A stretch of 64,000 bases of DNA from NCBI GenBank assembly GCA_965199495.1, contig CBDASK010000003.1:4064001-4128000 (forward strand), given 5' to 3'. How positions within the stretch are numbered: position 1 is the stretch's first letter; each line of letters starts with the position of its first letter. Both the position numbers and the translations under genes were made by a program. This document shows, piece after piece, positions 1-64,000 of this stretch. Origin of the DNA: Abditibacterium sp. GTDB lineage: Bacteria > Armatimonadota > Abditibacteriia > Abditibacteriales > Abditibacteriaceae. Below the pieces are notes generated by a model. That model searched no databases and was not told the DNA's origin. It saw nothing but the letters and a program-made list of their open reading frames with translations.

Positions 1-1
1 C

Positions 2-154
2 GCGGCAAAGACGCATCCGAATTTATGCGAATTGCAATTGGACGTGCCACTGCGCGCCGATGTCAAAGCGAATCTGGCGGGTAATCGCGCGGCAAATCCC
101 ATCGCGCGCGAAGCGGGCGTCGAGTTGATTAAAAGCGTTTACCGCACGGCATAA
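2..154 (+). CDS. 3' end of a gene truncated by the window edge; product unknown
   Basis: Frame 2 is open from the window start (AAKTHPNLCELQ...NPIAREAGVELIKSVYRTA) to TAA at 152-154. Confidence 0.5.
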   Translation, partial: AAKTHPNLCELQLDVPLRADVKANLAGNRAANPIAREAGVELIKSVYRTA

Positions 155-165
155 TTTTCTTTTTT

Positions 166-259
166 GTAGAGACACCGAATTATCGTGTCTAAAACGTATC
201 GCCTTTCCGAACCTTATGGCGACTCTAATATTTTGGACACGATAAATCGGTGTCTCTAC
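166..259. repeat. GTAG-type REP doublet (REPIN-like), copy 1
   Basis: GTAGAGACACCGAATTATCGTGTCT ... GGACACGATAAATCGGTGTCTCTAC in inverted orientation; 94 bp. Confidence 0.85.
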
Positions 260-289
260 GGAAGAACTCGCATCACGAAAGAGAGTCGA

Positions 290-318
290 GAACTTTTTGT
301 GCCCGTCGCCCCATCCAA
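290..318 (+). promoter_or_regulatory. Putative ECF-sigma autoregulatory promoter GAACTT-N16-CATCCAA
   Basis: Identical boxes and spacing upstream of the paralogous sigma gene at 62959-62987. Confidence 0.65.
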
Positions 319-333
319 CTTTAAGAATTGCCC

Positions 334-930
334 ATGAACCTTACAAGTTGGCCCCTAATCCTAAACGCGATGTTGCGGCGTGGCGAATCTGCCGAAACCG
401 CGCTTTTGCGCCGCGCCCGCGACGGCGAACGTGAAGCGATTTCGATTCTCGTCAATCGTCACCGCACGCGCCTGACGAACTTGGCGTTTCAAATCCTGCG
501 CGACCGCGAAAGCGCCGAAGATGCCGCGCAGGAAATTTTGTTGCGCACGCTCGACAAATTGCCGACTTTTCGCGGCGAATCCGAGTTTTCCAGTTGGCTC
601 TACCGCCTGACGCTCAATTTTTGTCTGGAAAAGCGCCGCTTGGATCAACGTCGCGCCGAGATTTTGGCCGAACATTTGGGCGAACCACTCATGGAAATCG
701 CGTCGCACGAGCGGCAACTCGAAACGCGCGAACTCGTCGAACGCGCGCTCGATGCGTTGTCCGAAGCCCAACGCGTCGCCTTGCTTTTGCGCGAATGGCA
801 GGGCTTTTCTTACGAAGAAATCGCCGAAATTCTGCAACTGCCGATTGGAACCGTGCGCTCGCGCTTGAGTAAAGCGCGGCGGCAATTCCAAATCGCTTAC
901 CAAGCGCAGCAAAGCGAGGTGACGATATGA
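334..930 (+). CDS. ECF RNA polymerase sigma-70 factor
   Basis: Region 2 (AEDAAQE...FRGESEFSSWLYRL) and region 4 (LREWQGFSYEEIAEILQLPIGTVRSRLSKAR). ATG at 334; alternative TTG at 328. Confidence 0.93.
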   Translation: MNLTSWPLILNAMLRRGESAETALLRRARDGEREAISILVNRHRTRLTNLAFQILRDRESAEDAAQEILLRTLDKLPTFRGESEFSSWLYRLTLNFCLEKRRLDQRRAEILAEHLGEPLMEIASHERQLETRELVERALDALSEAQRVALLLREWQGFSYEEIAEILQLPIGTVRSRLSKARRQFQIAYQAQQSEVTI

Positions 931-1388
931 TTTGGCTGTTTCAATTGCAAACCGAGGCTGAAAACGAGTGGCCCGACGAATTGCGCGCCGCCGTGGCTGC
1001 TTATCCGCGCGTGCCCAATTCGCCGCAATTCGAGGCGAATTTCTGGCATCGTCTCGACGCGCGCCGCAGCCACGCCGCCACGTTTCGTGGGAAATGCGAA
1101 CATTTCGCGCAAGTGCAAATCGGCGGATTATGCGTGTGGCGCTTATTGGGTTCCACGATGGCGGGCGCGGCGCTGCCCGCGTTGGGTTTATGTCTGGGAT
1201 TGATATTGTCTGCGCCGACTTCGCGCGCGCCGATTGCATTCGATGTTCCGGCATTTAGTGCGCTGGCGTGGCGCCAGTTAGAGCAACAACAAAGTTGGAA
1301 AACGCCGTGGAAACAGCAAACATTGGCGCTGTGGCTCGATGGCGGAAATGGATTTTCTGGAGGTGCGAAATGCCCAAACGTGGTTTAA
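927..1388 (+). CDS. Putative single-pass anti-sigma factor
   Basis: ATGA overlap with the sigma stop; N-terminal P-S-PQFEANFWHRL segment followed by one hydrophobic helix. Confidence 0.65.
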   Translation: MIWLFQLQTEAENEWPDELRAAVAAYPRVPNSPQFEANFWHRLDARRSHAATFRGKCEHFAQVQIGGLCVWRLLGSTMAGAALPALGLCLGLILSAPTSRAPIAFDVPAFSALAWRQLEQQQSWKTPWKQQTLALWLDGGNGFSGGAKCPNVV

Positions 1389-3457
1389 TCATTTTAGTAT
1401 TAGTGTGGAGCGTGCTGTTGCTTTTTCCCGCCTTCCAAATTCAGACGCGACGGATGTTGAGGACAACCACCGGAAGTAGCGAACCTTATTACTCCGTCAA
1501 GACGGATTGGGCGGAAATCGCGAAGTCGCATCCCGAAAGCGGGCTATTAGCTTTGGCGCAATTGCAATCCAAAATCAGTCCGCAGCAGAAGGGTTACGAG
1601 AGCGAACTCGATGCTTTAATGGCGCGCTTTCCCAATGACTTGGCATTGCGTCGCGCGTTCCTGATTGACTCCGTGCGGCCCGGCACTCTGGTGCGCGTCA
1701 TTCATTCGGTGCCCGATCTCAAAGCCAATCAAACGGCGAGCAAATCACAGAAACCCGCGCCGCAAATTAACGATGCGCGGCGAAGTTTCATTGCGCGCGC
1801 GGCGCGTCTGGGCGATAGACAGGCGCCAAATGATGCGTTTTTCCCGTGGATGGAAGCGATGGCGCTGTGGAATCGCGACGACGAATTGGGCTTGCGCGCG
1901 CTGGAACGCGCGGCTAAAAAAGCCAATTGGAATGATGGCACTCTGGAAAATCAGCGTGCGCTTTTGCAATTCGCAAACGCGCAAACTCCGCTCGATTGGG
2001 AAGAAAAAATCGCGTTTTCTTACAGCACAATATTCCCACATTACGCGCTGATACGCCAACTCGCGCGCGAAGTGACGTGGAGCGGTTTAGAACATTATAG
2101 GCGCGGTGATAAAGCCGGAGCTTACCGGCGTTGGGACGCGATTTTGAAGGCGAGTAGCGCGTTGCGGCGCGGTCAAAATCGTGGGCCCAATGCGAATTTG
2201 ATCGGTTTGTTGGTGGCCGAGGCGACGGAAAAGCTGGTCTGGGGGACTGTGGCGAGAGAACTCAATCCGCCCCCGAAAACGAGCGGTTCCTTTGATAATG
2301 TCGCTGCTAACACCGCGCGATTGAGCGCTTTTCAAACTCTCGCCAAACGCGACGGTTATGGCGACGTGGCTGCTCTGGTCGCGCGCGAAAACGCGACCTT
2401 TGAGGGGCGCGAATTGAGCCGCCAATTTTCCGACAAATACGATTTTCTGGGCATATATTCGCCCGCACAAATCACGGGCGCCCAGTTATTCTGGGTCGGA
2501 GGTCGCGCTTTTTATCTGGGCGTCGTCGGCGCTTTGGGATTGTTAGTCTGTTTAATTTGGCGCGTGCGCATGGGCGGCGCGCGTTGGTTTAGAGCATCGA
2601 GTTCGCAAATCGCGTTTTTCGGCGCGCTATGGTTGGGCGCTTTGGCGCTCGCCATGTGGGGCCGCGTCCAATCACAATTGCAACTGACCAACGGGCTGAC
2701 CGACAGCGCGACAGTTGTATCCGCACCGTCGTTGCTCCATGATTTTTTCGATAACTCATGGGGGCCGTGGCTCGCTATTTTTGCGACATTCGTGTTGTCA
2801 ATCGCTTTTTTTTACTGGCAAGCGTGGCGCGAGACGAGCCGACTGCAAAAGCAAGTTCTGCCGCCCGACCGAGCAGCCACGGCGGGCGCGTGGTTGCCAA
2901 AATTGAACGCCATCGCATGGATTTCAGTCGCGCTAAACACGCTGGTTATGCTCCTCGCTTCGGGGAGTGAAGCCAGCCGAACTCTCGCTCTAATGCTTTG
3001 GACGGTATGCGCAGTTGCGGCGTTGGGCCTGAATCTCTGGCGCATCGAGCGCGGCGAAAATCCCGCTAAACCGCGCGCGCGATTGGCGCTGATTGGCGTG
3101 GCGTGCGGTTTATTAAGTTTGGGTTTGACCGCGCAATTGGGCGCGCGCAACACTGAAAATATGGGTTACGCCGCAATGGCCAGTTTTTCAGTTACATTCG
3201 CGATTCTGATTTATTGGGCGGCGAATTGGCGCGGCTGGCGCCCGATGTTACCGCGCTCAATCGCCGTCGCACTCCAAACCTTGGGCGGCGTGGCTGTTGT
3301 TTGCTCAGTGATATTTTTAATCGTCTCATTGGCCGCATTACCAATTCGCGCGCGACAAAATCGCATCGTGGACGATTACATCGCGCGCGGCGAAATTGAC
3401 TGGATGCGCAATCAATCCAAATTTCGGAAGGCGAGCGCGGCGGTTGATGAACGATAA
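1370..3457 (+). CDS. Large membrane protein (N-terminal anchor, helical extracytoplasmic domain, multi-TM C-terminal region)
   Basis: Start MPKRGLIILVLVW overlaps the upstream gene; several hydrophobic helices in the C-terminal half. Confidence 0.8.
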   Translation: MPKRGLIILVLVWSVLLLFPAFQIQTRRMLRTTTGSSEPYYSVKTDWAEIAKSHPESGLLALAQLQSKISPQQKGYESELDALMARFPNDLALRRAFLIDSVRPGTLVRVIHSVPDLKANQTASKSQKPAPQINDARRSFIARAARLGDRQAPNDAFFPWMEAMALWNRDDELGLRALERAAKKANWNDGTLENQRALLQFANAQTPLDWEEKIAFSYSTIFPHYALIRQLAREVTWSGLEHYRRGDKAGAYRRWDAILKASSALRRGQNRGPNANLIGLLVAEATEKLVWGTVARELNPPPKTSGSFDNVAANTARLSAFQTLAKRDGYGDVAALVARENATFEGRELSRQFSDKYDFLGIYSPAQITGAQLFWVGGRAFYLGVVGALGLLVCLIWRVRMGGARWFRASSSQIAFFGALWLGALALAMWGRVQSQLQLTNGLTDSATVVSAPSLLHDFFDNSWGPWLAIFATFVLSIAFFYWQAWRETSRLQKQVLPPDRAATAGAWLPKLNAIAWISVALNTLVMLLASGSEASRTLALMLWTVCAVAALGLNLWRIERGENPAKPRARLALIGVACGLLSLGLTAQLGARNTENMGYAAMASFSVTFAILIYWAANWRGWRPMLPRSIAVALQTLGGVAVVCSVIFLIVSLAALPIRARQNRIVDDYIARGEIDWMRNQSKFRKASAAVDER

Positions 3458-3461
3458 ATTT

Positions 3462-6023
3462 TTATTGGCTTGCCATCGCCAACGTTTTGGCAATCGCTTG
3501 ACCTCCGTCGTTTCCGACCCATTTGATAAGACCGTCGCGCCCGACGAGGACGTAACGCGCGCCGCGATACAATTGGTGCGATTGGCCCGTAATCCAATCG
3601 GGCCCGTTTTGTTTGGGCAACGGCGCGTCAATGGCGACGGGATAAATTGTGCCCATGTCTCGTGCGCGGTCAACCAAATACTGCTCGCGATTGGCGATCT
3701 CGTTCGCGTCCCAGAACAGGCGCAGCTGTTCAACGCTCACGACTTGCACGCCACGCCCGCTCATCGAGCGCGCAAAATCGTTCAGCGCGCTCGAATGTCC
3801 GTTTAGCCACACGAAATAAAGCAGCGTGACTTTGCCCTGAAACGTTGGCGCTTTGCCGACGAGCCAACGCTGTGCGCGCAGTAGCGGCGCGAGCGTCCCG
3901 ACGAGAGCCGATTGGCTTTTGAGTAAAGTCTTCCCCTGCGCCATGTTACGCCGGTTTTTCGCGGCGTTCGAGCGGTGAAGGCGCGCATCCGTCAATTGAA
4001 ACCGCACGTTGCTGCGTCCGGCGCGCGTCCAAAAGCCATCCCAATATTTGCCTTTTTCGGGCGGGATGACCGAGATTTGCAGTTTCTCGTCGGGCACGTT
4101 GGGCAAATAAAAGCTTCCGTCCGCGCGCGTTTTAGTTTCTTGGCTATCGTCGCCCGGATTAATTGTGCCCGCCAAGAGCATAAACCCGGCGCCTACCGCT
4201 TGGCCATTGGCGCGCGTGATGCGGCCACGCAAAGTTTGATTGAGTGGTTTTAGCGAAACGGGCGCGCGTTTGGTTTCGCCCTGTTGTAGCACGAAAGTGC
4301 GCACGCTTTCCCGTCCGTAACCGTTTTTGCTGACGGTGAAATAGTGCGGCTGAAACGGGCGCAACTTGTCGAAGTGAAAGCGACCTTGTACATCCGTCAT
4401 CATCGTTTTGACCTGACGAGGATAATCTATCTGACCCGTGGCGCTATACCAAACTTTGGCGCCCGCAATTGGCTGGCCCGTCGCGCGATCCGTAATTTGA
4501 CCTTCGACCTGCGCATAAACTTTGGGTTCTATTTTGAGCGTGACATCGTCGCCCTCAAACGCATAAGTGCCGCGCGCCGTCGTCAACTCGCCTTTGCGGG
4601 CGAACAGATTTGCGCTATGTTCGTAGAGATGAAAGCGCCCATTGGCATCGGTGACGAGCGGCCCATTCCAGCCCTTTTCGCCAAACTCCAACGCTTGTGC
4701 GCCGACCTCGGCGCCAGCGACCGGTTTGCCGTCCGGCCCAATAACAATTCCGTTAATTGCTTTCGTCGCCACCGGTTCGGCTTTAGCGACGGCTTTGGTT
4801 TTGGGCAACTCGAACTGAATTTCGCGTTTGTCTCCGTCTTTGAGATTGAATTTATATTCCGATTTTGCGGGCAATCGGAAACCGGGCAATTTCAAATTCG
4901 AGCCAACGCTATGAAGCCGAATGGCGATTGGCCCCGGCGCCACGCGAAATTGAAATTTTCCGCGCGCATCGGTTTTGACGAGGCGCCCATAGCTATCTTG
5001 GTCGGCGGTCAAAACTTCGACGTTTGGAATCGGCTTTTTGCTGGTTTTTGAAACCACGATTCCGTTAATCGTAGCGCCGCGCATCAATTGGAAATCGTAA
5101 CTATTGGTGCCTGCACCAATAGTTACGCGTGATGTCGGTGGCGCGGCCCAATCTTTGGCGAGCTTGTCATCGAGACTCACCGCGATTTTGTATTGGCCCG
5201 GTTTTAAACCTTCAATCGAGTAACTTTTGTTGGCGTCCGTCGAACTGTTGACCGAGTGGGCGAAATTGAGCGAAGTTGCGGGCGAAACAAAGACCGTAGG
5301 GGTTGCTCTTTGGCCATTGGGAAACGAAACTTTGCCCGTCAATCGCCCCTTTTTCCCAATGCTCGCGGGTTTTATTGAAGTCTCAATTTCGATCTCGCGC
5401 TTCGCATTGATTTTAACCGGCAGAAAAACGAGGTTAGCCGCATCGATTTTCACATCTTTGTCCGAATCGCGATAATTTGGCGGAGTAACCGTTAGTTTCG
5501 CGGCTGTGGCTGTGCTGTTCCAATGAAAGCCCAGTTCCGCACTTTCGCTATAGTTTTTGATTTCCGTATTGACGAACGAAAACTTACTTTTGAAAAGATC
5601 GGGCGGCGCGATTTTGTTATCCCGTTGAAGCCACAACATCGCCTGACCCGCGTTCGCTCGCAAAAGAAATTTGCCCTGCGCATTCGTTTTGGTCTGGGTG
5701 AACTTGCCCTTACTATCGCGCAGTTGAACGATCTGTCCAGCGAGCGGAACCGTTGAGCCTCGGTAAAACACGACGCCGTGAATCAAGCCGACGGTTGATT
5801 TTACGGTTTCCGCTTCATTTTGCGCCCGCGCCGTCAGCCGCAACGGCACGACCGCCGCGAACGAAACGAGCAACGCCGCGCCCAGCAGCCACGCCGCCCG
5901 GCGCCGTGGCTGCATCGGGGCGCGGCCCAAGCGTTTGAGTCGCGTTGATAACGTGAAATAATCATCCGAAACGCCCAGCGTGAGCGGGTAGGAATCGTTG
6001 AAGTTAAATTTGGGGAATTTCAT
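3462..6023 (-). CDS. Membrane-anchored carboxypeptidase-regulatory-like (beta-sandwich) repeat protein with C-terminal Cys-less thioredoxin-like domain; protease-less paralog of the BlaR1-type gene
   Basis: Repeated G.V....G.P..GA.V / TDA.G.F motifs; N-terminus matches the post-M56 segment of 6145-9699. Confidence 0.82.
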   Translation of the reverse strand: MKFPKFNFNDSYPLTLGVSDDYFTLSTRLKRLGRAPMQPRRRAAWLLGAALLVSFAAVVPLRLTARAQNEAETVKSTVGLIHGVVFYRGSTVPLAGQIVQLRDSKGKFTQTKTNAQGKFLLRANAGQAMLWLQRDNKIAPPDLFKSKFSFVNTEIKNYSESAELGFHWNSTATAAKLTVTPPNYRDSDKDVKIDAANLVFLPVKINAKREIEIETSIKPASIGKKGRLTGKVSFPNGQRATPTVFVSPATSLNFAHSVNSSTDANKSYSIEGLKPGQYKIAVSLDDKLAKDWAAPPTSRVTIGAGTNSYDFQLMRGATINGIVVSKTSKKPIPNVEVLTADQDSYGRLVKTDARGKFQFRVAPGPIAIRLHSVGSNLKLPGFRLPAKSEYKFNLKDGDKREIQFELPKTKAVAKAEPVATKAINGIVIGPDGKPVAGAEVGAQALEFGEKGWNGPLVTDANGRFHLYEHSANLFARKGELTTARGTYAFEGDDVTLKIEPKVYAQVEGQITDRATGQPIAGAKVWYSATGQIDYPRQVKTMMTDVQGRFHFDKLRPFQPHYFTVSKNGYGRESVRTFVLQQGETKRAPVSLKPLNQTLRGRITRANGQAVGAGFMLLAGTINPGDDSQETKTRADGSFYLPNVPDEKLQISVIPPEKGKYWDGFWTRAGRSNVRFQLTDARLHRSNAAKNRRNMAQGKTLLKSQSALVGTLAPLLRAQRWLVGKAPTFQGKVTLLYFVWLNGHSSALNDFARSMSGRGVQVVSVEQLRLFWDANEIANREQYLVDRARDMGTIYPVAIDAPLPKQNGPDWITGQSHQLYRGARYVLVGRDGLIKWVGNDGGQAIAKTLAMASQ

Positions 6024-6042
6024 AGTCAATTTGGGTTTGACC

Positions 6043-6137
6043 GTAGAGACGCCGATTTATCGCGTCTAAAACGTCTCGCTTGCCGTAATATCGAAGCGAA
6101 TCATTACGTTTTAGATGCGATAAATCGGTGTCTCTAC
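6043..6137. repeat. GTAG-type REP doublet, copy 2
   Basis: GTAGAGACGCCGATTTATCGCGTCT ... AGATGCGATAAATCGGTGTCTCTAC; 95 bp. Confidence 0.85.
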
Positions 6138-6144
6138 GGCATGT

Positions 6145-9100
6145 TTAATTGGACGAAGCCGTCGCCAGTTCAATCGCGCGGTTTAACTTGTCGCCCGCGT
6201 AAAGCACGCGCCCATCGCGCCCGATAACGGCGTATTCGGATTGACCGTAGCTTTGGAATGTCTGCCAGCCCAACGCGTTTTTGTCTGGCACAACCGCATC
6301 GACGGCGACGGGAAACCCCAGTCTGCGCGCGGCTTCGTCGGCGCTGATGTCGAATATCGGAGAAGTGACGCCCTTCACTTGAATTTGCACGCCGACGAAA
6401 TGAAATCGCTCGCCAAACGAGCGCGCCACATCGCGGATTTCGTTGTCGTTGCCGCCAAACGCGCCGAACATCAAAAATACCGGTTTATCGCGCAATTGGT
6501 TCAGCGATAACGCGCGACCATTCGACCACTGCACCGCGTGTAGCGGTGGTGCTGTTTTGCCGACGAGCGTTTCGGGTTTGACCGAACTTCTCAGCATCCG
6601 ATCGATGCGCGGGTAACTCGGATTGCGCGGCACTTTGGCCAGCCGAATCACCACGTTTTGATCGCCGCCCATCGCTTTCACCGGCTGCCATTGGTTGAGG
6701 CCCGGCTGTTGCGGGCCATAAACCGCGACCGAAATTGGCCCCGCCAAAACCTGCGGAATCGCAAATCGCCCATTTTTATCGGTGCCCACCGCGTTATCAC
6801 TGCCCGAAGCCGCGACCGAATAACCGCGCGCCGGTTGGTCGTCGGTGCCGTAAATCACGCCTTTCAAGGTTTTGGGCGCGCGTCGCAACGTCAATTCCAA
6901 ACGCCGCGTTTGGCCGGGTTGAAGCGGCGCCATATCAGTCACCCTGTCCGGTGAGTAACCGCTTTTCTTGGCTTCGACCCAGACGCTGGTGCCGGCCCGC
7001 AAGCGCGCGTAGCGAAACGCGCCGTTTTTATCGGTTTTGGTTCGGTCGCCGCTCAAGCCTGTTCTGCCGTAGAAGTGCGTCATGTTCACCGATATTCCGG
7101 CGAGCGGACGCTTGTTTTCGTCAAGCACGCGGCCTTCGACAATGGCCCACGCGTTGGGCGCCAACTGCAACTTGATCGAAGTGCCGGGCGCCGCAAAAGT
7201 CGAGTAGGGCGTCGTCATTTCGGCTTTGTCGGCGAAAAGTTGCACCAGTTTGTCGGAAACCTCGGCGGGCAAAGCGAAGCGTCCCTGCGCATTAGGTTGC
7301 ACTATTCTGTCAGAAACTTCAGCGGGCAAAGCGAAGCGTCCCTGCGCATCAGTTGGCACCGATTTGTTCAAATGAGAACCCATCTCGGCGGTATTTCGAT
7401 AAACGACTTGGGCGCCCGCGACGGCTTTACCGTCCAGCCCCACAACAACCCCACGAATCGGCGCGACCTGCGGTTTGGTGGGCACCGCGATTACAAACTC
7501 GCGTTTCTCGCCGACCTTTAAATTGAAGTCGAACTGATATTTGGCCGAGTCTATATCTTCGAGGGGCGCGCTCATGCCCTGCGCCGGAACCCACAAATGT
7601 TGTGCGCCCGCCAGACTGCGAAAACGAAAGTAGCCGCGCGCATCAGTCGTAGCATAATCGTAACTGCCCTGACTGTTGCGCAGACCAAGCGCCTTACCTC
7701 GAATCGGCTGGCCGGTCTGCTGCGATGTAACGACGCCCTGAATTAAGCCACCACGCGGCATAACCGCGTCCACGCGTTCGAGCGGCGACTGGAGCGTTTG
7801 CTTTTTATAAAACTCGATGCCGTTCGAGTTTTTCGGGCTGGGCGTGAACCAGACTTGATAATTGCTGGGCCGCAGATTCTCGATTTTGTAGTTGCCTTTG
7901 GCATCCACTTCGACGGGTTTGCCGTAACTTTCCCATGCGCTACCCAGTGCGTCTTTCACGCCTTGCGCCTCGGCGGCGCTGACGCGGCGCGTCATTACCG
8001 AAGTGCCGACTGCACTGGTGCCATCGGGCGAAGTGACGTGTCCCACCAAAACAACCGTTCTACGAATTGTAAAGGTGCGTTTGGTCTGTGGCGCCTCTAA
8101 ACTCACCAGCTCGTCAATGCCGATTTGTGACAATTGGCGCGCCTTGATTTGCGGCGCATCGAGTTGAAACTGCGCGACAAAGTTGGCTGGCAATGCCCGA
8201 AAGCTCACTTCGCCGTTCAAATTGGTTGTGCCGCGCATCGCGTTCAAGATTGGTCTGGGAATGTCGGCCCATAAGTTCTGTGATGGCCCTGCGCGGCGCA
8301 GCGAAACTTTCAAACCGTTAATTGGCTTGCCCGCGCCGTCAACAAAGCGCAACTGCGTGCGTGCGGCGGGCGCAACACGAACATTTAGAGGCGAATCCGG
8401 TTCGCGATAAACGTCGTAATGCACCATACCACGCGCGCCCGCATACACCAGGATTTCGGGCCGATTTTTGAGACCTCTCAACGAAAACTGGCCGTTGGCA
8501 TCGGTCGTCGCCGTTTGCAAAGGTGTGGCACCATTTTGCATCGGCTCCATCGCGTAAACCGTCGCACCAATTATTGGTGTGCCAACATAATCGCGCACCG
8601 TTCCGCTCAATACGCGCGTTTGTGTTGCCGATTGCGTTTCATTCTGCGCCCGCGCCGTCAACCGCAACGGCACAACCGCCGCGAACGAAACCAACAGCGC
8701 GCCCGCCAAAATCCAACCGACGCGGCGACGTGGCTGCATCGGCGCGCGGCCCAAGCGTTTGAGGCGCGTTTGGAGCGCGAAGAAACCATCGTTGACGCCC
8801 GCCGTTAAGGGCGAGGGTTGCGAACTTTCGGCGCCAATCAGCAACGCGCCATACAATTTGGGCGCGATTTGCGTCAGTTGCAACGTTAATTCGTCGCACG
8901 CGCTTTCGACTTCGAGCGCGTGATAACGCCGCGAAAACCAACTCAACGGATGAAACCATAACGCGGTTTGCATCGCCCACAGCAACGCATTCCACGTTAA
9001 ATCGCGGCGGCGCAAATGCGCCAATTCGTGCGCGAAAACCGCTTCGAGATGCGATTCGTCCAATGTGTGCGGCACGACAATTGTTGGGCGCGCGATGCCA

Positions 9101-9699
9101 ACCAAAAACGGCGAACCGCTCGCGCTTTGCAGCAATCGCGGCGCGCGGCGAATTTTTAAGCGCGCGGCGATGGGACGCAAAACTGCGTTGTCGAGCGGCC
9201 CACACGCGCGCAGAGCGCGGCGCACGCGCACGATATTGCGCGCCAAAAGCGCGAGTTGAAGCGCGATGCCCAAGAGATAAATGCAGACCGCCACATCGTC
9301 CCACGAATTGATGTCGATCAAATAATGCGGCTTCGCAACCGGCGCGCGTTGAATTGTGGGCGCTTGAATAATCGCAGACGGCGCCATTTCGACGGGCGCA
9401 TTTTCCGTATCGGGCGATGCAGCCACGGCGGGCGCGTTGGCGATTATTGGCGCTTGAATCGCGGGCGCCTCAATGGTTTTCGGCGCGACAATCGGCGCTT
9501 TCGCGGGCAAAATCGCGACGGCGATTGGCGCGAACGGAATCAGCGCCAAAGCCGTTTGAATTAAGGCGACCCGCCAAACCCAAACGCGCCAGCGCGCCGG
9601 AACGCGGTTCGATAAAATCCACTGCAAAAGTAGCGCGATGCCCAGAGCAGCCACGCCGAACAGACTGGCGCGTTGGAGAATTAAAAAGAACTCGTTCAT
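6145..9699 (-). CDS. BlaR1/MecR1-family M56 metallopeptidase sensor with beta-sandwich repeats and C-terminal thioredoxin-like domain
   Basis: HELAHLRRRD zinc motif, LWFHPLSW, ESACDE. Real start MNEFFL at 9699 overlaps the blaI-like stop (ATGA). Confidence 0.9.
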   Translation of the reverse strand: MNEFFLILQRASLFGVAALGIALLLQWILSNRVPARWRVWVWRVALIQTALALIPFAPIAVAILPAKAPIVAPKTIEAPAIQAPIIANAPAVAASPDTENAPVEMAPSAIIQAPTIQRAPVAKPHYLIDINSWDDVAVCIYLLGIALQLALLARNIVRVRRALRACGPLDNAVLRPIAARLKIRRAPRLLQSASGSPFLVGIARPTIVVPHTLDESHLEAVFAHELAHLRRRDLTWNALLWAMQTALWFHPLSWFSRRYHALEVESACDELTLQLTQIAPKLYGALLIGAESSQPSPLTAGVNDGFFALQTRLKRLGRAPMQPRRRVGWILAGALLVSFAAVVPLRLTARAQNETQSATQTRVLSGTVRDYVGTPIIGATVYAMEPMQNGATPLQTATTDANGQFSLRGLKNRPEILVYAGARGMVHYDVYREPDSPLNVRVAPAARTQLRFVDGAGKPINGLKVSLRRAGPSQNLWADIPRPILNAMRGTTNLNGEVSFRALPANFVAQFQLDAPQIKARQLSQIGIDELVSLEAPQTKRTFTIRRTVVLVGHVTSPDGTSAVGTSVMTRRVSAAEAQGVKDALGSAWESYGKPVEVDAKGNYKIENLRPSNYQVWFTPSPKNSNGIEFYKKQTLQSPLERVDAVMPRGGLIQGVVTSQQTGQPIRGKALGLRNSQGSYDYATTDARGYFRFRSLAGAQHLWVPAQGMSAPLEDIDSAKYQFDFNLKVGEKREFVIAVPTKPQVAPIRGVVVGLDGKAVAGAQVVYRNTAEMGSHLNKSVPTDAQGRFALPAEVSDRIVQPNAQGRFALPAEVSDKLVQLFADKAEMTTPYSTFAAPGTSIKLQLAPNAWAIVEGRVLDENKRPLAGISVNMTHFYGRTGLSGDRTKTDKNGAFRYARLRAGTSVWVEAKKSGYSPDRVTDMAPLQPGQTRRLELTLRRAPKTLKGVIYGTDDQPARGYSVAASGSDNAVGTDKNGRFAIPQVLAGPISVAVYGPQQPGLNQWQPVKAMGGDQNVVIRLAKVPRNPSYPRIDRMLRSSVKPETLVGKTAPPLHAVQWSNGRALSLNQLRDKPVFLMFGAFGGNDNEIRDVARSFGERFHFVGVQIQVKGVTSPIFDISADEAARRLGFPVAVDAVVPDKNALGWQTFQSYGQSEYAVIGRDGRVLYAGDKLNRAIELATASSN
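7239..7352. repeat. In-frame 57-bp tandem duplication inside the M56 gene
   Basis: Encodes DAQGRFALPAEVSDRIVQ followed by NAQGRFALPAEVSDKLVQ. Confidence 0.9.
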
Positions 9700-10079
9700 T
9701 GGGCCTCCTTTTCGTCGTCCAAATGTTCGACTAATTCGCGCAACTGCGCTTTTTGTGCGGCGCTCAAATCGGCCTCGCCCAAATACGCCACGAACGGATC
9801 GAGCGAGCCGCCCAGCGTCTTTTCGACGAAGCGCCCGACGACGCCGCGCAACTGCGTTTCGTGCTGTTGCTGCGGCGCATACGCATAAGCGCCGCCGAGT
9901 TTGGCGCGCGACAAATAACCTTTGGCGCGCAATCGTTCGAGCATCGTAGTCACCGTGGTGCGTGCCAAATGATTGTCGGCGCCCCAACCCGCCACGATTT
10001 GCGCGACGCCCGCCGGAGCGTTGGCCGCCACCCAAGCCAACAACGCGCTTTCCTGTTCGCCCAATTTAGAATTGTTCAT
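9696..10079 (-). CDS. BlaI/MecI/CopY-family transcriptional repressor
   Basis: LGEQE...LARTTVTTMLERLRAKGYLSR winged helix; translationally coupled to the M56 gene. Confidence 0.93.
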   Translation of the reverse strand: MNNSKLGEQESALLAWVAANAPAGVAQIVAGWGADNHLARTTVTTMLERLRAKGYLSRAKLGGAYAYAPQQQHETQLRGVVGRFVEKTLGGSLDPFVAYLGEADLSAAQKAQLRELVEHLDDEKEAQ

Positions 10080-10080
10080 A

Positions 10081-10104
10081 ATTTAACGACAATTGTCGTT
10101 AAAT
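10081..10104. promoter_or_regulatory. Perfect 24-bp palindrome, likely operator of the BlaI-like repressor
   Basis: ATTTAACGACAATTGTCGTTAAAT, 1 bp upstream of the repressor ATG. Confidence 0.8.
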
Positions 10105-10107
10105 CAG

Positions 10108-10137
10108 ATTTTACGCTATAACTATAAGTGTCGTCAA
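10108..10137 (-). promoter_or_regulatory. Sigma70-like promoter of the blaI-blaR1-like operon
   Basis: Minus strand TTGACG-N18-TAAAAT just upstream of the palindrome. Confidence 0.6.
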
Positions 10138-10220
10138 GTGAGATTAGCAGAAATTATTTCTGTGGTAAAATTTCAGGTGTAGACAGGTTTGTTGTGCGAC
10201 TGTTTTTCACTATTATCTCC

Positions 10221-11561
10221 ATGAAACGAATTTCTCTTCTCTGCGTCGCGATATTTGGTTTGTGCGCCATTGGGCGCGCGCAACCAGCCACGGCGCCCGA
10301 TGTGGTGGCATCCGCAGCGACTCCACAGATTGATGTTCAGGCGCAAACGTTTATCGAGCAGATGGTAGCGCGTTACTCGGCGCTGAAATCGTATTCCGAT
10401 GTGACGCAAATGCGCATGGAAGACACGACGAAAGCCCCGACAAAAGCGGACGGCATGAAACCGATGGATTTTCAGGCGACGCTACAATGGGAGCGGCCCG
10501 CCGACATTCGCTTCGAGGGGCGCGATAGCAGCGGCGCGTTTCTGGCGCTGGGCACGCCCGATATTCTCCGCATTGTTTCGGCGCATCATCCCAATAATTA
10601 CGTCGCGCGCCAACGCAGCAAAATCCAAACGGTGACAGATTCCACTGGCAAGCAAGTGGAAGTTCCGGCCCCACCGATTCGGCTGGCCGAACCGACGTAT
10701 GGCGATCCGATACCGGGCGGCCCGGCGATGGGCTTTATTTTTCAACCAGATTCTTGGTCGCGCATGCAAAAAGATGTGCGCTCGCTGCAATTCGACCCCG
10801 ATGCACAAACCGATGGTGAGGATTGCCGCGTCGTGCGCGCGGATTCTTTGAGCGACGATGGCCACCGTTCCTCCACGCGCCTATTCGTCGCCAAAAGCGA
10901 CGGTTTGCTGCGTCGTGCGGAACTGTGGTTCGATCAATTGCCCGCCAATAATATCATCGTCGAAACGCATTCCGATGTGAAGGTCAATCCCGATTTGCCC
11001 GCTTCGACGTGGGAGTTTGAAGCGCCCGCTAACGAGCAACCGATCGATTATTTCTCGCGTTTGGACGAGCATAAATTCGATGCCGGTTTGAAAATTGGCG
11101 CGCTGTTGCCGACCTTTTCCGCCGAGGCTGTGGACGGTAGTCCGCTCGAACTGAACCCGAAAAGCGGTAAAGTCACCGTCGTCTATTTTTTCAGAATGAG
11201 CATGGGCACGCATGATGTCCAAGTCCTCAACAAAATCTCGCGTCTGGTCGGCCCCGACAAACTGCAAGTCGTCGGCGTTTCGGGCGATGGTTTGCGCCCG
11301 CGCATCGAAGAATTCGCCAAGCACTACAAATTGAATTTTCCGATTTACTTCAATGAAAGCGCTATGGCAAACCAATTAGTGCTAAAGTTCGGCGTCCAGA
11401 AATGGTCGAGCAGCTTTATTTTTGACAAAGACGGCACGCTAAAATTCGTGGATAGCAGCCCTTCATACTCTGATTTTCAGGATCATCTGCGCACGCTCAT
11501 TCCCACTCTGAAAAGCGCCGATTTTATTCCGCAAGGCGACGAAATCATCCAAGCCCAATGA
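10221..11561 (+). CDS. Secreted LolA-like/DUF2092-like domain fused to a TlpA-like redoxin domain lacking CxxC
   Basis: Signal peptide; YSALKSYSD...VKVNPDLPASTWEFEAP; C-terminal LPTFSAEAVDG...GKVTVVYF...LNFPIYF. Confidence 0.75.
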   Translation: MKRISLLCVAIFGLCAIGRAQPATAPDVVASAATPQIDVQAQTFIEQMVARYSALKSYSDVTQMRMEDTTKAPTKADGMKPMDFQATLQWERPADIRFEGRDSSGAFLALGTPDILRIVSAHHPNNYVARQRSKIQTVTDSTGKQVEVPAPPIRLAEPTYGDPIPGGPAMGFIFQPDSWSRMQKDVRSLQFDPDAQTDGEDCRVVRADSLSDDGHRSSTRLFVAKSDGLLRRAELWFDQLPANNIIVETHSDVKVNPDLPASTWEFEAPANEQPIDYFSRLDEHKFDAGLKIGALLPTFSAEAVDGSPLELNPKSGKVTVVYFFRMSMGTHDVQVLNKISRLVGPDKLQVVGVSGDGLRPRIEEFAKHYKLNFPIYFNESAMANQLVLKFGVQKWSSSFIFDKDGTLKFVDSSPSYSDFQDHLRTLIPTLKSADFIPQGDEIIQAQ

Positions 11562-11854
11562 CCATATCATCGCGAATCATTTACGTGGACGTAGACGACA
11601 CCTTCGTTCGGAGCGTTGGCACCAAGCGCATTCCAATGCCCGCGACAATTCGGCATATTCGCGCATTGAAAGAGCAGGGCGCGCAAATGTATTGTTGGAG
11701 TTCGGGCGGCGCCGAATACGCTCAATCGAGCGCGCGTGAGTTTGGGATTGAAGATTGTTTTACCGCGTTTTTGCCCAAGCCGCAAATTTTGATTGATGAT
11801 CAAAATATCGGCGATTGGCGCGATTTGCAGTGGATTCACCCAGCGAGTTGTTGA
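11558..11854 (+). CDS. Small HAD-superfamily hydrolase-like protein
   Basis: IYVDVDDT motif I, WSSGG, and LPKP..LIDD motif. Confidence 0.8.
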   Translation: MTISSRIIYVDVDDTFVRSVGTKRIPMPATIRHIRALKEQGAQMYCWSSGGAEYAQSSAREFGIEDCFTAFLPKPQILIDDQNIGDWRDLQWIHPASC

Positions 11855-11976
11855 GCCGCCGCGATTGAGTTTTGCATGGTAAATTCTCAAATTCGATGGC
11901 TGGACTCTCGATAAAAAAGGCATTCAAATTGCTGAGACCCAGCGCGAAACCTTTTCAAAGGAGAACCAAAACCATC

Positions 11977-12192
11977 ATGGAAGATATTTTAGAAACAATC
12001 GAGAATTTGCCGACCAGCGTTTACTACGGTAGCGTGGCTGGCTCCATCGCGCTTTCGCTGGCCCTGTTTTTCACCGGCAAACGTCAAGAGGCCATCTTCG
12101 TCGGCCTATGGGCGCCCACGATTTTGAATCTGGGCCTTTACAACAAACTGTTGCGTCCCTCCAAAGAGGGCAAAGACACCGATATTCCGTGA
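11977..12192 (+). CDS. Small membrane protein
   Basis: AGGAG SD upstream; two hydrophobic segments (SIALSLALFF; AIFVGLWAPTIL). Confidence 0.75.
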   Translation: MEDILETIENLPTSVYYGSVAGSIALSLALFFTGKRQEAIFVGLWAPTILNLGLYNKLLRPSKEGKDTDIP

Positions 12193-12201
12193 GAGCGGTC
12201 G

Positions 12202-12380
12202 GAAGAAAAATAGCCACAGAGAACACAGAGAACGCACAAAGGGCACAGAGAGAACAAAGAAAATTTCATTTAGAAGAACAAAATAAAAATGTTGCTCTTT
12301 TATATTTAATTTTCTTTGTTCTCTCTGTGCCCTTTGTGCGTTCTCTGCGTTCTCTGCGTTCTCTGTGGCTATTTTTCTTC
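12202..12380. repeat. Long inverted repeat built from CACAGAG/CGCAGAG-like tandem units
   Basis: Arms 12202-12265 and 12308-12380; the right arm overlaps the rsgA stop codon. Confidence 0.85.
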
Positions 12381-13454
12381 TTCTTCAAAGTCAGCGCGCA
12401 AAACCACGCGGCGCCGCCCGTCTTTTTCGTAGACCGAGGGCATCGCGTCCTGCTCCTTCCACAAGCGTTCATACGATTCGTAGCGCGAGGCGGCGATTGT
12501 GCCCGCCGCCGTGGCTGCTTTGATGGCGCAGCCCGGTTCGATGATATGCGTGCAATCGTTGAACTTGCAATCGTTAATTAATGGCACGAATTCGGGGAAA
12601 CACCGGTCTAACGCGACATCTTCGGTTTCCAAGAGCGTCACGGTTTTGACGCCCGGCGTATCGGCGATGTAGCCACCGCGCGGGAGCGGATGGAGCGAAA
12701 CGTCGGTCGTGGTGTGGCGGCCTTTGCCGATGTCCATAACTTCGCCGATCCACAGTTGCAAGCCGGGCTGAACCATCATCACCAGACTCGATTTGCCCAC
12801 GCCCGAACTGCCGATAAACGCCGAAATGTGATCTTTCAAGGCCGCGCGCAACTCTTTGGTGCCGGTGTCCTTGCCCTTTTCCGCGCTCGTCAAAATGACT
12901 TGATAACCCAATTTTTCGTAGAGTTGTTGGTACGGCTCCAACTCTTTTTTCTGTTCGCGCGGCTTCATCAAATCAATTTTGTTGAAGCAAATCACCGCTT
13001 CCAGTTCGTTGGCTTCGGCTAAAACCAAGAATCTGTCCAGACGATGAGGATTAATATCGGGATCGCGCGCCGCCATCACGACGATGACCTGATCCAAATT
13101 CGCCACGGTAATTTGCGCGGTTTTGTTATAGCGCGAGCGGCCCAGCGCTGATGTGCGCGGCAAAACTTCCTCGATGAAACCTTCGCGCAGCAAGCGGCCC
13201 CGCGCGTCGGCGCCCGAAGTTTCGAGGACGCGCACGCTCACGCGGTCGCCGACCGAAACCGGTTGCGAAAAGCGGCGGCGCTCTTTTTTTGGGTTTTTCA
13301 ATCGTCCGCCCAGAGCGCACAAAATCGGCGCGCGGTCGTCGCCTTCGGATGGCACGTCCACTTCGTAAGTGCCGCCGCCCGCGCCCATCACGATGCCTTC
13401 GATCATTTCTGGCGCGTTTTCGATTTCGGTTTGATTATTTTCGGTTGAATCCAT
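12369..13454 (-). CDS. rsgA: Ribosome small subunit-dependent GTPase A
   Basis: NKIDL, GSSGVGKSS, GRHTT, DTPG and Zn finger CKFNDCTHIIEPGCAI. Confidence 0.96.
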   Translation of the reverse strand: MDSTENNQTEIENAPEMIEGIVMGAGGGTYEVDVPSEGDDRAPILCALGGRLKNPKKERRRFSQPVSVGDRVSVRVLETSGADARGRLLREGFIEEVLPRTSALGRSRYNKTAQITVANLDQVIVVMAARDPDINPHRLDRFLVLAEANELEAVICFNKIDLMKPREQKKELEPYQQLYEKLGYQVILTSAEKGKDTGTKELRAALKDHISAFIGSSGVGKSSLVMMVQPGLQLWIGEVMDIGKGRHTTTDVSLHPLPRGGYIADTPGVKTVTLLETEDVALDRCFPEFVPLINDCKFNDCTHIIEPGCAIKAATAAGTIAASRYESYERLWKEQDAMPSVYEKDGRRRVVLRADFEEEEK

Positions 13455-13482
13455 ATTTAAAGTTTGGTTTTATCTGCCAACG

Positions 13483-13562
13483 GAACCCGGAGCGGAAGCG
13501 ACGCGGCTCAAGTATCAATTCTTAGACTAAAACTTGAGCCGCGTCGCTTCCGCTCCGGGTTC
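13483..13562. repeat. Perfect 31-bp inverted repeat (REP-like)
   Basis: GAACCCGGAGCGGAAGCGACGCGGCTCAAGT at 13483-13513 and its reverse complement at 13532-13562. Confidence 0.85.
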
Positions 13563-13684
13563 TGTCCGTGCATTGGAATTTAAAGAACAGTTTGCGCGTT
13601 TTCGTGGGCATTGACCAACGGAGGCACGCGCGCGATTTGATAAAATTTGAGCGGCGCGCGCGTTTTGTCGTCCGCGCTGTTCTC

Positions 13685-15409
13685 ATGCGTTTTCTCCGCC
13701 GTCCGTCTCGTCGTCCCCTCATTCTTTCGTCCGTGGCTCTGTGCGTTGTCGCGGGCGGCGTTTGGTTCCAAATCGCGCGCCGCGCCGATGCCCAACTCGG
13801 AGGCCCAATTATGGGTTCACTGGGCGGCCCGGTTTTCACGCCTTCGCAAACCGCCCAAAACGCAGTGACACCAACAGCCACGCCGCGTTCGTCGCCGCCC
13901 GCCATCGTGCCGCAACCCACCGTTGCTCCCACCATAAACGTCGTCGCGCGTCAGACTCCGCGCGCGCCATCGTTGCCCGCGCCACCGCCGATTCCAGCCG
14001 CGCAACTGGTGCGCGTCGGCCTGTCAACCGAGCGCGGGACGTTATCAATTTGGAGCGCCAACGGTTTGATTTTGCGCGATTTGCGTCAGCCCGCGCGCGC
14101 GTTGCGCAGCGCGCCCGGCGAAATCGTCAAGTTCGAGCAGGGGGCGCCAGTCAACGCTAAAAGCGGCGTAATGGTATTTCGCGGCACAATTTCCCTCGAC
14201 ATTAACGGGCGCAAATCTACGGCGTGGCAATACGTTTCAGTTGCCGTGCCGGGTGACGAACCCGCGCGCGTGACGAGCAACGGCAACAGCGCGCGTTATG
14301 GTCGGCCCTATCGCGGTGGCTTCGAGGTTTTTCCTCAGCAGTTGGCCGAGCCAGATCACCGCAAAAACGCGCTTTCTCTGGTGAATACGGTGAATATGGA
14401 GGATTATCTCAAGGGCGTCGTGCCGTGGGAAATGGACGGGACTTCGCCGCTCGAAGCTCTGAAGGCGCAGGCGATGTGCGCGCGCAGCGAGACGATGAAT
14501 TTTAAGACGACGAAAAGGTTCGCGGCGGGCAAATTCGACATCTGCGATTACGACGCCTGTCAGGGCTATCCCGGAACCGAAAACGAAAAACCGATGACTT
14601 CGCGCGCCGTCGAGGAAACGAGCGGATTGGCTTTATATAGCGGCGGGCGCATCGCCGATGCGGTCTATTCGACTAATTCGGGTGGTATTTCGGCCAACGC
14701 CAACGATGTCTGGAAAAACTCCGACGATACCTCCTATCTTCAAAGCGTGCGCGATTTCGCGCCCAATTCGCCGCTCGCCAAAATCGTCAAACCCAACATG
14801 AGCGAAAACGATTGGCGCGCTTATTGTTCGCAATCTTGGCCGTCGTTCGCGCGCCCTTCGGACGAAGATCGCGCCAATCTGGCACGCCGCCGCGCCAGCA
14901 ACGCGCGCGTGGCTGCTCTTTACGGCCCCGACGACGAACCGGAATTTTATCGTTGGAAACGCTTTATTTCGACCGACGACGCGCTATTGTCGTTCGGCGT
15001 CAAAGGCTTCGCGCAAGTCACCGGATTTGAAGTCGCGCAGCGCGCCGGGTCGGGTCACATCCGCCAGTTGCGCATCGTCGGCTACGCCAAGCCAACGCCG
15101 GGCGCGACGGTTGTGCCGGGCAAAGAAAGCGCGCCGATGTCGGCGACTTTGGTCGGCGACAGCGCCATCCGCGCGATGTTTTCGGGCCGCATGGGTTCGA
15201 CGACGGCGTTGCCCAGTTCGACGTTTGTCGTTGACCCCAAAGTGGACGAAAGCGGCAAATTGTTGGGCTGGCAATTTACCGGCGCCGGTTGGGGACACGG
15301 CGTGGGAATGTGCCAACGCGGCGCACAAAACCACGCATTGGCCGGTTGGAACGCGCGCCAAATTATCAATTGGTATTATCAGGGCGTGCAGATTCGTAAG
15401 TTGTATTAA
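13685..15409 (+). CDS. SpoIID/LytB-domain peptidoglycan lytic transglycosylase
   Basis: VNMEDYLKGVVPWEM...EALKAQAMCARS, CQGY, GWGHGVGMCQRGA; N-terminal TM. Start uncertain. Confidence 0.9.
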   Translation: MRFLRRPSRRPLILSSVALCVVAGGVWFQIARRADAQLGGPIMGSLGGPVFTPSQTAQNAVTPTATPRSSPPAIVPQPTVAPTINVVARQTPRAPSLPAPPPIPAAQLVRVGLSTERGTLSIWSANGLILRDLRQPARALRSAPGEIVKFEQGAPVNAKSGVMVFRGTISLDINGRKSTAWQYVSVAVPGDEPARVTSNGNSARYGRPYRGGFEVFPQQLAEPDHRKNALSLVNTVNMEDYLKGVVPWEMDGTSPLEALKAQAMCARSETMNFKTTKRFAAGKFDICDYDACQGYPGTENEKPMTSRAVEETSGLALYSGGRIADAVYSTNSGGISANANDVWKNSDDTSYLQSVRDFAPNSPLAKIVKPNMSENDWRAYCSQSWPSFARPSDEDRANLARRRASNARVAALYGPDDEPEFYRWKRFISTDDALLSFGVKGFAQVTGFEVAQRAGSGHIRQLRIVGYAKPTPGATVVPGKESAPMSATLVGDSAIRAMFSGRMGSTTALPSSTFVVDPKVDESGKLLGWQFTGAGWGHGVGMCQRGAQNHALAGWNARQIINWYYQGVQIRKLY

Positions 15410-15413
15410 ACAT

Positions 15414-15842
15414 ATGAAACAAACTTTTGAATACGACGAAAATCTGTGGTTCACAATCGGCGATTGCTGCGAAGGCAAGCATTATTTGATTTATAATCCG
15501 CACACTTTTCCCGGTCGTATGGGCGCTTGGTGTCCGCTTAAAAAAACCAATTTTTGCGTTTCCAAAGCGGAAATCAAAGAGATGTCGCCCGAAGCAAATT
15601 ACTGGATCAAAGGCTTTTTAGTGGGCAACGAACCAGACGCGCCAATGGACAAAAATCACGACGATTATTTGCCCAAAGATCATCCGAAGCATCAACATTG
15701 GCGCGCTGAAATCGAGCGATTCCCAGAAACCGGATATTGGAATTTTTTCAAATACTTCTGCGAAAAATGTGGCGCCGAGGCATCGCTCACTCAAGACGGA
15801 ATCAAGTGTTTTAAATGTGGCGAACTGCACGACGAAGAATGA
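15414..15842 (+). CDS. Hypothetical protein with C-terminal CxxC..CxxC Zn ribbon
   Basis: ATG 4 nt after the upstream stop; CEKC and CFKC; more AT-rich than its neighbours. Confidence 0.7.
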   Translation: MKQTFEYDENLWFTIGDCCEGKHYLIYNPHTFPGRMGAWCPLKKTNFCVSKAEIKEMSPEANYWIKGFLVGNEPDAPMDKNHDDYLPKDHPKHQHWRAEIERFPETGYWNFFKYFCEKCGAEASLTQDGIKCFKCGELHDEE

Positions 15843-15846
15843 ATCC

Positions 15847-17019
15847 ATGTCCCTTCAAGGCCAACTCCAAACCGAATTCGGCGATGCGCTCGAATTTCTC
15901 GCGTCCGATAACGCCTACATTGACAACGTAGAACCACAAACATTCGTCGCGCCGCGCGATGAAGACGCGGCGCGCGCGTTGATGCAATTTTGCGGGCGCG
16001 AAAAGTTGGCGTTAATCGCCATCGGCAACGCCACCAAAACCGAAATCGGCGCGCCGCCGACGCGTTTCGATGTGGCGATTTCGACGCGATATCTGAACCA
16101 AATCTTCGATCACGACGCGGGCAATGCCACCATCGAAGCGGGCGCGGGCGTTTCGCTGGGCGCGTTAAATTCCGCTGTTGGGAGCGCCAGACAATTCGTG
16201 CCGCTCGACGATGACGGCGGCACTTTGGGCGGTGTTGTCGCGTGCAACGCGTTTGGCCCGTCGAAATTGAAATGGGGCGCGCCACGCGATTTGGTTGTCG
16301 GCCTGCACGCGATGCTCAGCGATGGTCGGCACGTCAAAGGCGGCGCGAAAGTCGTGAAAAATGTGGCTGGATATGATTTGCCGAAATTGTTCGTCGGCTC
16401 GTTTGGCAGTCTCGGTTTGATCTCGCGCGTCACGATTCGCTTGCGCGCCCGCGATGCAGCCACGGCGACTTGGTGCGAACATTTTGCTTCGTTGGAAGAT
16501 TTGGAAAAGCGCGCCGATGAAATTCTTAACGGCGCGTTCGAGCCGACGATTTTGCGCGCGACCTGGAACGGCGAAAGTTGGCAGTTGCACGCCAAATTCG
16601 ATGGCGGGCAGGGCGCCGTGGCTGCTCAGTTGGAGCGTTTGCCCGCAACCGCCGATTTCGATGATTCAGCCGCGATTCAATCGAACTGGCAACTGCGCGC
16701 GCAACTGCCGATAACGCGCACCACAAATTGGCTTTGCGCCGCGCGCAATGATGGCGCGACGGCGTTCGATTGGGACGCCGGATTGGGCATCGCGCGCGCG
16801 AGTTTCGGCGATTGTTCGCCGCAAATCATCGCGCGCTTGCGCAGTTTGTGCGGCGAAAGTGGCGGATGGCTACGCGTAGAAAAGGCGCCGCTCGCACAAA
16901 AAACGCCCGATTTAATCTGGGGCGCGCCACGCGCCGACGCGCCGTTGATGCGCGGTTTGAAAGCGGCTTACGATGCGGCGAATGTGTGCGCGCCGGGGCG
17001 ATTCGTTGGCGGAATGTAA
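15847..17019 (+). CDS. FAD-binding oxidoreductase, GlcE-like (glycolate oxidase FAD subunit family)
   Basis: GAKVVKNVAGYDLPKLFVGSFGSLG; C-terminal LKAAYD....APGRF. Confidence 0.88.
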   Translation: MSLQGQLQTEFGDALEFLASDNAYIDNVEPQTFVAPRDEDAARALMQFCGREKLALIAIGNATKTEIGAPPTRFDVAISTRYLNQIFDHDAGNATIEAGAGVSLGALNSAVGSARQFVPLDDDGGTLGGVVACNAFGPSKLKWGAPRDLVVGLHAMLSDGRHVKGGAKVVKNVAGYDLPKLFVGSFGSLGLISRVTIRLRARDAATATWCEHFASLEDLEKRADEILNGAFEPTILRATWNGESWQLHAKFDGGQGAVAAQLERLPATADFDDSAAIQSNWQLRAQLPITRTTNWLCAARNDGATAFDWDAGLGIARASFGDCSPQIIARLRSLCGESGGWLRVEKAPLAQKTPDLIWGAPRADAPLMRGLKAAYDAANVCAPGRFVGGM

Positions 17020-17040
17020 ATGTTCCAAGACTCAATGTCA

Positions 17041-17148
17041 CGCAGAGAACGCAGGGCCGCAGTGAAGAAAAGAGACCGTGAAAAATGGGAAATTTGAACA
17101 CCAATTCTTTCATCTCTTCTTCCTCTTTGCGTCACCGCGTTCTCTGCG
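17041..17148. repeat. Degenerate CGCAGAG-type inverted repeat
   Basis: CGCAGAGAACGCAG...AAGAGA / TCTCTT...GCGTTCTCTGCG. Confidence 0.65.
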
Positions 17149-17248
17149 CGCCAATTGAATCAGCAACACATGCGCAGTTTTAGCTGTTTGCTCCGTTTCC
17201 CAATTCCCCGCAAGCGTGCCGCGAACACAATCGTAAACTCAAATTTCC

Positions 17249-17866
17249 ATGATCCATTCTCGTCCTTCGTTGGGACAAATTGTCGGCGGCATCGCGCTGT
17301 GCGAAACCGTCGGTTTAGTCGCCGGAGTTATTACCGCGTCATCGGTCAACAGTTGGTATAAGACGCTCATCCTGCCGCCGATTGCGCCGCCGAACTGGAT
17401 TTTTGCGCCCGTCTGGACGATTCTCTATGCGATGATGGGCGTGGCGCTGGCCTATTTGTGGGCCGCGCCGCCCCATGCCGTCGGGCGCGTTTGGGCGCTG
17501 CGTTGGTTTTGGATTCAACTGGCGCTCAACTTCGCGTGGAGCGCAGTCTTTTTCGGTCTGCGCGCGCCCGCCGCCGGTTACGCCGTCATTTTCTGTTTGT
17601 GGTTTGCCATCGCCGCGCTAATGTGGACGGGAGCGCGCGCCGCCAAACCACTTGGCTGGCTGTTATTGCCCTATTTATTGTGGGTTACGTTCGCGTCGTC
17701 GCTCAATTTTGGTATTTTGTCGCTCAATGTGCTCAAAGAAAAAGTCGAAGTCATGGACGCCGACCCGGCTAACGCCAATTCGCCGTTGTCGGATCAGGGC
17801 ATTCGCGAAAAAAATCAGCGAAAGCAAGACGAAGCTAAACGTCTACAACGCGAAATGAAACAATAA
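17249..17866 (+). CDS. tspO: TspO/MBR-family tryptophan-rich sensory protein
   Basis: WY..L..P..APPNWIFAPVWTILY, QLALNFAWS, LLPYLLWVTFASSLN. Confidence 0.92.
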   Translation: MIHSRPSLGQIVGGIALCETVGLVAGVITASSVNSWYKTLILPPIAPPNWIFAPVWTILYAMMGVALAYLWAAPPHAVGRVWALRWFWIQLALNFAWSAVFFGLRAPAAGYAVIFCLWFAIAALMWTGARAAKPLGWLLLPYLLWVTFASSLNFGILSLNVLKEKVEVMDADPANANSPLSDQGIREKNQRKQDEAKRLQREMKQ

Positions 17867-17935
17867 AGTGAAATGTAAAGATTTTGGCGGTAAATTTCGC
17901 ATTTTAGCGATCAAACCAAATAAAATTTAATATAG

Positions 17936-18526
17936 ATGATTCCCAAATATATTTTTATCGCCTTGGTTTCTGCTCTTGCTGGCATGCCGATAGGTTGTGT
18001 TTCTTCAAAAAATCCAACGGATTCAACAACAAGTGGAAATGCAATGGCGAAAAATGCGCCATGGAAGAAATTTTCGCATCAAGGGGGCAAATTCTCTTTA
18101 TTGATGCCGGGCATTCCGACTGAAACTATATCTACCACCGACACAGTTTTGGGGCCGTTGGAAAGTCATGATTTTCTGCTTAAAGCAGTTCAAGGAAATT
18201 ATAAAGCAGGTTACTTAATCTCCTATTCTGACTATAACAAAGAAAAAAGAGGCATTCTTTCTGATATGGAAATCTTAGAGCACATAATGCAATCTATAAA
18301 AGAGAATAATAAAAACAGATGGCTTTACGATAAGAAAATAAATTTGGGAAAATATAAAGGAATAGAAATCCAACATATTGGCAAGGTGCAGAAAGAGTAT
18401 ATTATTACAGAACGTCATTATCTGATAGATAATCGTCTGTTAACGACAACTGCTGTTATGCCAAAAAAGCAATATGATAGAGGAGACGCGATGAAATATT
18501 TGAATTCGCTGAAATTAACCCGTTAG
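17936..18526 (+). CDS. AT-rich hypothetical lipoprotein
   Basis: Lipobox-like PIGC; WKKFS..GGKFSLLMPG; strongly AT-rich codons. Confidence 0.75.
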   Translation: MIPKYIFIALVSALAGMPIGCVSSKNPTDSTTSGNAMAKNAPWKKFSHQGGKFSLLMPGIPTETISTTDTVLGPLESHDFLLKAVQGNYKAGYLISYSDYNKEKRGILSDMEILEHIMQSIKENNKNRWLYDKKINLGKYKGIEIQHIGKVQKEYIITERHYLIDNRLLTTTAVMPKKQYDRGDAMKYLNSLKLTR

Positions 18527-20203
18527 CTTTCTCACCGCGTCCAGCGTGTCAATTTCTTCGACCGGTTTATCGTCACGCTGCCGTAAAATGCGCGGGAATC
18601 GCAAAGCATAACCGCTTTTATGGCGCGGCGACGGCTGCACTTTGTCGAAGGTAATTTCTAAAACGATTTTCGGCTCGACCGTGCGCACGCGTCCGTGCGC
18701 GAAAGTTTGAATCGTATGCGCGACAAACCATTCGGATAATTCGGTGATTTCGGCGTCGGTCAAACCTGAATAGGCTTTGCCGACGTTTAAAAGCGTCGGG
18801 TCGTCGGCTGATGCGCGCACGGCGAAGGTGTAATCCGAATAGAATTTCGAGCGTCGCCCGCTGCCGGATTCAACCGATGTGACGACGACATCGAGCGTGT
18901 CAGTCGCCTTTTTGACCTTGAGCCACTGGCGCCCGCGCTTGCCCGGTTTGTAATCGGAAGTCGGGTCTTTGATCATCAAACCTTCGTTGCCACGCGCGCG
19001 CGCCGCATCGAATTCGGCGTCTATATTCCCGATATTATCGAACAATTGCGAAGCCGCCAAACGCGTTACGGCGCCATCGAAATTCAACTTTTCCAAAATC
19101 GCGCGACGCTGTTCCAACGGCAATTCGAGTTCGTTTTGTCCCGCGAACAAAACATCGTAAGCCACGAACGCGAGCGGCGTGGCTGCTATCACGTCGGCGC
19201 TCGGCTTCTTGCGATTCAAACGCGTTTGCAGCGATTGAAACGGTGCGATTTCTCCGCTTTCGCCCAAAGGCACGATTTCACCATCCAAAACCAAACCCGC
19301 TTCGTTATTCAAAATCGCCGCGAGGGGCGCGCCTAAATCGGGAAAAGCGCCGGTAATTTCGTTGAGCGCGCGCGAAAACAGCGCGACGCGCGCGGCACCA
19401 TAGTTTTCGCCGTGTAATGCTTCGTCGTGCGCGCGGTGCGGCGCGATATGAACTTGCGCGCGGATTCCATCGAATTTATCTTCGACGCGAAACGGCGTCG
19501 GCATCGTTTTCTCGATGTCTTCGTTATCTTTGGCGGGTGTCGCCAACATAAACTTGAGCGGGTGAAACAGCTCGAAAACTGCTTCGTCCAAACGATTATG
19601 CCGCGCCAAAACCGCGACTTCGCCCAAATCGCCCGACAACATATTGGCGCGCTGCACACGCGCCAATTCGACTTGAAACAAACGCGCTAAAGCGTCTTCG
19701 ACCGCGCTTTCTTTGAGGCCGATGCGCAAATCGCCGCTCAACATTTTGGCGAAATACTTCGCTTCCAACGCCGTCGCGCGCTTCAAGGTTTGCGCGACCA
19801 ATTCCGCTTTGGCCTTGCTACCGCGCGTCGCTGCCAATTGCGCCAACGCGCTTTCGATTTCCGATAAATTCAACGTGGTTTGTGTCGGCGCGTCGGGCCA
19901 AACTTCCCACGTCTCGAACGCGGTCTCGCCCGGATCGCCGGTTTTCACTAATCGCTGCGCGAGCCAATTGGCGTCGGCGCCACTGACTTGTTGCGTTACG
20001 CTGGACAAAGCCGCGCCGCCGATATTGACAACGCGATTCTCGCGCAGCGGAAACGGCGTGCCACCAAAATAAAGCGCGGCGCGGCGCAAATCGTCGTCGG
20101 GCAATTGGGCGAAGTATTCGCCGAGTATTTTGGCTTTTTCGAGGCGCGATTGGGTGGCGCCGATAGCTTCGGCGGTCTGACAAAACGAAATAAACGCGGA
20201 CAT
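18515..20203 (-). CDS. ATP-dependent DNA ligase
   Basis: EDKFDGIRAQ (motif I), LDGEIV, EGLMIK, WLKVK, LRFPRI. Confidence 0.95.
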   Translation of the reverse strand: MSAFISFCQTAEAIGATQSRLEKAKILGEYFAQLPDDDLRRAALYFGGTPFPLRENRVVNIGGAALSSVTQQVSGADANWLAQRLVKTGDPGETAFETWEVWPDAPTQTTLNLSEIESALAQLAATRGSKAKAELVAQTLKRATALEAKYFAKMLSGDLRIGLKESAVEDALARLFQVELARVQRANMLSGDLGEVAVLARHNRLDEAVFELFHPLKFMLATPAKDNEDIEKTMPTPFRVEDKFDGIRAQVHIAPHRAHDEALHGENYGAARVALFSRALNEITGAFPDLGAPLAAILNNEAGLVLDGEIVPLGESGEIAPFQSLQTRLNRKKPSADVIAATPLAFVAYDVLFAGQNELELPLEQRRAILEKLNFDGAVTRLAASQLFDNIGNIDAEFDAARARGNEGLMIKDPTSDYKPGKRGRQWLKVKKATDTLDVVVTSVESGSGRRSKFYSDYTFAVRASADDPTLLNVGKAYSGLTDAEITELSEWFVAHTIQTFAHGRVRTVEPKIVLEITFDKVQPSPRHKSGYALRFPRILRQRDDKPVEEIDTLDAVRKLTG

Positions 20204-20244
20204 TTGAGAGCGCGGATATGCGTTTTAAATGCCGCTTTTAAATA

Positions 20245-21159
20245 TTATCCATCCAGAAAGTAATCGGAATCTATGCTCTTTAGCTCATACAATCTTGTCG
20301 GCGAAACGCCGACGTTGTAATCAATCATCAATTTAGCCAAAGTTTCGCCATTGATAAGAACAACTTTGCTTTCAATCCTGTTGGCAAATTCTATGGCCGA
20401 ATCGGAAAACTCGGAAGTTGTAATGAACACTCCTTTTTTCGCGTGGTGACCTTGCAACGCTCCGGCAAACTTCTGGATTTCTGGGCGACTCACGTTTGAT
20501 TCCCACCTTTTGGCTTGAATATAAATCACATCAAGTCCAAGACGGTCTTCTTTAATAATCCCATCAATTCCGCCATCGCCACTTTTGCCTACGGCTTGCC
20601 CGGCGTCTTTACGCGAACCACCATAACCCATTTTCACCAACAAATCGACAACTAACTGCTCGAAAAAAGCAGGTGAACATGCCATTATTTGTTTGAGTAA
20701 CTCGCTCGCCAAATTATCGCGGATCATTTGGTAAGAGGTTTCAATGGCTTCTTCGGGCGTTTGCTCAATTTCGGGAATCGGTAGCTGGGCAACAGCCAGC
20801 TTATTCGTCGCTTTTCCTTTACTTTGGAACGCAACAAACTCCGGATACTGCTTCAAAAACTTCACGTTAATAAAGTCAGGATTTTGCTCAAGAACCTTCG
20901 CTCCTCGCTCGGTAATTCTAAAGTGTGAGCGGCGAGTCGCTTCGAGTAGGCCCGCCTTTTTGGTATAGGTGACGGCCCAACCAACACGACTTACAAAAGT
21001 CGCTTGTTGTCCACTGGGAAGTAACTCGGTTCTTTCCTGCTGCGTCAATTTAAAATAATCGGCTAAATTCTCGATAGTTTCTCGGAGTGAATGCTCATTT
21101 TTATCGCTGGCGAAACGCAGCAGAGGAAGCATGACAGATTGATAATCAGGAATGGCCAT
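20245..21159 (-). CDS. mrr: Mrr-family type IV restriction endonuclease
   Basis: MAIPDYQSVMLPLL N-terminus, SGDGGIDG, YIQAKRW, GVFITTS; AT-richer than its neighbours. Confidence 0.93.
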   Translation of the reverse strand: MAIPDYQSVMLPLLRFASDKNEHSLRETIENLADYFKLTQQERTELLPSGQQATFVSRVGWAVTYTKKAGLLEATRRSHFRITERGAKVLEQNPDFINVKFLKQYPEFVAFQSKGKATNKLAVAQLPIPEIEQTPEEAIETSYQMIRDNLASELLKQIMACSPAFFEQLVVDLLVKMGYGGSRKDAGQAVGKSGDGGIDGIIKEDRLGLDVIYIQAKRWESNVSRPEIQKFAGALQGHHAKKGVFITTSEFSDSAIEFANRIESKVVLINGETLAKLMIDYNVGVSPTRLYELKSIDSDYFLDG

Positions 21160-21198
21160 CAATCAAATTATGCTCGAATTCACGGGATTCTGCATTCG

Positions 21199-22116
21199 CT
21201 ACCCGCGCGCCAGTCGCAGCACTTGGTCAGCCACGCCGACCGACACTTCGACGCCCGCGTTCCATTCGATGAAGTCTTCGCACACGCCGTCGCCAAATAT
21301 CACGCCGCCTTGCGGCATTTGCGAAACCAAATCGAGCGTTTCGCCCTGCGCGATTTCGCCCGCGATAATATCGGCGCCCGAAGCCAAACTCTCGAATGGT
21401 TCGCGCACGCAAAACTCCAATTTGCGTGCGTCGGGCGCGAAACGATAATTGGCCTCGTTGGTGTCTTCGCCACACAACTTCGCCGCACCGCACACAATCG
21501 AGCGGCGCCAGCCAGTCGAACCGGCACCCGTCGAAACGATAACGCCGCTCGAAATCTGCGCTTCGCTCTGTCCCCGATACGAAATTTGATAGCGCGCCGC
21601 GACGTGGCTGCTGGCGCCGATAAACAAATCGTTGACCGCCAATATTTGCTGTCCGTCGGCAGTGCGCGCGCGTGCCATCGTCACATTTTGTATCGGCAGA
21701 TTATTATTTGCCAAGCGCTTCCAAACGAGGGGCGCATCGTTCAGGCGAAACGGCAGCAACACGCCATCAATATGACGCGGGTCGGGATTGAATGCGACGA
21801 CGGTTTGGCCGCGCAGATACTTCGCTAAATTCACGACCAAACCATCCGGCCCCAACGCGACGACGGTATCTCCGTCGCCGAATTGAAACATCGGCAAATT
21901 CTCGCGCTCAATCCATTGCGTGCGGGTGCCGCGCGGCAATTCGGCTTTGAGTTGCTCGCACGCGTTTTTGTAGGTTTCGTGCTGCGATTCGTAGCGCCCA
22001 AAATTTTGGCCGAGATGTTCGATATAAAAGCGCGCTTGCTCGCGCGTATTGTATCGTTCGATTAATGCTTCGAGCGGTGTCTTTTTGGTGACGACAACTA
22101 TTTTTTCGAGTGCCAT
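21199..22116 (-). CDS. Divergent NAD-kinase-like protein
   Basis: ALGPDGL (GGDG-like), AVNDLFI (NE/D), SSGVIVSTGAGSTGW (TPTGSTAY-like); GGAG SD upstream. Confidence 0.82.
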   Translation of the reverse strand: MALEKIVVVTKKTPLEALIERYNTREQARFYIEHLGQNFGRYESQHETYKNACEQLKAELPRGTRTQWIERENLPMFQFGDGDTVVALGPDGLVVNLAKYLRGQTVVAFNPDPRHIDGVLLPFRLNDAPLVWKRLANNNLPIQNVTMARARTADGQQILAVNDLFIGASSHVAARYQISYRGQSEAQISSGVIVSTGAGSTGWRRSIVCGAAKLCGEDTNEANYRFAPDARKLEFCVREPFESLASGADIIAGEIAQGETLDLVSQMPQGGVIFGDGVCEDFIEWNAGVEVSVGVADQVLRLARG

Positions 22117-22132
22117 AATGAAACTCCTTTTA

Positions 22133-22263
22133 TTAGTCGCTTTCTTCTCGTAGAGACACCGACTTGTCGTGTCTTTAAGACTGTTGAATTCACGATAAAT
22201 CGAAGCAATTATTGCGTTCTTAGACACGACAAGTCGGTGTCTCTACGAGAAGAAAGCGACTAA
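22133..22263. repeat. GTAG-type REP doublet, copy 3 (core 22150-22246), extended to perfect 42-bp arms
   Basis: Arms 22133-22174 and 22222-22263. Confidence 0.88.
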
Positions 22264-23078
22264 CCTTGATCTTCGTTGAACTGTTTCTCGAACGGCTCGA
22301 AGTTTCCCTGCCGCAATCCGACATCTAAAACCGCAAACAAGAGCAACTCGAATTGTCCATCGTATTTTTCGGCGACTTCGCCAAACGCGTGCGCAACCAT
22401 CGTCGGATCGTTTTTAAAGGCGCCGCAACCCCAAGCGCCCAAAACCAACGCTTTGTGTCCATTTGACACAGCGATATCGAAAACTCTCGCGATGCGCGCG
22501 CGCCACAATTCGCGCAACTCGGCGAGCGGCATCGCTAAACCGTTATTCAGGTTGGGCGCCGCCGCCGTAATAATCGAACAGGGCCACGGCGCGCACAAAT
22601 TATCGAACTCGTCGCGAATTACAGCCACGTCGGGCGAGTAGAGCATCATATCGGAATAGCGTGGCGCGCGATGCGTTTGGTGATAGTTGTAAAACTCGCG
22701 TTGCGCGCCAATGCACTGCGCCAAAACCGAGTTGCGGCACAGATATTCTTCCTGCGCGCGCGCACCGTTGAGCCAGCCGCCGCCAACATTGGTCGCCGAA
22801 GCGAAATTGAGCGATGCCGCGTTTTTGCCCGCGTCGAACAGACGGCGCGCCGCGCTAAACGTCGTTTCGTTGGTGACTTCGATGCGCGTCGTAAATTTCG
22901 CTTCGCCCAAAGTTTCGGGTTTCCAATCGGGCGCATAAATCCGCGTTTGGTTGGTGGCATTCTCGATATCGGCTTCGATGTCGTGCGCGTGGCTGCTTGC
23001 ATCGGTATAGAATCCGTCGCGTGTAATTTGTGCGGTTTCGCGCGCGATTTCGGCGGCGCGTGAGCGTGAAATATTCAT
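22260..23078 (-). CDS. Microbial PARG-type macrodomain (TIGR02452/DUF2263 family)
   Basis: LNFASA..VGGGWLNGARAQEEYLCR (GGG-x6-QEE signature), LVLGAWGCGAF. Confidence 0.9.
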   Translation of the reverse strand: MNISRSRAAEIARETAQITRDGFYTDASSHAHDIEADIENATNQTRIYAPDWKPETLGEAKFTTRIEVTNETTFSAARRLFDAGKNAASLNFASATNVGGGWLNGARAQEEYLCRNSVLAQCIGAQREFYNYHQTHRAPRYSDMMLYSPDVAVIRDEFDNLCAPWPCSIITAAAPNLNNGLAMPLAELRELWRARIARVFDIAVSNGHKALVLGAWGCGAFKNDPTMVAHAFGEVAEKYDGQFELLLFAVLDVGLRQGNFEPFEKQFNEDQG

Positions 23079-23095
23079 TTTGTCTTTATTTTTTC

Positions 23096-23191
23096 GTAGA
23101 GACACCGACTTGTCGTGTCTAAAATGTTCGAGTTTCCGCGAAGCTTTGCGGGTTCATTCACGTTTTAGACACGACAAGTCTGTGTCTCTAC
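23096..23191. repeat. GTAG-type REP doublet, copy 4
   Basis: GTAGAGACACCGACTTGTCGTGTCT ... AGACACGACAAGTCTGTGTCTCTAC; 96 bp. Confidence 0.85.
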
Positions 23192-23205
23192 AAATCCGGT
23201 ATCCG

Positions 23206-24108
23206 TTAATTTTTCCCGTCCAGTAAAGCCGCTAAAATCTCCGAAGTCACCGTCAAATTGCCGATGCGTCCGGCGTTTTTGCCCAGTTCCTGCATCGCCA
23301 AAGCGGTCATCATGCGCGGGTCTAAACCATTGTAAGCGGCCAATTGCAACTGCACGGCACGCGCCGTTCCTTGCGCTTCGCGCTCGGCGGCTTCGCCGCG
23401 ATTGGTCGCTTCGGCCAGCTGATTCTCGCTTTCCAGCTCGATCAAATTGCGCCGCCGCTCTTCGAGTGCGATGTCGGTCGCCAATTCATTTTCCTTGATG
23501 ACGCGCTCTTCTTCGATGGCCGCCGCGCGCCGCGCATAAGTCGCTTCATCAGCCTGACGCAACAGAGTTTCGCGATAAGTCGCCTCCAGCGCGCGCGCGA
23601 CTTCGGGCGTTGGCTTGGCCGAAATCACGAAAACGCTCAGCAATTCGACGCCCAATTCGACTAATCGCACGTCGTCGCGCAAGCGATTCATCACGGCGGC
23701 GCCGATGGCTCCGCTCGAAATCAGCGTCTGTTCGAGCGTGCGATTCGAGATTTCAACGCGCGTCGCCGCCTGAATGATGTTGGTCACACGCTGTGGCAAA
23801 CGCTCCGGGTCTTGCGACAAATAGGCGCGCGTGCGCGGATTCACCGCGAAGTTGAGTAAGGCGCTGGCTTGCCGTGGCTCCAATATGCGATAGGTGCATT
23901 GGCCCTGCAACGTCACCGACTGAAAATTATTGGTGACCTCGTTGAAAACCCACGGCACATCGCGGCTCGAAAGCGGCACCAGAACGATTTCCGTATTGTG
24001 CTGGAGATAAGTGAAGCTCAAGCCCGTGCCCTCGCGGCGCATTTTGCCGCCCGCGTAATGGCGCACCCATTCGGTCGGTTGCGCCTTGAAAAATCCGATG
24101 TCAAACAT
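23206..24108 (-). CDS. SPFH/Band-7 domain protein
   Basis: FQSVTLQGQCTYRI, LGVELLSV...P.PEVARALE, followed by an Ala/Glu-rich coiled coil. Confidence 0.85.
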   Translation of the reverse strand: MFDIGFFKAQPTEWVRHYAGGKMRREGTGLSFTYLQHNTEIVLVPLSSRDVPWVFNEVTNNFQSVTLQGQCTYRILEPRQASALLNFAVNPRTRAYLSQDPERLPQRVTNIIQAATRVEISNRTLEQTLISSGAIGAAVMNRLRDDVRLVELGVELLSVFVISAKPTPEVARALEATYRETLLRQADEATYARRAAAIEEERVIKENELATDIALEERRRNLIELESENQLAEATNRGEAAEREAQGTARAVQLQLAAYNGLDPRMMTALAMQELGKNAGRIGNLTVTSEILAALLDGKN

Positions 24109-24122
24109 AATTAGTTTTATCT

Positions 24123-24143
24123 CCTGTGTAAATACCACACTAA
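24123..24143. promoter_or_regulatory. NrtR-type box upstream of the SPFH gene
   Basis: CCTGTGT-AAATACC-ACACTAA (GT-N7-AC core). Confidence 0.7.
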
Positions 24144-24610
24144 CTCGATTCGCCAAAGCGAACGATGATGATTTGCAATTCTGTGTCTGCGCTTTGTATT
24201 TCTTCGCTCATCCAGCGCAGCGATTTATCTGGCCCGATTCCGCCAGTCCCCGCTCCGATGAGCGGAAAAGCCAGCGAATTCAATTTCATTTCGCGCGCCA
24301 GTCGCAGCGCGTTCGAGGTAGATCGGCGAATCGAAAGTTCGCTCGCCGTCCACGTCCATTGCAATCCTGCGACGTGAATAATGGTTTGGAACGGCAACTT
24401 CCCGGCGCCCGTGGCTACGGCTTGGCCGAGTTGTAACGTGCCGAATTTTCTTAATTCGCGGAACGGCTCCCAGCCCGCGCGCTTTTTGATGGCGCCCGAA
24501 ACTCCATGCGGCCAGAGCAGCCACGGCGGAATAAAGTTGCGATTCCACGGGTTGACGATGGCTTCGACGCTTTGGTCGAGCAGGTCGCCGGTTAAGATTT
24601 GAAGTGGCAT
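24140..24610 (-). CDS. Macrodomain protein (divergent, lacks the usual GGG loop)
   Basis: GDLL...AIVNPWN...HGVSGAIKKRAG, AVATGAGKL, IIHVAG, SLAFPLIGAGTGG. Confidence 0.88.
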   Translation of the reverse strand: MPLQILTGDLLDQSVEAIVNPWNRNFIPPWLLWPHGVSGAIKKRAGWEPFRELRKFGTLQLGQAVATGAGKLPFQTIIHVAGLQWTWTASELSIRRSTSNALRLAREMKLNSLAFPLIGAGTGGIGPDKSLRWMSEEIQSADTELQIIIVRFGESS

Positions 24611-24657
24611 TTTGTTGGTTAATCGAGGGGAAAATCGAGCTTATGTTTTAAGGATGT

Positions 24658-24888
24658 AGTTTGAGAATGAGGCGATTATAACTCACACCCCCTCTGCCTT
24701 CGCACTGCCCAAAGGGCGCCCACCCCCTCCGAGAGGGGAAGAATACCTCATAAAGTAAAAGAGCTATCTTGATGGGTACGAAGCGGCGAAGTTACTGAGG
24801 TATTCTTCCCCTCTCGGAGGGGGTGGGCGCCCTTTGGGCAGTGCGAAGGCAGAGGGGGTGTGGGTTATAATCGCCTCATTCTCAAACT
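24658..24888. repeat. 93-bp-arm inverted repeat (1 mismatch), MITE/REP-like
   Basis: Arms 24658-24750 and 24796-24888; internal CCCCTCCGAGAGGGG palindrome. Confidence 0.9.
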
Positions 24889-24897
24889 GTTCTGATT

Positions 24898-25365
24898 TCA
24901 AATTTCCACCTCGGCGCGCAATTCTTCGCGCACTTCCATCAGAATAATGCCCAGCATATTCTTGCCGTCGCCGCGCGAACCGATGCCCCAGTAATAATCG
25001 CCGGGCGCGTTTTCGATGATTTCGGCATCGCCCGTTCCCAACAAAATCTCGCGAATATCTTCGTGTTGCTCGAACTTCGCCTTGACCGCGCGGCGCATCA
25101 CGTCGTCCTTGACGGATTCCCAATCGTCGCGCAGTGGCCGCTTGCGCTCGCGTCCCATATTCGCGGCGTTTTTAGGCGAATTCGCACGGCGAATGGCGTC
25201 TTCATGCGGCGTGCCGACGAACTTTTGCGCCTGTAAGTAATGCTCGGTCGTCGGCCACGACTGGCCATCCAAATTGATCCAGTGCGCCGAAAAATTGGAA
25301 AAGCAACCGTAAAAATCTTTGGTGCCGTAAAACAGAATCGGATTGGTTTGGTTCATTTGATTCAT
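24898..25365 (-). CDS. NADAR (YbiA-like) family hydrolase
   Basis: FSNF, WPTTEHYLQAQKF, AKFEQH, YWGIG..GDGKNMLG. Confidence 0.93.
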   Translation of the reverse strand: MNQMNQTNPILFYGTKDFYGCFSNFSAHWINLDGQSWPTTEHYLQAQKFVGTPHEDAIRRANSPKNAANMGRERKRPLRDDWESVKDDVMRRAVKAKFEQHEDIREILLGTGDAEIIENAPGDYYWGIGSRGDGKNMLGIILMEVREELRAEVEI

Positions 25366-25366
25366 C

Positions 25367-25387
25367 TCCGTGTGAATTTCACACTAT
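25367..25387. promoter_or_regulatory. NrtR-type box upstream of the NADAR gene
   Basis: TCCGTGT-GAATTTC-ACACTAT. Confidence 0.7.
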
Positions 25388-25409
25388 CTCTCGCGATTAA
25401 AAATCGCGT

Positions 25410-26102
25410 TCAAAACGTTTTCGCCCGCCGTTTCTTCCAGCGAAACAGTTGCGCTGGCCGGTGCGCACCTCCCGAATATTTGTCTGTCGCTTCGACTAAG
25501 CCGAGCGCTAAAACGCGTTTGCGGAAATTACGTTTATCCAAAGCGCGTCCCAGAATAATTTCGTAGACGCGTTGCAACTCGCTCAATCGAAATCGCGCGG
25601 GCAATAAGCCGTAAGCGACGTTGGAATATTCGATTTTCGCTTTCAATCGTTCGATGCCGATTTCGACGATTTCGTTGTGATCGAAAGCCAACGCGGGCAA
25701 TTCGTCAACCGCAAACCACGAGGCATCGGACGCATCGGTGTCGGCGCGCAAAGTCAGATGTTCGCCGGGCACGAGCGCGAAATAAACGATGGTAATGACG
25801 CGCGTTCGCGGATCGCGATTGGGCTGCCCGAACGTGTAAAGCTGCTCCAAAAACACATCGCGCACGCCGGTTTCCTCCTCGATTTCGCGGCGCGCGGCCT
25901 CTTCCAATTCTTCGTCCATGCGCACAAAGCCACCGGGAATCGCCCAGCGATTTTTGAACGGTTCGATGCCACGCTTGATTAAAGCCAATTGCAACTTCCC
26001 TTCGCGAATCGTGAACAGCAAGGCATCCACCGTCACGGCGGGCCGCGCGTAACCTTCGATGCTGTCGGCATTTGGCGTGGCGCTTGGTTGACTTTGTGTC
26101 AT
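25410..26102 (-). CDS. nrtR: NrtR Nudix-wHTH ADP-ribose-responsive regulator
   Basis: Nudix box GGFVRMDEELEEAARREIEEETG, RDPR, LAFDH; wHTH FRLSELQRVYE...DKRNFRKR...HRPAQLF. Confidence 0.93.
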   Translation of the reverse strand: MTQSQPSATPNADSIEGYARPAVTVDALLFTIREGKLQLALIKRGIEPFKNRWAIPGGFVRMDEELEEAARREIEEETGVRDVFLEQLYTFGQPNRDPRTRVITIVYFALVPGEHLTLRADTDASDASWFAVDELPALAFDHNEIVEIGIERLKAKIEYSNVAYGLLPARFRLSELQRVYEIILGRALDKRNFRKRVLALGLVEATDKYSGGAHRPAQLFRWKKRRAKTF

Positions 26103-26113
26103 ATCTACACTAA
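26093..26113. promoter_or_regulatory. NrtR-type box overlapping the nrtR start codon
   Basis: TTTGTGT-CATATCT-ACACTAA. Confidence 0.75.
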
Positions 26114-26142
26114 ATCTTAATGGATTGATTCGACTTGTGCAA
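26114..26142 (-). promoter_or_regulatory. Sigma70-like promoter of the nrtR operon
   Basis: Minus strand TTGCAC-N17-TAAGAT directly abutting the box. Confidence 0.65.
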
Positions 26143-26356
26143 GAGGGGAGGCGATAAATTTCGCCTCAACGCGAGTTTTCGGGTGTCGAACGGCTGTTTT
26201 CTTCGGCAAATGCCAAATACCGGTAAAATATATTTGTCAGAAATCAGAAAGAAACGGCATCGGAAAATCGCGGTTCTTGCTTGTCTTGCTTGAGGCATTT
26301 CATCGAAACCGGAAATTGGCTCTGTTTATGCCTTTCCCGTTTGTCGAACAAATCAC

Positions 26357-28318
26357 ATGAATAATTTGAGTTACGCCGCTTTGTGCGGTCTTTTGGTAGC
26401 GGGCTTCGCGATTCGGGCGCCGCAGGCGCGCGCGTTAAATGGCGAGAGTGCGCCCGCAGGTGCGCCCACAACCGCGACAGGTTCGACGGCAAAGTTTTCC
26501 GTGCCGGTTGATTTCTTCGAGGATGGCGTGGGGGCATGGACGCGCAACGATAAAACCAAGTCGGGTTTATCGGATATTGTGACGACGGCTCCGGGCGCGA
26601 CGGCGACTTCCAAAACGGCGGCGCGCCTGAGTTTTAAAAGCGCGACCGCTTCGTGGGCGAGCATTTCTCGTCCCGTGGATGGCACGAGTTGGGCGCGCAT
26701 CGGCGCGCGCGAGTTGGTGTTTTCGCTCAACGGCAGCGGCGATACCAAAGGCGTGGATTTGCAGTTGCGCGCCAAAATCGGCGATAGCGATACGGTTTAT
26801 TCGTTGCCGTTGCCAGTCAAAATCAACAACACCAAATGGCGCACCGTTGTTGTGCCACTCGCCGAATTCAAAAATGCCAAAGGCGAGCCGGTGACCGAGC
26901 AACTGGACAACGTTTATCTGTTGCAATTCGCGCAGAGCGGCGATTGGAGTTCGCGTTTTTTCGATATAGACGATATGCTGGTGCGCGGCAACGGCGTGCC
27001 GATTGCGCCCAAGGCGGCGCCCATCGCCGGGACAACGGCTCCTGACACTTCGACGGCACCAAGTGCGCCCGCTTTGCCGACGGGCGCCGTTGCGGTCAAC
27101 GTGGATTTCAAACGCGTCGCGGGCACGATTCGCGCTTCGGCCAACGTTGCGGTGATGGCACCTTACGAGGCGACCAACACGCAATCGCTGGAATTGTCGC
27201 AGGCCTATCGCGAGGCGCTGGCGACGCTCAGCCCCAAGTTCGTGCGACTCGACGTGGCTGCTCTGGCCGACCTGACCGATTCATCGCGTCCGGCCTTCAA
27301 CTTTACGCGTTTGGTGAGCGCGGTCAAGCGCGCCCGCGCCGTGGGCGCCGAGCCGCTCATCGCGATCACCAATCCCAACGAGTGGGGTTTGGACGCCAAA
27401 GGTTACGGCGTGTTGGCGGCTTCGGCGGCCCGCGCGCTCAATCCGCAGGGTGGTGCTCTGGCGCGCTATTTCGAGATGGCGATTTGGAGCAACGATGTCA
27501 AAGCCAGCGACGCCGTGGCGTTTTACAATGCGGGTTATAGCGGCGTGAAAGGCGTCAGCGCTCGGCTCATCGTGGGCGGCTACGGCGCTCCGGCGGGTGA
27601 CGTGGCCAGCCAAAAGGCGATTTTGGGCGGCGCCAAAGGTTTGGATTTTCTGTCGAGCCGTTACTATTCCGCCAATAGCGGCACGCCCAGCGACAGCGCG
27701 TTACTGGCCGATGCGCGCACCGTGACCGATTTGAAGACCGCCGCCGGCCTGCTCGACAGAAGCCGCTTCAAGCGCGCGCCGCTTTATGTGACGAGCGCCA
27801 ATCTGTCCAACGCGCGCAATGCGGGCGATTTCGTGCCCTCGGACAATCGTCTGATCGGCCCGTTGGCGGGCGCGTGGTGGGCGCAGTTCATGGGTTCGGG
27901 TTCAAGATTGGCCGATCAGATTTTTCATAACGACGCGACCAATCCCGAATGGGGACTTTTGCTGGTAGACAGCAAAGCTCAGGCATTTCCCGCCTATTAC
28001 TCGATGTATCTGTGGAATACCTACATGGGCGGCGGCACGCAACGCGTGGTGGCCGATAGCGCCAACGACGCGGTTTACGCGGCGGCGACCAATACCAAAA
28101 CCGCGCACAACTTGCTTTTGGTCAATACGACAGCTCTGCCGCAGGTCGCGCAGGTCGGCATTCGCGGATTCCCGACGCTTCGTCAGGTGCGCATGCACAC
28201 CAACGACGATCCCAAAGCGGGCATCCGCACGGTGAAACTGCCCAATAGCCCGTTTCAGACGTTGCGATTGTTGCCGTATAGCGTCAACGTTGTGCAGTTC
28301 ATCGAACCACCGAAATAA
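26357..28318 (+). CDS. Secreted protein: CBM11/CIA30-like carbohydrate-binding domain plus GH39-like TIM-barrel domain
   Basis: Signal peptide; WRTVVVPLAEF...FDIDDM; Pro/Ala linker; FNFTRL, LIVGG, LDFLS, PLYVT, WGLL...PAYY. Confidence 0.7.
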   Translation: MNNLSYAALCGLLVAGFAIRAPQARALNGESAPAGAPTTATGSTAKFSVPVDFFEDGVGAWTRNDKTKSGLSDIVTTAPGATATSKTAARLSFKSATASWASISRPVDGTSWARIGARELVFSLNGSGDTKGVDLQLRAKIGDSDTVYSLPLPVKINNTKWRTVVVPLAEFKNAKGEPVTEQLDNVYLLQFAQSGDWSSRFFDIDDMLVRGNGVPIAPKAAPIAGTTAPDTSTAPSAPALPTGAVAVNVDFKRVAGTIRASANVAVMAPYEATNTQSLELSQAYREALATLSPKFVRLDVAALADLTDSSRPAFNFTRLVSAVKRARAVGAEPLIAITNPNEWGLDAKGYGVLAASAARALNPQGGALARYFEMAIWSNDVKASDAVAFYNAGYSGVKGVSARLIVGGYGAPAGDVASQKAILGGAKGLDFLSSRYYSANSGTPSDSALLADARTVTDLKTAAGLLDRSRFKRAPLYVTSANLSNARNAGDFVPSDNRLIGPLAGAWWAQFMGSGSRLADQIFHNDATNPEWGLLLVDSKAQAFPAYYSMYLWNTYMGGGTQRVVADSANDAVYAAATNTKTAHNLLLVNTTALPQVAQVGIRGFPTLRQVRMHTNDDPKAGIRTVKLPNSPFQTLRLLPYSVNVVQFIEPPK

Positions 28319-28341
28319 AAACGTTGGAAGTTGAAACAGAA

Positions 28342-28377
28342 AAAGGCGCGGACATTAATTTTGATGTCCGCGCCTTT
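28342..28377 (+). terminator. Intrinsic terminator-like hairpin
   Basis: AAAGGCGCGGACAT..ATGTCCGCGCCTTT after the stop codon. Confidence 0.7.
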
Positions 28378-28447
28378 CCATTTCTGACGCCCAAAATTTG
28401 ACTGCTAATGTCTAAATTCCAACTTCTACTTCTCCCCGCAATTCCCC

Positions 28448-28476
28448 TTGTATTATAAGGAGGGATATGGTATAAT
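28448..28476 (+). promoter_or_regulatory. gyrBA promoter
   Basis: TTGTAT-N17-TATAAT with extended TGn. Confidence 0.75.
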
Positions 28477-28591
28477 TTATTTCAGTGAAAGCGCGCCGAA
28501 GTTGGGATTTAATGGTTCCCGCGACGCGCTTTTTTGCTGTGCGCTTGAAGACTGAAAAAATCTTGGAAGGGCACTCAAAGGATCACTTTAT

Positions 28592-31500
28592 ATGGCAGAA
28601 ACTCAAACTCCCCCTGTGGATGAAAAAGTCGGCGGCAATTATACCGCCGAGAATATCACCTGGCTCGAAGGTCTCGAAGCCGTGCGTCACCGCCCCGGAA
28701 TGTATATCGGTTCGACCGATCAAAAAGGCATTTTCGTCCTATGCCGCGAAGTCCTCGATAACTCGACCGACGAAGCGATGGGTGGCCACGCCGATACCGT
28801 CACCGTGCGCCTGATGCCCGATAACGTGGTTTCGGTCGAAGACAATGGACGTGGCATTCCGGTTGACATCCACCCTAAAACCGGGCGCAGTGCGCTCGAA
28901 TTGGTGATGACCGAATTGCACGCGGGCGGAAAATTCGACGCCGACAATTATAAAGTTGCGGCGGGTCTGCACGGCGTGGGCGTTTCGGTCGTCAATGCGC
29001 TCTCGGATTTTACCGAAGTTTTGGTTGACCGTTCGGGCAAAAAGTGGAAGCAACGCTACGAAAAGGGCGTGCCGATTGGCGAAGTCGAAGCGATTGGCAA
29101 CGCCGACGGAACTGGCACGACGGTGACTTACAAGGCCGACGCCTCGATTTTCCCGTCGATTGATTTGGATGTCGAAACCGTCGTCAAGCGTTTGCGCGAA
29201 TTGTCGTATTTGGTGCCGACCTGCCAGTTCATTTTGGAGAACTATCGCGTCGAGCCGCCAAAAATCGAAGTGTTTCAGAATAAAGGCGGTTTGGCTTCGT
29301 TTTGCGAGCATTTGAACCGCAACAAAACCGTCGTCAACACCAAGGCGATTCGTTTCGAGGGCAAGCGCGAAGACGAGACCGGCAAAAAGTCCATCGAAGT
29401 CGAAGTCGCCATTCAATACAACGAGGGTTATCACGACACGATTATCGCGTTTGGCAATTCGATTCATAACATTCACGGCGGTTTGCACGAGTCGGGCTTC
29501 AAAACTGGCCTGACGCGCGCGATCAACTCTTACGCGCGCAAGAAGAACATTCTCAAAGAAAAAGACGAGCGTCTCGAAGGCGAAGATGTGCGCGAAGGTT
29601 TGGCGGCGGTCGTTTCGATCAAAGTTTCCGACCCGATTTTCAACGGTCAGGCCAAAGAGCGTCTCAACGGGCCGAGTTTCATTGATGGAGCGGTCAACTC
29701 GCTGGTCGGCGAAGGTTTGGCCGAGTATTTCGAGGAAAACCCGCGCATCGCCGAAAAGATCGTCGCCAAGTGCATCACCGCCAAACAGGCGCGCGACGCG
29801 GCTAAGAAAGCGTCGGAATTGGTCAAGCGCAAAAGCGCTTTGGAAAGCGATAGTTTGCCGGGCAAACTGGCCGACTGCAGCGAAAAAGACCCGCGCAAAT
29901 GCGAAATATTTCTGGTCGAGGGCGATTCGGCCGGGGGCTGTTTTTCGGGCGATACCCAAGTGGCTCTGGCCGATGGGCGCAATTTGTCGTTCCGCGATTT
30001 GGTCGCCGAACAAGCGCGTGGCATTGAGCATTTTTGCTATACGATTCGGCGCGACGGCAAAATCGGTTTGGAGCGCGCGCTTCATGCGCGCGTAACCAAA
30101 CGCGACGCGGCGGTTGTCACGGTGACTTTGGATAACGGCGAGCGTATCGTTTGCACGCCCAATCATAAGTTCATGTTGCGCGACGGCTCGTATTGCGAAG
30201 CCGCGCAGTTGAAAGCGGATGATTCGTTGATGCCGCTTTATCGTAAGTTGTCGGATGTGAGCGAAAAGAGCATCACAATTGGTGGTTACGAGATGGCGAT
30301 GGATCCGAAGTCGGGCACATGGTTATTTACGCACGTTTTGGCCGATTGGTGGAATCGCTGGCAGGGCGTTTACAGTCGCGAAAGCGGTGAGCATTGTCAT
30401 CACGTTGACTTCAATAAGCGCAACAACAATCCGACGAATATCGAGCGATTGTCCGCCGATGAGCATTTGGCGTTACATCGCGCGCACGTTGGGCGCACTT
30501 TGCATCGGCCCGATGTTATCGAGAAATGTCGTCAGATTCGCCAAAGCGACGAGTTTCGGCGCGCGATGAGCGCGCGAATGCAAGAGCCGGAGACGCGCGA
30601 ACTTCTGTCGAAGCAGGCGAAGGAGCAATGGAAAGACGAAGATTACCGCGCGTTTATGCTGGCTAAATGGCGCGAGTTTTACGATAACAACGTCGAATAC
30701 CGCGCGCTCAATGCCGATCAGTTGGATGCGGCTCAACGCGAATTTTGGAGTAGCGAAGAGAATCGTGCCGCGCAATCTGAGCGGACGCGCGAGTTCTTTG
30801 CCGCGCATCCCGAAGCGCGCGAAGTTCTGCGCGTTGCGGCGAACGAGCAGTGGGACGACGCCGAGTTGCGTTCTTGGCGCGCCGAAAAGACGAAATCGCA
30901 GTGGACGCCAGAGTTTCGCGCGAGCCGCACGGCGGCTTTGAAAGCGACTTATCTGCGCAAATCGTTGCGCGCGTTGCGCGATTGCGCGGGCGACATCGAA
31001 ACTTACGAAGCGAATCGTCGCGCCAATCGCGACAAATCGGTTTTGCGTTTCGATTCGTTGTGTGAGCGTTATTTCGGCGGCCAAAAAGAGGGCGCTCTTG
31101 AAGCGGCGGCTTCTTTTAATCATCGCGTCGTTTGCGTCGAAACGCTCGAAGAAACTTTGGACGTTTATGACATCGAAGTTCCCGGCACGCACAACTTCGC
31201 GTTGGCTTCGGGTGTGTTCGTTCACAACAGTGCCAAGCAGGGACGCGACCGTTCGTTTCAGGCGATTCTGCCCCTGCGCGGTAAAATTATCAACGTCGAG
31301 AAGAATCGGTTGGACAAAATTCTGGGCAACGAAGAAGTGCGCGCGATGATTACGGCCTTTGGCACCGGCATCGCCGACCGCATTGATTACGACGACATCG
31401 CCGATCAACTCGAAGACGGCCAGCTCGAATTCGATGAAGACGGCAACGCGCTGGAACCGATTGACGGCGACGATGAGAATTCGGACGGCGATAGCAGCCA

Positions 31501-32092
31501 CGCCGTCAGCGAGTTGGAATTGGAACTCGATGGCGCTGCCGATTTAAACACCGATGGCTCCAACGCGGCCAACGCCAAAAACAACGTGGACGCGACCCAG
31601 GTCAAGATGCGCCGCGCGCGTGGTGGCCGCGTGGACTCGGCGTTCGATATGTCGCGATTGCGCTACGACCGCATTATCATCATGTGTGACGCGGACGTTG
31701 ACGGTTCGCACATCCGCACGCTTTTGCTGACCTTCCTGTTTCGCTACATGCGACCTTTGGTCGAAACCGGTCATATCTATATCGCCAAGCCGCCGTTGTA
31801 TTCGATTCGGCGCGGCAAGAAGTTGGAATACGCCTACACCGACGCCGAGCGCGACCGCATGGTCAAGGGCACGCGCGCCGATGTCGGGCGCTACAAAGGT
31901 TTGGGCGAGATGAACCCCGAAGAGTTGTGGGAAACCACGATGTTGCCGTCGAATCGCTTGCTGATTCAAGTGACGATGGATGACGCCGCCGCCGCCGATC
32001 AAATGTTCTCGATTTTGATGGGCGACGCGGTTGAACCGCGCAAAGAGTTCATCGAAGCCAACGCCAAGTTAGTCGCGGACTTGGACGTGTAA
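28592..32092 (+). CDS. gyrB: DNA gyrase subunit B, intein-containing
   Basis: LEAVRHRPGMYIG, EDNGRGIP, LHAGGKF, EGDSAGG|SAKQGR, PLRGK, DADVDG, RYKGLGEM. Confidence 0.97.
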   Translation: MAETQTPPVDEKVGGNYTAENITWLEGLEAVRHRPGMYIGSTDQKGIFVLCREVLDNSTDEAMGGHADTVTVRLMPDNVVSVEDNGRGIPVDIHPKTGRSALELVMTELHAGGKFDADNYKVAAGLHGVGVSVVNALSDFTEVLVDRSGKKWKQRYEKGVPIGEVEAIGNADGTGTTVTYKADASIFPSIDLDVETVVKRLRELSYLVPTCQFILENYRVEPPKIEVFQNKGGLASFCEHLNRNKTVVNTKAIRFEGKREDETGKKSIEVEVAIQYNEGYHDTIIAFGNSIHNIHGGLHESGFKTGLTRAINSYARKKNILKEKDERLEGEDVREGLAAVVSIKVSDPIFNGQAKERLNGPSFIDGAVNSLVGEGLAEYFEENPRIAEKIVAKCITAKQARDAAKKASELVKRKSALESDSLPGKLADCSEKDPRKCEIFLVEGDSAGGCFSGDTQVALADGRNLSFRDLVAEQARGIEHFCYTIRRDGKIGLERALHARVTKRDAAVVTVTLDNGERIVCTPNHKFMLRDGSYCEAAQLKADDSLMPLYRKLSDVSEKSITIGGYEMAMDPKSGTWLFTHVLADWWNRWQGVYSRESGEHCHHVDFNKRNNNPTNIERLSADEHLALHRAHVGRTLHRPDVIEKCRQIRQSDEFRRAMSARMQEPETRELLSKQAKEQWKDEDYRAFMLAKWREFYDNNVEYRALNADQLDAAQREFWSSEENRAAQSERTREFFAAHPEAREVLRVAANEQWDDAELRSWRAEKTKSQWTPEFRASRTAALKATYLRKSLRALRDCAGDIETYEANRRANRDKSVLRFDSLCERYFGGQKEGALEAAASFNHRVVCVETLEETLDVYDIEVPGTHNFALASGVFVHNSAKQGRDRSFQAILPLRGKIINVEKNRLDKILGNEEVRAMITAFGTGIADRIDYDDIADQLEDGQLEFDEDGNALEPIDGDDENSDGDSSHAVSELELELDGAADLNTDGSNAANAKNNVDATQVKMRRARGGRVDSAFDMSRLRYDRIIIMCDADVDGSHIRTLLLTFLFRYMRPLVETGHIYIAKPPLYSIRRGKKLEYAYTDAERDRMVKGTRADVGRYKGLGEMNPEELWETTMLPSNRLLIQVTMDDAAAADQMFSILMGDAVEPRKEFIEANAKLVADLDV
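29939..31228 (+). mobile_element. 430-aa intein with HNH homing endonuclease in the GyrB Toprim EGDSAGG/S site
   Basis: Begins CFSGDT, block B CTPNHKF, HNH HHVDFNKRNNNPTN, ends VYDIEVPGTHNF...VFVHN before Ser+1. Confidence 0.95.
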
Positions 32093-32128
32093 TTATCTCG
32101 TAAAAGTAAGTTTGTTTTAGCTCGAATC

Positions 32129-34768
32129 ATGTCAGATCAAAATCCCAATGGCGCCAATACAAATGGCGCCCCTGAACTTCCCGAACAGCCCGCTTTTGCG
32201 CGGCAGGTCATCCAGATGCGCATCGAAGACGAAATGCGCGTTTCCTACACGCGTTATGCGATGTCGGTTATCGTCGGGCGCGCTTTGCCCGATGCGCGCG
32301 ACGGCCTCAAACCCGTTCACCGCCGCATTCTTTACGCGATGTATGACCAGAATATGCTGCCCGACCGGCGTCGCGAAAAATGCGCGTCGGCGGTTGGCGA
32401 AGTGCTGAAAAAGTATCACCCGCACGGCGACCAATCGGTTTATGATGCGCTCGTACGCATGGCGCAGGATTTCTCGATGCGCTATCCGCTCGTGGACGGG
32501 CAGGGCAACTTTGGCAGCGTGGACGGCGACGCACCTGCCGCTTATCGCTATACCGAGGCGCGCATGGCGCCGCTTGCGTCGGAGTTGCTGCGCGATATTG
32601 ATTCCGATACCGTGGATTTTGGCCCGAACTTCTCGGAAACCACGACCGAGCCGACCGTTTTCCCCGCTGTTTATCCGAACCTTTTGGTCAACGGTAGCGC
32701 GGGAATCGCGGTCGGCATGGCGACCAACATTCCGCCGCATAATCTGGGCGAAGTCTGCGACGCCGTGGCGCTGTTGATTGATAATCCCAACGCGTCGGTT
32801 GACGATTTGCTGACCGTGATTCCCGGCCCCGACTTCCCAACTGCCGGTTTGATTTTGGGCAAAAAGGGCATTCGCAGCGCGTTCGAGACCGGGCGTGGTT
32901 CGGTGATTATGCAAGCGCGCGCGACGATTGAGCCGCTCGAAGGCGGGCGTCACGCGATTATCGTGACCGAAATTCCCTATCAGGTCAACAAGGCGACGCT
33001 GATTCAGAATATCGCGCAATTGGCGCGCGACAAAAAGATTGACGGACTGACCGACGTGCGCGACGAAAGCGACCGCACCGGCATGCGCATGGTCATTGAA
33101 ATGCGCCGCGATGCCAACCCCAACGTCGTGCTGAACTTTTTGTATAAGCACACGGCGCTGCGCACCAGTTTCGGCGTGAACACGCTGGCACTTGTGGAAC
33201 AGCAACCGAAAATGTTGCCGCTTCGCCGCGCGCTCGAAGTGTTTATCGGCCACCGCGAGGAAGTCATCGTGCGGCGCTCGAAGTTCCAACTCGCCAAGGC
33301 CGAAGCGCGCTCGCACATTCTGGAAGGTTTTCGCGCGATTTTGGCTTCGATTGACGATGTAATTGCGCTCATTCGCAGTTCGCAATCGCGCGACGATGCG
33401 CGCCAGAAGCTGATTAACGACGGCGTTCCGGCCTATGTGGACGGCGCCTTGGCTGCTAACGGCGAGATGGTTTTGTTGTCGGAAATTCAGGCCAACGCGG
33501 TTTTGGATATGCGCTTGGGACAACTGACGCAGCTCGACCGCATGAAAATTGACGACGAGTTCGACGCATTACAAAAAGAGATCGAGCGCCTGCGCGGCAT
33601 TATTGATAACCCGGCGCGCGTGCGTCAGATTATCAAGCAGGACATGGCGCGCATCAAGAAAGAATACGGCAACCCGCGTCGCACCCAGATCATTGATCGC
33701 GAGGCGCAGGATTTGAAGCCGGAAGATTTGATCGCCGAGGAAGATGTCGTCGTGACAATTACGCGCGATGGCTATATCAAAAAGCTGCCGAAAGATACTT
33801 ACAATGTGCAAAATCGCGGCGGTCGTGGCAAGGTCGGTTTGACCAAGAAAGAGGAAGATCAGGTCGAACACTTGTTCGTTTGCACGACGCATAATATCTT
33901 GCTGGTTTTCACCAACAAGGGCACGGTTTATCAACTCAAAACCTACGAGATTCCGACGGCTTCGCGTCAAGGCAAGGGCACTTCGATTCGCAATTTGCTG
34001 CAAACCGAAACCGGCGAAGTCGTGACGGCGGTTTTGAACATCTCGGAGTTTTCCGACGATAAATATCTGTTCATGGTGACGCGCGAGGGCACGGTGAAAA
34101 AGACGCCGCTTTCGGATTACTCGACGCGCTTGCAGAAAGGTCTCATCGCCATCAAGTTGCAGGGCAAAGACGAACTGCGCTTTGTGTTTCAGACCGACGG
34201 CAAAAAAGACATTATTCTGGCTTCGCGTCAGGGCATGAGCGTGCGTTTCAACGAAGCTGGTGACGGTAAAAATGACAAAGGTTTGCGTCCGATGGGCCGC
34301 AACTCGCAGGGCAACATCGGCATGAGATTCAAGAATCCGAAAGATTACATCGTCGGCGCCATCGCCGCCGACCCGGAAGAACACGTTTTGACGGTTTCCG
34401 AGTTGGGCTTGGGCAAGCGTTCGCAGGTCAAAGATTATCGTTTGCAAAGTCGCGGTGGAACTGGCGTTATCACGCTCAAAGTGACGGAGAAAACCGGCGA
34501 ATTGGTGGCCTTGAAAAGCGTGGACGAAGAAGACGAGCTGATGATTATCAGCAAAAACGGCATCATCATTCGCCAGCGCGTCAACGATATTCGCGAGACT
34601 GGGCGCGTCGCGCAGGGCGTGAAGTTGATTAATCTCGACGAAGGTGATCAAGTCGCCGCCGTCGCGAAAATTATTCAAGACCCCGAAGACGATGACGATG
34701 CCAGCGACGAAAGCGTGGAGGGCGCAGACTCTGAAGTCGAGCAGGGCGAGCTGGTTCTGGAAGCGTAA
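32129..34768 (+). CDS. gyrA: DNA gyrase subunit A
   Basis: RALPDARDGLKPVHRR, YHPHGD, AAYRYTE, GyrA-box QNRGGRG, acidic tail. Confidence 0.97.
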   Translation: MSDQNPNGANTNGAPELPEQPAFARQVIQMRIEDEMRVSYTRYAMSVIVGRALPDARDGLKPVHRRILYAMYDQNMLPDRRREKCASAVGEVLKKYHPHGDQSVYDALVRMAQDFSMRYPLVDGQGNFGSVDGDAPAAYRYTEARMAPLASELLRDIDSDTVDFGPNFSETTTEPTVFPAVYPNLLVNGSAGIAVGMATNIPPHNLGEVCDAVALLIDNPNASVDDLLTVIPGPDFPTAGLILGKKGIRSAFETGRGSVIMQARATIEPLEGGRHAIIVTEIPYQVNKATLIQNIAQLARDKKIDGLTDVRDESDRTGMRMVIEMRRDANPNVVLNFLYKHTALRTSFGVNTLALVEQQPKMLPLRRALEVFIGHREEVIVRRSKFQLAKAEARSHILEGFRAILASIDDVIALIRSSQSRDDARQKLINDGVPAYVDGALAANGEMVLLSEIQANAVLDMRLGQLTQLDRMKIDDEFDALQKEIERLRGIIDNPARVRQIIKQDMARIKKEYGNPRRTQIIDREAQDLKPEDLIAEEDVVVTITRDGYIKKLPKDTYNVQNRGGRGKVGLTKKEEDQVEHLFVCTTHNILLVFTNKGTVYQLKTYEIPTASRQGKGTSIRNLLQTETGEVVTAVLNISEFSDDKYLFMVTREGTVKKTPLSDYSTRLQKGLIAIKLQGKDELRFVFQTDGKKDIILASRQGMSVRFNEAGDGKNDKGLRPMGRNSQGNIGMRFKNPKDYIVGAIAADPEEHVLTVSELGLGKRSQVKDYRLQSRGGTGVITLKVTEKTGELVALKSVDEEDELMIISKNGIIIRQRVNDIRETGRVAQGVKLINLDEGDQVAAVAKIIQDPEDDDDASDESVEGADSEVEQGELVLEA

Positions 34769-34780
34769 AAACTCACTCGC

Positions 34781-34818
34781 AAAAAACGCTGCCCGCTTTT
34801 GTGGGCAGCGTTTTTTTT
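34781..34818. terminator. Bidirectional intrinsic terminator
   Basis: AAAAAACGCTGCCC-GCTTTTGT-GGGCAGCGTTTTTTTT between convergent genes. Confidence 0.85.
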
Positions 34819-34844
34819 CGCGTCATTATCGCGTCAAATTTCGT

Positions 34845-36062
34845 TTAAAAAACGGTGCTTAAACCCAGAGCGAACCGCTCTTGGAATTTGGTGCCGACGG
34901 CGACATCCAAGCGGCTGAGACCGAGATTAAAGCCCAATCCGCCGACAATTTTGTCGTCGTCCAGACCCGCGCGCACCGCGAACTGGCGATTAACTTTGTA
35001 TTCCGCGCCCAGATGAACGGTCAAATCGCCGCCGTTGGCGCCCGAAATGTTATGCAGTTCGGCGGCCAGCAGAGTTTTCGGCACGACCTTGGGCACAGCC
35101 ACGCCCACGTCTATCTGCGGGCGCTGGCGAAAATCGAACTGCGTATCGCCCACGTTGGTGCCATTGACGTTGGTGCGCGAATTCAGGCTAAATTTCGGCG
35201 ACAAGACGTGACGAATCGCGACTGCGGCGCGCGCGCCATACATCTTGGGGAATTCGGGCGAAATGTAACCCAAATCAAGATCAAACGCGTTGTCGTGAGC
35301 GTGATTATAGGTCGTGCCGTTGATGTCGCCCGGTATTTGCGTTTGCGGGTTGATGCCCTCGCTGGCCAAAAAGTTGGTCGCCGCGTAATCGGCGCGCATA
35401 TATTTGGCGCTCACGCCAAAGGTGCCAACGCTGAGGCCAGTTTTGGTCTTGAACGAATGGGCAAAAGGAATCGCAATCGAACTCAACGCCAAACCACCCG
35501 CGTTGGCGTTGACGGTGCGCGAACCTTGCGTCGTCCCCGTCACGCCGATGCGTGCGTCGGCAAAGCCGCCGCTGGAGGCCACGAGGCCGTAATTGCTAAA
35601 CGAAATGCCGACCAAGGGCACAACCGAAGCCGTCAACCGAGCGGGCGCGCCGCCCGGCGTGGCTCCGGCATCGCGCGCGAAACCATAAACGTCGTTGAAG
35701 GCATCCTGCACTCTGGCGACGGCGCCCACAGGCGAACTATTTTTCACTTCACTGCCCAAATCGCTCAGGCTGTTCACCAGATTGGAAATCTTGTTGACGT
35801 CCACGTTATCGGTGCGCGCCGCCAAACTCAGCGGCAAAGTCACGCGTTTGGCCTGCGCAATCGCCGCCGGATTCCATACGGCGGCGGAAGCGTCATCCGC
35901 CGCGATCAAATAACTGCCGCCCATGCCCAACGCGCGCGCGCCGGGACGAATCGTGCTGCGATCGATGTCTTCGGGTTTGACCTGCGCCTGCGCAATGGGC
36001 ACCAATCCCACAACAGCGCCAAAAACGAGGCCGCCACGACAAATCAACTGACTTTTTTTCAT
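34845..36062 (-). CDS. Outer-membrane beta-barrel, FadL/PorV/TraF-like
   Basis: Signal peptide; GARALGMGG...ADDASAAVWNPA; C-terminal Phe. Confidence 0.8.
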   Translation of the reverse strand: MKKSQLICRGGLVFGAVVGLVPIAQAQVKPEDIDRSTIRPGARALGMGGSYLIAADDASAAVWNPAAIAQAKRVTLPLSLAARTDNVDVNKISNLVNSLSDLGSEVKNSSPVGAVARVQDAFNDVYGFARDAGATPGGAPARLTASVVPLVGISFSNYGLVASSGGFADARIGVTGTTQGSRTVNANAGGLALSSIAIPFAHSFKTKTGLSVGTFGVSAKYMRADYAATNFLASEGINPQTQIPGDINGTTYNHAHDNAFDLDLGYISPEFPKMYGARAAVAIRHVLSPKFSLNSRTNVNGTNVGDTQFDFRQRPQIDVGVAVPKVVPKTLLAAELHNISGANGGDLTVHLGAEYKVNRQFAVRAGLDDDKIVGGLGFNLGLSRLDVAVGTKFQERFALGLSTVF

Positions 36063-36243
36063 GTAATGTTTTCTCCAAAAAATGTATTCTGCTCCCAAAA
36101 TTTCACAATTAAGCGACATCAAAAGATAATTTATCTTTGATGAATGCTTGGATTTCTCGGAAGCGGTGAACAATTCGAGTAGCATGAAAGTTTTCTGCCA
36201 TCTTGTCCGTCTGGCGGTGCGCGCTTTGCCATACTTCCAATAT

Positions 36244-38073
36244 ATGTCCGAAACGACGCGCCAACCTTTCAAACTTCATCTGCCCGGTCTTCTCAAAGTG
36301 CTGGCCGAACATCTTTACTCCAACAAGCAAGTCGCCGTGCGCGAACTGATTCAAAACGCCCACGACGGTTGCCGCCGCCGTCAGGCCGAATCGAACGAAA
36401 CCGATTACGAGCCGCGCATTGATATTCAGATTGATGGCCCGCGCCGCGTTTTATCCATTTCCGATAACGGTTACGGTTTAACGCGCCACGAAATCGAAGA
36501 ATATCTGGCGACGATTGGCCGCTCTTACACGCGCGAATTGCGCCAGAACCTGAGCGCTTTGTCGCCCGACGAAGCCGCCCGACTCATCGGCCAATTCGGC
36601 TTCGGTTTTCTGTCGGCGTTTTTGTTGGCCGACGAAGTCAAAGTCATCACCAAAAGTTTTCAGGGCGAGGACGCCTTTGAGTGGAACTCGGACGGCGGCG
36701 AAACCTACGAAATCAAAGACGCCAAACGCAGTCAAACCGGCACGACCGTGGAGTTGCGCGTCAAAAGCGCCGCCAGTTTCGTGTTACGCGAGCAGACTTT
36801 GCTTGAAATCGTGCGTCAATTCGCCGATTTTCTGCCGATTCCAATTCATATCAACGGCGAATCGCAGCAGGCCAATCTGGGCACGCCGCCGTGGAACGCC
36901 CGCAACGTCGAAGCAGCCACGCGCGATTACATCGGGCGCGCTTTCGATACGTCCGAGCCGCTGGCGATTATTCCGCTCCACGATGTCATCGAAGAAATCG
37001 GCGACGATAATATTACGATTCCTCTGCGCGGTTTTCTGTTCGTGCCGCCGGGCACGGTCGCGAGCGTGCGCGAATACGGCGATGTTTTAGTCTTCATTCG
37101 CCGGATGTTCATTTGTCGCGAAGACAAAGATTTGCTACCGCAATGGGCGCGCTTCGTGCGCGGCGCGATTGATTGTCCGTTGTTGCAACCGACGGCCTCG
37201 CGCGAAGATTTGCATCAGGACGAAACTTTCGAGAAAGTGCGCGACGCCATCGAAGCGCAATTGGCGCAGGGACTTCAAGACATCGCCGAGAATCAGCCGG
37301 AAGCGTGGGAGAAAATCGTGCGCGGGCATACCGATTTGATTACGGGCTGGGCCGCGCGCGACGAAGGTTTTTTCGAGGCCGTGTGCGACATCGTGACTTT
37401 TCGCACCTCGCGCGGCGCGCTGACTTTGCCGGATTATCTGAGTCAAAGCGACGGCAATTTTTACTACACCACGCGCGAATTGGGTTCGCTGCAAGAGCGC
37501 GTTTTGGCCGAAGCGCACGGTGTTCCGGTCATTGACGCGTCGTGGTTTGGCGTGCAGCCGTTTCTGGCGCGCTACTCGATGCGCGTGGCGAATTGCGGTT
37601 TGATTCAACTGGACGGCGAATCGAAAAATTTATTGCGTTCGGTTGATCCGGAAAAGTGGAGCGGGGTCTTAGATTACTACGACCGCCGCGACGTGGCTGC
37701 TCAGGTCGCCGAGTTCCGCCCGCCCGAAATCCCGGCGCTGATGTTCTATCCCGAAGACGCCGAATTCGCCATCGAAGGCCGCCAAGCGATTGACAACGGC
37801 GAAATCGCCGATCCTTTGGCCGCGCTGTTGGGCGATTATCTCGACAACCACGCCTCCGATTCCGATAAAGTCGCGGGCACCCTCGTGATTAACGCCTCAA
37901 ATCCGTTGATGCGGAATTTGCAAACCGAAACTGAAAGCGCCGCGCGCGATGCCGCTCTCGAATTGGTGCATCAGATGGCGCGCCTGTTCAACGGTCGCAC
38001 GCTCAGCGCGCAGGACGCCAGCCGCGCGTTTCGCGGCGTGAGCGAAGCGGTGGAGTTAATGCGCGAGCGGTGA
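36244..38073 (+). CDS. HSP90/HtpG-family GHKL ATPase (divergent paralog)
   Basis: HLYS....VRELIQNAHD, DNGYG, IGQFGFGFLSAF, GTTV, LLPQWARFVRG, PTASRE. Confidence 0.88.
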   Translation: MSETTRQPFKLHLPGLLKVLAEHLYSNKQVAVRELIQNAHDGCRRRQAESNETDYEPRIDIQIDGPRRVLSISDNGYGLTRHEIEEYLATIGRSYTRELRQNLSALSPDEAARLIGQFGFGFLSAFLLADEVKVITKSFQGEDAFEWNSDGGETYEIKDAKRSQTGTTVELRVKSAASFVLREQTLLEIVRQFADFLPIPIHINGESQQANLGTPPWNARNVEAATRDYIGRAFDTSEPLAIIPLHDVIEEIGDDNITIPLRGFLFVPPGTVASVREYGDVLVFIRRMFICREDKDLLPQWARFVRGAIDCPLLQPTASREDLHQDETFEKVRDAIEAQLAQGLQDIAENQPEAWEKIVRGHTDLITGWAARDEGFFEAVCDIVTFRTSRGALTLPDYLSQSDGNFYYTTRELGSLQERVLAEAHGVPVIDASWFGVQPFLARYSMRVANCGLIQLDGESKNLLRSVDPEKWSGVLDYYDRRDVAAQVAEFRPPEIPALMFYPEDAEFAIEGRQAIDNGEIADPLAALLGDYLDNHASDSDKVAGTLVINASNPLMRNLQTETESAARDAALELVHQMARLFNGRTLSAQDASRAFRGVSEAVELMRER

Positions 38074-38082
38074 AATTACTTC

Positions 38083-38517
38083 ATGGAATTTTTCGGTCTA
38101 ATTTTCTTGCTGCCGATTGCTTTGGTAATCAGCCTATTTTTGCCTGCGCTCATCTATAAATTTCTTGGTAAATTTCGGTTTGCGCGTTTGGCGGCGGCGC
38201 TTTTATGCGTCCTATTTCTCTTTTCGCTCGTTGTCGAACTCGCGTTAATTGCCAGATTCGGAATGGTAAGCGCACACGATAAATATTATCCGTTGTTGGA
38301 TCGGATGCAGGGCTATAACACGATTTTTGTCCCGCTGGCTTTGACAGCATTTGTGGTTCTCTTGCTACGAAACCAAAACCTTAAAACCCTCAGATAGTGC
38401 GCGGGGTTCGTCTGTTTTTGCGCTTTCATACTATCCGCATTTGCCAGCTTATTTTACGATTCCAGGGCACATTATCGCACGGATGGCGAGGGGACTTACC
38501 GCATCGAAGAACATTAA
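38083..38517 (+). pseudogene. Membrane protein interrupted by TAG at 38395-38397 (ORF call ends at 38397)
   Basis: The frame continues after the TAG as another TM helix plus polar tail (CAGFVCFCAFILSAFASLFYDS...IEEH*). Confidence 0.5.
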
Positions 38518-38609
38518 TCGACAGCCGATTATTTTGTTCGTTAACTTGCGAACCACACTCACTTGGGCGCGTCTGAGTGAGGCCAAATCTGAACAAGGAG
38601 GGCCAAATC

Positions 38610-39548
38610 ATGAAAAACAGCAGCAAGAAAGCGTTGGAAAAACGCGGTATCGTCAGTGCGGGCCGCGCAGCAGCCACGCCGGGCGCGCGCGCGCACGACG
38701 ATAAACGTCGCGCCAATCGCACGACCGATAAACAGCGCCTCAAACGCGAAGTTCAACTCGAAACGGCCCGCAATCGCGGGCCGTTTCCGTTTGGTCGGAG
38801 ACCTTTTTCTCCAACGCGTTGCGCGCTGATAACTTTGGGTTTGGCCGCGCTGTTGTGGCTGATTTATACCGTCCTGCGCTCGCGCGTTTTGCTCGCCAAC
38901 GGACGAATTATCGGGCAACAAAGCGCGACTTTTGCGCGTGATTATTTCGTGGGTGAAATTGACAAACCCTTCGTAACCTATTTGGCGATGGGCGACAGCA
39001 CCGCCGCCGGTTGGGGCGCCAAAACGTGGGAAGCGACTTATCCCTACTTAGTCGCGCGAGCTTTGGCGGAGCGCGGTTTTCGCGTTCATGTCGTCGTCGT
39101 GGCTATTGGTGGTGCCACGGTTAATGGCGTGAAAACGCGACAACTCGAAGCGATTGAGCGCGTGCGTCCCGACTGGATCACGCTTTCGGTCGGTGCCAAC
39201 GACGCCACACACTTCACGGCGCCCACCGATTATCGGCGCGATTTGAGCGCGATTCTCGCCGCACTCGAAACCAGTTCGGCGCGCACGATCTTAGTCGCCG
39301 ACACGCCCGATATGTTTCTGGCGCCCGCGTTGCCGTTGCCGCTCTCTATGGGCACAGCGCGGCGCGCACGCGACCAAAACGCCATTTTGCGCGAGTTAAA
39401 AAGTGATTCGCGCATTCAAATCGTCGAGCTTTACCAACGTGGCAAATTGGACGCGCGCGCAAATCCGAAACTTTACGCCGCCGACCGTTTTCATCCGTCG
39501 GACGAAGGTTATGCGAAGTGGGCGCAATTGTTTATCGAGAAAATTTAG
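38610..39548 (+). CDS. SGNH/GDSL hydrolase; the first ~50 codons may be a separate small basic protein
   Basis: GDSTAAG, SVGAND, DRFHPS; AGGAGG SD before 38610; internal hairpin at 38760-38787. Confidence 0.8.
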   Translation: MKNSSKKALEKRGIVSAGRAAATPGARAHDDKRRANRTTDKQRLKREVQLETARNRGPFPFGRRPFSPTRCALITLGLAALLWLIYTVLRSRVLLANGRIIGQQSATFARDYFVGEIDKPFVTYLAMGDSTAAGWGAKTWEATYPYLVARALAERGFRVHVVVVAIGGATVNGVKTRQLEAIERVRPDWITLSVGANDATHFTAPTDYRRDLSAILAALETSSARTILVADTPDMFLAPALPLPLSMGTARRARDQNAILRELKSDSRIQIVELYQRGKLDARANPKLYAADRFHPSDEGYAKWAQLFIEKI

Positions 39549-39654
39549 AGCGTCTCGGAAAATTCCTCACCTAAGAGCTTATCCACATAGGAAAACCAAA
39601 ATACGATTGAGTGATAGGAGCGGGGCTGACGCCCCCTTCACGTTTTCGATGAGG

Positions 39655-40983
39655 TCACGTCGCGATTTTGACATCTTCCAGACGGCCCAAACGGCGCACC
39701 TGCGGCCACGCGATGCCAACGGCGACGGCAATCAAAATCGTGATGAACCCGCCGCTCGCGACGGCGAGAACGGGCGTGAGGAACTGCGCGACCAAGCCCG
39801 ATTCGACTTCGCCGATTTCGTTGGAAGTGCCGATGAAAACCGAGTTGACCGCGTTGACGCGCCCGCGCATTTCGTCGGGCGTGAGCAGTTGAACCAACGT
39901 CGAACGCACGATAACCGAAACGTTATCCGCCGCGCCCAGCGCCGCCAGAGCCGCCAGCGATAAAAAGAAGTTGCGCGACAAACCAAAGACAATCGTCGCC
40001 GCGCCAAAGGCAACCACGGCGCACAGAAGCGCGCGGCCCGCGTGCTTCATCGGCGGACGCATCGTCAGAAAAAGCGCCATCATAATCGCGCCGACGGCGG
40101 GCGCGGCGCGCAGTGGCCCCAACCCGGCGGCGCCCACGCCCAAAATATCTTTGGCGTAAATCGGCAACAGCGCCGTCGCGCCGCCAAACAAAACGGCCAC
40201 CATATCGAGCGTAATCGTCGAAATTATGAGCGGCTGTGCGCGCACGAATTTCCAACCCGCAACGACACTTTCCCAGCCCAACTTTTCGCGGGATAGCGTC
40301 CGTTGCATCGGGTTCATCTGCGCCAGAAACACGCAGAAAACCAGACGGCCAAACGAATCCATCGCGTAAATTTCGGCTTCACGCCCGAAATAATGAATCA
40401 AAAATCCGCCCGCGACCGGCCCAATTGTCGAGGCCAACTGGCCGCGAATCGAACCCCATTTCGTCGCTTCGGGAATGAGTTGGAGCGGCACCACGTTGGT
40501 CACGAGGGCGCCCAACGCTGGCCCCATGAACGCGCCGCAGATGCCGTTGAGCAAAACCAGCCCGTAAAAGAATGGGAGCGGCAACCGAAAGTAAGAGACC
40601 AACGCCAGCAAAATCAAACAGATCGCCGCCCCGATTTGCGCCAGCAACGCGATGCGGCGGCGGTCGTGGCGGTCGGCCAAAGTTCCGGCGGGCAGCGCCA
40701 GAAATATCACCGGCAACGCGCTCATCAGGCCCAAAAGCGCGAGAGAATAAGGCTTGCCGGTGCGCGTGTAAAGCTCCCAACCCGCCGCGACATTCGTCAT
40801 TTGGCTGCCCGCCGCCGCGAGGGCGCCGCCCAATAAATAGCGGCGGAAATCGGGGACTTTTAGAACATCGTAACGCGAATAAATCGGCGCGTCGTGGGTT
40901 TCGAGTTGATGATCAATTTCGGATTGTAGCGGAGCCGCCAGACGTTCGGGCGGCTCAAATTCGGGTTCGTTGGTGGTGGACAT
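39655..40983 (-). CDS. MFS transporter
   Basis: AGTLADRHDRRR motif A, TPDEMRGRV, about 12 TM helices. Confidence 0.92.
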   Translation of the reverse strand: MSTTNEPEFEPPERLAAPLQSEIDHQLETHDAPIYSRYDVLKVPDFRRYLLGGALAAAGSQMTNVAAGWELYTRTGKPYSLALLGLMSALPVIFLALPAGTLADRHDRRRIALLAQIGAAICLILLALVSYFRLPLPFFYGLVLLNGICGAFMGPALGALVTNVVPLQLIPEATKWGSIRGQLASTIGPVAGGFLIHYFGREAEIYAMDSFGRLVFCVFLAQMNPMQRTLSREKLGWESVVAGWKFVRAQPLIISTITLDMVAVLFGGATALLPIYAKDILGVGAAGLGPLRAAPAVGAIMMALFLTMRPPMKHAGRALLCAVVAFGAATIVFGLSRNFFLSLAALAALGAADNVSVIVRSTLVQLLTPDEMRGRVNAVNSVFIGTSNEIGEVESGLVAQFLTPVLAVASGGFITILIAVAVGIAWPQVRRLGRLEDVKIAT

Positions 40984-41020
40984 GGGGTGAAATAGCGCGA
41001 CAGAATTTTTATGCGCACGA

Positions 41021-41056
41021 AAAAGGGCGCAGAGATTTAGAAAAATCTCTGCGCCC
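41021..41056 (-). terminator. Intrinsic terminator after metF
   Basis: GGGCGCAGAGATTT..AAATCTCTGCGCCC with T-tract on the minus strand. Confidence 0.75.
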
Positions 41057-41072
41057 CCGATTGGCTCCGACT

Positions 41073-41939
41073 TTACGCGTGCTTCATGCCCAGGGCTTGC
41101 GAAATCAGCACGGTGGCTTTGCTTTTGTTGAGCGTGTAAAAATGCAATCCGGCGACATCTTGGGCCAAAAGGTCTTCGCATTGGCGAATCGCGTATTCGA
41201 CGCCCGCCGCATGAACGCTTTGCGGATCGGATTCCAGACTTTCCATCTGGCGCAAAATCGGGTTGGGGATTTTCGCGCCGCACATCGTCACGAATCGCTT
41301 GGTCTGGCCGATATTGAGAATCGGCATCAGACCCGCCACGAGCGGCGCCGTCACGCCCATGCCGTGCAAACGATCGCGCCAACGGAAGAACTCGGCGTTA
41401 TCGAAAAACAGTTGCGTGATGACGAACTGCGCGCCCTTGTCCAACTTCTGCTTGAGATATTCGGCGTCGCGTTCGAGGTTCAAACACTGCGGATGTCCTT
41501 CGGGATAGCCAGCCACGCCGATGCAAAACGGATGGCGATTGGCGGTGAACTCAACCAAATCGTCGGCATTGGCGAAACCGCCTTCGGTGACGGAAAAAGT
41601 CTGTTGACCGGGCGCCGCGTCGCCGCGCAGCGCGAGGATATTGCGGATGCCGCTTTCCCACGCCCGATCCAAAAGTTCGCCGATTTGATCGCGCGTATAA
41701 CCGGCGCAGGTCAGGTGGCTCATCGCGGTGAAGCCGGTTTGGTTCTGAATGCGCGCCGTTAGGTCGAGCGTGGGTGGCGCGCCGCCGCCGGTGCGGGTAA
41801 TCGAAACAAAAGAGGGCGCCAGAGGTTTGAGTTCTTCGATAACGCCCATGAGCTGGGCCTCACTCTCGGCATCTTTGGGTGGGAAAAACTCGAAAGAGAG
41901 CGTCGGAACGCCTTTGGAAAATAGTTCATCAATTCGCAT
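41073..41939 (-). CDS. metF: 5,10-methylenetetrahydrofolate reductase
   Basis: SFEFFPPK, HLTC, LALRGD, AGYPEGH, ITQLFFD, HFYTLN. Confidence 0.95.
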   Translation of the reverse strand: MRIDELFSKGVPTLSFEFFPPKDAESEAQLMGVIEELKPLAPSFVSITRTGGGAPPTLDLTARIQNQTGFTAMSHLTCAGYTRDQIGELLDRAWESGIRNILALRGDAAPGQQTFSVTEGGFANADDLVEFTANRHPFCIGVAGYPEGHPQCLNLERDAEYLKQKLDKGAQFVITQLFFDNAEFFRWRDRLHGMGVTAPLVAGLMPILNIGQTKRFVTMCGAKIPNPILRQMESLESDPQSVHAAGVEYAIRQCEDLLAQDVAGLHFYTLNKSKATVLISQALGMKHA

Positions 41940-42022
41940 GATGAATCCAGTTTAATCGGGTTTAGGCGGGCGGACAAAGCGAATTTATAATTGGTTCGTT
42001 GCGCAAGACAGTTCGGAGATAT

Positions 42023-42104
42023 AGCGGCGGGGCTGACGCCCCCTTCCAATCGGCGGTTTTGCGAGGAACTCCGCCGATTGGAAGGGGGCGTCAGCCCCGC
42101 CGCT
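42023..42104. repeat. Perfect 34-bp inverted repeat (REP-like); single 20-nt copy at 39620-39639
   Basis: AGCGGCGGGGCTGACGCCCCCTTCCAATCGGCGG and its reverse complement. Confidence 0.85.
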
Positions 42105-42141
42105 CAAACTATGATATTTCACCTGCGATAGAGAAGCGAAC

Positions 42142-43566
42142 TCAACCTCCGCCGCGCAGACGATCCGCCAGACTTGTGCGTTGGCCAGTCGAAAGCAGGC
42201 TGCCGCGCAGCGACATCTGCGAGTGCATTTCTTGACGGCGGTCGCTGGAAGTCGTCCAGCAGTAGGCTTGCACCTGCTCGACGCGGCCTTTGATGTCCAC
42301 TTTAATCGGGTCGAGATTGCGAATCATGGCGGGTGGCAGATGCGCGAGGGTGCGGTCGGAGAGTAGCAGCGAATGCGGCGGCGCGGCGCTCTGCATGCGC
42401 TGGGCGAAGTTGACGGCCTCGCCCAAAATCGTGCGCTGGCGGATTTCGGGCACGCCCAGATTCGCGACCGCGACAAAGCCGGTGTTCAAACCGACGCGCA
42501 CCTGAATCGGCACCGCCCAGTTGGCGGTGGGCCGCACTTCGCGCGATTCCTGCACCATTTTTTTGCTGGCCTCAAACGCTTCCACCGGCTCGGTGAAATA
42601 GGCCAACATACAATCGCCGATGAACTTGTCAATGGTGCCGCCGTGAACTTTGACGATATTATAAAGGCGCCCGAAATGATCGTTCAAAATCACCGCGACC
42701 TGCGTGGGCGTCAACCGCTCCGAAAGTTTGGTGAAGCCGACCAAATCGCAAAAACAAATCGTTAATTCTTGACGTTCCAAGTCGGCGATCTCTTCTTTGT
42801 TGCTGCGGAGCGCGTTCTGGGCGGCGTCCCACGTTTGGCCACCGACATAGCCGCGCACCAAACGCTCCATGCGCTCGCTCTCTTCGCGCATTTTTTCGAT
42901 CTCTTCTTCGCGCGCGCGCAACTGCAAACGCTGCGACTCCAAAACCTCCATGATGCGCCGGTTGGTGCGACCATGCCAACTCGCCATCAAATCGTGGTCG
43001 TTCCAGCGCCCGGTCATCGGCGCCAAACGCAACAGCGAAGCCAGACGGCCCGCCGCCGCGTCCACGGCTTCAGCATAGGTCGTCAGAAAACCTTCGTAAT
43101 AAGAAGAGTTGGAATCGGCGGGATTGAGCAGACCTTCGCTGTGCGCGAACAAAGCCGCGCCAAACGACGCCGACTCAACAACCACGCCGCGCTCATCCAA
43201 TAAGGCCGCGCCATTGGGAACGGGCACGGCGACGACGCCGCTCAAATTTAAATCGCAGTCGGGCGCGCCGAAAATCCAGACATCGGCGGTGCGCGCCAAA
43301 TTTTCGTAGTGCGCGGCGTCGGGCGCAATCGAACTCCAATGGCCCGCCATCACATAGACGCGCGCGCGTTCGCCAGTTCGTTCTCCGCACTGCGCGGCCA
43401 TCTGCTCAACTTCGCGGCGCACCATCGTCAGCGACGGCTCCAAAAACAGATTCATCGCCGCTTCGTCGCCCCACTCCTGCGCCTCAACCTCGGCGATAGT
43501 GAGCGCAATATCCCACAGGCTAAAAGTGCCCAGGGACATCTGCGAATCTTTGGGGACGGAATTCAT
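42142..43566 (-). CDS. Class III adenylate cyclase with N-terminal DICT-like sensory domain
   Basis: FCDLVGFT, DKFIGD, RVGLNTG, TILGEAVNFAQR. N-terminal YENLA....VWIFGAPD...ERGVVV...ALFA...YEGF resembles DICT. Confidence 0.85.
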   Translation of the reverse strand: MNSVPKDSQMSLGTFSLWDIALTIAEVEAQEWGDEAAMNLFLEPSLTMVRREVEQMAAQCGERTGERARVYVMAGHWSSIAPDAAHYENLARTADVWIFGAPDCDLNLSGVVAVPVPNGAALLDERGVVVESASFGAALFAHSEGLLNPADSNSSYYEGFLTTYAEAVDAAAGRLASLLRLAPMTGRWNDHDLMASWHGRTNRRIMEVLESQRLQLRAREEEIEKMREESERMERLVRGYVGGQTWDAAQNALRSNKEEIADLERQELTICFCDLVGFTKLSERLTPTQVAVILNDHFGRLYNIVKVHGGTIDKFIGDCMLAYFTEPVEAFEASKKMVQESREVRPTANWAVPIQVRVGLNTGFVAVANLGVPEIRQRTILGEAVNFAQRMQSAAPPHSLLLSDRTLAHLPPAMIRNLDPIKVDIKGRVEQVQAYCWTTSSDRRQEMHSQMSLRGSLLSTGQRTSLADRLRGGG

Positions 43567-43750
43567 AAAAGCGGGGTTTTCCCTCCTTATTATTTTATCT
43601 TAATGCGCGAAAGTTGCCAGTGCCAATTGCAAATCTCAATTGACTAAATTCCCTCGCGAACGGCGCGTGGGACAAAAGGTAGACTAAATGACGCTTCAAT
43701 TCCCCCTTTTGTTCTACGGTGGCAACAACGCGCGCCGCTTCCTTTATACC

Positions 43751-45655
43751 ATGATTCAAGTTACTTTTCCCGACGGCAACGTCCGCGAATTTCCCGACCA
43801 CTCGACTCCGCTCGCCATCGCTCAATCCATCGGCTCAAGGTTGGCCAAGGCCGTTTTGGGCGCGAATGTCAACGACCAACCGTGGGATTTAACGCGCCCG
43901 CTCGAAGGCGATTCCGCTCTTCAACTTTACACCTGGGACGACGCGCAGGGACGCGAAGTTTATCGTCATTCTTCGACGCATTTAATGGCCCAGGCAATTC
44001 AAGAATTGTATCCCGACGCCAAGCTCACCATCGGCCCGCCTTTGGAAGACCGTTACTATTACGACATCGACGTGGCTGCTATTTCGGAAGACGATTTTCC
44101 CAAGATCGAAGCCAAAATGATGGAGCTGGCCCGCGCCGATTTGCCCATTACCTGCGAGACGATTTCGCGCGCCCACGCGCTCGAACTGTTCGCCGATAAT
44201 CCTTATAAAACCGAATTGATTAACGCTCTGCCCGACGACGCGCCCATTACAATTTATCGTCAGGGCACGTTTTTGGATTTGTGTCGCGGCCCGCACTTGC
44301 CTTCGACCGGTATGATTAAAGCCGTCAAATTGCTGTCGGTCGCCGGAGCGTTCTGGCGCGGCGACGCCGACAACGCGCAGTTGCAGCGACTTTACGGCAC
44401 CAGTTATCCCAGCCAAAAAGAGTTGGAGCAGCACATGGCGCGCTTGGAAGAAGCCAAGGCGCGCGACCATCGCAAGTTGGGCCGCGAGTTGGGTTTGTTC
44501 GTGCTATCGCCCGAAGTCGGCGCCGGTTTGCCGCTTTGGACGCCCAAAGGCGCCGCGATTCGTCACGCCCTCGAATCGTTTATTCGCAGTGAGCTGACCA
44601 AGCGCGGCTATCAAATGGTCGTTACGCCGCACATCGCCAACGCCAAGCTGTTCGAGACAAGCGGCCACGCCGTGGCTTACGTCGAGTCCATGTTCCCGAT
44701 GATGGAGCGCGACAACGACCGCTTTGTTTTGAAGCCGGTCAACTGCCCGATGCACATCGAACTTTACGCTTCGCAACCGCGCTCCTACCGCGATTTGCCG
44801 GTGCGATTGGCCGAATTTGGCACGGTTTATCGTTGGGAATTGTCCGGCGAAGTCGGCGGATTAACGAGGGTTCGCGGCTTCACCCAAGACGACGCGCATA
44901 TTTTTCTGCGCCCCGAACAGTTGGTCGAAGAGTTCAAATCGCAGGTCGAATTGGTTTTGCTCGTTCTCGGACGTCTGGGCCTGAGTTATACGGCGCGCGT
45001 TGGACTTCGCGATCCGCAGTCCGATAAATACGTCGGCTCGGACGAAGCGTGGGAGCAATCGCAAGCCGCGCTTTTGGAAGCGGTGCAGGAATTGGGCATG
45101 GATCACACCGTCGAAGAAGGCGAGGCCGCGATTTACGGCCCAAAGTTAGATTTCATCGTCAACGACGCCATCGGTCGCCAATGGCAGTTGGGCACGGTTC
45201 AAGTTGACTACGTTTTGCCCGAACGATTTGAACTCGAATACACCGGCTCCGATGGCCAAAAACATCGTCCGGTGATGATTCATCGCGCGCCCTTTGGCAG
45301 TTTGGAGCGGTTCACCGGCGTTCTCATCGAACATTTCGCCGGTGCTTTTCCGCTCTGGATGGCGCCAGTTCAGGTTCAGGTTTTGCCGATTGCCGACCGC
45401 CATTTCGATCATGCGCGCGATGTGGCTGCTAAGTTGAAAGAGGCCGGATTCCGCGTCGAAGTCAACGATGACAACGCCAAAATCGGCGCCAAAATCGCGA
45501 TTGCCGAAACGCAGAAAGTGCCGTATATGGCGATCATCGGCGACAAAGAAATCGAAGTGGGCGGCGTCAGTCTGCGCGCGCGCGGACGGCAAGATTTGGG
45601 CGCGATTGGCTTGGACGAGTTGATCGAGAAATTGAACGCCGAAGCGACTGTGTAA
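43751..45655 (+). CDS. thrS: Threonine--tRNA ligase
   Basis: TGS domain, HSSTH, DLCRGPH, RDHRKLG, KPVNCP, RVRGFTQDDAH, YGPKLD, MIHRA. Confidence 0.98.
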   Translation: MIQVTFPDGNVREFPDHSTPLAIAQSIGSRLAKAVLGANVNDQPWDLTRPLEGDSALQLYTWDDAQGREVYRHSSTHLMAQAIQELYPDAKLTIGPPLEDRYYYDIDVAAISEDDFPKIEAKMMELARADLPITCETISRAHALELFADNPYKTELINALPDDAPITIYRQGTFLDLCRGPHLPSTGMIKAVKLLSVAGAFWRGDADNAQLQRLYGTSYPSQKELEQHMARLEEAKARDHRKLGRELGLFVLSPEVGAGLPLWTPKGAAIRHALESFIRSELTKRGYQMVVTPHIANAKLFETSGHAVAYVESMFPMMERDNDRFVLKPVNCPMHIELYASQPRSYRDLPVRLAEFGTVYRWELSGEVGGLTRVRGFTQDDAHIFLRPEQLVEEFKSQVELVLLVLGRLGLSYTARVGLRDPQSDKYVGSDEAWEQSQAALLEAVQELGMDHTVEEGEAAIYGPKLDFIVNDAIGRQWQLGTVQVDYVLPERFELEYTGSDGQKHRPVMIHRAPFGSLERFTGVLIEHFAGAFPLWMAPVQVQVLPIADRHFDHARDVAAKLKEAGFRVEVNDDNAKIGAKIAIAETQKVPYMAIIGDKEIEVGGVSLRARGRQDLGAIGLDELIEKLNAEATV

Positions 45656-45669
45656 GTTTTTCTTGGAGG

Positions 45670-45745
45670 CACAAAAAGCACAAAAGAGAATGGAGAACCG
45701 ATAGACAATCACGCTGGTTCTTCATTCCCTTTCGTGCTTTTTGTG
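45670..45745. repeat. Imperfect inverted repeat with CACAAAA tandem units (terminator-like)
   Basis: CACAAAAAGCACAAAAGAGAATGGAGAACC / GGTTCTTCATTCCCTTTCGTGCTTTTTGTG. Confidence 0.65.
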
Positions 45746-45758
45746 TTCAAATTTTCTT

Positions 45759-46175
45759 ATGAAATTCGCTCTTACTTTCGCGCCCGACACGCGCGAGCCA
45801 ATCATTGGACGCACACTTTCGCAGTTGCATCTGGCGTTCAAACGGGGGCTTGGCGGCGAGATTTTTCAGGTTCAACTCGATCCCGAAAAAGACGACGGAA
45901 CAATTGAAGGTTTGAACGCCTTTTTCAACGCCAAGCGCGCGTGGCTTATCTGGAGCAACGCCGATGGCGAATGGCTTTATCCAGTCAATACCGAACACGC
46001 CGCGTTAGAGCCGATTGAAGAAGATTGTTTCATCGAAAACGGGCAGTTGGACAGCTACTCAATCGCGTGGAGTCATGGGCGCGAACGCGCGATTCGCGTG
46101 TTAATTCACTATTTCGAGACCAGCGCACTGGCGCCGTGGCTGCATTGGACGAGCGAAGAATATTGGATAAATTAA
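45759..46175 (+). CDS. Hypothetical protein, possibly Imm1-like immunity protein
   Basis: Resemblance from recall only: NG..D.....W......A......YFET..L..WL.W. Confidence 0.5.
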   Translation: MKFALTFAPDTREPIIGRTLSQLHLAFKRGLGGEIFQVQLDPEKDDGTIEGLNAFFNAKRAWLIWSNADGEWLYPVNTEHAALEPIEEDCFIENGQLDSYSIAWSHGRERAIRVLIHYFETSALAPWLHWTSEEYWIN

Positions 46176-47212
46176 CGCAGCCGCCAGCGCCAAATTTTGC
46201 CTTGATTATCGAGCGTATAGAAGGTATCGCCGTTCGGATCGAGAGCCAAGGCTTGTGCGCCGTGAGGGCCGGGCACTTTACCCAAATCGCGTCCGGTGCG
46301 CGCGTTGCTTTGGGCGGCAGAAGGATTCAACAAACTGATAATGCGTTGACTATCGGCACTCCACGCCCAGAAGTAGTCCTGAAATTTGTTCCACATCTTT
46401 ACGCCTGTGCGCGCATCGTGAACGATGAGAAGTCCTTTGGCGCCTTCGGGAAAAAATGCCCACAACCTTCCATCGGGCGACAAACGGGCGTTACGCTCAA
46501 CATCCTCATAAGCCCAAAGCCCACGCTGTTTGCCGGTTTTGGTATCGTAGATGGCGACGACGGTTTTGGCGATGCCATTGGCCAGAGCGAGAACCGTTGT
46601 GCCATCGGCGCTGACGTGGCTCTGTGGTGGGAGCGGAAGTCTGGTGTTTTGAAGCGTGGGTAAATCGAAGTTCCATTGCCGGATTGTTTTGCCAGTTTGC
46701 GTATCAACGACCGATGCTCCCTGATTGGTCGAGACAACCAATTGTTTGTCCGATAAAAACGCGGCGCCTTGCAGATTGCCGAGATAATGCCCCGGCAGAA
46801 TCGCGCGACGCTGTTTGCCGGTGGCAACATCAACCAAAATGACGCGGAAGTTCGCGCGCCCGAAAACGCTGGTATCTTCGGCGACAGCCAATGTTTGGCT
46901 ATCGGGCGAGAAAGCCATCGGAAACTGAGCATAATCTGGCGCGGTGTGTTGCCAGAGTTGCTCGCGCGTTTGCGGCGCCCACAGCGTCAAAACAATTTTG
47001 GTTCGCAGCGTAACCACCGAAGCCAGAATTTTTCCGTTGGGCGAAACCAAAAGTTTGGGGCCGACGATTGCCGAAGGCAACATTCCCGGCCCATTCATGG
47101 GTTGAGTCGGATTCACGCCAACCAACTTCGGGCGCCACGACGCGGCTTGAGCCATCCACGCAAGTAACGCGAGCGGGACGATGAGCAGGAGCCAGCGACG
47201 TTTGAATTTCAT
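46172..47212 (-). CDS. Membrane-anchored WD40/YVTN-like beta-propeller protein
   Basis: Repeated SPDG/SPNG/SADG...D..TG blades; N-terminal hydrophobic segment. Confidence 0.85.
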   Translation of the reverse strand: MKFKRRWLLLIVPLALLAWMAQAASWRPKLVGVNPTQPMNGPGMLPSAIVGPKLLVSPNGKILASVVTLRTKIVLTLWAPQTREQLWQHTAPDYAQFPMAFSPDSQTLAVAEDTSVFGRANFRVILVDVATGKQRRAILPGHYLGNLQGAAFLSDKQLVVSTNQGASVVDTQTGKTIRQWNFDLPTLQNTRLPLPPQSHVSADGTTVLALANGIAKTVVAIYDTKTGKQRGLWAYEDVERNARLSPDGRLWAFFPEGAKGLLIVHDARTGVKMWNKFQDYFWAWSADSQRIISLLNPSAAQSNARTGRDLGKVPGPHGAQALALDPNGDTFYTLDNQGKIWRWRLR

Positions 47213-47364
47213 TGGAGTAAATCTTAGCGCGGCATCCATCGGCGAATTTTGGCATCGTGCGCGGGCGGCAAATTCGCGAGCAACTAATCGCGCAAAAACA
47301 GGTGCGCTTCGAGTTGCTCGTGCGCGGTCGGATCGAAGGGGGAATCGAACTCGAAACGCGCAGT

Positions 47365-50300
47365 TTATTCCAAACCACTGCCCAAAACTTTGACTTTCGC
47401 GCCCCCGATTTCGCCCTGCCACAGCGCGTGCGTGCAAAACTCGTGTCGCAGTTTTTGCCACAATTGCGCGTTTAAAAACGTCGTTTCATCGAGCGGCACC
47501 AAATCGAAAACCGATTTGGCCGCCACCAAAATCAGCTTCTCTTTGGCGCGACTGAGCGAGACGCACAAACGGCGCGGATCGAGCAAAAAGCCGCCGTTAT
47601 GCAGCAGATAAAGCGGGTCGCTTTCGGTCGCCGAAAACGCCATCACGCGGCGCTGGTCGCCCTGAAAGCGTTCGACGGTGTCCACTTTCCAACGCGCGTC
47701 GCCCAACAAGGCGCGTTGCGCGCGGTGCGGCACCACGATGCCCAATCCGTCTTTCACATCGAGCGCGTATAAGTCGGCTTGCGTGAGTTGCTCCAGAATC
47801 GGGCGCAGCACGTTGTTTTCGCTGCGGTTTTCCAAAATCGAGACGGCCTCGTCGTGAATAATCAAGACAATTGGATGGTCGGGCGCCAAAACTGCCGCGC
47901 TGAAGTCGTCGGCGTGGCTGCATATCGGCAAGACCTTGACTTTGTTCGAGTGGTAATGGATGCCGTCCTGCGCATAAATTGCCTCGCCCAGAAACTGCGC
48001 CATGCGCGCGTGCAAACGAAAGCTCTCCTCGAACGCGATTTTGACTGGATTGCGCGCTTCGACGGCGGCGTAAAGCGACTCGAACGCCGCCTGTCCCTCG
48101 AAGACGCGATGCGATTCGGAATCCCATTCGTGCTTGGTTATCGGCGGCATCTGACGCGGATCGCCCACGACGATCAAAGTCGAATCGCCCGCATGCGCGA
48201 CCGCCGCCAGACACGCCAGAGGCTGATTCATCTGCGACGCTTCGTCCACAATCAGCGCGTTGAAATAGCGCGCCTCCTGCTTTTTGTCGGCGTTCCAAAC
48301 CTTGCGCACGCCCATCGGCACCGCGCCCGCGATGCAATAATCGCTGCCCATCAGCGCCTCGCGCGGCCAAATCCAATCGCTGTTGTAAGCCTCGGCTTCC
48401 TTTTTGTCGCTCCACAGCGGGAACAGATAATCTTGTTCGATAAAATCGGTCGAGGTGCCCTGCAAGCGAAACAACGGCAATTCGAGCAAACGCGCATCGA
48501 AAAACTGCGCGAACAATTCCGGCTGATTTTCCCGCACTTCGCGCAATTTCTCCAACGCTTCGTGAACATCTTTGAGCGCGACGTTGACCGCGTTGTGCGT
48601 GTGCGCGCAAATCAAAGCGCGCCACGGAATCTGGGCCGCCATCGCGCCCTGTGCGCGTGCCAAAAGCGCGAACGCCGTCGCATAAGTTTTGCCGGTTCCC
48701 GGCGGGCCTTGAACCAACACTAAGAGCGCGCCGCCCCATGCGCCGATGTAGGCTTCTTTCGATGGCTCGAAGACGAAAACGTCTGTGCCCAACTGTTTCA
48801 AACCCGCCAAAAACTTCGCTTGCCCCGCAGCAGCCACGGCGGGCCAATTGGGCGCTGGGGCGTTGCCGCTCAGCAAATCATAGACGAAATTTGGCTCGCC
48901 CTGCGCGATTTTTTCGTGCTGCTTGAAGCACATCGAACCCGACCAATCGTTGGGATTCGGGTCGAGCGAATAGGTCTCGCCGTCCTCGAACGCGCAGTTG
49001 TCGCCGCCAAACGTGAAATTATGGCCGTCGCCGCCCATCGCGCTGTCGGGCTGCACTTCGAGCCAGCCGGCCTCGTTTTCGATATACGGCGCGCGCACAA
49101 CTTTCGCGTTTTTCGAGAAAATCAAAAGTTGCCGCACCGTCGGATGAAACATTGTGCGCTCGCTTTCGGGCAGACGCGAATCGAAGGTCTGGCGCTCGTG
49201 AATCCACACGAAATCGCCCTCGCGAAAAGTCGCGATTCCCAGCGCATCTTCGAGCGAACAATCGCAGCCCGTCGTCTCAATGCGCAGCTTAACGGCGATC
49301 TCGAAATCGATCAATTTACTGCTCATCTCATCGGGATATTTGACGCGCTTGTCGCTGGTCTTGCGATGTTCTTCTTTATAGGCCGCGCGCTTTTCCAGCA
49401 GTTCGCGGTTAAGCGCGTTTTGCGCGCGGGTTTCGTCGGTCTGGTCGGCTTCGACATAGCGCACGACCAGACTATCGCCCGAAAGCATCCGCCGTTCGGG
49501 CGGCGCGTGGCGCACGGATTTCCACTCGCTCAGTTCGGCCAATCGTTCCATCTGCAAAAAGGTTTGCAACGCGTCCACAAACGACGGCTCTTTCGCCTGA
49601 AAATCGAGCAGTTCGTTCAGTTCATAGGGTCGAATCGTGGTTTTGGTGTTGCCCCGAAACTTGCCCGCGATGTGCGCGATGGCATTCAAACGCCGCTCAC
49701 AAAACGCGGTCAAGTCGTCGGTTGTCACGTCGCGAAATCCGCGAAACGGTTCGTCGCGCCCACTCGGAACGGGCAGGGCGCCCCACGCGCCATACAAATA
49801 TTCGAGCGGAATCTGGCTGGTGAAGCGCGACCTCGCGGTAAACCATGTGGTTTCATCGTCCAAAGTGCTGCCGTCATCGAACAAGCCACGCCGGAAGCGT
49901 TTCATGGTTTCGGCGCCCCAATCGAAGCGAAGATAACGCGCTAAAATTTGCAGCGACGGCGAAAGTAACGGGAAATTTTTCAACTGGCGCGCCTCGGAAT
50001 CGAGCGTCGAAACCACGAACGAATCGCCCGATGGCAACTGTTTGAGAAAATCGAAAACTGGGGCGCACGCGATGAGCGTCACGAAATGACGGCCCAGTGC
50101 ATCGAGCCAAATGCGCTGCGTGGCGCGGTCGAAAAACGTGACGTGAATCGGCGCCTCGAAAGTCAAAACGCCGTCTTCGTCAATATACTCGGCATCGTTG
50201 GCCATTTGGGCCGCGATTTCTTGCGCCTGACCGAAAAACTGGCGAATCAGTTCGCGTTCGATTTCGGCGCTGTCGGGTGGCGCTGAGGCCAGTTGCACCA

Positions 50301-51630
50301 AATTGCGCTCGCTAACGGGCACGCCGTCGCGGTAAGCCACGAAGCGCGCGCCCAGATAGGTGGCGCGGTCGTTGACGAAATCCAGCCCGGCATCGAGATA
50401 AATCCGCACGATGTTGGCGTTAATTTCGGGCGTGACGTAGGGCAACGTGCCCTCGCCTCGCGACGGCATATAGCTCTTGAAGCCGGGCGTGCGCAGAAAC
50501 GCGTGCGCGCGATGAATCAGTTCATCCAAACGTGCGCCGACCTGCCGGTCGCCCGCCAAACGCGCGACTTTGAGTTCCTGCCCCGCGACGGTTTGCAGTT
50601 CGTTCCAGCCGCGCGGATCATCGGCATTGGCGGGCGTATCGCGCGGCGTTTTGAGTTGGGCCAAATCGGCAATATCGCCGATGCCGCCCGCTTTCAAGGC
50701 GCCTTTTTCGACCGAGGTGAGATAGGGCAGCAACGACAAATCGCGCGTTTGCGCCGACTCTTTCAGGCAAAATTCGGCGAAAACGCAGGTGTCACACTTT
50801 TTGGTCAGATGAAATTCGACCGCCCCAAAATCTTTGACCGCGATGGTTTTTGCCGTCGAATCTGGGTCGAAAACCAGCCGCTTCAAACTGTTGAGATAAG
50901 TGTGTTCGTCGTCGCACGCTTCAAAAAACCATTCGTCCAAACCCCAGACCTCGCGGGCGGCGTGGCTGTGTTTCTCCAACAGCTCGACCTGCTCGACCAA
51001 CAAGCCTTCGCGGTCGCCCGGCCCGCGATACAAAACACCAAACTTCAAGCTCGCAATCGGTTCATTGGCGCGCGCAAACAGCGCTTCAATCATGCGATAA
51101 TAAAACGCCAATTGCAACCGGTGTTCGACTTTGGCGCGCTGCGACGCCTTCATATCGGCGATGAGAAGGTGCAATCCGCCGTTTTCGTCGCGACTCAGCC
51201 GCAATAAATCAATCACGCCGCGCATCTGCCAACCGTCGAGTTCGGCGCCCAGCGTCACCTGCGTTTTGATGACGCACTGGCCAGCAGCCACGGCGCGCGC
51301 GGTCGCCAATAATCGTTGGTTGGCCCCGTCCAAACTCGCCAAACTGCCATCGTCCCGCGCCGTTTTATCGGTTGGCTCCAATCCCAAAGCCGCTTCGACT
51401 TGTTCCTCGAACTGGCCGCCCGAACTTGTCAACAACGGCGGAATCGTCTGGCGGCGTAGGCCCGACTCTTCGAGCCATTTCGCGTTGATATTGGTTGTAT
51501 GCAACCGCAATCGCAAAAAGCGTTCGCAACCTTCGAGGCGGCCAAAACCGCCGATGTCGGTCGGCGCCAACGTGCGCGGCGCGGCGAAATCGAGAACGGG
51601 GAAAGCGGAGTTGAGAGCGGACGAATTCAT
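47365..51630 (-). CDS. RecB/Cas4-like PD-(D/E)xK nuclease fused to a Dna2/Upf1-like SF1 helicase
   Basis: GVIDLL..DMKAS..QLAFY, C..CxxCxxxxxC; QGPPGTGKT, DEASQ, GDPRQMPP, TVERFQG, SLSRAK. Confidence 0.88.
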   Translation of the reverse strand: MNSSALNSAFPVLDFAAPRTLAPTDIGGFGRLEGCERFLRLRLHTTNINAKWLEESGLRRQTIPPLLTSSGGQFEEQVEAALGLEPTDKTARDDGSLASLDGANQRLLATARAVAAGQCVIKTQVTLGAELDGWQMRGVIDLLRLSRDENGGLHLLIADMKASQRAKVEHRLQLAFYYRMIEALFARANEPIASLKFGVLYRGPGDREGLLVEQVELLEKHSHAAREVWGLDEWFFEACDDEHTYLNSLKRLVFDPDSTAKTIAVKDFGAVEFHLTKKCDTCVFAEFCLKESAQTRDLSLLPYLTSVEKGALKAGGIGDIADLAQLKTPRDTPANADDPRGWNELQTVAGQELKVARLAGDRQVGARLDELIHRAHAFLRTPGFKSYMPSRGEGTLPYVTPEINANIVRIYLDAGLDFVNDRATYLGARFVAYRDGVPVSERNLVQLASAPPDSAEIERELIRQFFGQAQEIAAQMANDAEYIDEDGVLTFEAPIHVTFFDRATQRIWLDALGRHFVTLIACAPVFDFLKQLPSGDSFVVSTLDSEARQLKNFPLLSPSLQILARYLRFDWGAETMKRFRRGLFDDGSTLDDETTWFTARSRFTSQIPLEYLYGAWGALPVPSGRDEPFRGFRDVTTDDLTAFCERRLNAIAHIAGKFRGNTKTTIRPYELNELLDFQAKEPSFVDALQTFLQMERLAELSEWKSVRHAPPERRMLSGDSLVVRYVEADQTDETRAQNALNRELLEKRAAYKEEHRKTSDKRVKYPDEMSSKLIDFEIAVKLRIETTGCDCSLEDALGIATFREGDFVWIHERQTFDSRLPESERTMFHPTVRQLLIFSKNAKVVRAPYIENEAGWLEVQPDSAMGGDGHNFTFGGDNCAFEDGETYSLDPNPNDWSGSMCFKQHEKIAQGEPNFVYDLLSGNAPAPNWPAVAAAGQAKFLAGLKQLGTDVFVFEPSKEAYIGAWGGALLVLVQGPPGTGKTYATAFALLARAQGAMAAQIPWRALICAHTHNAVNVALKDVHEALEKLREVRENQPELFAQFFDARLLELPLFRLQGTSTDFIEQDYLFPLWSDKKEAEAYNSDWIWPREALMGSDYCIAGAVPMGVRKVWNADKKQEARYFNALIVDEASQMNQPLACLAAVAHAGDSTLIVVGDPRQMPPITKHEWDSESHRVFEGQAAFESLYAAVEARNPVKIAFEESFRLHARMAQFLGEAIYAQDGIHYHSNKVKVLPICSHADDFSAAVLAPDHPIVLIIHDEAVSILENRSENNVLRPILEQLTQADLYALDVKDGLGIVVPHRAQRALLGDARWKVDTVERFQGDQRRVMAFSATESDPLYLLHNGGFLLDPRRLCVSLSRAKEKLILVAAKSVFDLVPLDETTFLNAQLWQKLRHEFCTHALWQGEIGGAKVKVLGSGLE

Positions 51631-51697
51631 AAAAGCGCGCTTGGAAACGGCGCAATGAATTTTAATTTACTCTCAGCGATAACGCCATTGTGTCAAC

Positions 51698-51726
51698 AAA
51701 AAAGCCCCCGATTTCTCGGAGGCTTT
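51698..51726 (-). terminator. Intrinsic terminator after the tRNA
   Basis: Minus strand AAAGCCTCCGAGAAATCGGGGGCTTTTTT. Confidence 0.75.
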
Positions 51727-51737
51727 GGTTTTCTATT

Positions 51738-51811
51738 TGGGCCCACCTGGATTCGAACCAGAGACCTCTACATTATCAGTGTAGCGCTCTAACCAACTGA
51801 GCTATGGGCCC
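51738..51811 (-). tRNA. tRNA-Ile (GAT), CCA not encoded
   Basis: GGGCCCATAGCTCAGTTGGTTAGAGCGCTACACTGATAATGTAGAGGTCTCTGGTTCGAATCCAGGTGGGCCCA folds as a cloverleaf. Confidence 0.97.
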
Positions 51812-51858
51812 GACTTACGTCGTTCGTGCGAAAGAAAGCTCGCCAAACGCAAGAGGAA

Positions 51859-51887
51859 ATTCTACCCAATCTTCGCGGGTTTGACAA
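51859..51887 (-). promoter_or_regulatory. tRNA promoter
   Basis: Minus strand TTGTCA-N17-TAGAAT. Confidence 0.75.
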
Positions 51888-51907
51888 CCCCTTTAAACAA
51901 AAAATCT

Positions 51908-53038
51908 TTATTTGCTTTTGTCTCCCGCTTCGGTATTAGCCAATTTCTGTTGAAGCAAACCCAGAACCGCCGCCTCTTCGGGCTTCAATCCCGACAAATC
52001 GCCGCTCAGTTCTTCCTCGACTTTTTGCTGCAAACTTTCCAACATATCGCCGTCAAAATACGCCTCGATAACCGCCGGGTGGATATACGATTTGCGGCAC
52101 ACGGCGGGCGTGTTGCCCAATTTTTCGGCGACGGTTTTGACCGCCTCGACCACGTTTTGCGCGGCAGTGCCCTGATCAGAAAAATCCTCGAATTCCTGCA
52201 ACGCCAGACTGGCAGCCACGGTGCCCGCCCACGTCCGAAAATCCTTGGCGGTGAAATGATCGCCCGCGATTTCATGCAGATATTCGTTGACATCGCCCGA
52301 AGTGATGTTATGGATTTCGCCGTCTTCGTCCACAAATTGAAACAACGATTGGCCGGGCAAATCCTGCAACTGCTCGACGATGCGGGCGAGTTTGGCGTCT
52401 TTCAAGTCTATTTCGTGGTCTTTGTGGCTTTTGCCGGTGAACTCAAAATGCACGATTACACCCTCGACTTCGACGTGCCGGTTTTCTAAAGTCGTCAAAC
52501 CGTAAGTCTCGTTTTGGCGCGCATATTCTTCGTTGCCCACGCGAATCGCGGTTTTTTCCAGCAGTTGAATAATCGCCGCCAAAACTTTCTCGCGCGACAG
52601 TTTGCGCGCGCGCATATCGGTGCCAGTGCGCTCGCGAATCGCGGGCAACGCGTGGGCAAACGCGATGAGGCGCGTGAATTTCGCTTCGTCGCGAACCTCG
52701 CTCCAGCGCGGATGATAGCGGTATTGTTTGCGGCCTTTATCGTCCAAACCGGTGGCTTGGATATGGCCGTCGGGGTCGGGGCAAATCCACACATCCGAAT
52801 AAGCGGGCGGAATCGCGAGCGCGTTAATGCGCGCGCGAACTGTTTCGTCTTTGATAGTTTTGCCCTTGACATCTTTGTAAGAAAACCCTTTGCCCGCGCG
52901 CCGCCGCGTGATGCCGGGGCTGTCGTCGTGAACGTAGTTTAAACCGGCGCGTTCGGCGCTTTTTTCAGGGTCTTTTGAGTCTTCGAGCGAAGGCAAATCG
53001 GCGATGAGTTGCGAAGCGGATGCAGCGGTTTGAGACAT
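51908..53038 (-). CDS. Bacterial DNA topoisomerase IB
   Basis: IPPAYSDVWIC, GRKQYRYH, IRVGNEEY, FTGKS, FTAKDFRTW, LGNTPAVCRKSYIHP. Confidence 0.95.
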   Translation of the reverse strand: MSQTAASASQLIADLPSLEDSKDPEKSAERAGLNYVHDDSPGITRRRAGKGFSYKDVKGKTIKDETVRARINALAIPPAYSDVWICPDPDGHIQATGLDDKGRKQYRYHPRWSEVRDEAKFTRLIAFAHALPAIRERTGTDMRARKLSREKVLAAIIQLLEKTAIRVGNEEYARQNETYGLTTLENRHVEVEGVIVHFEFTGKSHKDHEIDLKDAKLARIVEQLQDLPGQSLFQFVDEDGEIHNITSGDVNEYLHEIAGDHFTAKDFRTWAGTVAASLALQEFEDFSDQGTAAQNVVEAVKTVAEKLGNTPAVCRKSYIHPAVIEAYFDGDMLESLQQKVEEELSGDLSGLKPEEAAVLGLLQQKLANTEAGDKSK

Positions 53039-53152
53039 AATTGGCGGACGCCAATTTCAGGCAAGTGAAGTGCCAGAGATAAATTCGATTTTAGTTTGGA
53101 TTATTGCGCGGGAAAAACCCAAGCAGTAATCCAAACTAACAATTTCGTCCGA

Positions 53153-55111
53153 CTAACTCATCGCTTTAGTTGCCGCCATTTCGGCGTCGCGCGCGATGCT
53201 GATTTGACGCGCCATTTCGCGCAAAGCCGCGCGGTCGCTTTCCGTCAGCGTCGCGCCGACGAGGGGCGCGATGGCGCTGGCGGCGTCCAGAGAATCGGCG
53301 CTTAACGCGAAGTTGGAAATCGCTACGTTTAGGTTGCCTTTGTTCTGGCGCGCGGCGACTTCGCAAAACGCGGCGGCGCGGCGGCGCTCTCGCGCCCAGT
53401 TGCGCGCGGGTTCGCCAAAAAACGCGACGACATTGCGCGCGCGCGGCGCGAAATCGCGCGGGATGGGCGTCGCCGTGGCTGTTGGCAGGGGCACAGCCAC
53501 GCCGTTGGCATCAACGGCGTTTTCTTCGGCGCGCGCGGGCGGCTCGGCGAAGCCGCCAAACGCGGTTGGATCGGGACTGTCGGCGATTCTCACCAACTCT
53601 CGCGCCAGATAATTCAGACCGGCGATATTGAGCGACACCGTGTCGTTGCCCTGACGATTCATCATCTGCGCGGCGCGGCGTAGCGTCCGCGAGTTCGCGT
53701 CGGATTGCTGGAGGCGCGGCAATTCCCAGATGAACTGCGGCGTCGAGTTGAGTTTGGGACTGGCGGGCACAACTGTCGCGCCGGGCGCGGGAGTGCCATT
53801 GGGCGTTTGCGAGGCGCTGAGTTGTTGCAGCGTGCGCGGTTTTTCGCCCGCGCCCAGAAAACTGAGCATCGTATAACTTTTGCCGAACTTGCTTTTGGCC
53901 TTCCACATTTGGACGAAACTTGCGACCGCGAGCGTATTGAACTGCGCGCCTTGATCTTGCAGATAAACCTCGCCGCGCTCGGAATCGTAACCCACGCACA
54001 GCATCCAACGGCCCTCGCCGCTGTTTTCGATGTAAAGCAATGGCTCGTGCGCCGAATCTATATCGTTTTGCAAGGCGCGCAACGCGTTCTCGGCTTTGTC
54101 ATAACCGGTCAGGCTGAAACGCAACCCCGCGTTGGCCACGATGTTGGCGAACTGATCGAACGAGGGCGCGACGACGCGGCCCGGATTTGTCGTATCAATG
54201 CCAACATAGAACGGCGCCAGACTCCAGCCACGGGTCACGGTCGTATCTACGCTCAGGCCGCGCGCGCCCAGCAGAATATCGAGCGCCTGCCACAAATCGC
54301 TGCCTTTGGTGGGCGCGCTCAGTCCATCGGTATCAATGAGCGGCGCGATGTCGAGCAAAACGCGGCGCACTGGACGGCGGCCCAACTGTTCGTTATAGGC
54401 CAATAATCCCAAACGCTCGCGCGCCTCGCCCGCCCACACCGATTTGGGATAGCGTCGCAACGTGGCGTCGTAGGCGCGCTGGGCTTTGTCGCGTTGCTTG
54501 AGCAACGTTTCGTAAAGCACGCCCAGATGAAACTGGGCTTCGGCGCCCGCCTCGCTGTTGTTGGGCCAGTTGGCGATGACGCTTTGCAACAGAGCCAGCG
54601 CGGTTACGCCATCGTTTTCATCGAGCGCGAGACGGCCCAGTTTGGTCGTCGCCATCGCGGCGGCATCGGAGCGGTCGGAATTGCGCTTGAGAATTTCCTG
54701 ATAAAAACGCCGCGCCGACGGGCCATCGCTCAAATCTTCGGCAGCGATTTGTCCGGCATCAAACAGGGCGGCGTTGCCCAATTTGTTGTCGGGATAATTC
54801 TGCGCTAATTTGGCGTAAGCGTCCATTGCGGCGCGCAGGTCGCCCGTATTTTTGTTGGCTCGCCCACGCGCCGAAAGCAGATCGCCCTCTTTGAGCAAAG
54901 CGCGCGGCGCGAGCGACGATTCGGGATGGCGATTGGCCACGAGCGCGTAGTGCCGCAGCGCGAGCGAAATTTGTCCGGCCTCTTCGAGCTGGCGCGCGCG
55001 GGAAAACAGGCTGGCCCCGGCGTCGGGCGCGATGAGAACGCGACCGATCAGAATCAGCGCGCACAATAACGCGACGGTGAGAAACCCGTTGAAAAGATGG
55101 CGAGGAGTCAT
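53153..55111 (-). CDS. Membrane-anchored TPR protein with C39-peptidase-like C-terminal domain
   Basis: TM helix, TPR repeats (..YP.S..A..A), and WMLCVGYD...VYLQD. Confidence 0.75.
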   Translation of the reverse strand: MTPRHLFNGFLTVALLCALILIGRVLIAPDAGASLFSRARQLEEAGQISLALRHYALVANRHPESSLAPRALLKEGDLLSARGRANKNTGDLRAAMDAYAKLAQNYPDNKLGNAALFDAGQIAAEDLSDGPSARRFYQEILKRNSDRSDAAAMATTKLGRLALDENDGVTALALLQSVIANWPNNSEAGAEAQFHLGVLYETLLKQRDKAQRAYDATLRRYPKSVWAGEARERLGLLAYNEQLGRRPVRRVLLDIAPLIDTDGLSAPTKGSDLWQALDILLGARGLSVDTTVTRGWSLAPFYVGIDTTNPGRVVAPSFDQFANIVANAGLRFSLTGYDKAENALRALQNDIDSAHEPLLYIENSGEGRWMLCVGYDSERGEVYLQDQGAQFNTLAVASFVQMWKAKSKFGKSYTMLSFLGAGEKPRTLQQLSASQTPNGTPAPGATVVPASPKLNSTPQFIWELPRLQQSDANSRTLRRAAQMMNRQGNDTVSLNIAGLNYLARELVRIADSPDPTAFGGFAEPPARAEENAVDANGVAVPLPTATATPIPRDFAPRARNVVAFFGEPARNWARERRRAAAFCEVAARQNKGNLNVAISNFALSADSLDAASAIAPLVGATLTESDRAALREMARQISIARDAEMAATKAMS

Positions 55112-55119
55112 GAGAAACA

Positions 55120-55236
55120 AATTTTATTTCACGCAGAGACGCAGAGAGAACAAAGAAACTAAAAAATTATGGCTCGAATGTTCTTCAAAAGTTTTAACGG
55201 CTTTGTCCTCTCTGCATCTCTGCGTGAAATAAAATT
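55120..55236. repeat. CGCAGAG-type inverted repeat (about 35-bp arms)
   Basis: ATTTTATTTCACGCAGAGACGCAGAGAGAACAAAG / CTTTGTCCTCTCTGCATCTCTGCGTGAAATAAAAT. Confidence 0.85.
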
Positions 55237-57043
55237 ATTTTAAATCTTTCTCCAGCCGATCTAACTCGCCCGCCAACTCAAACGGCAGATGTTCGCCGAA
55301 GATTTTATAAAATTCGCGAATCGAAGCCGCCTCGGTTTTCCACTTCTCGACATCAACGCGCGTCAATTCATCAATCGCGTCGGGCGATAAATCGAGGCCG
55401 CTCAAGTCTAAACTGCCGGGCGCGGGCACGCGGCCAATGGGCGTATCAACGGCGGCGGCTTTGTTGTTGGTGCGCTCGAAAATCCACTTCAAAACGCGCG
55501 CATTGTCGCCAAAGCCGGGCCACAAAAACTGGCCGTCATCGCCCTTGCGAAACCAGTTGACGGCGAACATTTTGGGCAAACGCGCGGGCGTTGTCGTCGA
55601 GGGAATATCGAGCCAATGCGCGAAATAATCGCCCATGTGATAGCCGCAAAACGGCAGCATCGCCATCGGGTCTCGTCGGATTTGGCCGACCGCGCCGCTC
55701 GCCGCCGCCGTCGTTTCACTCGCGATAGTCGAGCCGATAAACGTGCCATGCGTCCAATCGCGCGCTTCGGTGACGAGCGGAACCGTGGACGGGCGCCGAC
55801 CGCCAAACAGAATCGCCGAGATTGGCACGCCGCGCGGATCGTCGTAGGCCGGATCAATTGCCGGACATTGGTTGGCGCGCGCGGTAAATCGCGCGTTGGG
55901 ATGCGCCGCCGCCGTGCCGGTGGCTGGCGTCCAGTCTTTGCCGTGCCAGTCAATTAAATGTTCGGGCGGAGTTTTGGTCATGCCTTCCCACCACACGTCG
56001 CCATCGTCGGTGCGCGCCACGTTGGTAAAAATCGCGTCGTGCGCGAGGGTGTCCATCGCGTTGGGATTGGTGTCGTAAGAGGTGCCGGGCGCGACGCCGA
56101 AAAAGCCCCATTCGGGATTAATTGCATACAAACGCCCGTCGGCCTTGACGCGTAGCCACGCGATGTCGTCGCCGACGCACTCGACTTTCCAGCCGGGCAA
56201 AGTCGGCTGCAACATCGCCAGATTCGTTTTGCCGCACGCCGACGGGAAAGCCGCCACGAAATATTTCTTTTCGCCGAGCGGATTGGTGATGCCCAAAATC
56301 AGCATATGCTCGGCGAGCCAACCTTCGTCGCGCGCCATCACGCTGGCGACGCGCAGCGCGAAACATTTCTTGGCGAGCAGGGCATTGCCGCCGTAGCCCG
56401 AACCGAAACTCCAAATCTGGCGCTGTTCGGGAAAGTGCGAAATATAACGATTGTCGGGATTGCACGGCCAAGGCACATCTTTTTGGCCCGATTTTAGCGG
56501 CGCGCCCAGCGAATGAACGCAACGCACGAAATCATCTTTTTGACCTAAGGGTCGCAAAACGTCGTGGCCGCAACGCGTCGTCAGACGCATGGACAACGCG
56601 ACATAAGGCGAATCGGTAATCTCAACGCCGATGCGCGCGATGCGCGAATCGAGCGGGCCAAGACAAAACGGGATGACATACATGGTGCGCCCTTCCATGC
56701 AGCCGTCGAACAGGCGCAGCATCGTTTGTTTCATCTCGCGCGGGTCGCGCCAGTTGTTGGTCGGTCCGGCTTCGACGGGCCGTTTGGAACAGATAAAAGT
56801 TCTATCTTCGACACGAGCCACGTCGCGCGGGTCGGAGCGCGCCAGGAACGAATTGGGCCGCAGTTCAGGGTTGAGCGGCTCGATTGTTCCGGCCTCGACC
56901 ATTTGGTCGGCGAGCATTTGATATTCGTCGGCGGAGCCGTCGCACCAATGAATAGATTTGGGGCGGCAAAGCGCGACTTTGCCAGCGACCCAATCGAAGA
57001 GTGCCTCGTTATCGGAAAGTTCGAGCGGAAAAGGAATTTTCAT
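55235..57043 (-). CDS. pckG: Phosphoenolpyruvate carboxykinase (GTP)
   Basis: [50 protein letters not shown]. Confidence 0.96.
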
Positions 57044-57071
57044 AATTCGTGCGCCAGAGTTTAGGCGATGA
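56962..57071. repeat. 110-bp direct repeat, copy A (pckG 5' end plus leader)
   Basis: Matches 58069-58178 with 6 mismatches. Confidence 0.92.
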
Positions 57072-57105
57072 GGGAATTGCAAGGCCGTAAACTGTGCCCA
57101 CAATT

Positions 57106-57366
57106 ATGCCAACTACTCCCGAAATTGATGTCGAATTGCAAACTCTGATTCAGAAGCACCTGCGCGGCGACGAGTGCATCGAGTTCGTGATGCACAACAC
57201 TCGCGATGAGACGGTGACTGCAATGGTTATTTCTCGCGAGATGAAGCAACAACTGGAGAAGATGCCAGCTTATATTCGGCGTAAAGCGGGTGGAGGCCGT
57301 AATTTGAGCTTTGAAATGCGAGAGGGCAAATGGTGTTTCACTGGACAAGGCTTTTGGATAAGGTAA
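57106..57366 (+). CDS. Small hypothetical protein
   Basis: ORF inside the repeat-bounded islet. Confidence 0.6.
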   Translation: MPTTPEIDVELQTLIQKHLRGDECIEFVMHNTRDETVTAMVISREMKQQLEKMPAYIRRKAGGGRNLSFEMREGKWCFTGQGFWIR

Positions 57367-57395
57367 AGTTAGTGAACTTACAGTAAAATCAAATT

Positions 57396-57629
57396 ATGCA
57401 AAAAGCCTACGAAGAAATCATCGAATTCATCGCGCGCGGCACCACGCCCGATAAAGTCGCCGCGTTTCGGCCTTCGGATGCGACCAAAGCGCGCGTCGGC
57501 GAACTTATCAGGCGCCACAAAAATGGCGGCTTAAATCCCGATGAAGCCGCCGAACTCGAGCATTTCCTACAACTCGAACATTTGATGCGGTTGGTGAAAG
57601 CGCGCGCGCACAAACACTTGGTCGCATGA
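57396..57629 (+). CDS. Small helical protein, putative antitoxin partner of the HNH nuclease
   Basis: TAAAAT 6 nt before the ATG (leaderless-like); ATGA overlap with the HNH gene. Confidence 0.75.
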   Translation: MQKAYEEIIEFIARGTTPDKVAAFRPSDATKARVGELIRRHKNGGLNPDEAAELEHFLQLEHLMRLVKARAHKHLVA

Positions 57630-58060
57630 GCACGACCTACATTCCCGTCGCTTTGCGCCGACGGGTCATCGCTCGTGCGCAGAACCTTTGCGAGTATTGT
57701 CTGATTCATCAGGACGACACTTTCTTCGGCTGTCACGTCGATCATATTGTCAGCGAAAAACATGGCGGATTAACAGTCGCCGAGAATTTGGCTCTGGCTT
57801 GCACTTTTTGCAATCTCTACAAAGGCAGCGATTTGGGTTCGCTGGTTGGGAGCGGCGACCTCGTTCGCTTTTATCATCCGCGCACGGATGTCTGGTTGGA
57901 ACACTTCTTTTTGGCAGCAGCCACAATCGAGCCGCTAACCGAAATCGGCGAAGTCACGGTTCGCATCTTTCGATTTAATCATTCCGACCGTTTGTTGGAA
58001 CGCCAGAACTTAATTGACGCTGAACTTTATCCGCGTCTTGATATGGAACGGTTGCTCTAA
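57626..58060 (+). CDS. HNH endonuclease
   Basis: CEYC, HVDHIVSEKHGG, NLALACTFCNLYKG, HPR..W.EHF. Confidence 0.92.
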   Translation: MSTTYIPVALRRRVIARAQNLCEYCLIHQDDTFFGCHVDHIVSEKHGGLTVAENLALACTFCNLYKGSDLGSLVGSGDLVRFYHPRTDVWLEHFFLAAATIEPLTEIGEVTVRIFRFNHSDRLLERQNLIDAELYPRLDMERLL

Positions 58061-58068
58061 AGTCAACA

Positions 58069-58178
58069 GGCGACAAAGCGCGACTTTGCCCGCGACCCAA
58101 TCGAAGAGCGCCTCGTTTTCGGAAAGTTCGAGCGGAAAGGGAATTTTCATAATTCGTGCGGCAGAGTTTAGGCGATGA
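58069..58178. repeat. 110-bp direct repeat, copy B (stranded pckG 5' fragment)
   Basis: Minus strand encodes [27 protein letters not shown] and then diverges. Confidence 0.92.
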
Positions 58179-58224
58179 ATGGGTTTGGACGCGAAAATTC
58201 GCCAACATCTGCTAAAATCAAAAC

Positions 58225-58584
58225 ATGAGTTTTCGTCCGATTTCTCGTCAGATGCGTCAGCCGGAAAGATCGTTTAGCTGGTGCCGCTCCTGTTTTCGCG
58301 CGTGCCTAGAGAGTTACTGTCAGTTGTCCCACCAATCGCACCGCACGCTTTACGCGCGCTTTGCCGATGAATTTGGTTTCGACCGCGACGACGTATCCGA
58401 TGCCAACGAGAGCCTGTTGCGTGCGTTGAACGCTTTAGAAGTAGAGCGTAATCAAATGCTGGAGCTGCTACGCGCTTTCGACAGGAAACGCGTCAGAGCG
58501 AAAGCGCTGGGCGTCGCACACTGTCGAACGCCGAAAAAGCCGAACTTGATACGATTCGTCGCGGCTCTCAATCCCTCATTATGA
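58225..58584 (+). CDS. Hypothetical protein, possibly frameshifted near 58510
   Basis: TGnTAAAAT 6 nt before the ATG. Confidence 0.5.
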   Translation: MSFRPISRQMRQPERSFSWCRSCFRACLESYCQLSHQSHRTLYARFADEFGFDRDDVSDANESLLRALNALEVERNQMLELLRAFDRKRVRAKALGVAHCRTPKKPNLIRFVAALNPSL

Positions 58585-58871
58585 ACCCTAACAATTCAAA
58601 CCAAAACGAAACAGAAACTCAGCCCACTCTCGAAGAATTGCGCGAACTGGGAAGCGCCGAAATCAACGCCATGACTTTCACTCCGCCGGGTGGAACTGCG
58701 ATGACGTTGGATGAATACGTCGAATATCAAAAGAGTGAAGCCGCCAAAAAAGATGAAAGTCTGCGGTGCATGATTCAACTCAACGCGGATGAGGACAGAC
58801 GGCGGCGCGACATGAAGAATATGACGAATGAAGAGCGCGCGGTTTATCTTGAGCGCGAAAACGAAAAATAG
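58581..58871 (+). CDS. Small charged hypothetical protein
   Basis: ATGA overlap with the upstream ORF. Confidence 0.6.
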   Translation: MNPNNSNQNETETQPTLEELRELGSAEINAMTFTPPGGTAMTLDEYVEYQKSEAAKKDESLRCMIQLNADEDRRRRDMKNMTNEERAVYLERENEK

Positions 58872-58883
58872 CGACAAATATTT

Positions 58884-59141
58884 ATGCCTCAACCCGATAA
58901 TCGTGCGCGCGAGCCGTTTGCCGGAGAAAATTGCTTTGCCGGTGGCTGTATCGGAGCGTTGCTTGCGCCGCTCGCGTTTTTGTTGTGCCTCGCGCTTTTT
59001 CTGCGCGCCGATGAAGGCTCAGGAGGTTTGATTTTCCTCTTTTTCTTATCGGCGCCCATCGGCGCGATCATCGGAATCATCGTTTATCCAACAGCGCGCA
59101 AATGGGCGAAATCGTTCGCCACGAAAAGAAAATCTCGATGA
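58884..59141 (+). CDS. Small 2-TM protein, paralog 1
   Basis: GGCIGALLAPLAFLL...PIGAIIG. Confidence 0.7.
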   Translation: MPQPDNRAREPFAGENCFAGGCIGALLAPLAFLLCLALFLRADEGSGGLIFLFFLSAPIGAIIGIIVYPTARKWAKSFATKRKSR

Positions 59142-59434
59142 AAGTTGAAAACTACGACGACGATGAGCCGGAGCCGCCGACCGGTTGGCAATGGCTGGGC
59201 GGCTGTTGCATCGGCGCCGCGCTGGGCGCGGTTGGCGCGCCGCTCGCGTTTTTGTTGTTGCTTTGTGTCATCGGCTTTTTTACTCCCGACGACAATGCCG
59301 AAGGTTCCCCGCTTTGGATATTACTTTGCGTTCCGTTGGGCGCGATTATGGGCGCCATCGGTTTTCCGATGGCGCGCTTGATTTTTGTTTTGTTACGCGC
59401 CAAAATCAGGCGTCGTCGGACAAATCGTCGGTAA
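59138..59434 (+). CDS. Small 2-TM protein, paralog 2
   Basis: GGCCIGAALGAVGAPLAFLL...PLGAIMG; ATGA overlap. Confidence 0.7.
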   Translation: MKVENYDDDEPEPPTGWQWLGGCCIGAALGAVGAPLAFLLLLCVIGFFTPDDNAEGSPLWILLCVPLGAIMGAIGFPMARLIFVLLRAKIRRRRTNRR

Positions 59435-59540
59435 CATCCGTTTGAGAGCATTCTTAAACAGGGAATTCCCGCGAAATTGTTCCATCTGCGAAAAATGGAA
59501 TTCAACTTGCTTTTCGAGAGATGTTAGAGGAAATCTCTTT

Positions 59541-60206
59541 ATGAAAACCAACTCTTTCAAAATGTTACTGGGCACTGCTGCCCTTGGTCTGGCTCTAACA
59601 GCCACGGCGCCTGTTGCGCGCGCGATGGATATGCCCGCGACGATGGATTTCAAATCGGCGCTCAACAATAACCTCGACAAATTGTTCATGGTTCACGCTT
59701 ATCAGGGCAACTTGGGCGAAGTCAAACTGGGCAAACTGGCCGAAATGCGCGCCAAAGACCCATCGGTGAAAATGGTCGCCAAAACCATCGTTTTGGAACA
59801 CGGCATCGCCAACCGCGATTTGCTCGGACACTTCAAAGAGTTGGGCGTGCCCGTTCCCAAAGATGCGGGCATCGCCAACGCCGCGCTTTACGAGAAAATG
59901 ACGACTTTGCACGGTTCGGCCTTCGACAAAGCCTATATCGCCGCGATGGCAGGCGGGCACGAAGCGGCAGTTGTGTTGTATTCGCACGAAGTGGATTCCG
60001 GCAAAAACGCCACGGCCAAAGCCTATGCCGCCAACAAACTGCCCGGCATTTTGGGACACACCGCGATGATTTATCAATGCGCCAAAAAGGTCGGTGCGCC
60101 CGGTTTGAATTTGCGTCCCGCTCCGGTCAAAGAAGCCGCGCCCGCCGCAGCCAAAGAACACGAAGCGATGGTCAAGATGAAGATGGAAAAGATGGGCAAA
60201 ATGTAA
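59541..60206 (+). CDS. Secreted DUF4142-like (ferritin-like) protein
   Basis: Signal peptide; EVKLGKLA, FDKAYIAAM..GHE, AYAANKLP. Confidence 0.8.
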   Translation: MKTNSFKMLLGTAALGLALTATAPVARAMDMPATMDFKSALNNNLDKLFMVHAYQGNLGEVKLGKLAEMRAKDPSVKMVAKTIVLEHGIANRDLLGHFKELGVPVPKDAGIANAALYEKMTTLHGSAFDKAYIAAMAGGHEAAVVLYSHEVDSGKNATAKAYAANKLPGILGHTAMIYQCAKKVGAPGLNLRPAPVKEAAPAAAKEHEAMVKMKMEKMGKM

Positions 60207-60222
60207 ATTGTCCGACACAAAG

Positions 60223-60256
60223 AAGCCCGCGATACTTTTGGTATCGCGGGCTTTTT
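60223..60256 (+). terminator. Intrinsic terminator
   Basis: AAGCCCGCGATAC-TTTTG-GTATCGCGGGCTTTTT. Confidence 0.85.
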
Positions 60257-60262
60257 ACAATT

Positions 60263-60358
60263 GTAGAGACGCCGATTTATCGCGTCTAAAATGTGAATCA
60301 CTCCGCAGATCAGCGCGGCAACTTCTACATTTTAGACGCGATAAATCGGCATCTCTAC
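60263..60358. repeat. GTAG-type REP doublet, copy 5
   Basis: GTAGAGACGCCGATTTATCGCGTCT ... AGACGCGATAAATCGGCATCTCTAC; 96 bp. Confidence 0.85.
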
Positions 60359-60368
60359 GGATTGCGAA

Positions 60369-60758
60369 TTAATCTTCGAGCGGATCCAATCGCGCATCAG
60401 GCGGCAGCAGTTCGCGCACGGCGTCTTCGTCCAATTCTTCGATGTCCACTTCGCCGGGCGCGTTCATCGAACTTTGCACGGGCGAATGCAACTGCGGTTC
60501 GGGCGTGTCCAAATCCGACATCGGCACTTCCATGTCGGGCGTTTCCTCGTCCATCTCATCATAAAGCGCGACATCTTCTTCGTCGTCCCGCGTCGGGTCA
60601 ATTAATCCGGCGTCGGCTTCGGACGAGGCCGAATCGGAGACGGTTTTGACGCCTGGTTGCAGCGTTTCCATTTCGTCGGTTGAGAGCGGCGCGCCGCCGG
60701 GCGTGGGCGTGTCGAGTTCGTTGTTGACGTAAGATTCGGTATCGCGTGGTTTTTGCAT
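60369..60758 (-). CDS. Highly acidic, probably disordered hypothetical protein
   Basis: 129 aa, D/E/P-rich. Confidence 0.7.
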   Translation of the reverse strand: MQKPRDTESYVNNELDTPTPGGAPLSTDEMETLQPGVKTVSDSASSEADAGLIDPTRDDEEDVALYDEMDEETPDMEVPMSDLDTPEPQLHSPVQSSMNAPGEVDIEELDEDAVRELLPPDARLDPLED

Positions 60759-60817
60759 ATTGTTAGTGATTTAAACTCCGGCGCGCTTTGCAGCCAATGA
60801 AGTGCCACACTCGCGCG

Positions 60818-62902
60818 CTACTTTTTCCACGTCACAGCCGGGAATTTTAACGTCGCCGTTTCGGCTTTTTCGTTCGAGATTTCGGTCGCGCGAATATCGA
60901 GGTCTATCGCCGTGGCTGCTGTTGAGTTGGGCGCGGGCAAAATCAGCGAAAGCGCGCCCGCCGTGGTGCCACTCAGCAAATCGCCGCGATAAATCGGGCC
61001 ATTGATTTCCTGCGCGTCGCCTTTGTCGGCGCGCAAGGTGGACTTTTCCAGCGTAATTTCGGCATCGGCGGCGAAGGGCGTGTAATCGAAAACCGCCACC
61101 AGAGCGCTGTCGCCTTTGAATTTGGCCGCCGCGCCCTGCGCCAAGAGCAAGGTCTCGATTTTGTCGGCGGGGAGCCACGCGATCTTCTTCAATTGCAACG
61201 TGCCTGTGCCCACCGTTTCGTCAACGGCGCGCTGCGAATCGGGAGCGACCGCCAAATTTTTGGCGCTGAAACTGTGGCGCAAACGCCGAAACGAGCGCAC
61301 ATCGAGCGCGAAATCGGTGGTCGCATCGAACTTGCCGTAATTTTTGTTAAAGCGCGTCGCGGTTTCGCCGGGCACGGGCGGCGCGCCGTCGGAATGAAAG
61401 AAAACTTCGTCGGAAGTTTCGCCAAAGACAACCATTTTGTTGTCTTTGCCCTCGCTGTCGCGGGCGCGCAGTTCGACGGGGACGGTCACCGTTTCGACCA
61501 GAGTTTGCGTTTGCTCGGCGTTATTTTTCTCGGCGGGCGCGACCCAGACCAAACCGAGATAATTGTCGCCGCGCTGCACCTCTTCGATGCGCGCCGCGAA
61601 TTTGCCGTCGCTCGCGCTCCATGCGGGCAACGCTTCGGGATCGTCGGCGGGCGGCGCGACAACTGGCGCGGGCGGATTCGCCTTGAGCAGAGCAGAGACC
61701 GGCACCTCGACTTCGATCGTGCTATACGCGTCTTTTTGCTTCCACGCCTCGTCGAACTCGGTCATTAATAAAGTGATTTTCGCTTCTTTGGCGCCATCTT
61801 CGGGTAAAGCGGGCATCCGAACCGACACGCCTTGTGCAGTGCCGGTCGAATACGAGCCGCCCGCGCGTAGCGAGCGATTCTGGTCGTCCACGATGTTTTG
61901 GATGTCGCTGTCAATTCGCGCGTTCGGCGCGTCTTTGGGTCGCGTCCACTCGATGTTGTAAGTCGTGGTTTTCTTGTCCCAATCGCCGATAATGGAAGTC
62001 AAAGTCAGAACTGTTCCGTGCGCCGTTGTGACCTGCGAATTGGTCTTGCTTACGGGATTTTCGCGCGTGGGCAATGGGCCGCTCAGCGTGTAGGGCGCGC
62101 GAAAGCGTCCGCTCGAATCGGCATTGGCGTCGGGCGAAGTCGTTTCCCAGATCGCGGTCACGCTTTTCCATTGCGGGTTGACTTTGGGAAACGAAATCAC
62201 GCGCGCCTCTCCCGTGTTGCCCGCTCCGCTCCCGACCAGCATTTGGCCATCGGGCGCGCGCACGCCCAATAAATGCGCCCATTCGTAATAGGGCCGCGTG
62301 GTTTTGGGTTCGCGCGGCTCGAAGACGCGATAAGACAAAAAGTAGACGGGCCGCGTATTTTTGCTCCAATTGAAAATTTGGTTTTCCGGCTGAAACCCGC
62401 CATCCACGACGCGCACGCGCACGCCTTTGGAATCGGCGGGCGGCGGCAACAATCCGCGAAGCGGCGTCGGCGTGGCTGGGTCGGGCGGAATCGTCGGAAC
62501 CGGCGAACTCCATTCGAGCGCGCGCGCGTTCATCGGTTTTCCCGTGCCGCCGTCGCGCCCGACGGCGCGCAATCGTAGGCCGATAGTCAAATCGCCCAAA
62601 CCATAAATCGTGCCCTGACGCAAATCTATCAAACGCGTTTGGCCGTTGGTCACGAGGGTTTTGGGTTTGGGCGGGTTCAACGATTTTCGTCCGTTGGGCG
62701 TGGCAAACGCCGTCGCCAAAATCGTGACTTCACCGGTCGCGCCGTTGATGCCGCGAACTTCGCCTTCGAGCGCGATTTCGCCCGGCTGCAAAATCGCGCC
62801 TTGTTGCGCAGTCAATTCGGTTTTATCCGGCGTTTGTGCCCACGCGCGCGGGCAGGGCGCCAAGGCGCACACTCCAAAGATGAGAAAATAAGAACGTTTC
62901 AT
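60818..62902 (-). CDS. Secreted multi-domain hypothetical protein (N-terminal DUF5666-like OB domain)
   Basis: Signal peptide MKRSYFLIFGVC...AWAQ; EGEV..I...L..G..LRAVG...A..L. Confidence 0.72.
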   Translation of the reverse strand: MKRSYFLIFGVCALAPCPRAWAQTPDKTELTAQQGAILQPGEIALEGEVRGINGATGEVTILATAFATPNGRKSLNPPKPKTLVTNGQTRLIDLRQGTIYGLGDLTIGLRLRAVGRDGGTGKPMNARALEWSSPVPTIPPDPATPTPLRGLLPPPADSKGVRVRVVDGGFQPENQIFNWSKNTRPVYFLSYRVFEPREPKTTRPYYEWAHLLGVRAPDGQMLVGSGAGNTGEARVISFPKVNPQWKSVTAIWETTSPDANADSSGRFRAPYTLSGPLPTRENPVSKTNSQVTTAHGTVLTLTSIIGDWDKKTTTYNIEWTRPKDAPNARIDSDIQNIVDDQNRSLRAGGSYSTGTAQGVSVRMPALPEDGAKEAKITLLMTEFDEAWKQKDAYSTIEVEVPVSALLKANPPAPVVAPPADDPEALPAWSASDGKFAARIEEVQRGDNYLGLVWVAPAEKNNAEQTQTLVETVTVPVELRARDSEGKDNKMVVFGETSDEVFFHSDGAPPVPGETATRFNKNYGKFDATTDFALDVRSFRRLRHSFSAKNLAVAPDSQRAVDETVGTGTLQLKKIAWLPADKIETLLLAQGAAAKFKGDSALVAVFDYTPFAADAEITLEKSTLRADKGDAQEINGPIYRGDLLSGTTAGALSLILPAPNSTAATAIDLDIRATEISNEKAETATLKFPAVTWKK

Positions 62903-62958
62903 TGCTACTCGACAGTTTAAATGAGATGTAGCTACGAAAATTAATTTTGACGACCACC

Positions 62959-62987
62959 GAACTTTCGCCCCCGTTTTCTGCATCCAA
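62959..62987 (+). promoter_or_regulatory. Putative ECF promoter GAACTT-N16-CATCCAA
   Basis: Same motif as 290-318; ATG 7 nt downstream. Confidence 0.65.
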
Positions 62988-62994
62988 TAGCGTA

Positions 62995-63411
62995 ATGGAA
63001 ATGGTTTTCCCCATCGCTCCGCCGCTCTTCGCAGCGCAAGCGCCCACAAACGCCAACGACGAAGCGCGTTTGATCGAGCGCGCCCGCGCCGGAGAAGTCG
63101 GCGCTCTGGACGAATTAATGAATCGTCATCGCGCGCGCATTTTGAATCTGACGTTTCAAATCACGCGCGACCGCGACCGCGACATCGCCGAAGACTGCGC
63201 GCAGGAAGCGTTCGTGCGCGCCTTTTCCAAGTTAAATCTGTTTCGCGCCCAATTGAGCTTCGCGACGTGGCTCTATCGCATCGCGCTCAACGTCGCGCTC
63301 GAAAAAGGGCGCGTAATACCCCTACGCGCGCAACTCAATCGCAATTTGGATCGCCAAGTGCCAATCGGCGAAATCGCCTGGATGCGGGAGCAAATCGCTA
63401 AAACGAAATAG
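62995..63411 (+). pseudogene. Truncated ECF sigma factor (region 2 intact, region 4 lost or degenerate)
   Basis: Paralog of 334-930 up to WLYRIALNVALEK, then no LREWQG.SY.EIA helix-turn-helix. Confidence 0.7.
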
Positions 63412-63519
63412 CGCGCGCGAGCAGTATTGCGAATTTAGGCGAAAAAGCGGGCGCAACTTCCTTGCACTTGCGTGGGGGGAGCGGCGAAACTGTGGGCGTT
63501 CCCTCAACGTCTTCTCCCT

Positions 63520-64000
63520 ATGGCCTCCACTTCTGCCCCGCCGCGTGGCGCGGATACGCGTAGCGCAGGTGCGCGAACTGCTGATATTTCCGTCGCGGAT
63601 GTCGCCGATTTTCAAATGCCGATTCTGCCCGCTTTGCTCGTTGACGATGGCAAGGCGCAGGACGCCATCGCCGCGCTCGATGCGACCGAGTATCGCGCCG
63701 CCGACCGCGACGACAAAAGCCCCGATTCGCCGCGCGCCCGCGTCAAAGCTCTGGTCGAGAAAACTCTGGCCGCGCGCCCCCTCGCCGACGCCGATTTATT
63801 GGCGCGCGCCTACGCGTTCGCCGACGAAAAACACGCCGGTCAAACGCGCAAATCGGGCGAGCCTTACGTCGAGCATCCCATCGCCGTGGCTGGTATTCTG
63901 GCCGAATTGGGCATGGACGACGTGACCATCGCCGCCGGACTCTTGCACGATGTGCCCGAAGATTGCAACGTTTCTTACGAGGAAATGCAGGAGCGCTTCG
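63520..64000 (+). CDS. RelA/SpoT (p)ppGpp synthetase/hydrolase, 5' part (absent from the ORF track)
   Basis: Open frame from ATG 63520: [39 protein letters not shown]...[10 protein letters not shown] (HD motif). Confidence 0.93.

What the first reader, a model, noticed from the sequence alone, without database searches (positions are those of the whole stretch)
992..60919. Highly over-represented non-palindromic 9-mer CGTGGCTGC on both strands (uptake-sequence-like motif)
Seen: 29 exact copies counted by eye. Plus strand (16): 992, 2365, 5905, 8729, 12510, 14908, 16617, 19178, 21603, 22988, 27253, 37692, 44071, 46135, 47913, 60911. Minus strand (13): 1066, 2873, 5885, 9419, 9647, 16456, 24517, 31494, 36913, 38670, 48830, 51284, 52212. 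The GTGGCTG core occurs about 50 times. A rough zero-order expectation at an assumed ~58% GC is about one 9-mer per window. Copies lie in coding regions in different frames (VAA, AAT, WLL/WLH, MQPR, SH), so protein sequence alone does not explain them. I saw none in gyrA or in the AT-rich mrr and lipoprotein genes, and the only gyrB copy is in a variable acidic insertion. Established: Neisseria DUS and Pasteurellaceae USS behave like this, whereas Chi sites are usually strand-skewed. Inference: a lineage-specific DNA uptake, recombination or nucleoid-protein signal that I do not recognise as described.
Basis: partly seen in the sequence, partly recalled or inferred. Interest (0 to 1): 0.8.

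Follow-up and report, generated by a model that had tools for sequence, protein, structure and literature searches.

The report
Strand-aware self-DNA word in Abditibacterium
A little-studied bacterium writes one short DNA word about 2,000 times into its chromosome, on both strands, and almost never puts two copies close together on the same strand, which suggests a 'this is my DNA' tag like the uptake signals of Neisseria but read on single strands by a protein not yet identified.

Summary
Confirmed: all 29 copies are at the stated places (chance 0.8). The word belongs to a graded motif CG(C/G/A)CGTGGCTG(C)(T/A), 1,783 nine-mers in an Abditibacterium genome, 6 to 17 times above codon-aware nulls, without replichore bias (51-54% leading; KOPS 78%), nearly absent from a plasmid-like and a phage-like contig, kept at silent positions in the closest relative, and abundant in only 3 of 301 phylum genomes. 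New: copies on the same strand exclude each other over about 1 kb (43 of 271 pairs 50-500 bp apart), while opposite-strand copies do not; Neisseria-type DUS and E. coli Chi showed no such pattern. Eleven of 27 family genomes carry hyper-abundant words in six dialects, some palindromic like HIP1, some in terminator-like inverted pairs like DUS. RecBCD/AddAB were not found, so it is not classical Chi. Best reading (45%): a self-DNA signal spread by transformation and read per strand; no reader was identified and uptake is untested. Strand specificity is firm only in this genome. The scan earlier noted similar dispersed words in giant viruses and a phage, not this word.

The parts
992..1000 (+). 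motif copy, sense, reads AVAA; 74 bp from an opposite-strand copy
1066..1074 (-). motif copy, antisense in the same gene
2365..2373 (+). motif copy, sense (DVAA)
2873..2881 (-). motif copy, antisense (AATA)
3286..3296 (+). 11-mer CGNCGTGGCTG copy without the final C
5885..5893 (-). motif copy; forms a close inverted pair with 5905
5905..5913 (+). motif copy; partner of 5885
8729..8737 (+). motif copy, antisense (MQPR)
9419..9427 (-). motif copy, sense
9647..9655 (-). motif copy, sense; the only same-strand 9-mer pair under 900 bp in the window (228 bp from 9419)
10285..10295 (-). 11-mer copy
12510..12518 (+). motif copy in rsgA, antisense
13875..13885 (-). 11-mer copy
14908..14916 (+). motif copy in SpoIID/LytB-domain gene
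16456..16464 (-). motif copy; 161 bp from an opposite-strand copy
16617..16625 (+). motif copy
19178..19186 (+). motif copy in ATP-dependent DNA ligase gene, antisense
21228..21238 (-). 11-mer copy
21603..21611 (+). motif copy, antisense (SH frame)
22622..22632 (-). 11-mer copy
22988..22996 (+). motif copy, antisense
24517..24525 (-). motif copy, sense (WLL)
27253..27261 (+). motif copy, sense
31494..31502 (-). motif copy in the acidic insert of gyrB
36913..36921 (-). motif copy in HSP90-family gene, antisense
37692..37700 (+). motif copy in HSP90-family gene, sense
38670..38678 (-). motif copy
41510..41520 (-). 11-mer copy in MTHFR-domain gene
44071..44079 (+). motif copy in thrS (IDVAA); kept in G004, replaced by other residues at the same aligned codons in G006, G009, G010
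46135..46143 (+). motif copy (WLH)
47913..47921 (+). motif copy in nuclease-helicase gene, antisense
48830..48838 (-). motif copy in nuclease-helicase gene, sense
50958..50968 (+). 11-mer copy
51284..51292 (-). motif copy, sense
52212..52220 (-). motif copy in topoisomerase IB gene
53471..53481 (+). 11-mer copy; close inverted pair with 53494
53494..53504 (-). 11-mer copy; partner of 53471
59599..59609 (-). 11-mer copy
60911..60919 (+). motif copy, antisense
62468..62478 (+). 11-mer copy
63882..63892 (+). 11-mer copy

Best explanation
The word is a self-DNA signal that accumulates because chromosomal DNA carrying it wins in natural transformation (uptake, import or integration), as DUS/USS do, but it is read in a strand-aware way: a piece of single strand of about 1-1.5 kb needs one correctly oriented copy, a second copy on that strand adds almost nothing, and a copy on the other strand does not help it. 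Shown: abundance, origin by substitution in place, conservation, absence from mobile replicons, no replichore bias, same-strand-only spacing, dialects, competence genes present. Inferred: that transformation is the driving process, that the reading happens at or after the step where ComEC passes one strand into the cell, and that inverted pairs and palindromic dialects arise because one place then serves both strands.
For: 1,614 coding 9-mers vs 96 (synonymous shuffle) and 253 (dicodon null). Four-fold sites inside the motif identical in G011 at 106 of 111 vs 0.74 outside. 11-mer 1 copy vs about 41 expected on contigs C1+C2, which look like a mobilisable plasmid and a phage and share the host's restriction-site avoidance: fits a drive limited to DNA that recombines into the chromosome. 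Same-strand pairs at 0.04-0.32 of expectation below 600 bp, recovering by 1.5 kb; opposite-strand pairs near 1; crosses gene borders, symmetric 5' and 3', shown by variants at positions 1-2 and 11 but not 4/7; the strongest such signal among 1,041 abundant 8-mers. The 1-1.5 kb scale resembles conversion tracts of 1.1-1.7 kb reported for Neisseria (PMC2397512, passages); only one strand crosses ComEC (PMC7811141, passages). Dialects and inverted pairs in relatives parallel Neisseriaceae (PMC3630211, passages). Full-length ComEC, ComEA, DprA, secretins, PilB/PilT, ComM in G000.
Against: No uptake or transformation data exist here. ComEC is in 27 of 27 and DprA in 25 of 27 family genomes, with or without a word, so gene content does not single out transformation. 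No reader found. Neisseria-type DUS lacks the strand-specific spacing (61 same vs 68 opposite pairs at 100-600 bp, against 54 vs 254 here). Strand specificity is not shown in the samples of G004 (9 vs 8 at 100-1000 bp) or G017 (12 vs 13), only hinted in G011 (4 vs 10), and G001's word clusters (15 same-strand pairs vs about 8 expected at 60-300 bp). Intracellular repair models predict the same spacing.
Confidence: 0.45

Rival explanations
1. Intracellular repair or recombination signal on single strands: a RecA-loading, resection-stop or mismatch-repair strand signal that is needed about once per kilobase per strand, taking over a Chi-like role in a clade that lost AddAB.
For: G000, G004, G011 each have one UvrD_C match (about 800 aa) whereas AddA-size frames of 1,059-1,162 aa occur in G001, G002, G005, G006, G009, G010, G012; E. 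coli RecB, RecC, RecD, MutH give no tblastn hit in G000, while MutS, MutL, RecF, RecJ, RecQ, SbcCD do. Loss of AddA and gain of the word fall on the same branch. Random breaks or bidirectional repair tracts predict no replichore bias and same-strand spacing.
Against: A benefit in cis should reach resident mobile DNA, yet C1 and C2 lack the word (their residence time is unknown). Symmetric exclusion of weak sites on both sides of strong ones does not fit a degrade-until-site enzyme. Six family genomes lack both AddA and a word in the samples; G001 has both. E. coli Chi shows no close-range exclusion (8 pairs vs 5.7 expected under 300 bp among the first 100 plus-strand sites). Species-level dialects and terminator-like pairs are DUS traits.
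Confidence: 0.22
2. An ordinary double-stranded DNA uptake sequence bound by a pilus-tip or periplasmic receptor, with the strand-specific spacing a by-product of oriented binding or cutting before import.
For: Dialects, inverted intergenic pairs with T tails in G017 and extended pairs in G004; G001's clustered word behaves like DUS; a giant PilX-type pilin is tandemly duplicated in the pilus operon of G000, G004, G011.
Against: Duplex binding alone should make both orientations redundant, as in the Neisseria-type control. The giant pilin is in 25 of 27 genomes and its model matched carbohydrate-binding and small barrel folds at Z below 8, not ComZ.
Confidence: 0.15
3. Binding site of a polar chromosome-organising or translocating protein (nucleoid protein, condensin loader), as proposed for HIP1.
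For: Even dispersal at about one 11-mer per 2.2 kb; graded information content; HIP1 spacing is non-random (PMC5861425, passages).
Against: No ori-ter polarity and flat density along the chromosome; 16 of 27 relatives show no word in the samples; a duplex architectural protein has no clear reason to ignore opposite-strand neighbours.
Confidence: 0.1
4. Mutational drive from a methyltransferase plus biased repair, as proposed for HIP1.
For: The family avoids many restriction-type palindromes strongly; the AGTAC dialects are built from such words; an N6/N4 methyltransferase gene is shared by G000 and G004 at 84%.
Against: Words of 11-17 graded positions are long for a methylase target (recalled); no methylase was common to the word-bearing genomes searched (G014 had no C5 and one N6/N4 match); pure mutation bias does not give kilobase spacing.
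Confidence: 0.06
5. Codon, peptide or composition artefact.
For: 91% of copies lie in called genes and two frames dominate.
Against: All six frames exceed the synonymous shuffle; dicodon null explains 16%; close relatives with the same proteins lack it.
Confidence: 0.01

Closest known systems
DNA uptake sequences: Neisseriaceae DUS with dialects (PMC3630211), Pasteurellaceae USS (PMC7811141, PMC2817400)
   Same: Non-palindromic word of 10-15 bases, about one per 1-2 kb, both strands, no replichore bias, preferred reading frames, scarce in mobile DNA, clade-specific dialects, inverted intergenic pairs in some relatives, competence genes present.
   Different: Unrelated sequence and phylum; about 90% of copies in genes; few intergenic pairs in G000 (17 of 86 close inverted pairs); same-strand-only exclusion not seen in the Neisseria-type control; some dialects are perfect palindromes; no receptor or uptake assay.
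HIP1 of cyanobacteria (PMC5861425; 10.1101/2024.09.10.611283; PMC13756078)
   Same: Hyper-abundant, selected, mostly coding, non-randomly spaced; the G014, G018, G020, G022, G024, G042 dialects are palindromes; HIP1 is reported to raise transformation.
   Different: The word here is asymmetric; no shared cognate methylase found; dialects change within a family rather than being kept across a phylum.
Chi (RecBCD/AddAB)
   Same: Asymmetric, orientation-dependent, GT-rich word inside genes.
   Different: No leading-strand bias, no RecBCD/AddAB found in G000, longer and much more enriched, kilobase-scale spacing absent from the E. coli Chi sample.
KOPS (FtsK)
   Same: Polar dispersed motif.
   Different: KOPS exists separately in this genome with 78% polarity; this word has 51-54%.

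Membership tests
DUS/USS | Strong genome-wide over-representation beyond codon effects | tested here: met
DUS/USS | No replichore orientation bias | tested here: met
   50.9% (11-mer) and 53.5% (9-mer) leading
DUS/USS | Scarce in plasmids, phages and newly acquired DNA | tested here: met
   C1 0 vs 11.4, C2 1 vs 29.8, prophage-like region 7 vs 25.5 expected; chromosomal islands were picked from the largest gaps, so they are not independent
DUS/USS | Conserved at orthologous sites, arising in place | tested here: met
   25 of 33 sites exact in G011; gaps at 0-3 of 20-39 sites in four outgroups
DUS/USS | Inverted pairs in terminator-like intergenic positions | tested here: inconclusive
   clear by eye in G017 and G004, few in G000; no terminator prediction run on them
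DUS/USS | Clade-specific dialects | tested here: met
DUS/USS | Competence machinery present | tested here: met
   also present in word-less relatives
DUS/USS | Both orientations equivalent (duplex signal) | tested here: not met
   54 same vs 254 opposite pairs at 100-600 bp against 61 vs 68 for Neisseria-type DUS; USS not tested
DUS/USS | Sequence-specific receptor (ComP/ComN type) that binds the word | tested here: inconclusive
   one candidate pilin folded without a clear match; PF16732 not searched
DUS/USS | Word raises DNA uptake or transformation | not testable with these tools
   needs a cultured strain
Chi | Co-orientation with replication | tested here: not met
Chi | Cognate RecBCD/AddAB enzyme in the genome | tested here: not met
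   (genome 95% complete)
HIP1-type palindromes | Palindromic word | tested here: not met
   asymmetric in G000; met by dialects in two other genera
HIP1-type palindromes | Cognate orphan methyltransferase acting inside the word | tested here: inconclusive
   methylase genes listed for 5 genomes; targets cannot be read from sequence
KOPS/AIMS | Polarity switching at ori and ter | tested here: not met
   cumulative curves
REP/MITE repeats | Long, intergenic, hairpin-forming repeats | tested here: not met
   91% coding; the genome's true intergenic repeats are separate words, 97-100% intergenic

The most novel reading that the evidence does not exclude
Abditibacteriaceae have a third, independently evolved self-DNA recognition system in which a sequence-specific factor reads single-stranded (or directionally threaded) DNA during transformation, licensing about 1-1.5 kb of strand per site. 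Its specificity has switched repeatedly within one family, and strand-level reading drives asymmetric words first into inverted pairs (G004, G017) and then into perfect palindromes (G014, G018, G020 group), which would offer a route by which HIP1-like palindromes arise.
Probability: 0.3. Interest if true: 0.92.

Novelty: new variant of a known kind. Interest (0 to 1): 0.78.

Why it matters
Sequence-specific DNA uptake signals are established in two bacterial families, and HIP1's function is still argued. One family here carries asymmetric, paired and palindromic words side by side, with word-less sister species as natural controls, so the link between DUS-type and HIP1-type signals becomes testable. 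The same-strand-only spacing is a measurable fingerprint that points to the step at which the word is read and can be screened for in any genome. The words would also be the first thing to add to DNA when trying to transform these bacteria, and they are strong binning markers.

Tried and rejected
Rfam on the window: only a tRNA. Chi/KOPS polarity: rejected. NurA as replacement resection nuclease: 0 of 13 genus genomes, 6 of 27 family genomes. A TGTGGCTGC dialect in G021, suggested by 4 copies in 10 kb: not upheld, 240 vs 114 control genome-wide. G003's palindrome and G007's word were local (one locus, one repeat gene). Gapped-motif search of 15 samples recovered the G011 word and no comparable new word. 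Palindrome avoidance does not track the word; it is family-wide. Broken comEC in word-less G041 and G023 is not usable because their thrS matches also hold stops; G012 has truncated comEA and comEC matches, one case only. Giant pilin as ComZ-like receptor: Atlas features point to PilX_N/DUF4900 clusters, no solved relative by sequence, model mean pLDDT 59 without the first 129 residues, no Foldseek match at E<=0.001, best Z 7.8 to phage and carbohydrate-binding folds, ComZ not listed: inconclusive. No Pasteurellaceae USS control could be obtained, and larger samples of G004, G020, G014 and of the four genomes outside the family were not obtained, which leaves the generality of strand specificity and dialects outside the family open.
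Full report
Observation. The window lies in genome G000. Its ThrRS is 90-91% identical to records titled Abditibacterium sp. or Abditibacteriales bacterium (loci L190, L191), so the organism is an Abditibacterium; the higher name Abditibacteriaceae is recalled.

Genome-wide. G000 has 1,783 copies, 864 and 919 by strand, evenly spread in 200 kb bins, and the word is the top 9-mer under an order-5 Markov model. Flanks extend it to CG(C/G/A)CGTGGCTG(C)(T/A); single changes in the GTGGC core cut the count 13- to 250-fold, outer positions less. With a simple gene caller of my own (3,880 genes, 83% coding), 1,614 of 1,783 copies are coding, against 96 for within-gene synonymous shuffles (10 runs, max 111) and 253 for a dicodon model (5 runs, max 263); for the 11-mer CGNCGTGGCTG 1,992 against 61 and 156. 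A control word gave 134 against 79 and 66. KOPS (word recalled) switches near dnaA at 2.03 Mb and at about 4.32 Mb and is 296 of 380 leading; the 9-mer is 952 of 1,780 and the 11-mer 1,109 of 2,179. Contigs C1 and C2, which by my reading of their proteins are a mobilisable plasmid and a phage, hold 1 copy against about 41 expected, though they share the host's avoidance of 6-base palindromes.

Evolution of sites. The 11-mer pattern is abundant in 3 of 301 phylum genomes: G000 2,113, G011 1,776, G004 720, with reversed controls of 23-32; the next highest count is 134 with a control of 131. The three form one clade, support 1.0, in a ThrRS+DprA+ComEC tree. In 65 gene alignments with G011, 25 of 33 sites are exact and four-fold positions inside sites match at 106 of 111 versus 0.74 outside. 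Against G004 only 5 of 43 are exact, so sites turn over. In four word-less relatives the aligned positions mostly differ by several substitutions, often changing residues, with gaps at 2-3 sites each: the word arises in place.

The new feature: strand-specific spacing. For the 11-mer, pairs on the same strand occur at 0.04-0.14 of expectation below 300 bp, 0.24-0.32 at 300-600 bp, 0.75 at 1.1 kb and about 1 beyond 1.5 kb; opposite-strand pairs stay near 1, with a 2- to 4-fold excess under 25 bp. Of 271 pairs 50-500 bp apart, 43 are same-strand; among 1,041 abundant asymmetric 8-mers the seven lowest same-strand ratios are all pieces of this word (0.09-0.50, median of all 1.26). The effect crosses gene borders, including oppositely oriented genes and spacers, is about equal 5' and 3' of a site, and is shared by one-mismatch variants at positions 1-2 and 11 but not 4 or 7. 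The short-range ratio is close to the neutral background, so a second copy gains nothing rather than being removed (inference). Controls: Neisseria-type DUS in 47 of the 137 stretches (781 kb; overlaps and loci under 8 kb dropped; loci were found through an inverted pair) gave 61 same and 68 opposite pairs at 100-600 bp after removing close pairs, against 54 and 254 in G000 (Fisher P 5e-10); it does show few same-strand pairs below 100 bp. The first 100 plus-strand Chi sites of E. coli gave 8, 2 and 8 pairs against 5.7, 5.7 and 7.6 expected up to 1 kb. Against generality: unpaired copies gave 4 vs 10 in G011, 9 vs 8 in G004 and 12 vs 13 in G017 at 100-1000 bp; many 'single' G017 copies have a degenerate partner, so that test is blunt.

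Dialects. Samples of 2-160 kb per genome, then whole-genome counts, show hyper-abundant words in 11 of 27 family genomes: CGNCGTGGCTG (G000, G011); the longer GTAGGACGTGGCTGGTGTCG, often as inverted pairs (G004); TTCCACAAAAAATGAAG (G001, 2,162 copies of the 12-mer, control 1; 9-25 in G005, G007, G008); TTCGACCGTACT (G017, 124 of 206 copies in inverted pairs, many with T tails, spacing exclusion to about 800 bp); the palindromes ATCGAGTACTCGAT (G020, G022, G024, G042), CTGCAAGTACTTGCAG (G014) and CAAAGTACTTTG with many one-sided copies (G018). The shared AGTAC pattern counts 1,087-7,332 in those seven genomes against controls of 345-1,084, and 123 against 1,011 in G041. G020's palindrome is also spaced (7 pairs vs 26 expected under 400 bp), G014's weakly; G001's word clusters. 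The other 16 genomes showed no word, but only in samples (10-22 kb for G005, G008, G021).

Machinery. ComEC matches in 27 of 27 and DprA in 25 of 27 genomes; ComEA, secretins and PilB/PilT in 5 of 5 searched; G000 has full ComEC with DUF4131, Competence and lactamase domains, ComM and a pilus operon. E. coli RecB, RecC, RecD and MutH found nothing in G000; MutS, MutL, RecF, RecJ, RecQ, SbcCD did. AddA-size frames occur in most other genus members but not in G000, G004, G011 nor in genera g3-g6. No methylase is common to the word-bearing genomes searched. A 1,300-aa PilX-type pilin is tandemly duplicated in the pilus operon of the clade but its fold was inconclusive; ComZ as a tip DNA receptor is from PMC6561018 (passages).

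Mechanism. A duplex receptor makes both orientations redundant; a fork- or FtsK-linked signal is polar; a degrade-to-site enzyme should spare weak sites on one side. What fits is a benefit that saturates per strand over 1-1.5 kb. Transformation supplies such strands from both DNA strands equally (one strand passes ComEC, PMC7811141, passages; conversion tracts 1.1-1.7 kb in Neisseria, PMC2397512, passages), gives a first-order advantage to the allele, and leaves plasmid and phage DNA out. Some strand preference of single-stranded DUS is reported (PMC12061091, passages). Intracellular repair tracts fit the spacing too and remain the main rival. All of this paragraph is inference.

Known work. 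DUS dialects and inverted pairs: PMC3630211 (passages); 10.1101/2025.10.24.684340 (passages). Frame bias and tripeptides: PMC2817400 (passages). Spacing statements without strand analysis in the passages seen: PMC1939737, PMC5861425. HIP1 and transformation: 10.1101/2024.09.10.611283 and PMC13756078 (abstracts); HIP1 and methylases: PMC4390886 (search listing; model recalled). Searches listed no paper on such a word in Abditibacterium, on these words, or on same-strand spacing of uptake signals; the library lacks most subscription papers, and supplements (for example spacing files of PMC2397512) were not read. Earlier scan notes had nothing on this genome or relatives and described similar words in viruses.

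Verdict. Real, selected, genome-wide and lineage-specific. It works like a DUS in distribution but fails one DUS feature and has no identified reader, so it is filed as a new variant of the highly iterated self-DNA signals, interest 0.78.

Noticed in passing
window:28616-32092: gyrB (1,158 aa) carries an intein (Pfam Intein_splicing, residues 488-871) inside the Toprim domain, plus an acidic insert.
   Followed up: partly
window:164-260: Inverted intergenic repeat with GTAGAGACACCGA arms, one of about 160 in the genome; two more intergenic repeat families (TCTCACAAGA about 130, GTCATTCTGAG about 120), REP/MITE-like.
   Followed up: partly
G000 whole genome and relatives: Extreme avoidance of restriction-type words (CGGCCG, CTCGAG, CCGCGG, TTCGAA at 0.01-0.03 of expectation; CTAG, GTAC 0.04-0.10), family-wide; GTAC is avoided in many genomes yet is the core of the dialects in two genera.
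   Followed up: partly
G000:C3 861101-880963 (L501): Type IV pilus operon ending in two paralogous 1,300-aa PilX-type pilins, tandemly duplicated in G000, G004 and G011; no Pfam match, model with sandwich and barrel domains.
   Followed up: partly
window:47365-51630: 1,421-aa protein with a RecB-like PD-(D/E)XK nuclease and a DNA2/NAM7-type helicase, in a genome without RecBCD/AddAB.
   Followed up: no
G000 vs genus: AddAB appears lost on the branch to G000/G004/G011, with no RecD2 or NurA found; resection would rest on RecJ/RecQ/RecF.
   Followed up: partly
G008:C13, C64; G005; G007: Small clusters of G001's word in word-less relatives (25, 13 and 9 copies), like 'peregrine' DUS or remnants.
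   Followed up: no
L080 (G003:C3:1-20000): Palindrome TTTTGCACACGTGTGCAAAA repeated about six times in one locus; operator- or parS-like.
   Followed up: no
G000:C3 1121149, 1166288, 1196968, 1255880: Full comM plus three copies of its 3' part inside a word-poor region of 1.12-1.25 Mb, suggesting elements integrated into comM.
   Followed up: no
window:51908-53038 and 18515-20203: Bacterial topoisomerase IB and an ATP-dependent DNA ligase.
   Followed up: no
G000:C2: 64.6 kb phage-like contig (2,400-aa tape-measure-like protein, capsid-like genes by eye) and C1, a 24.7 kb Mob-type plasmid-like contig.
   Followed up: no
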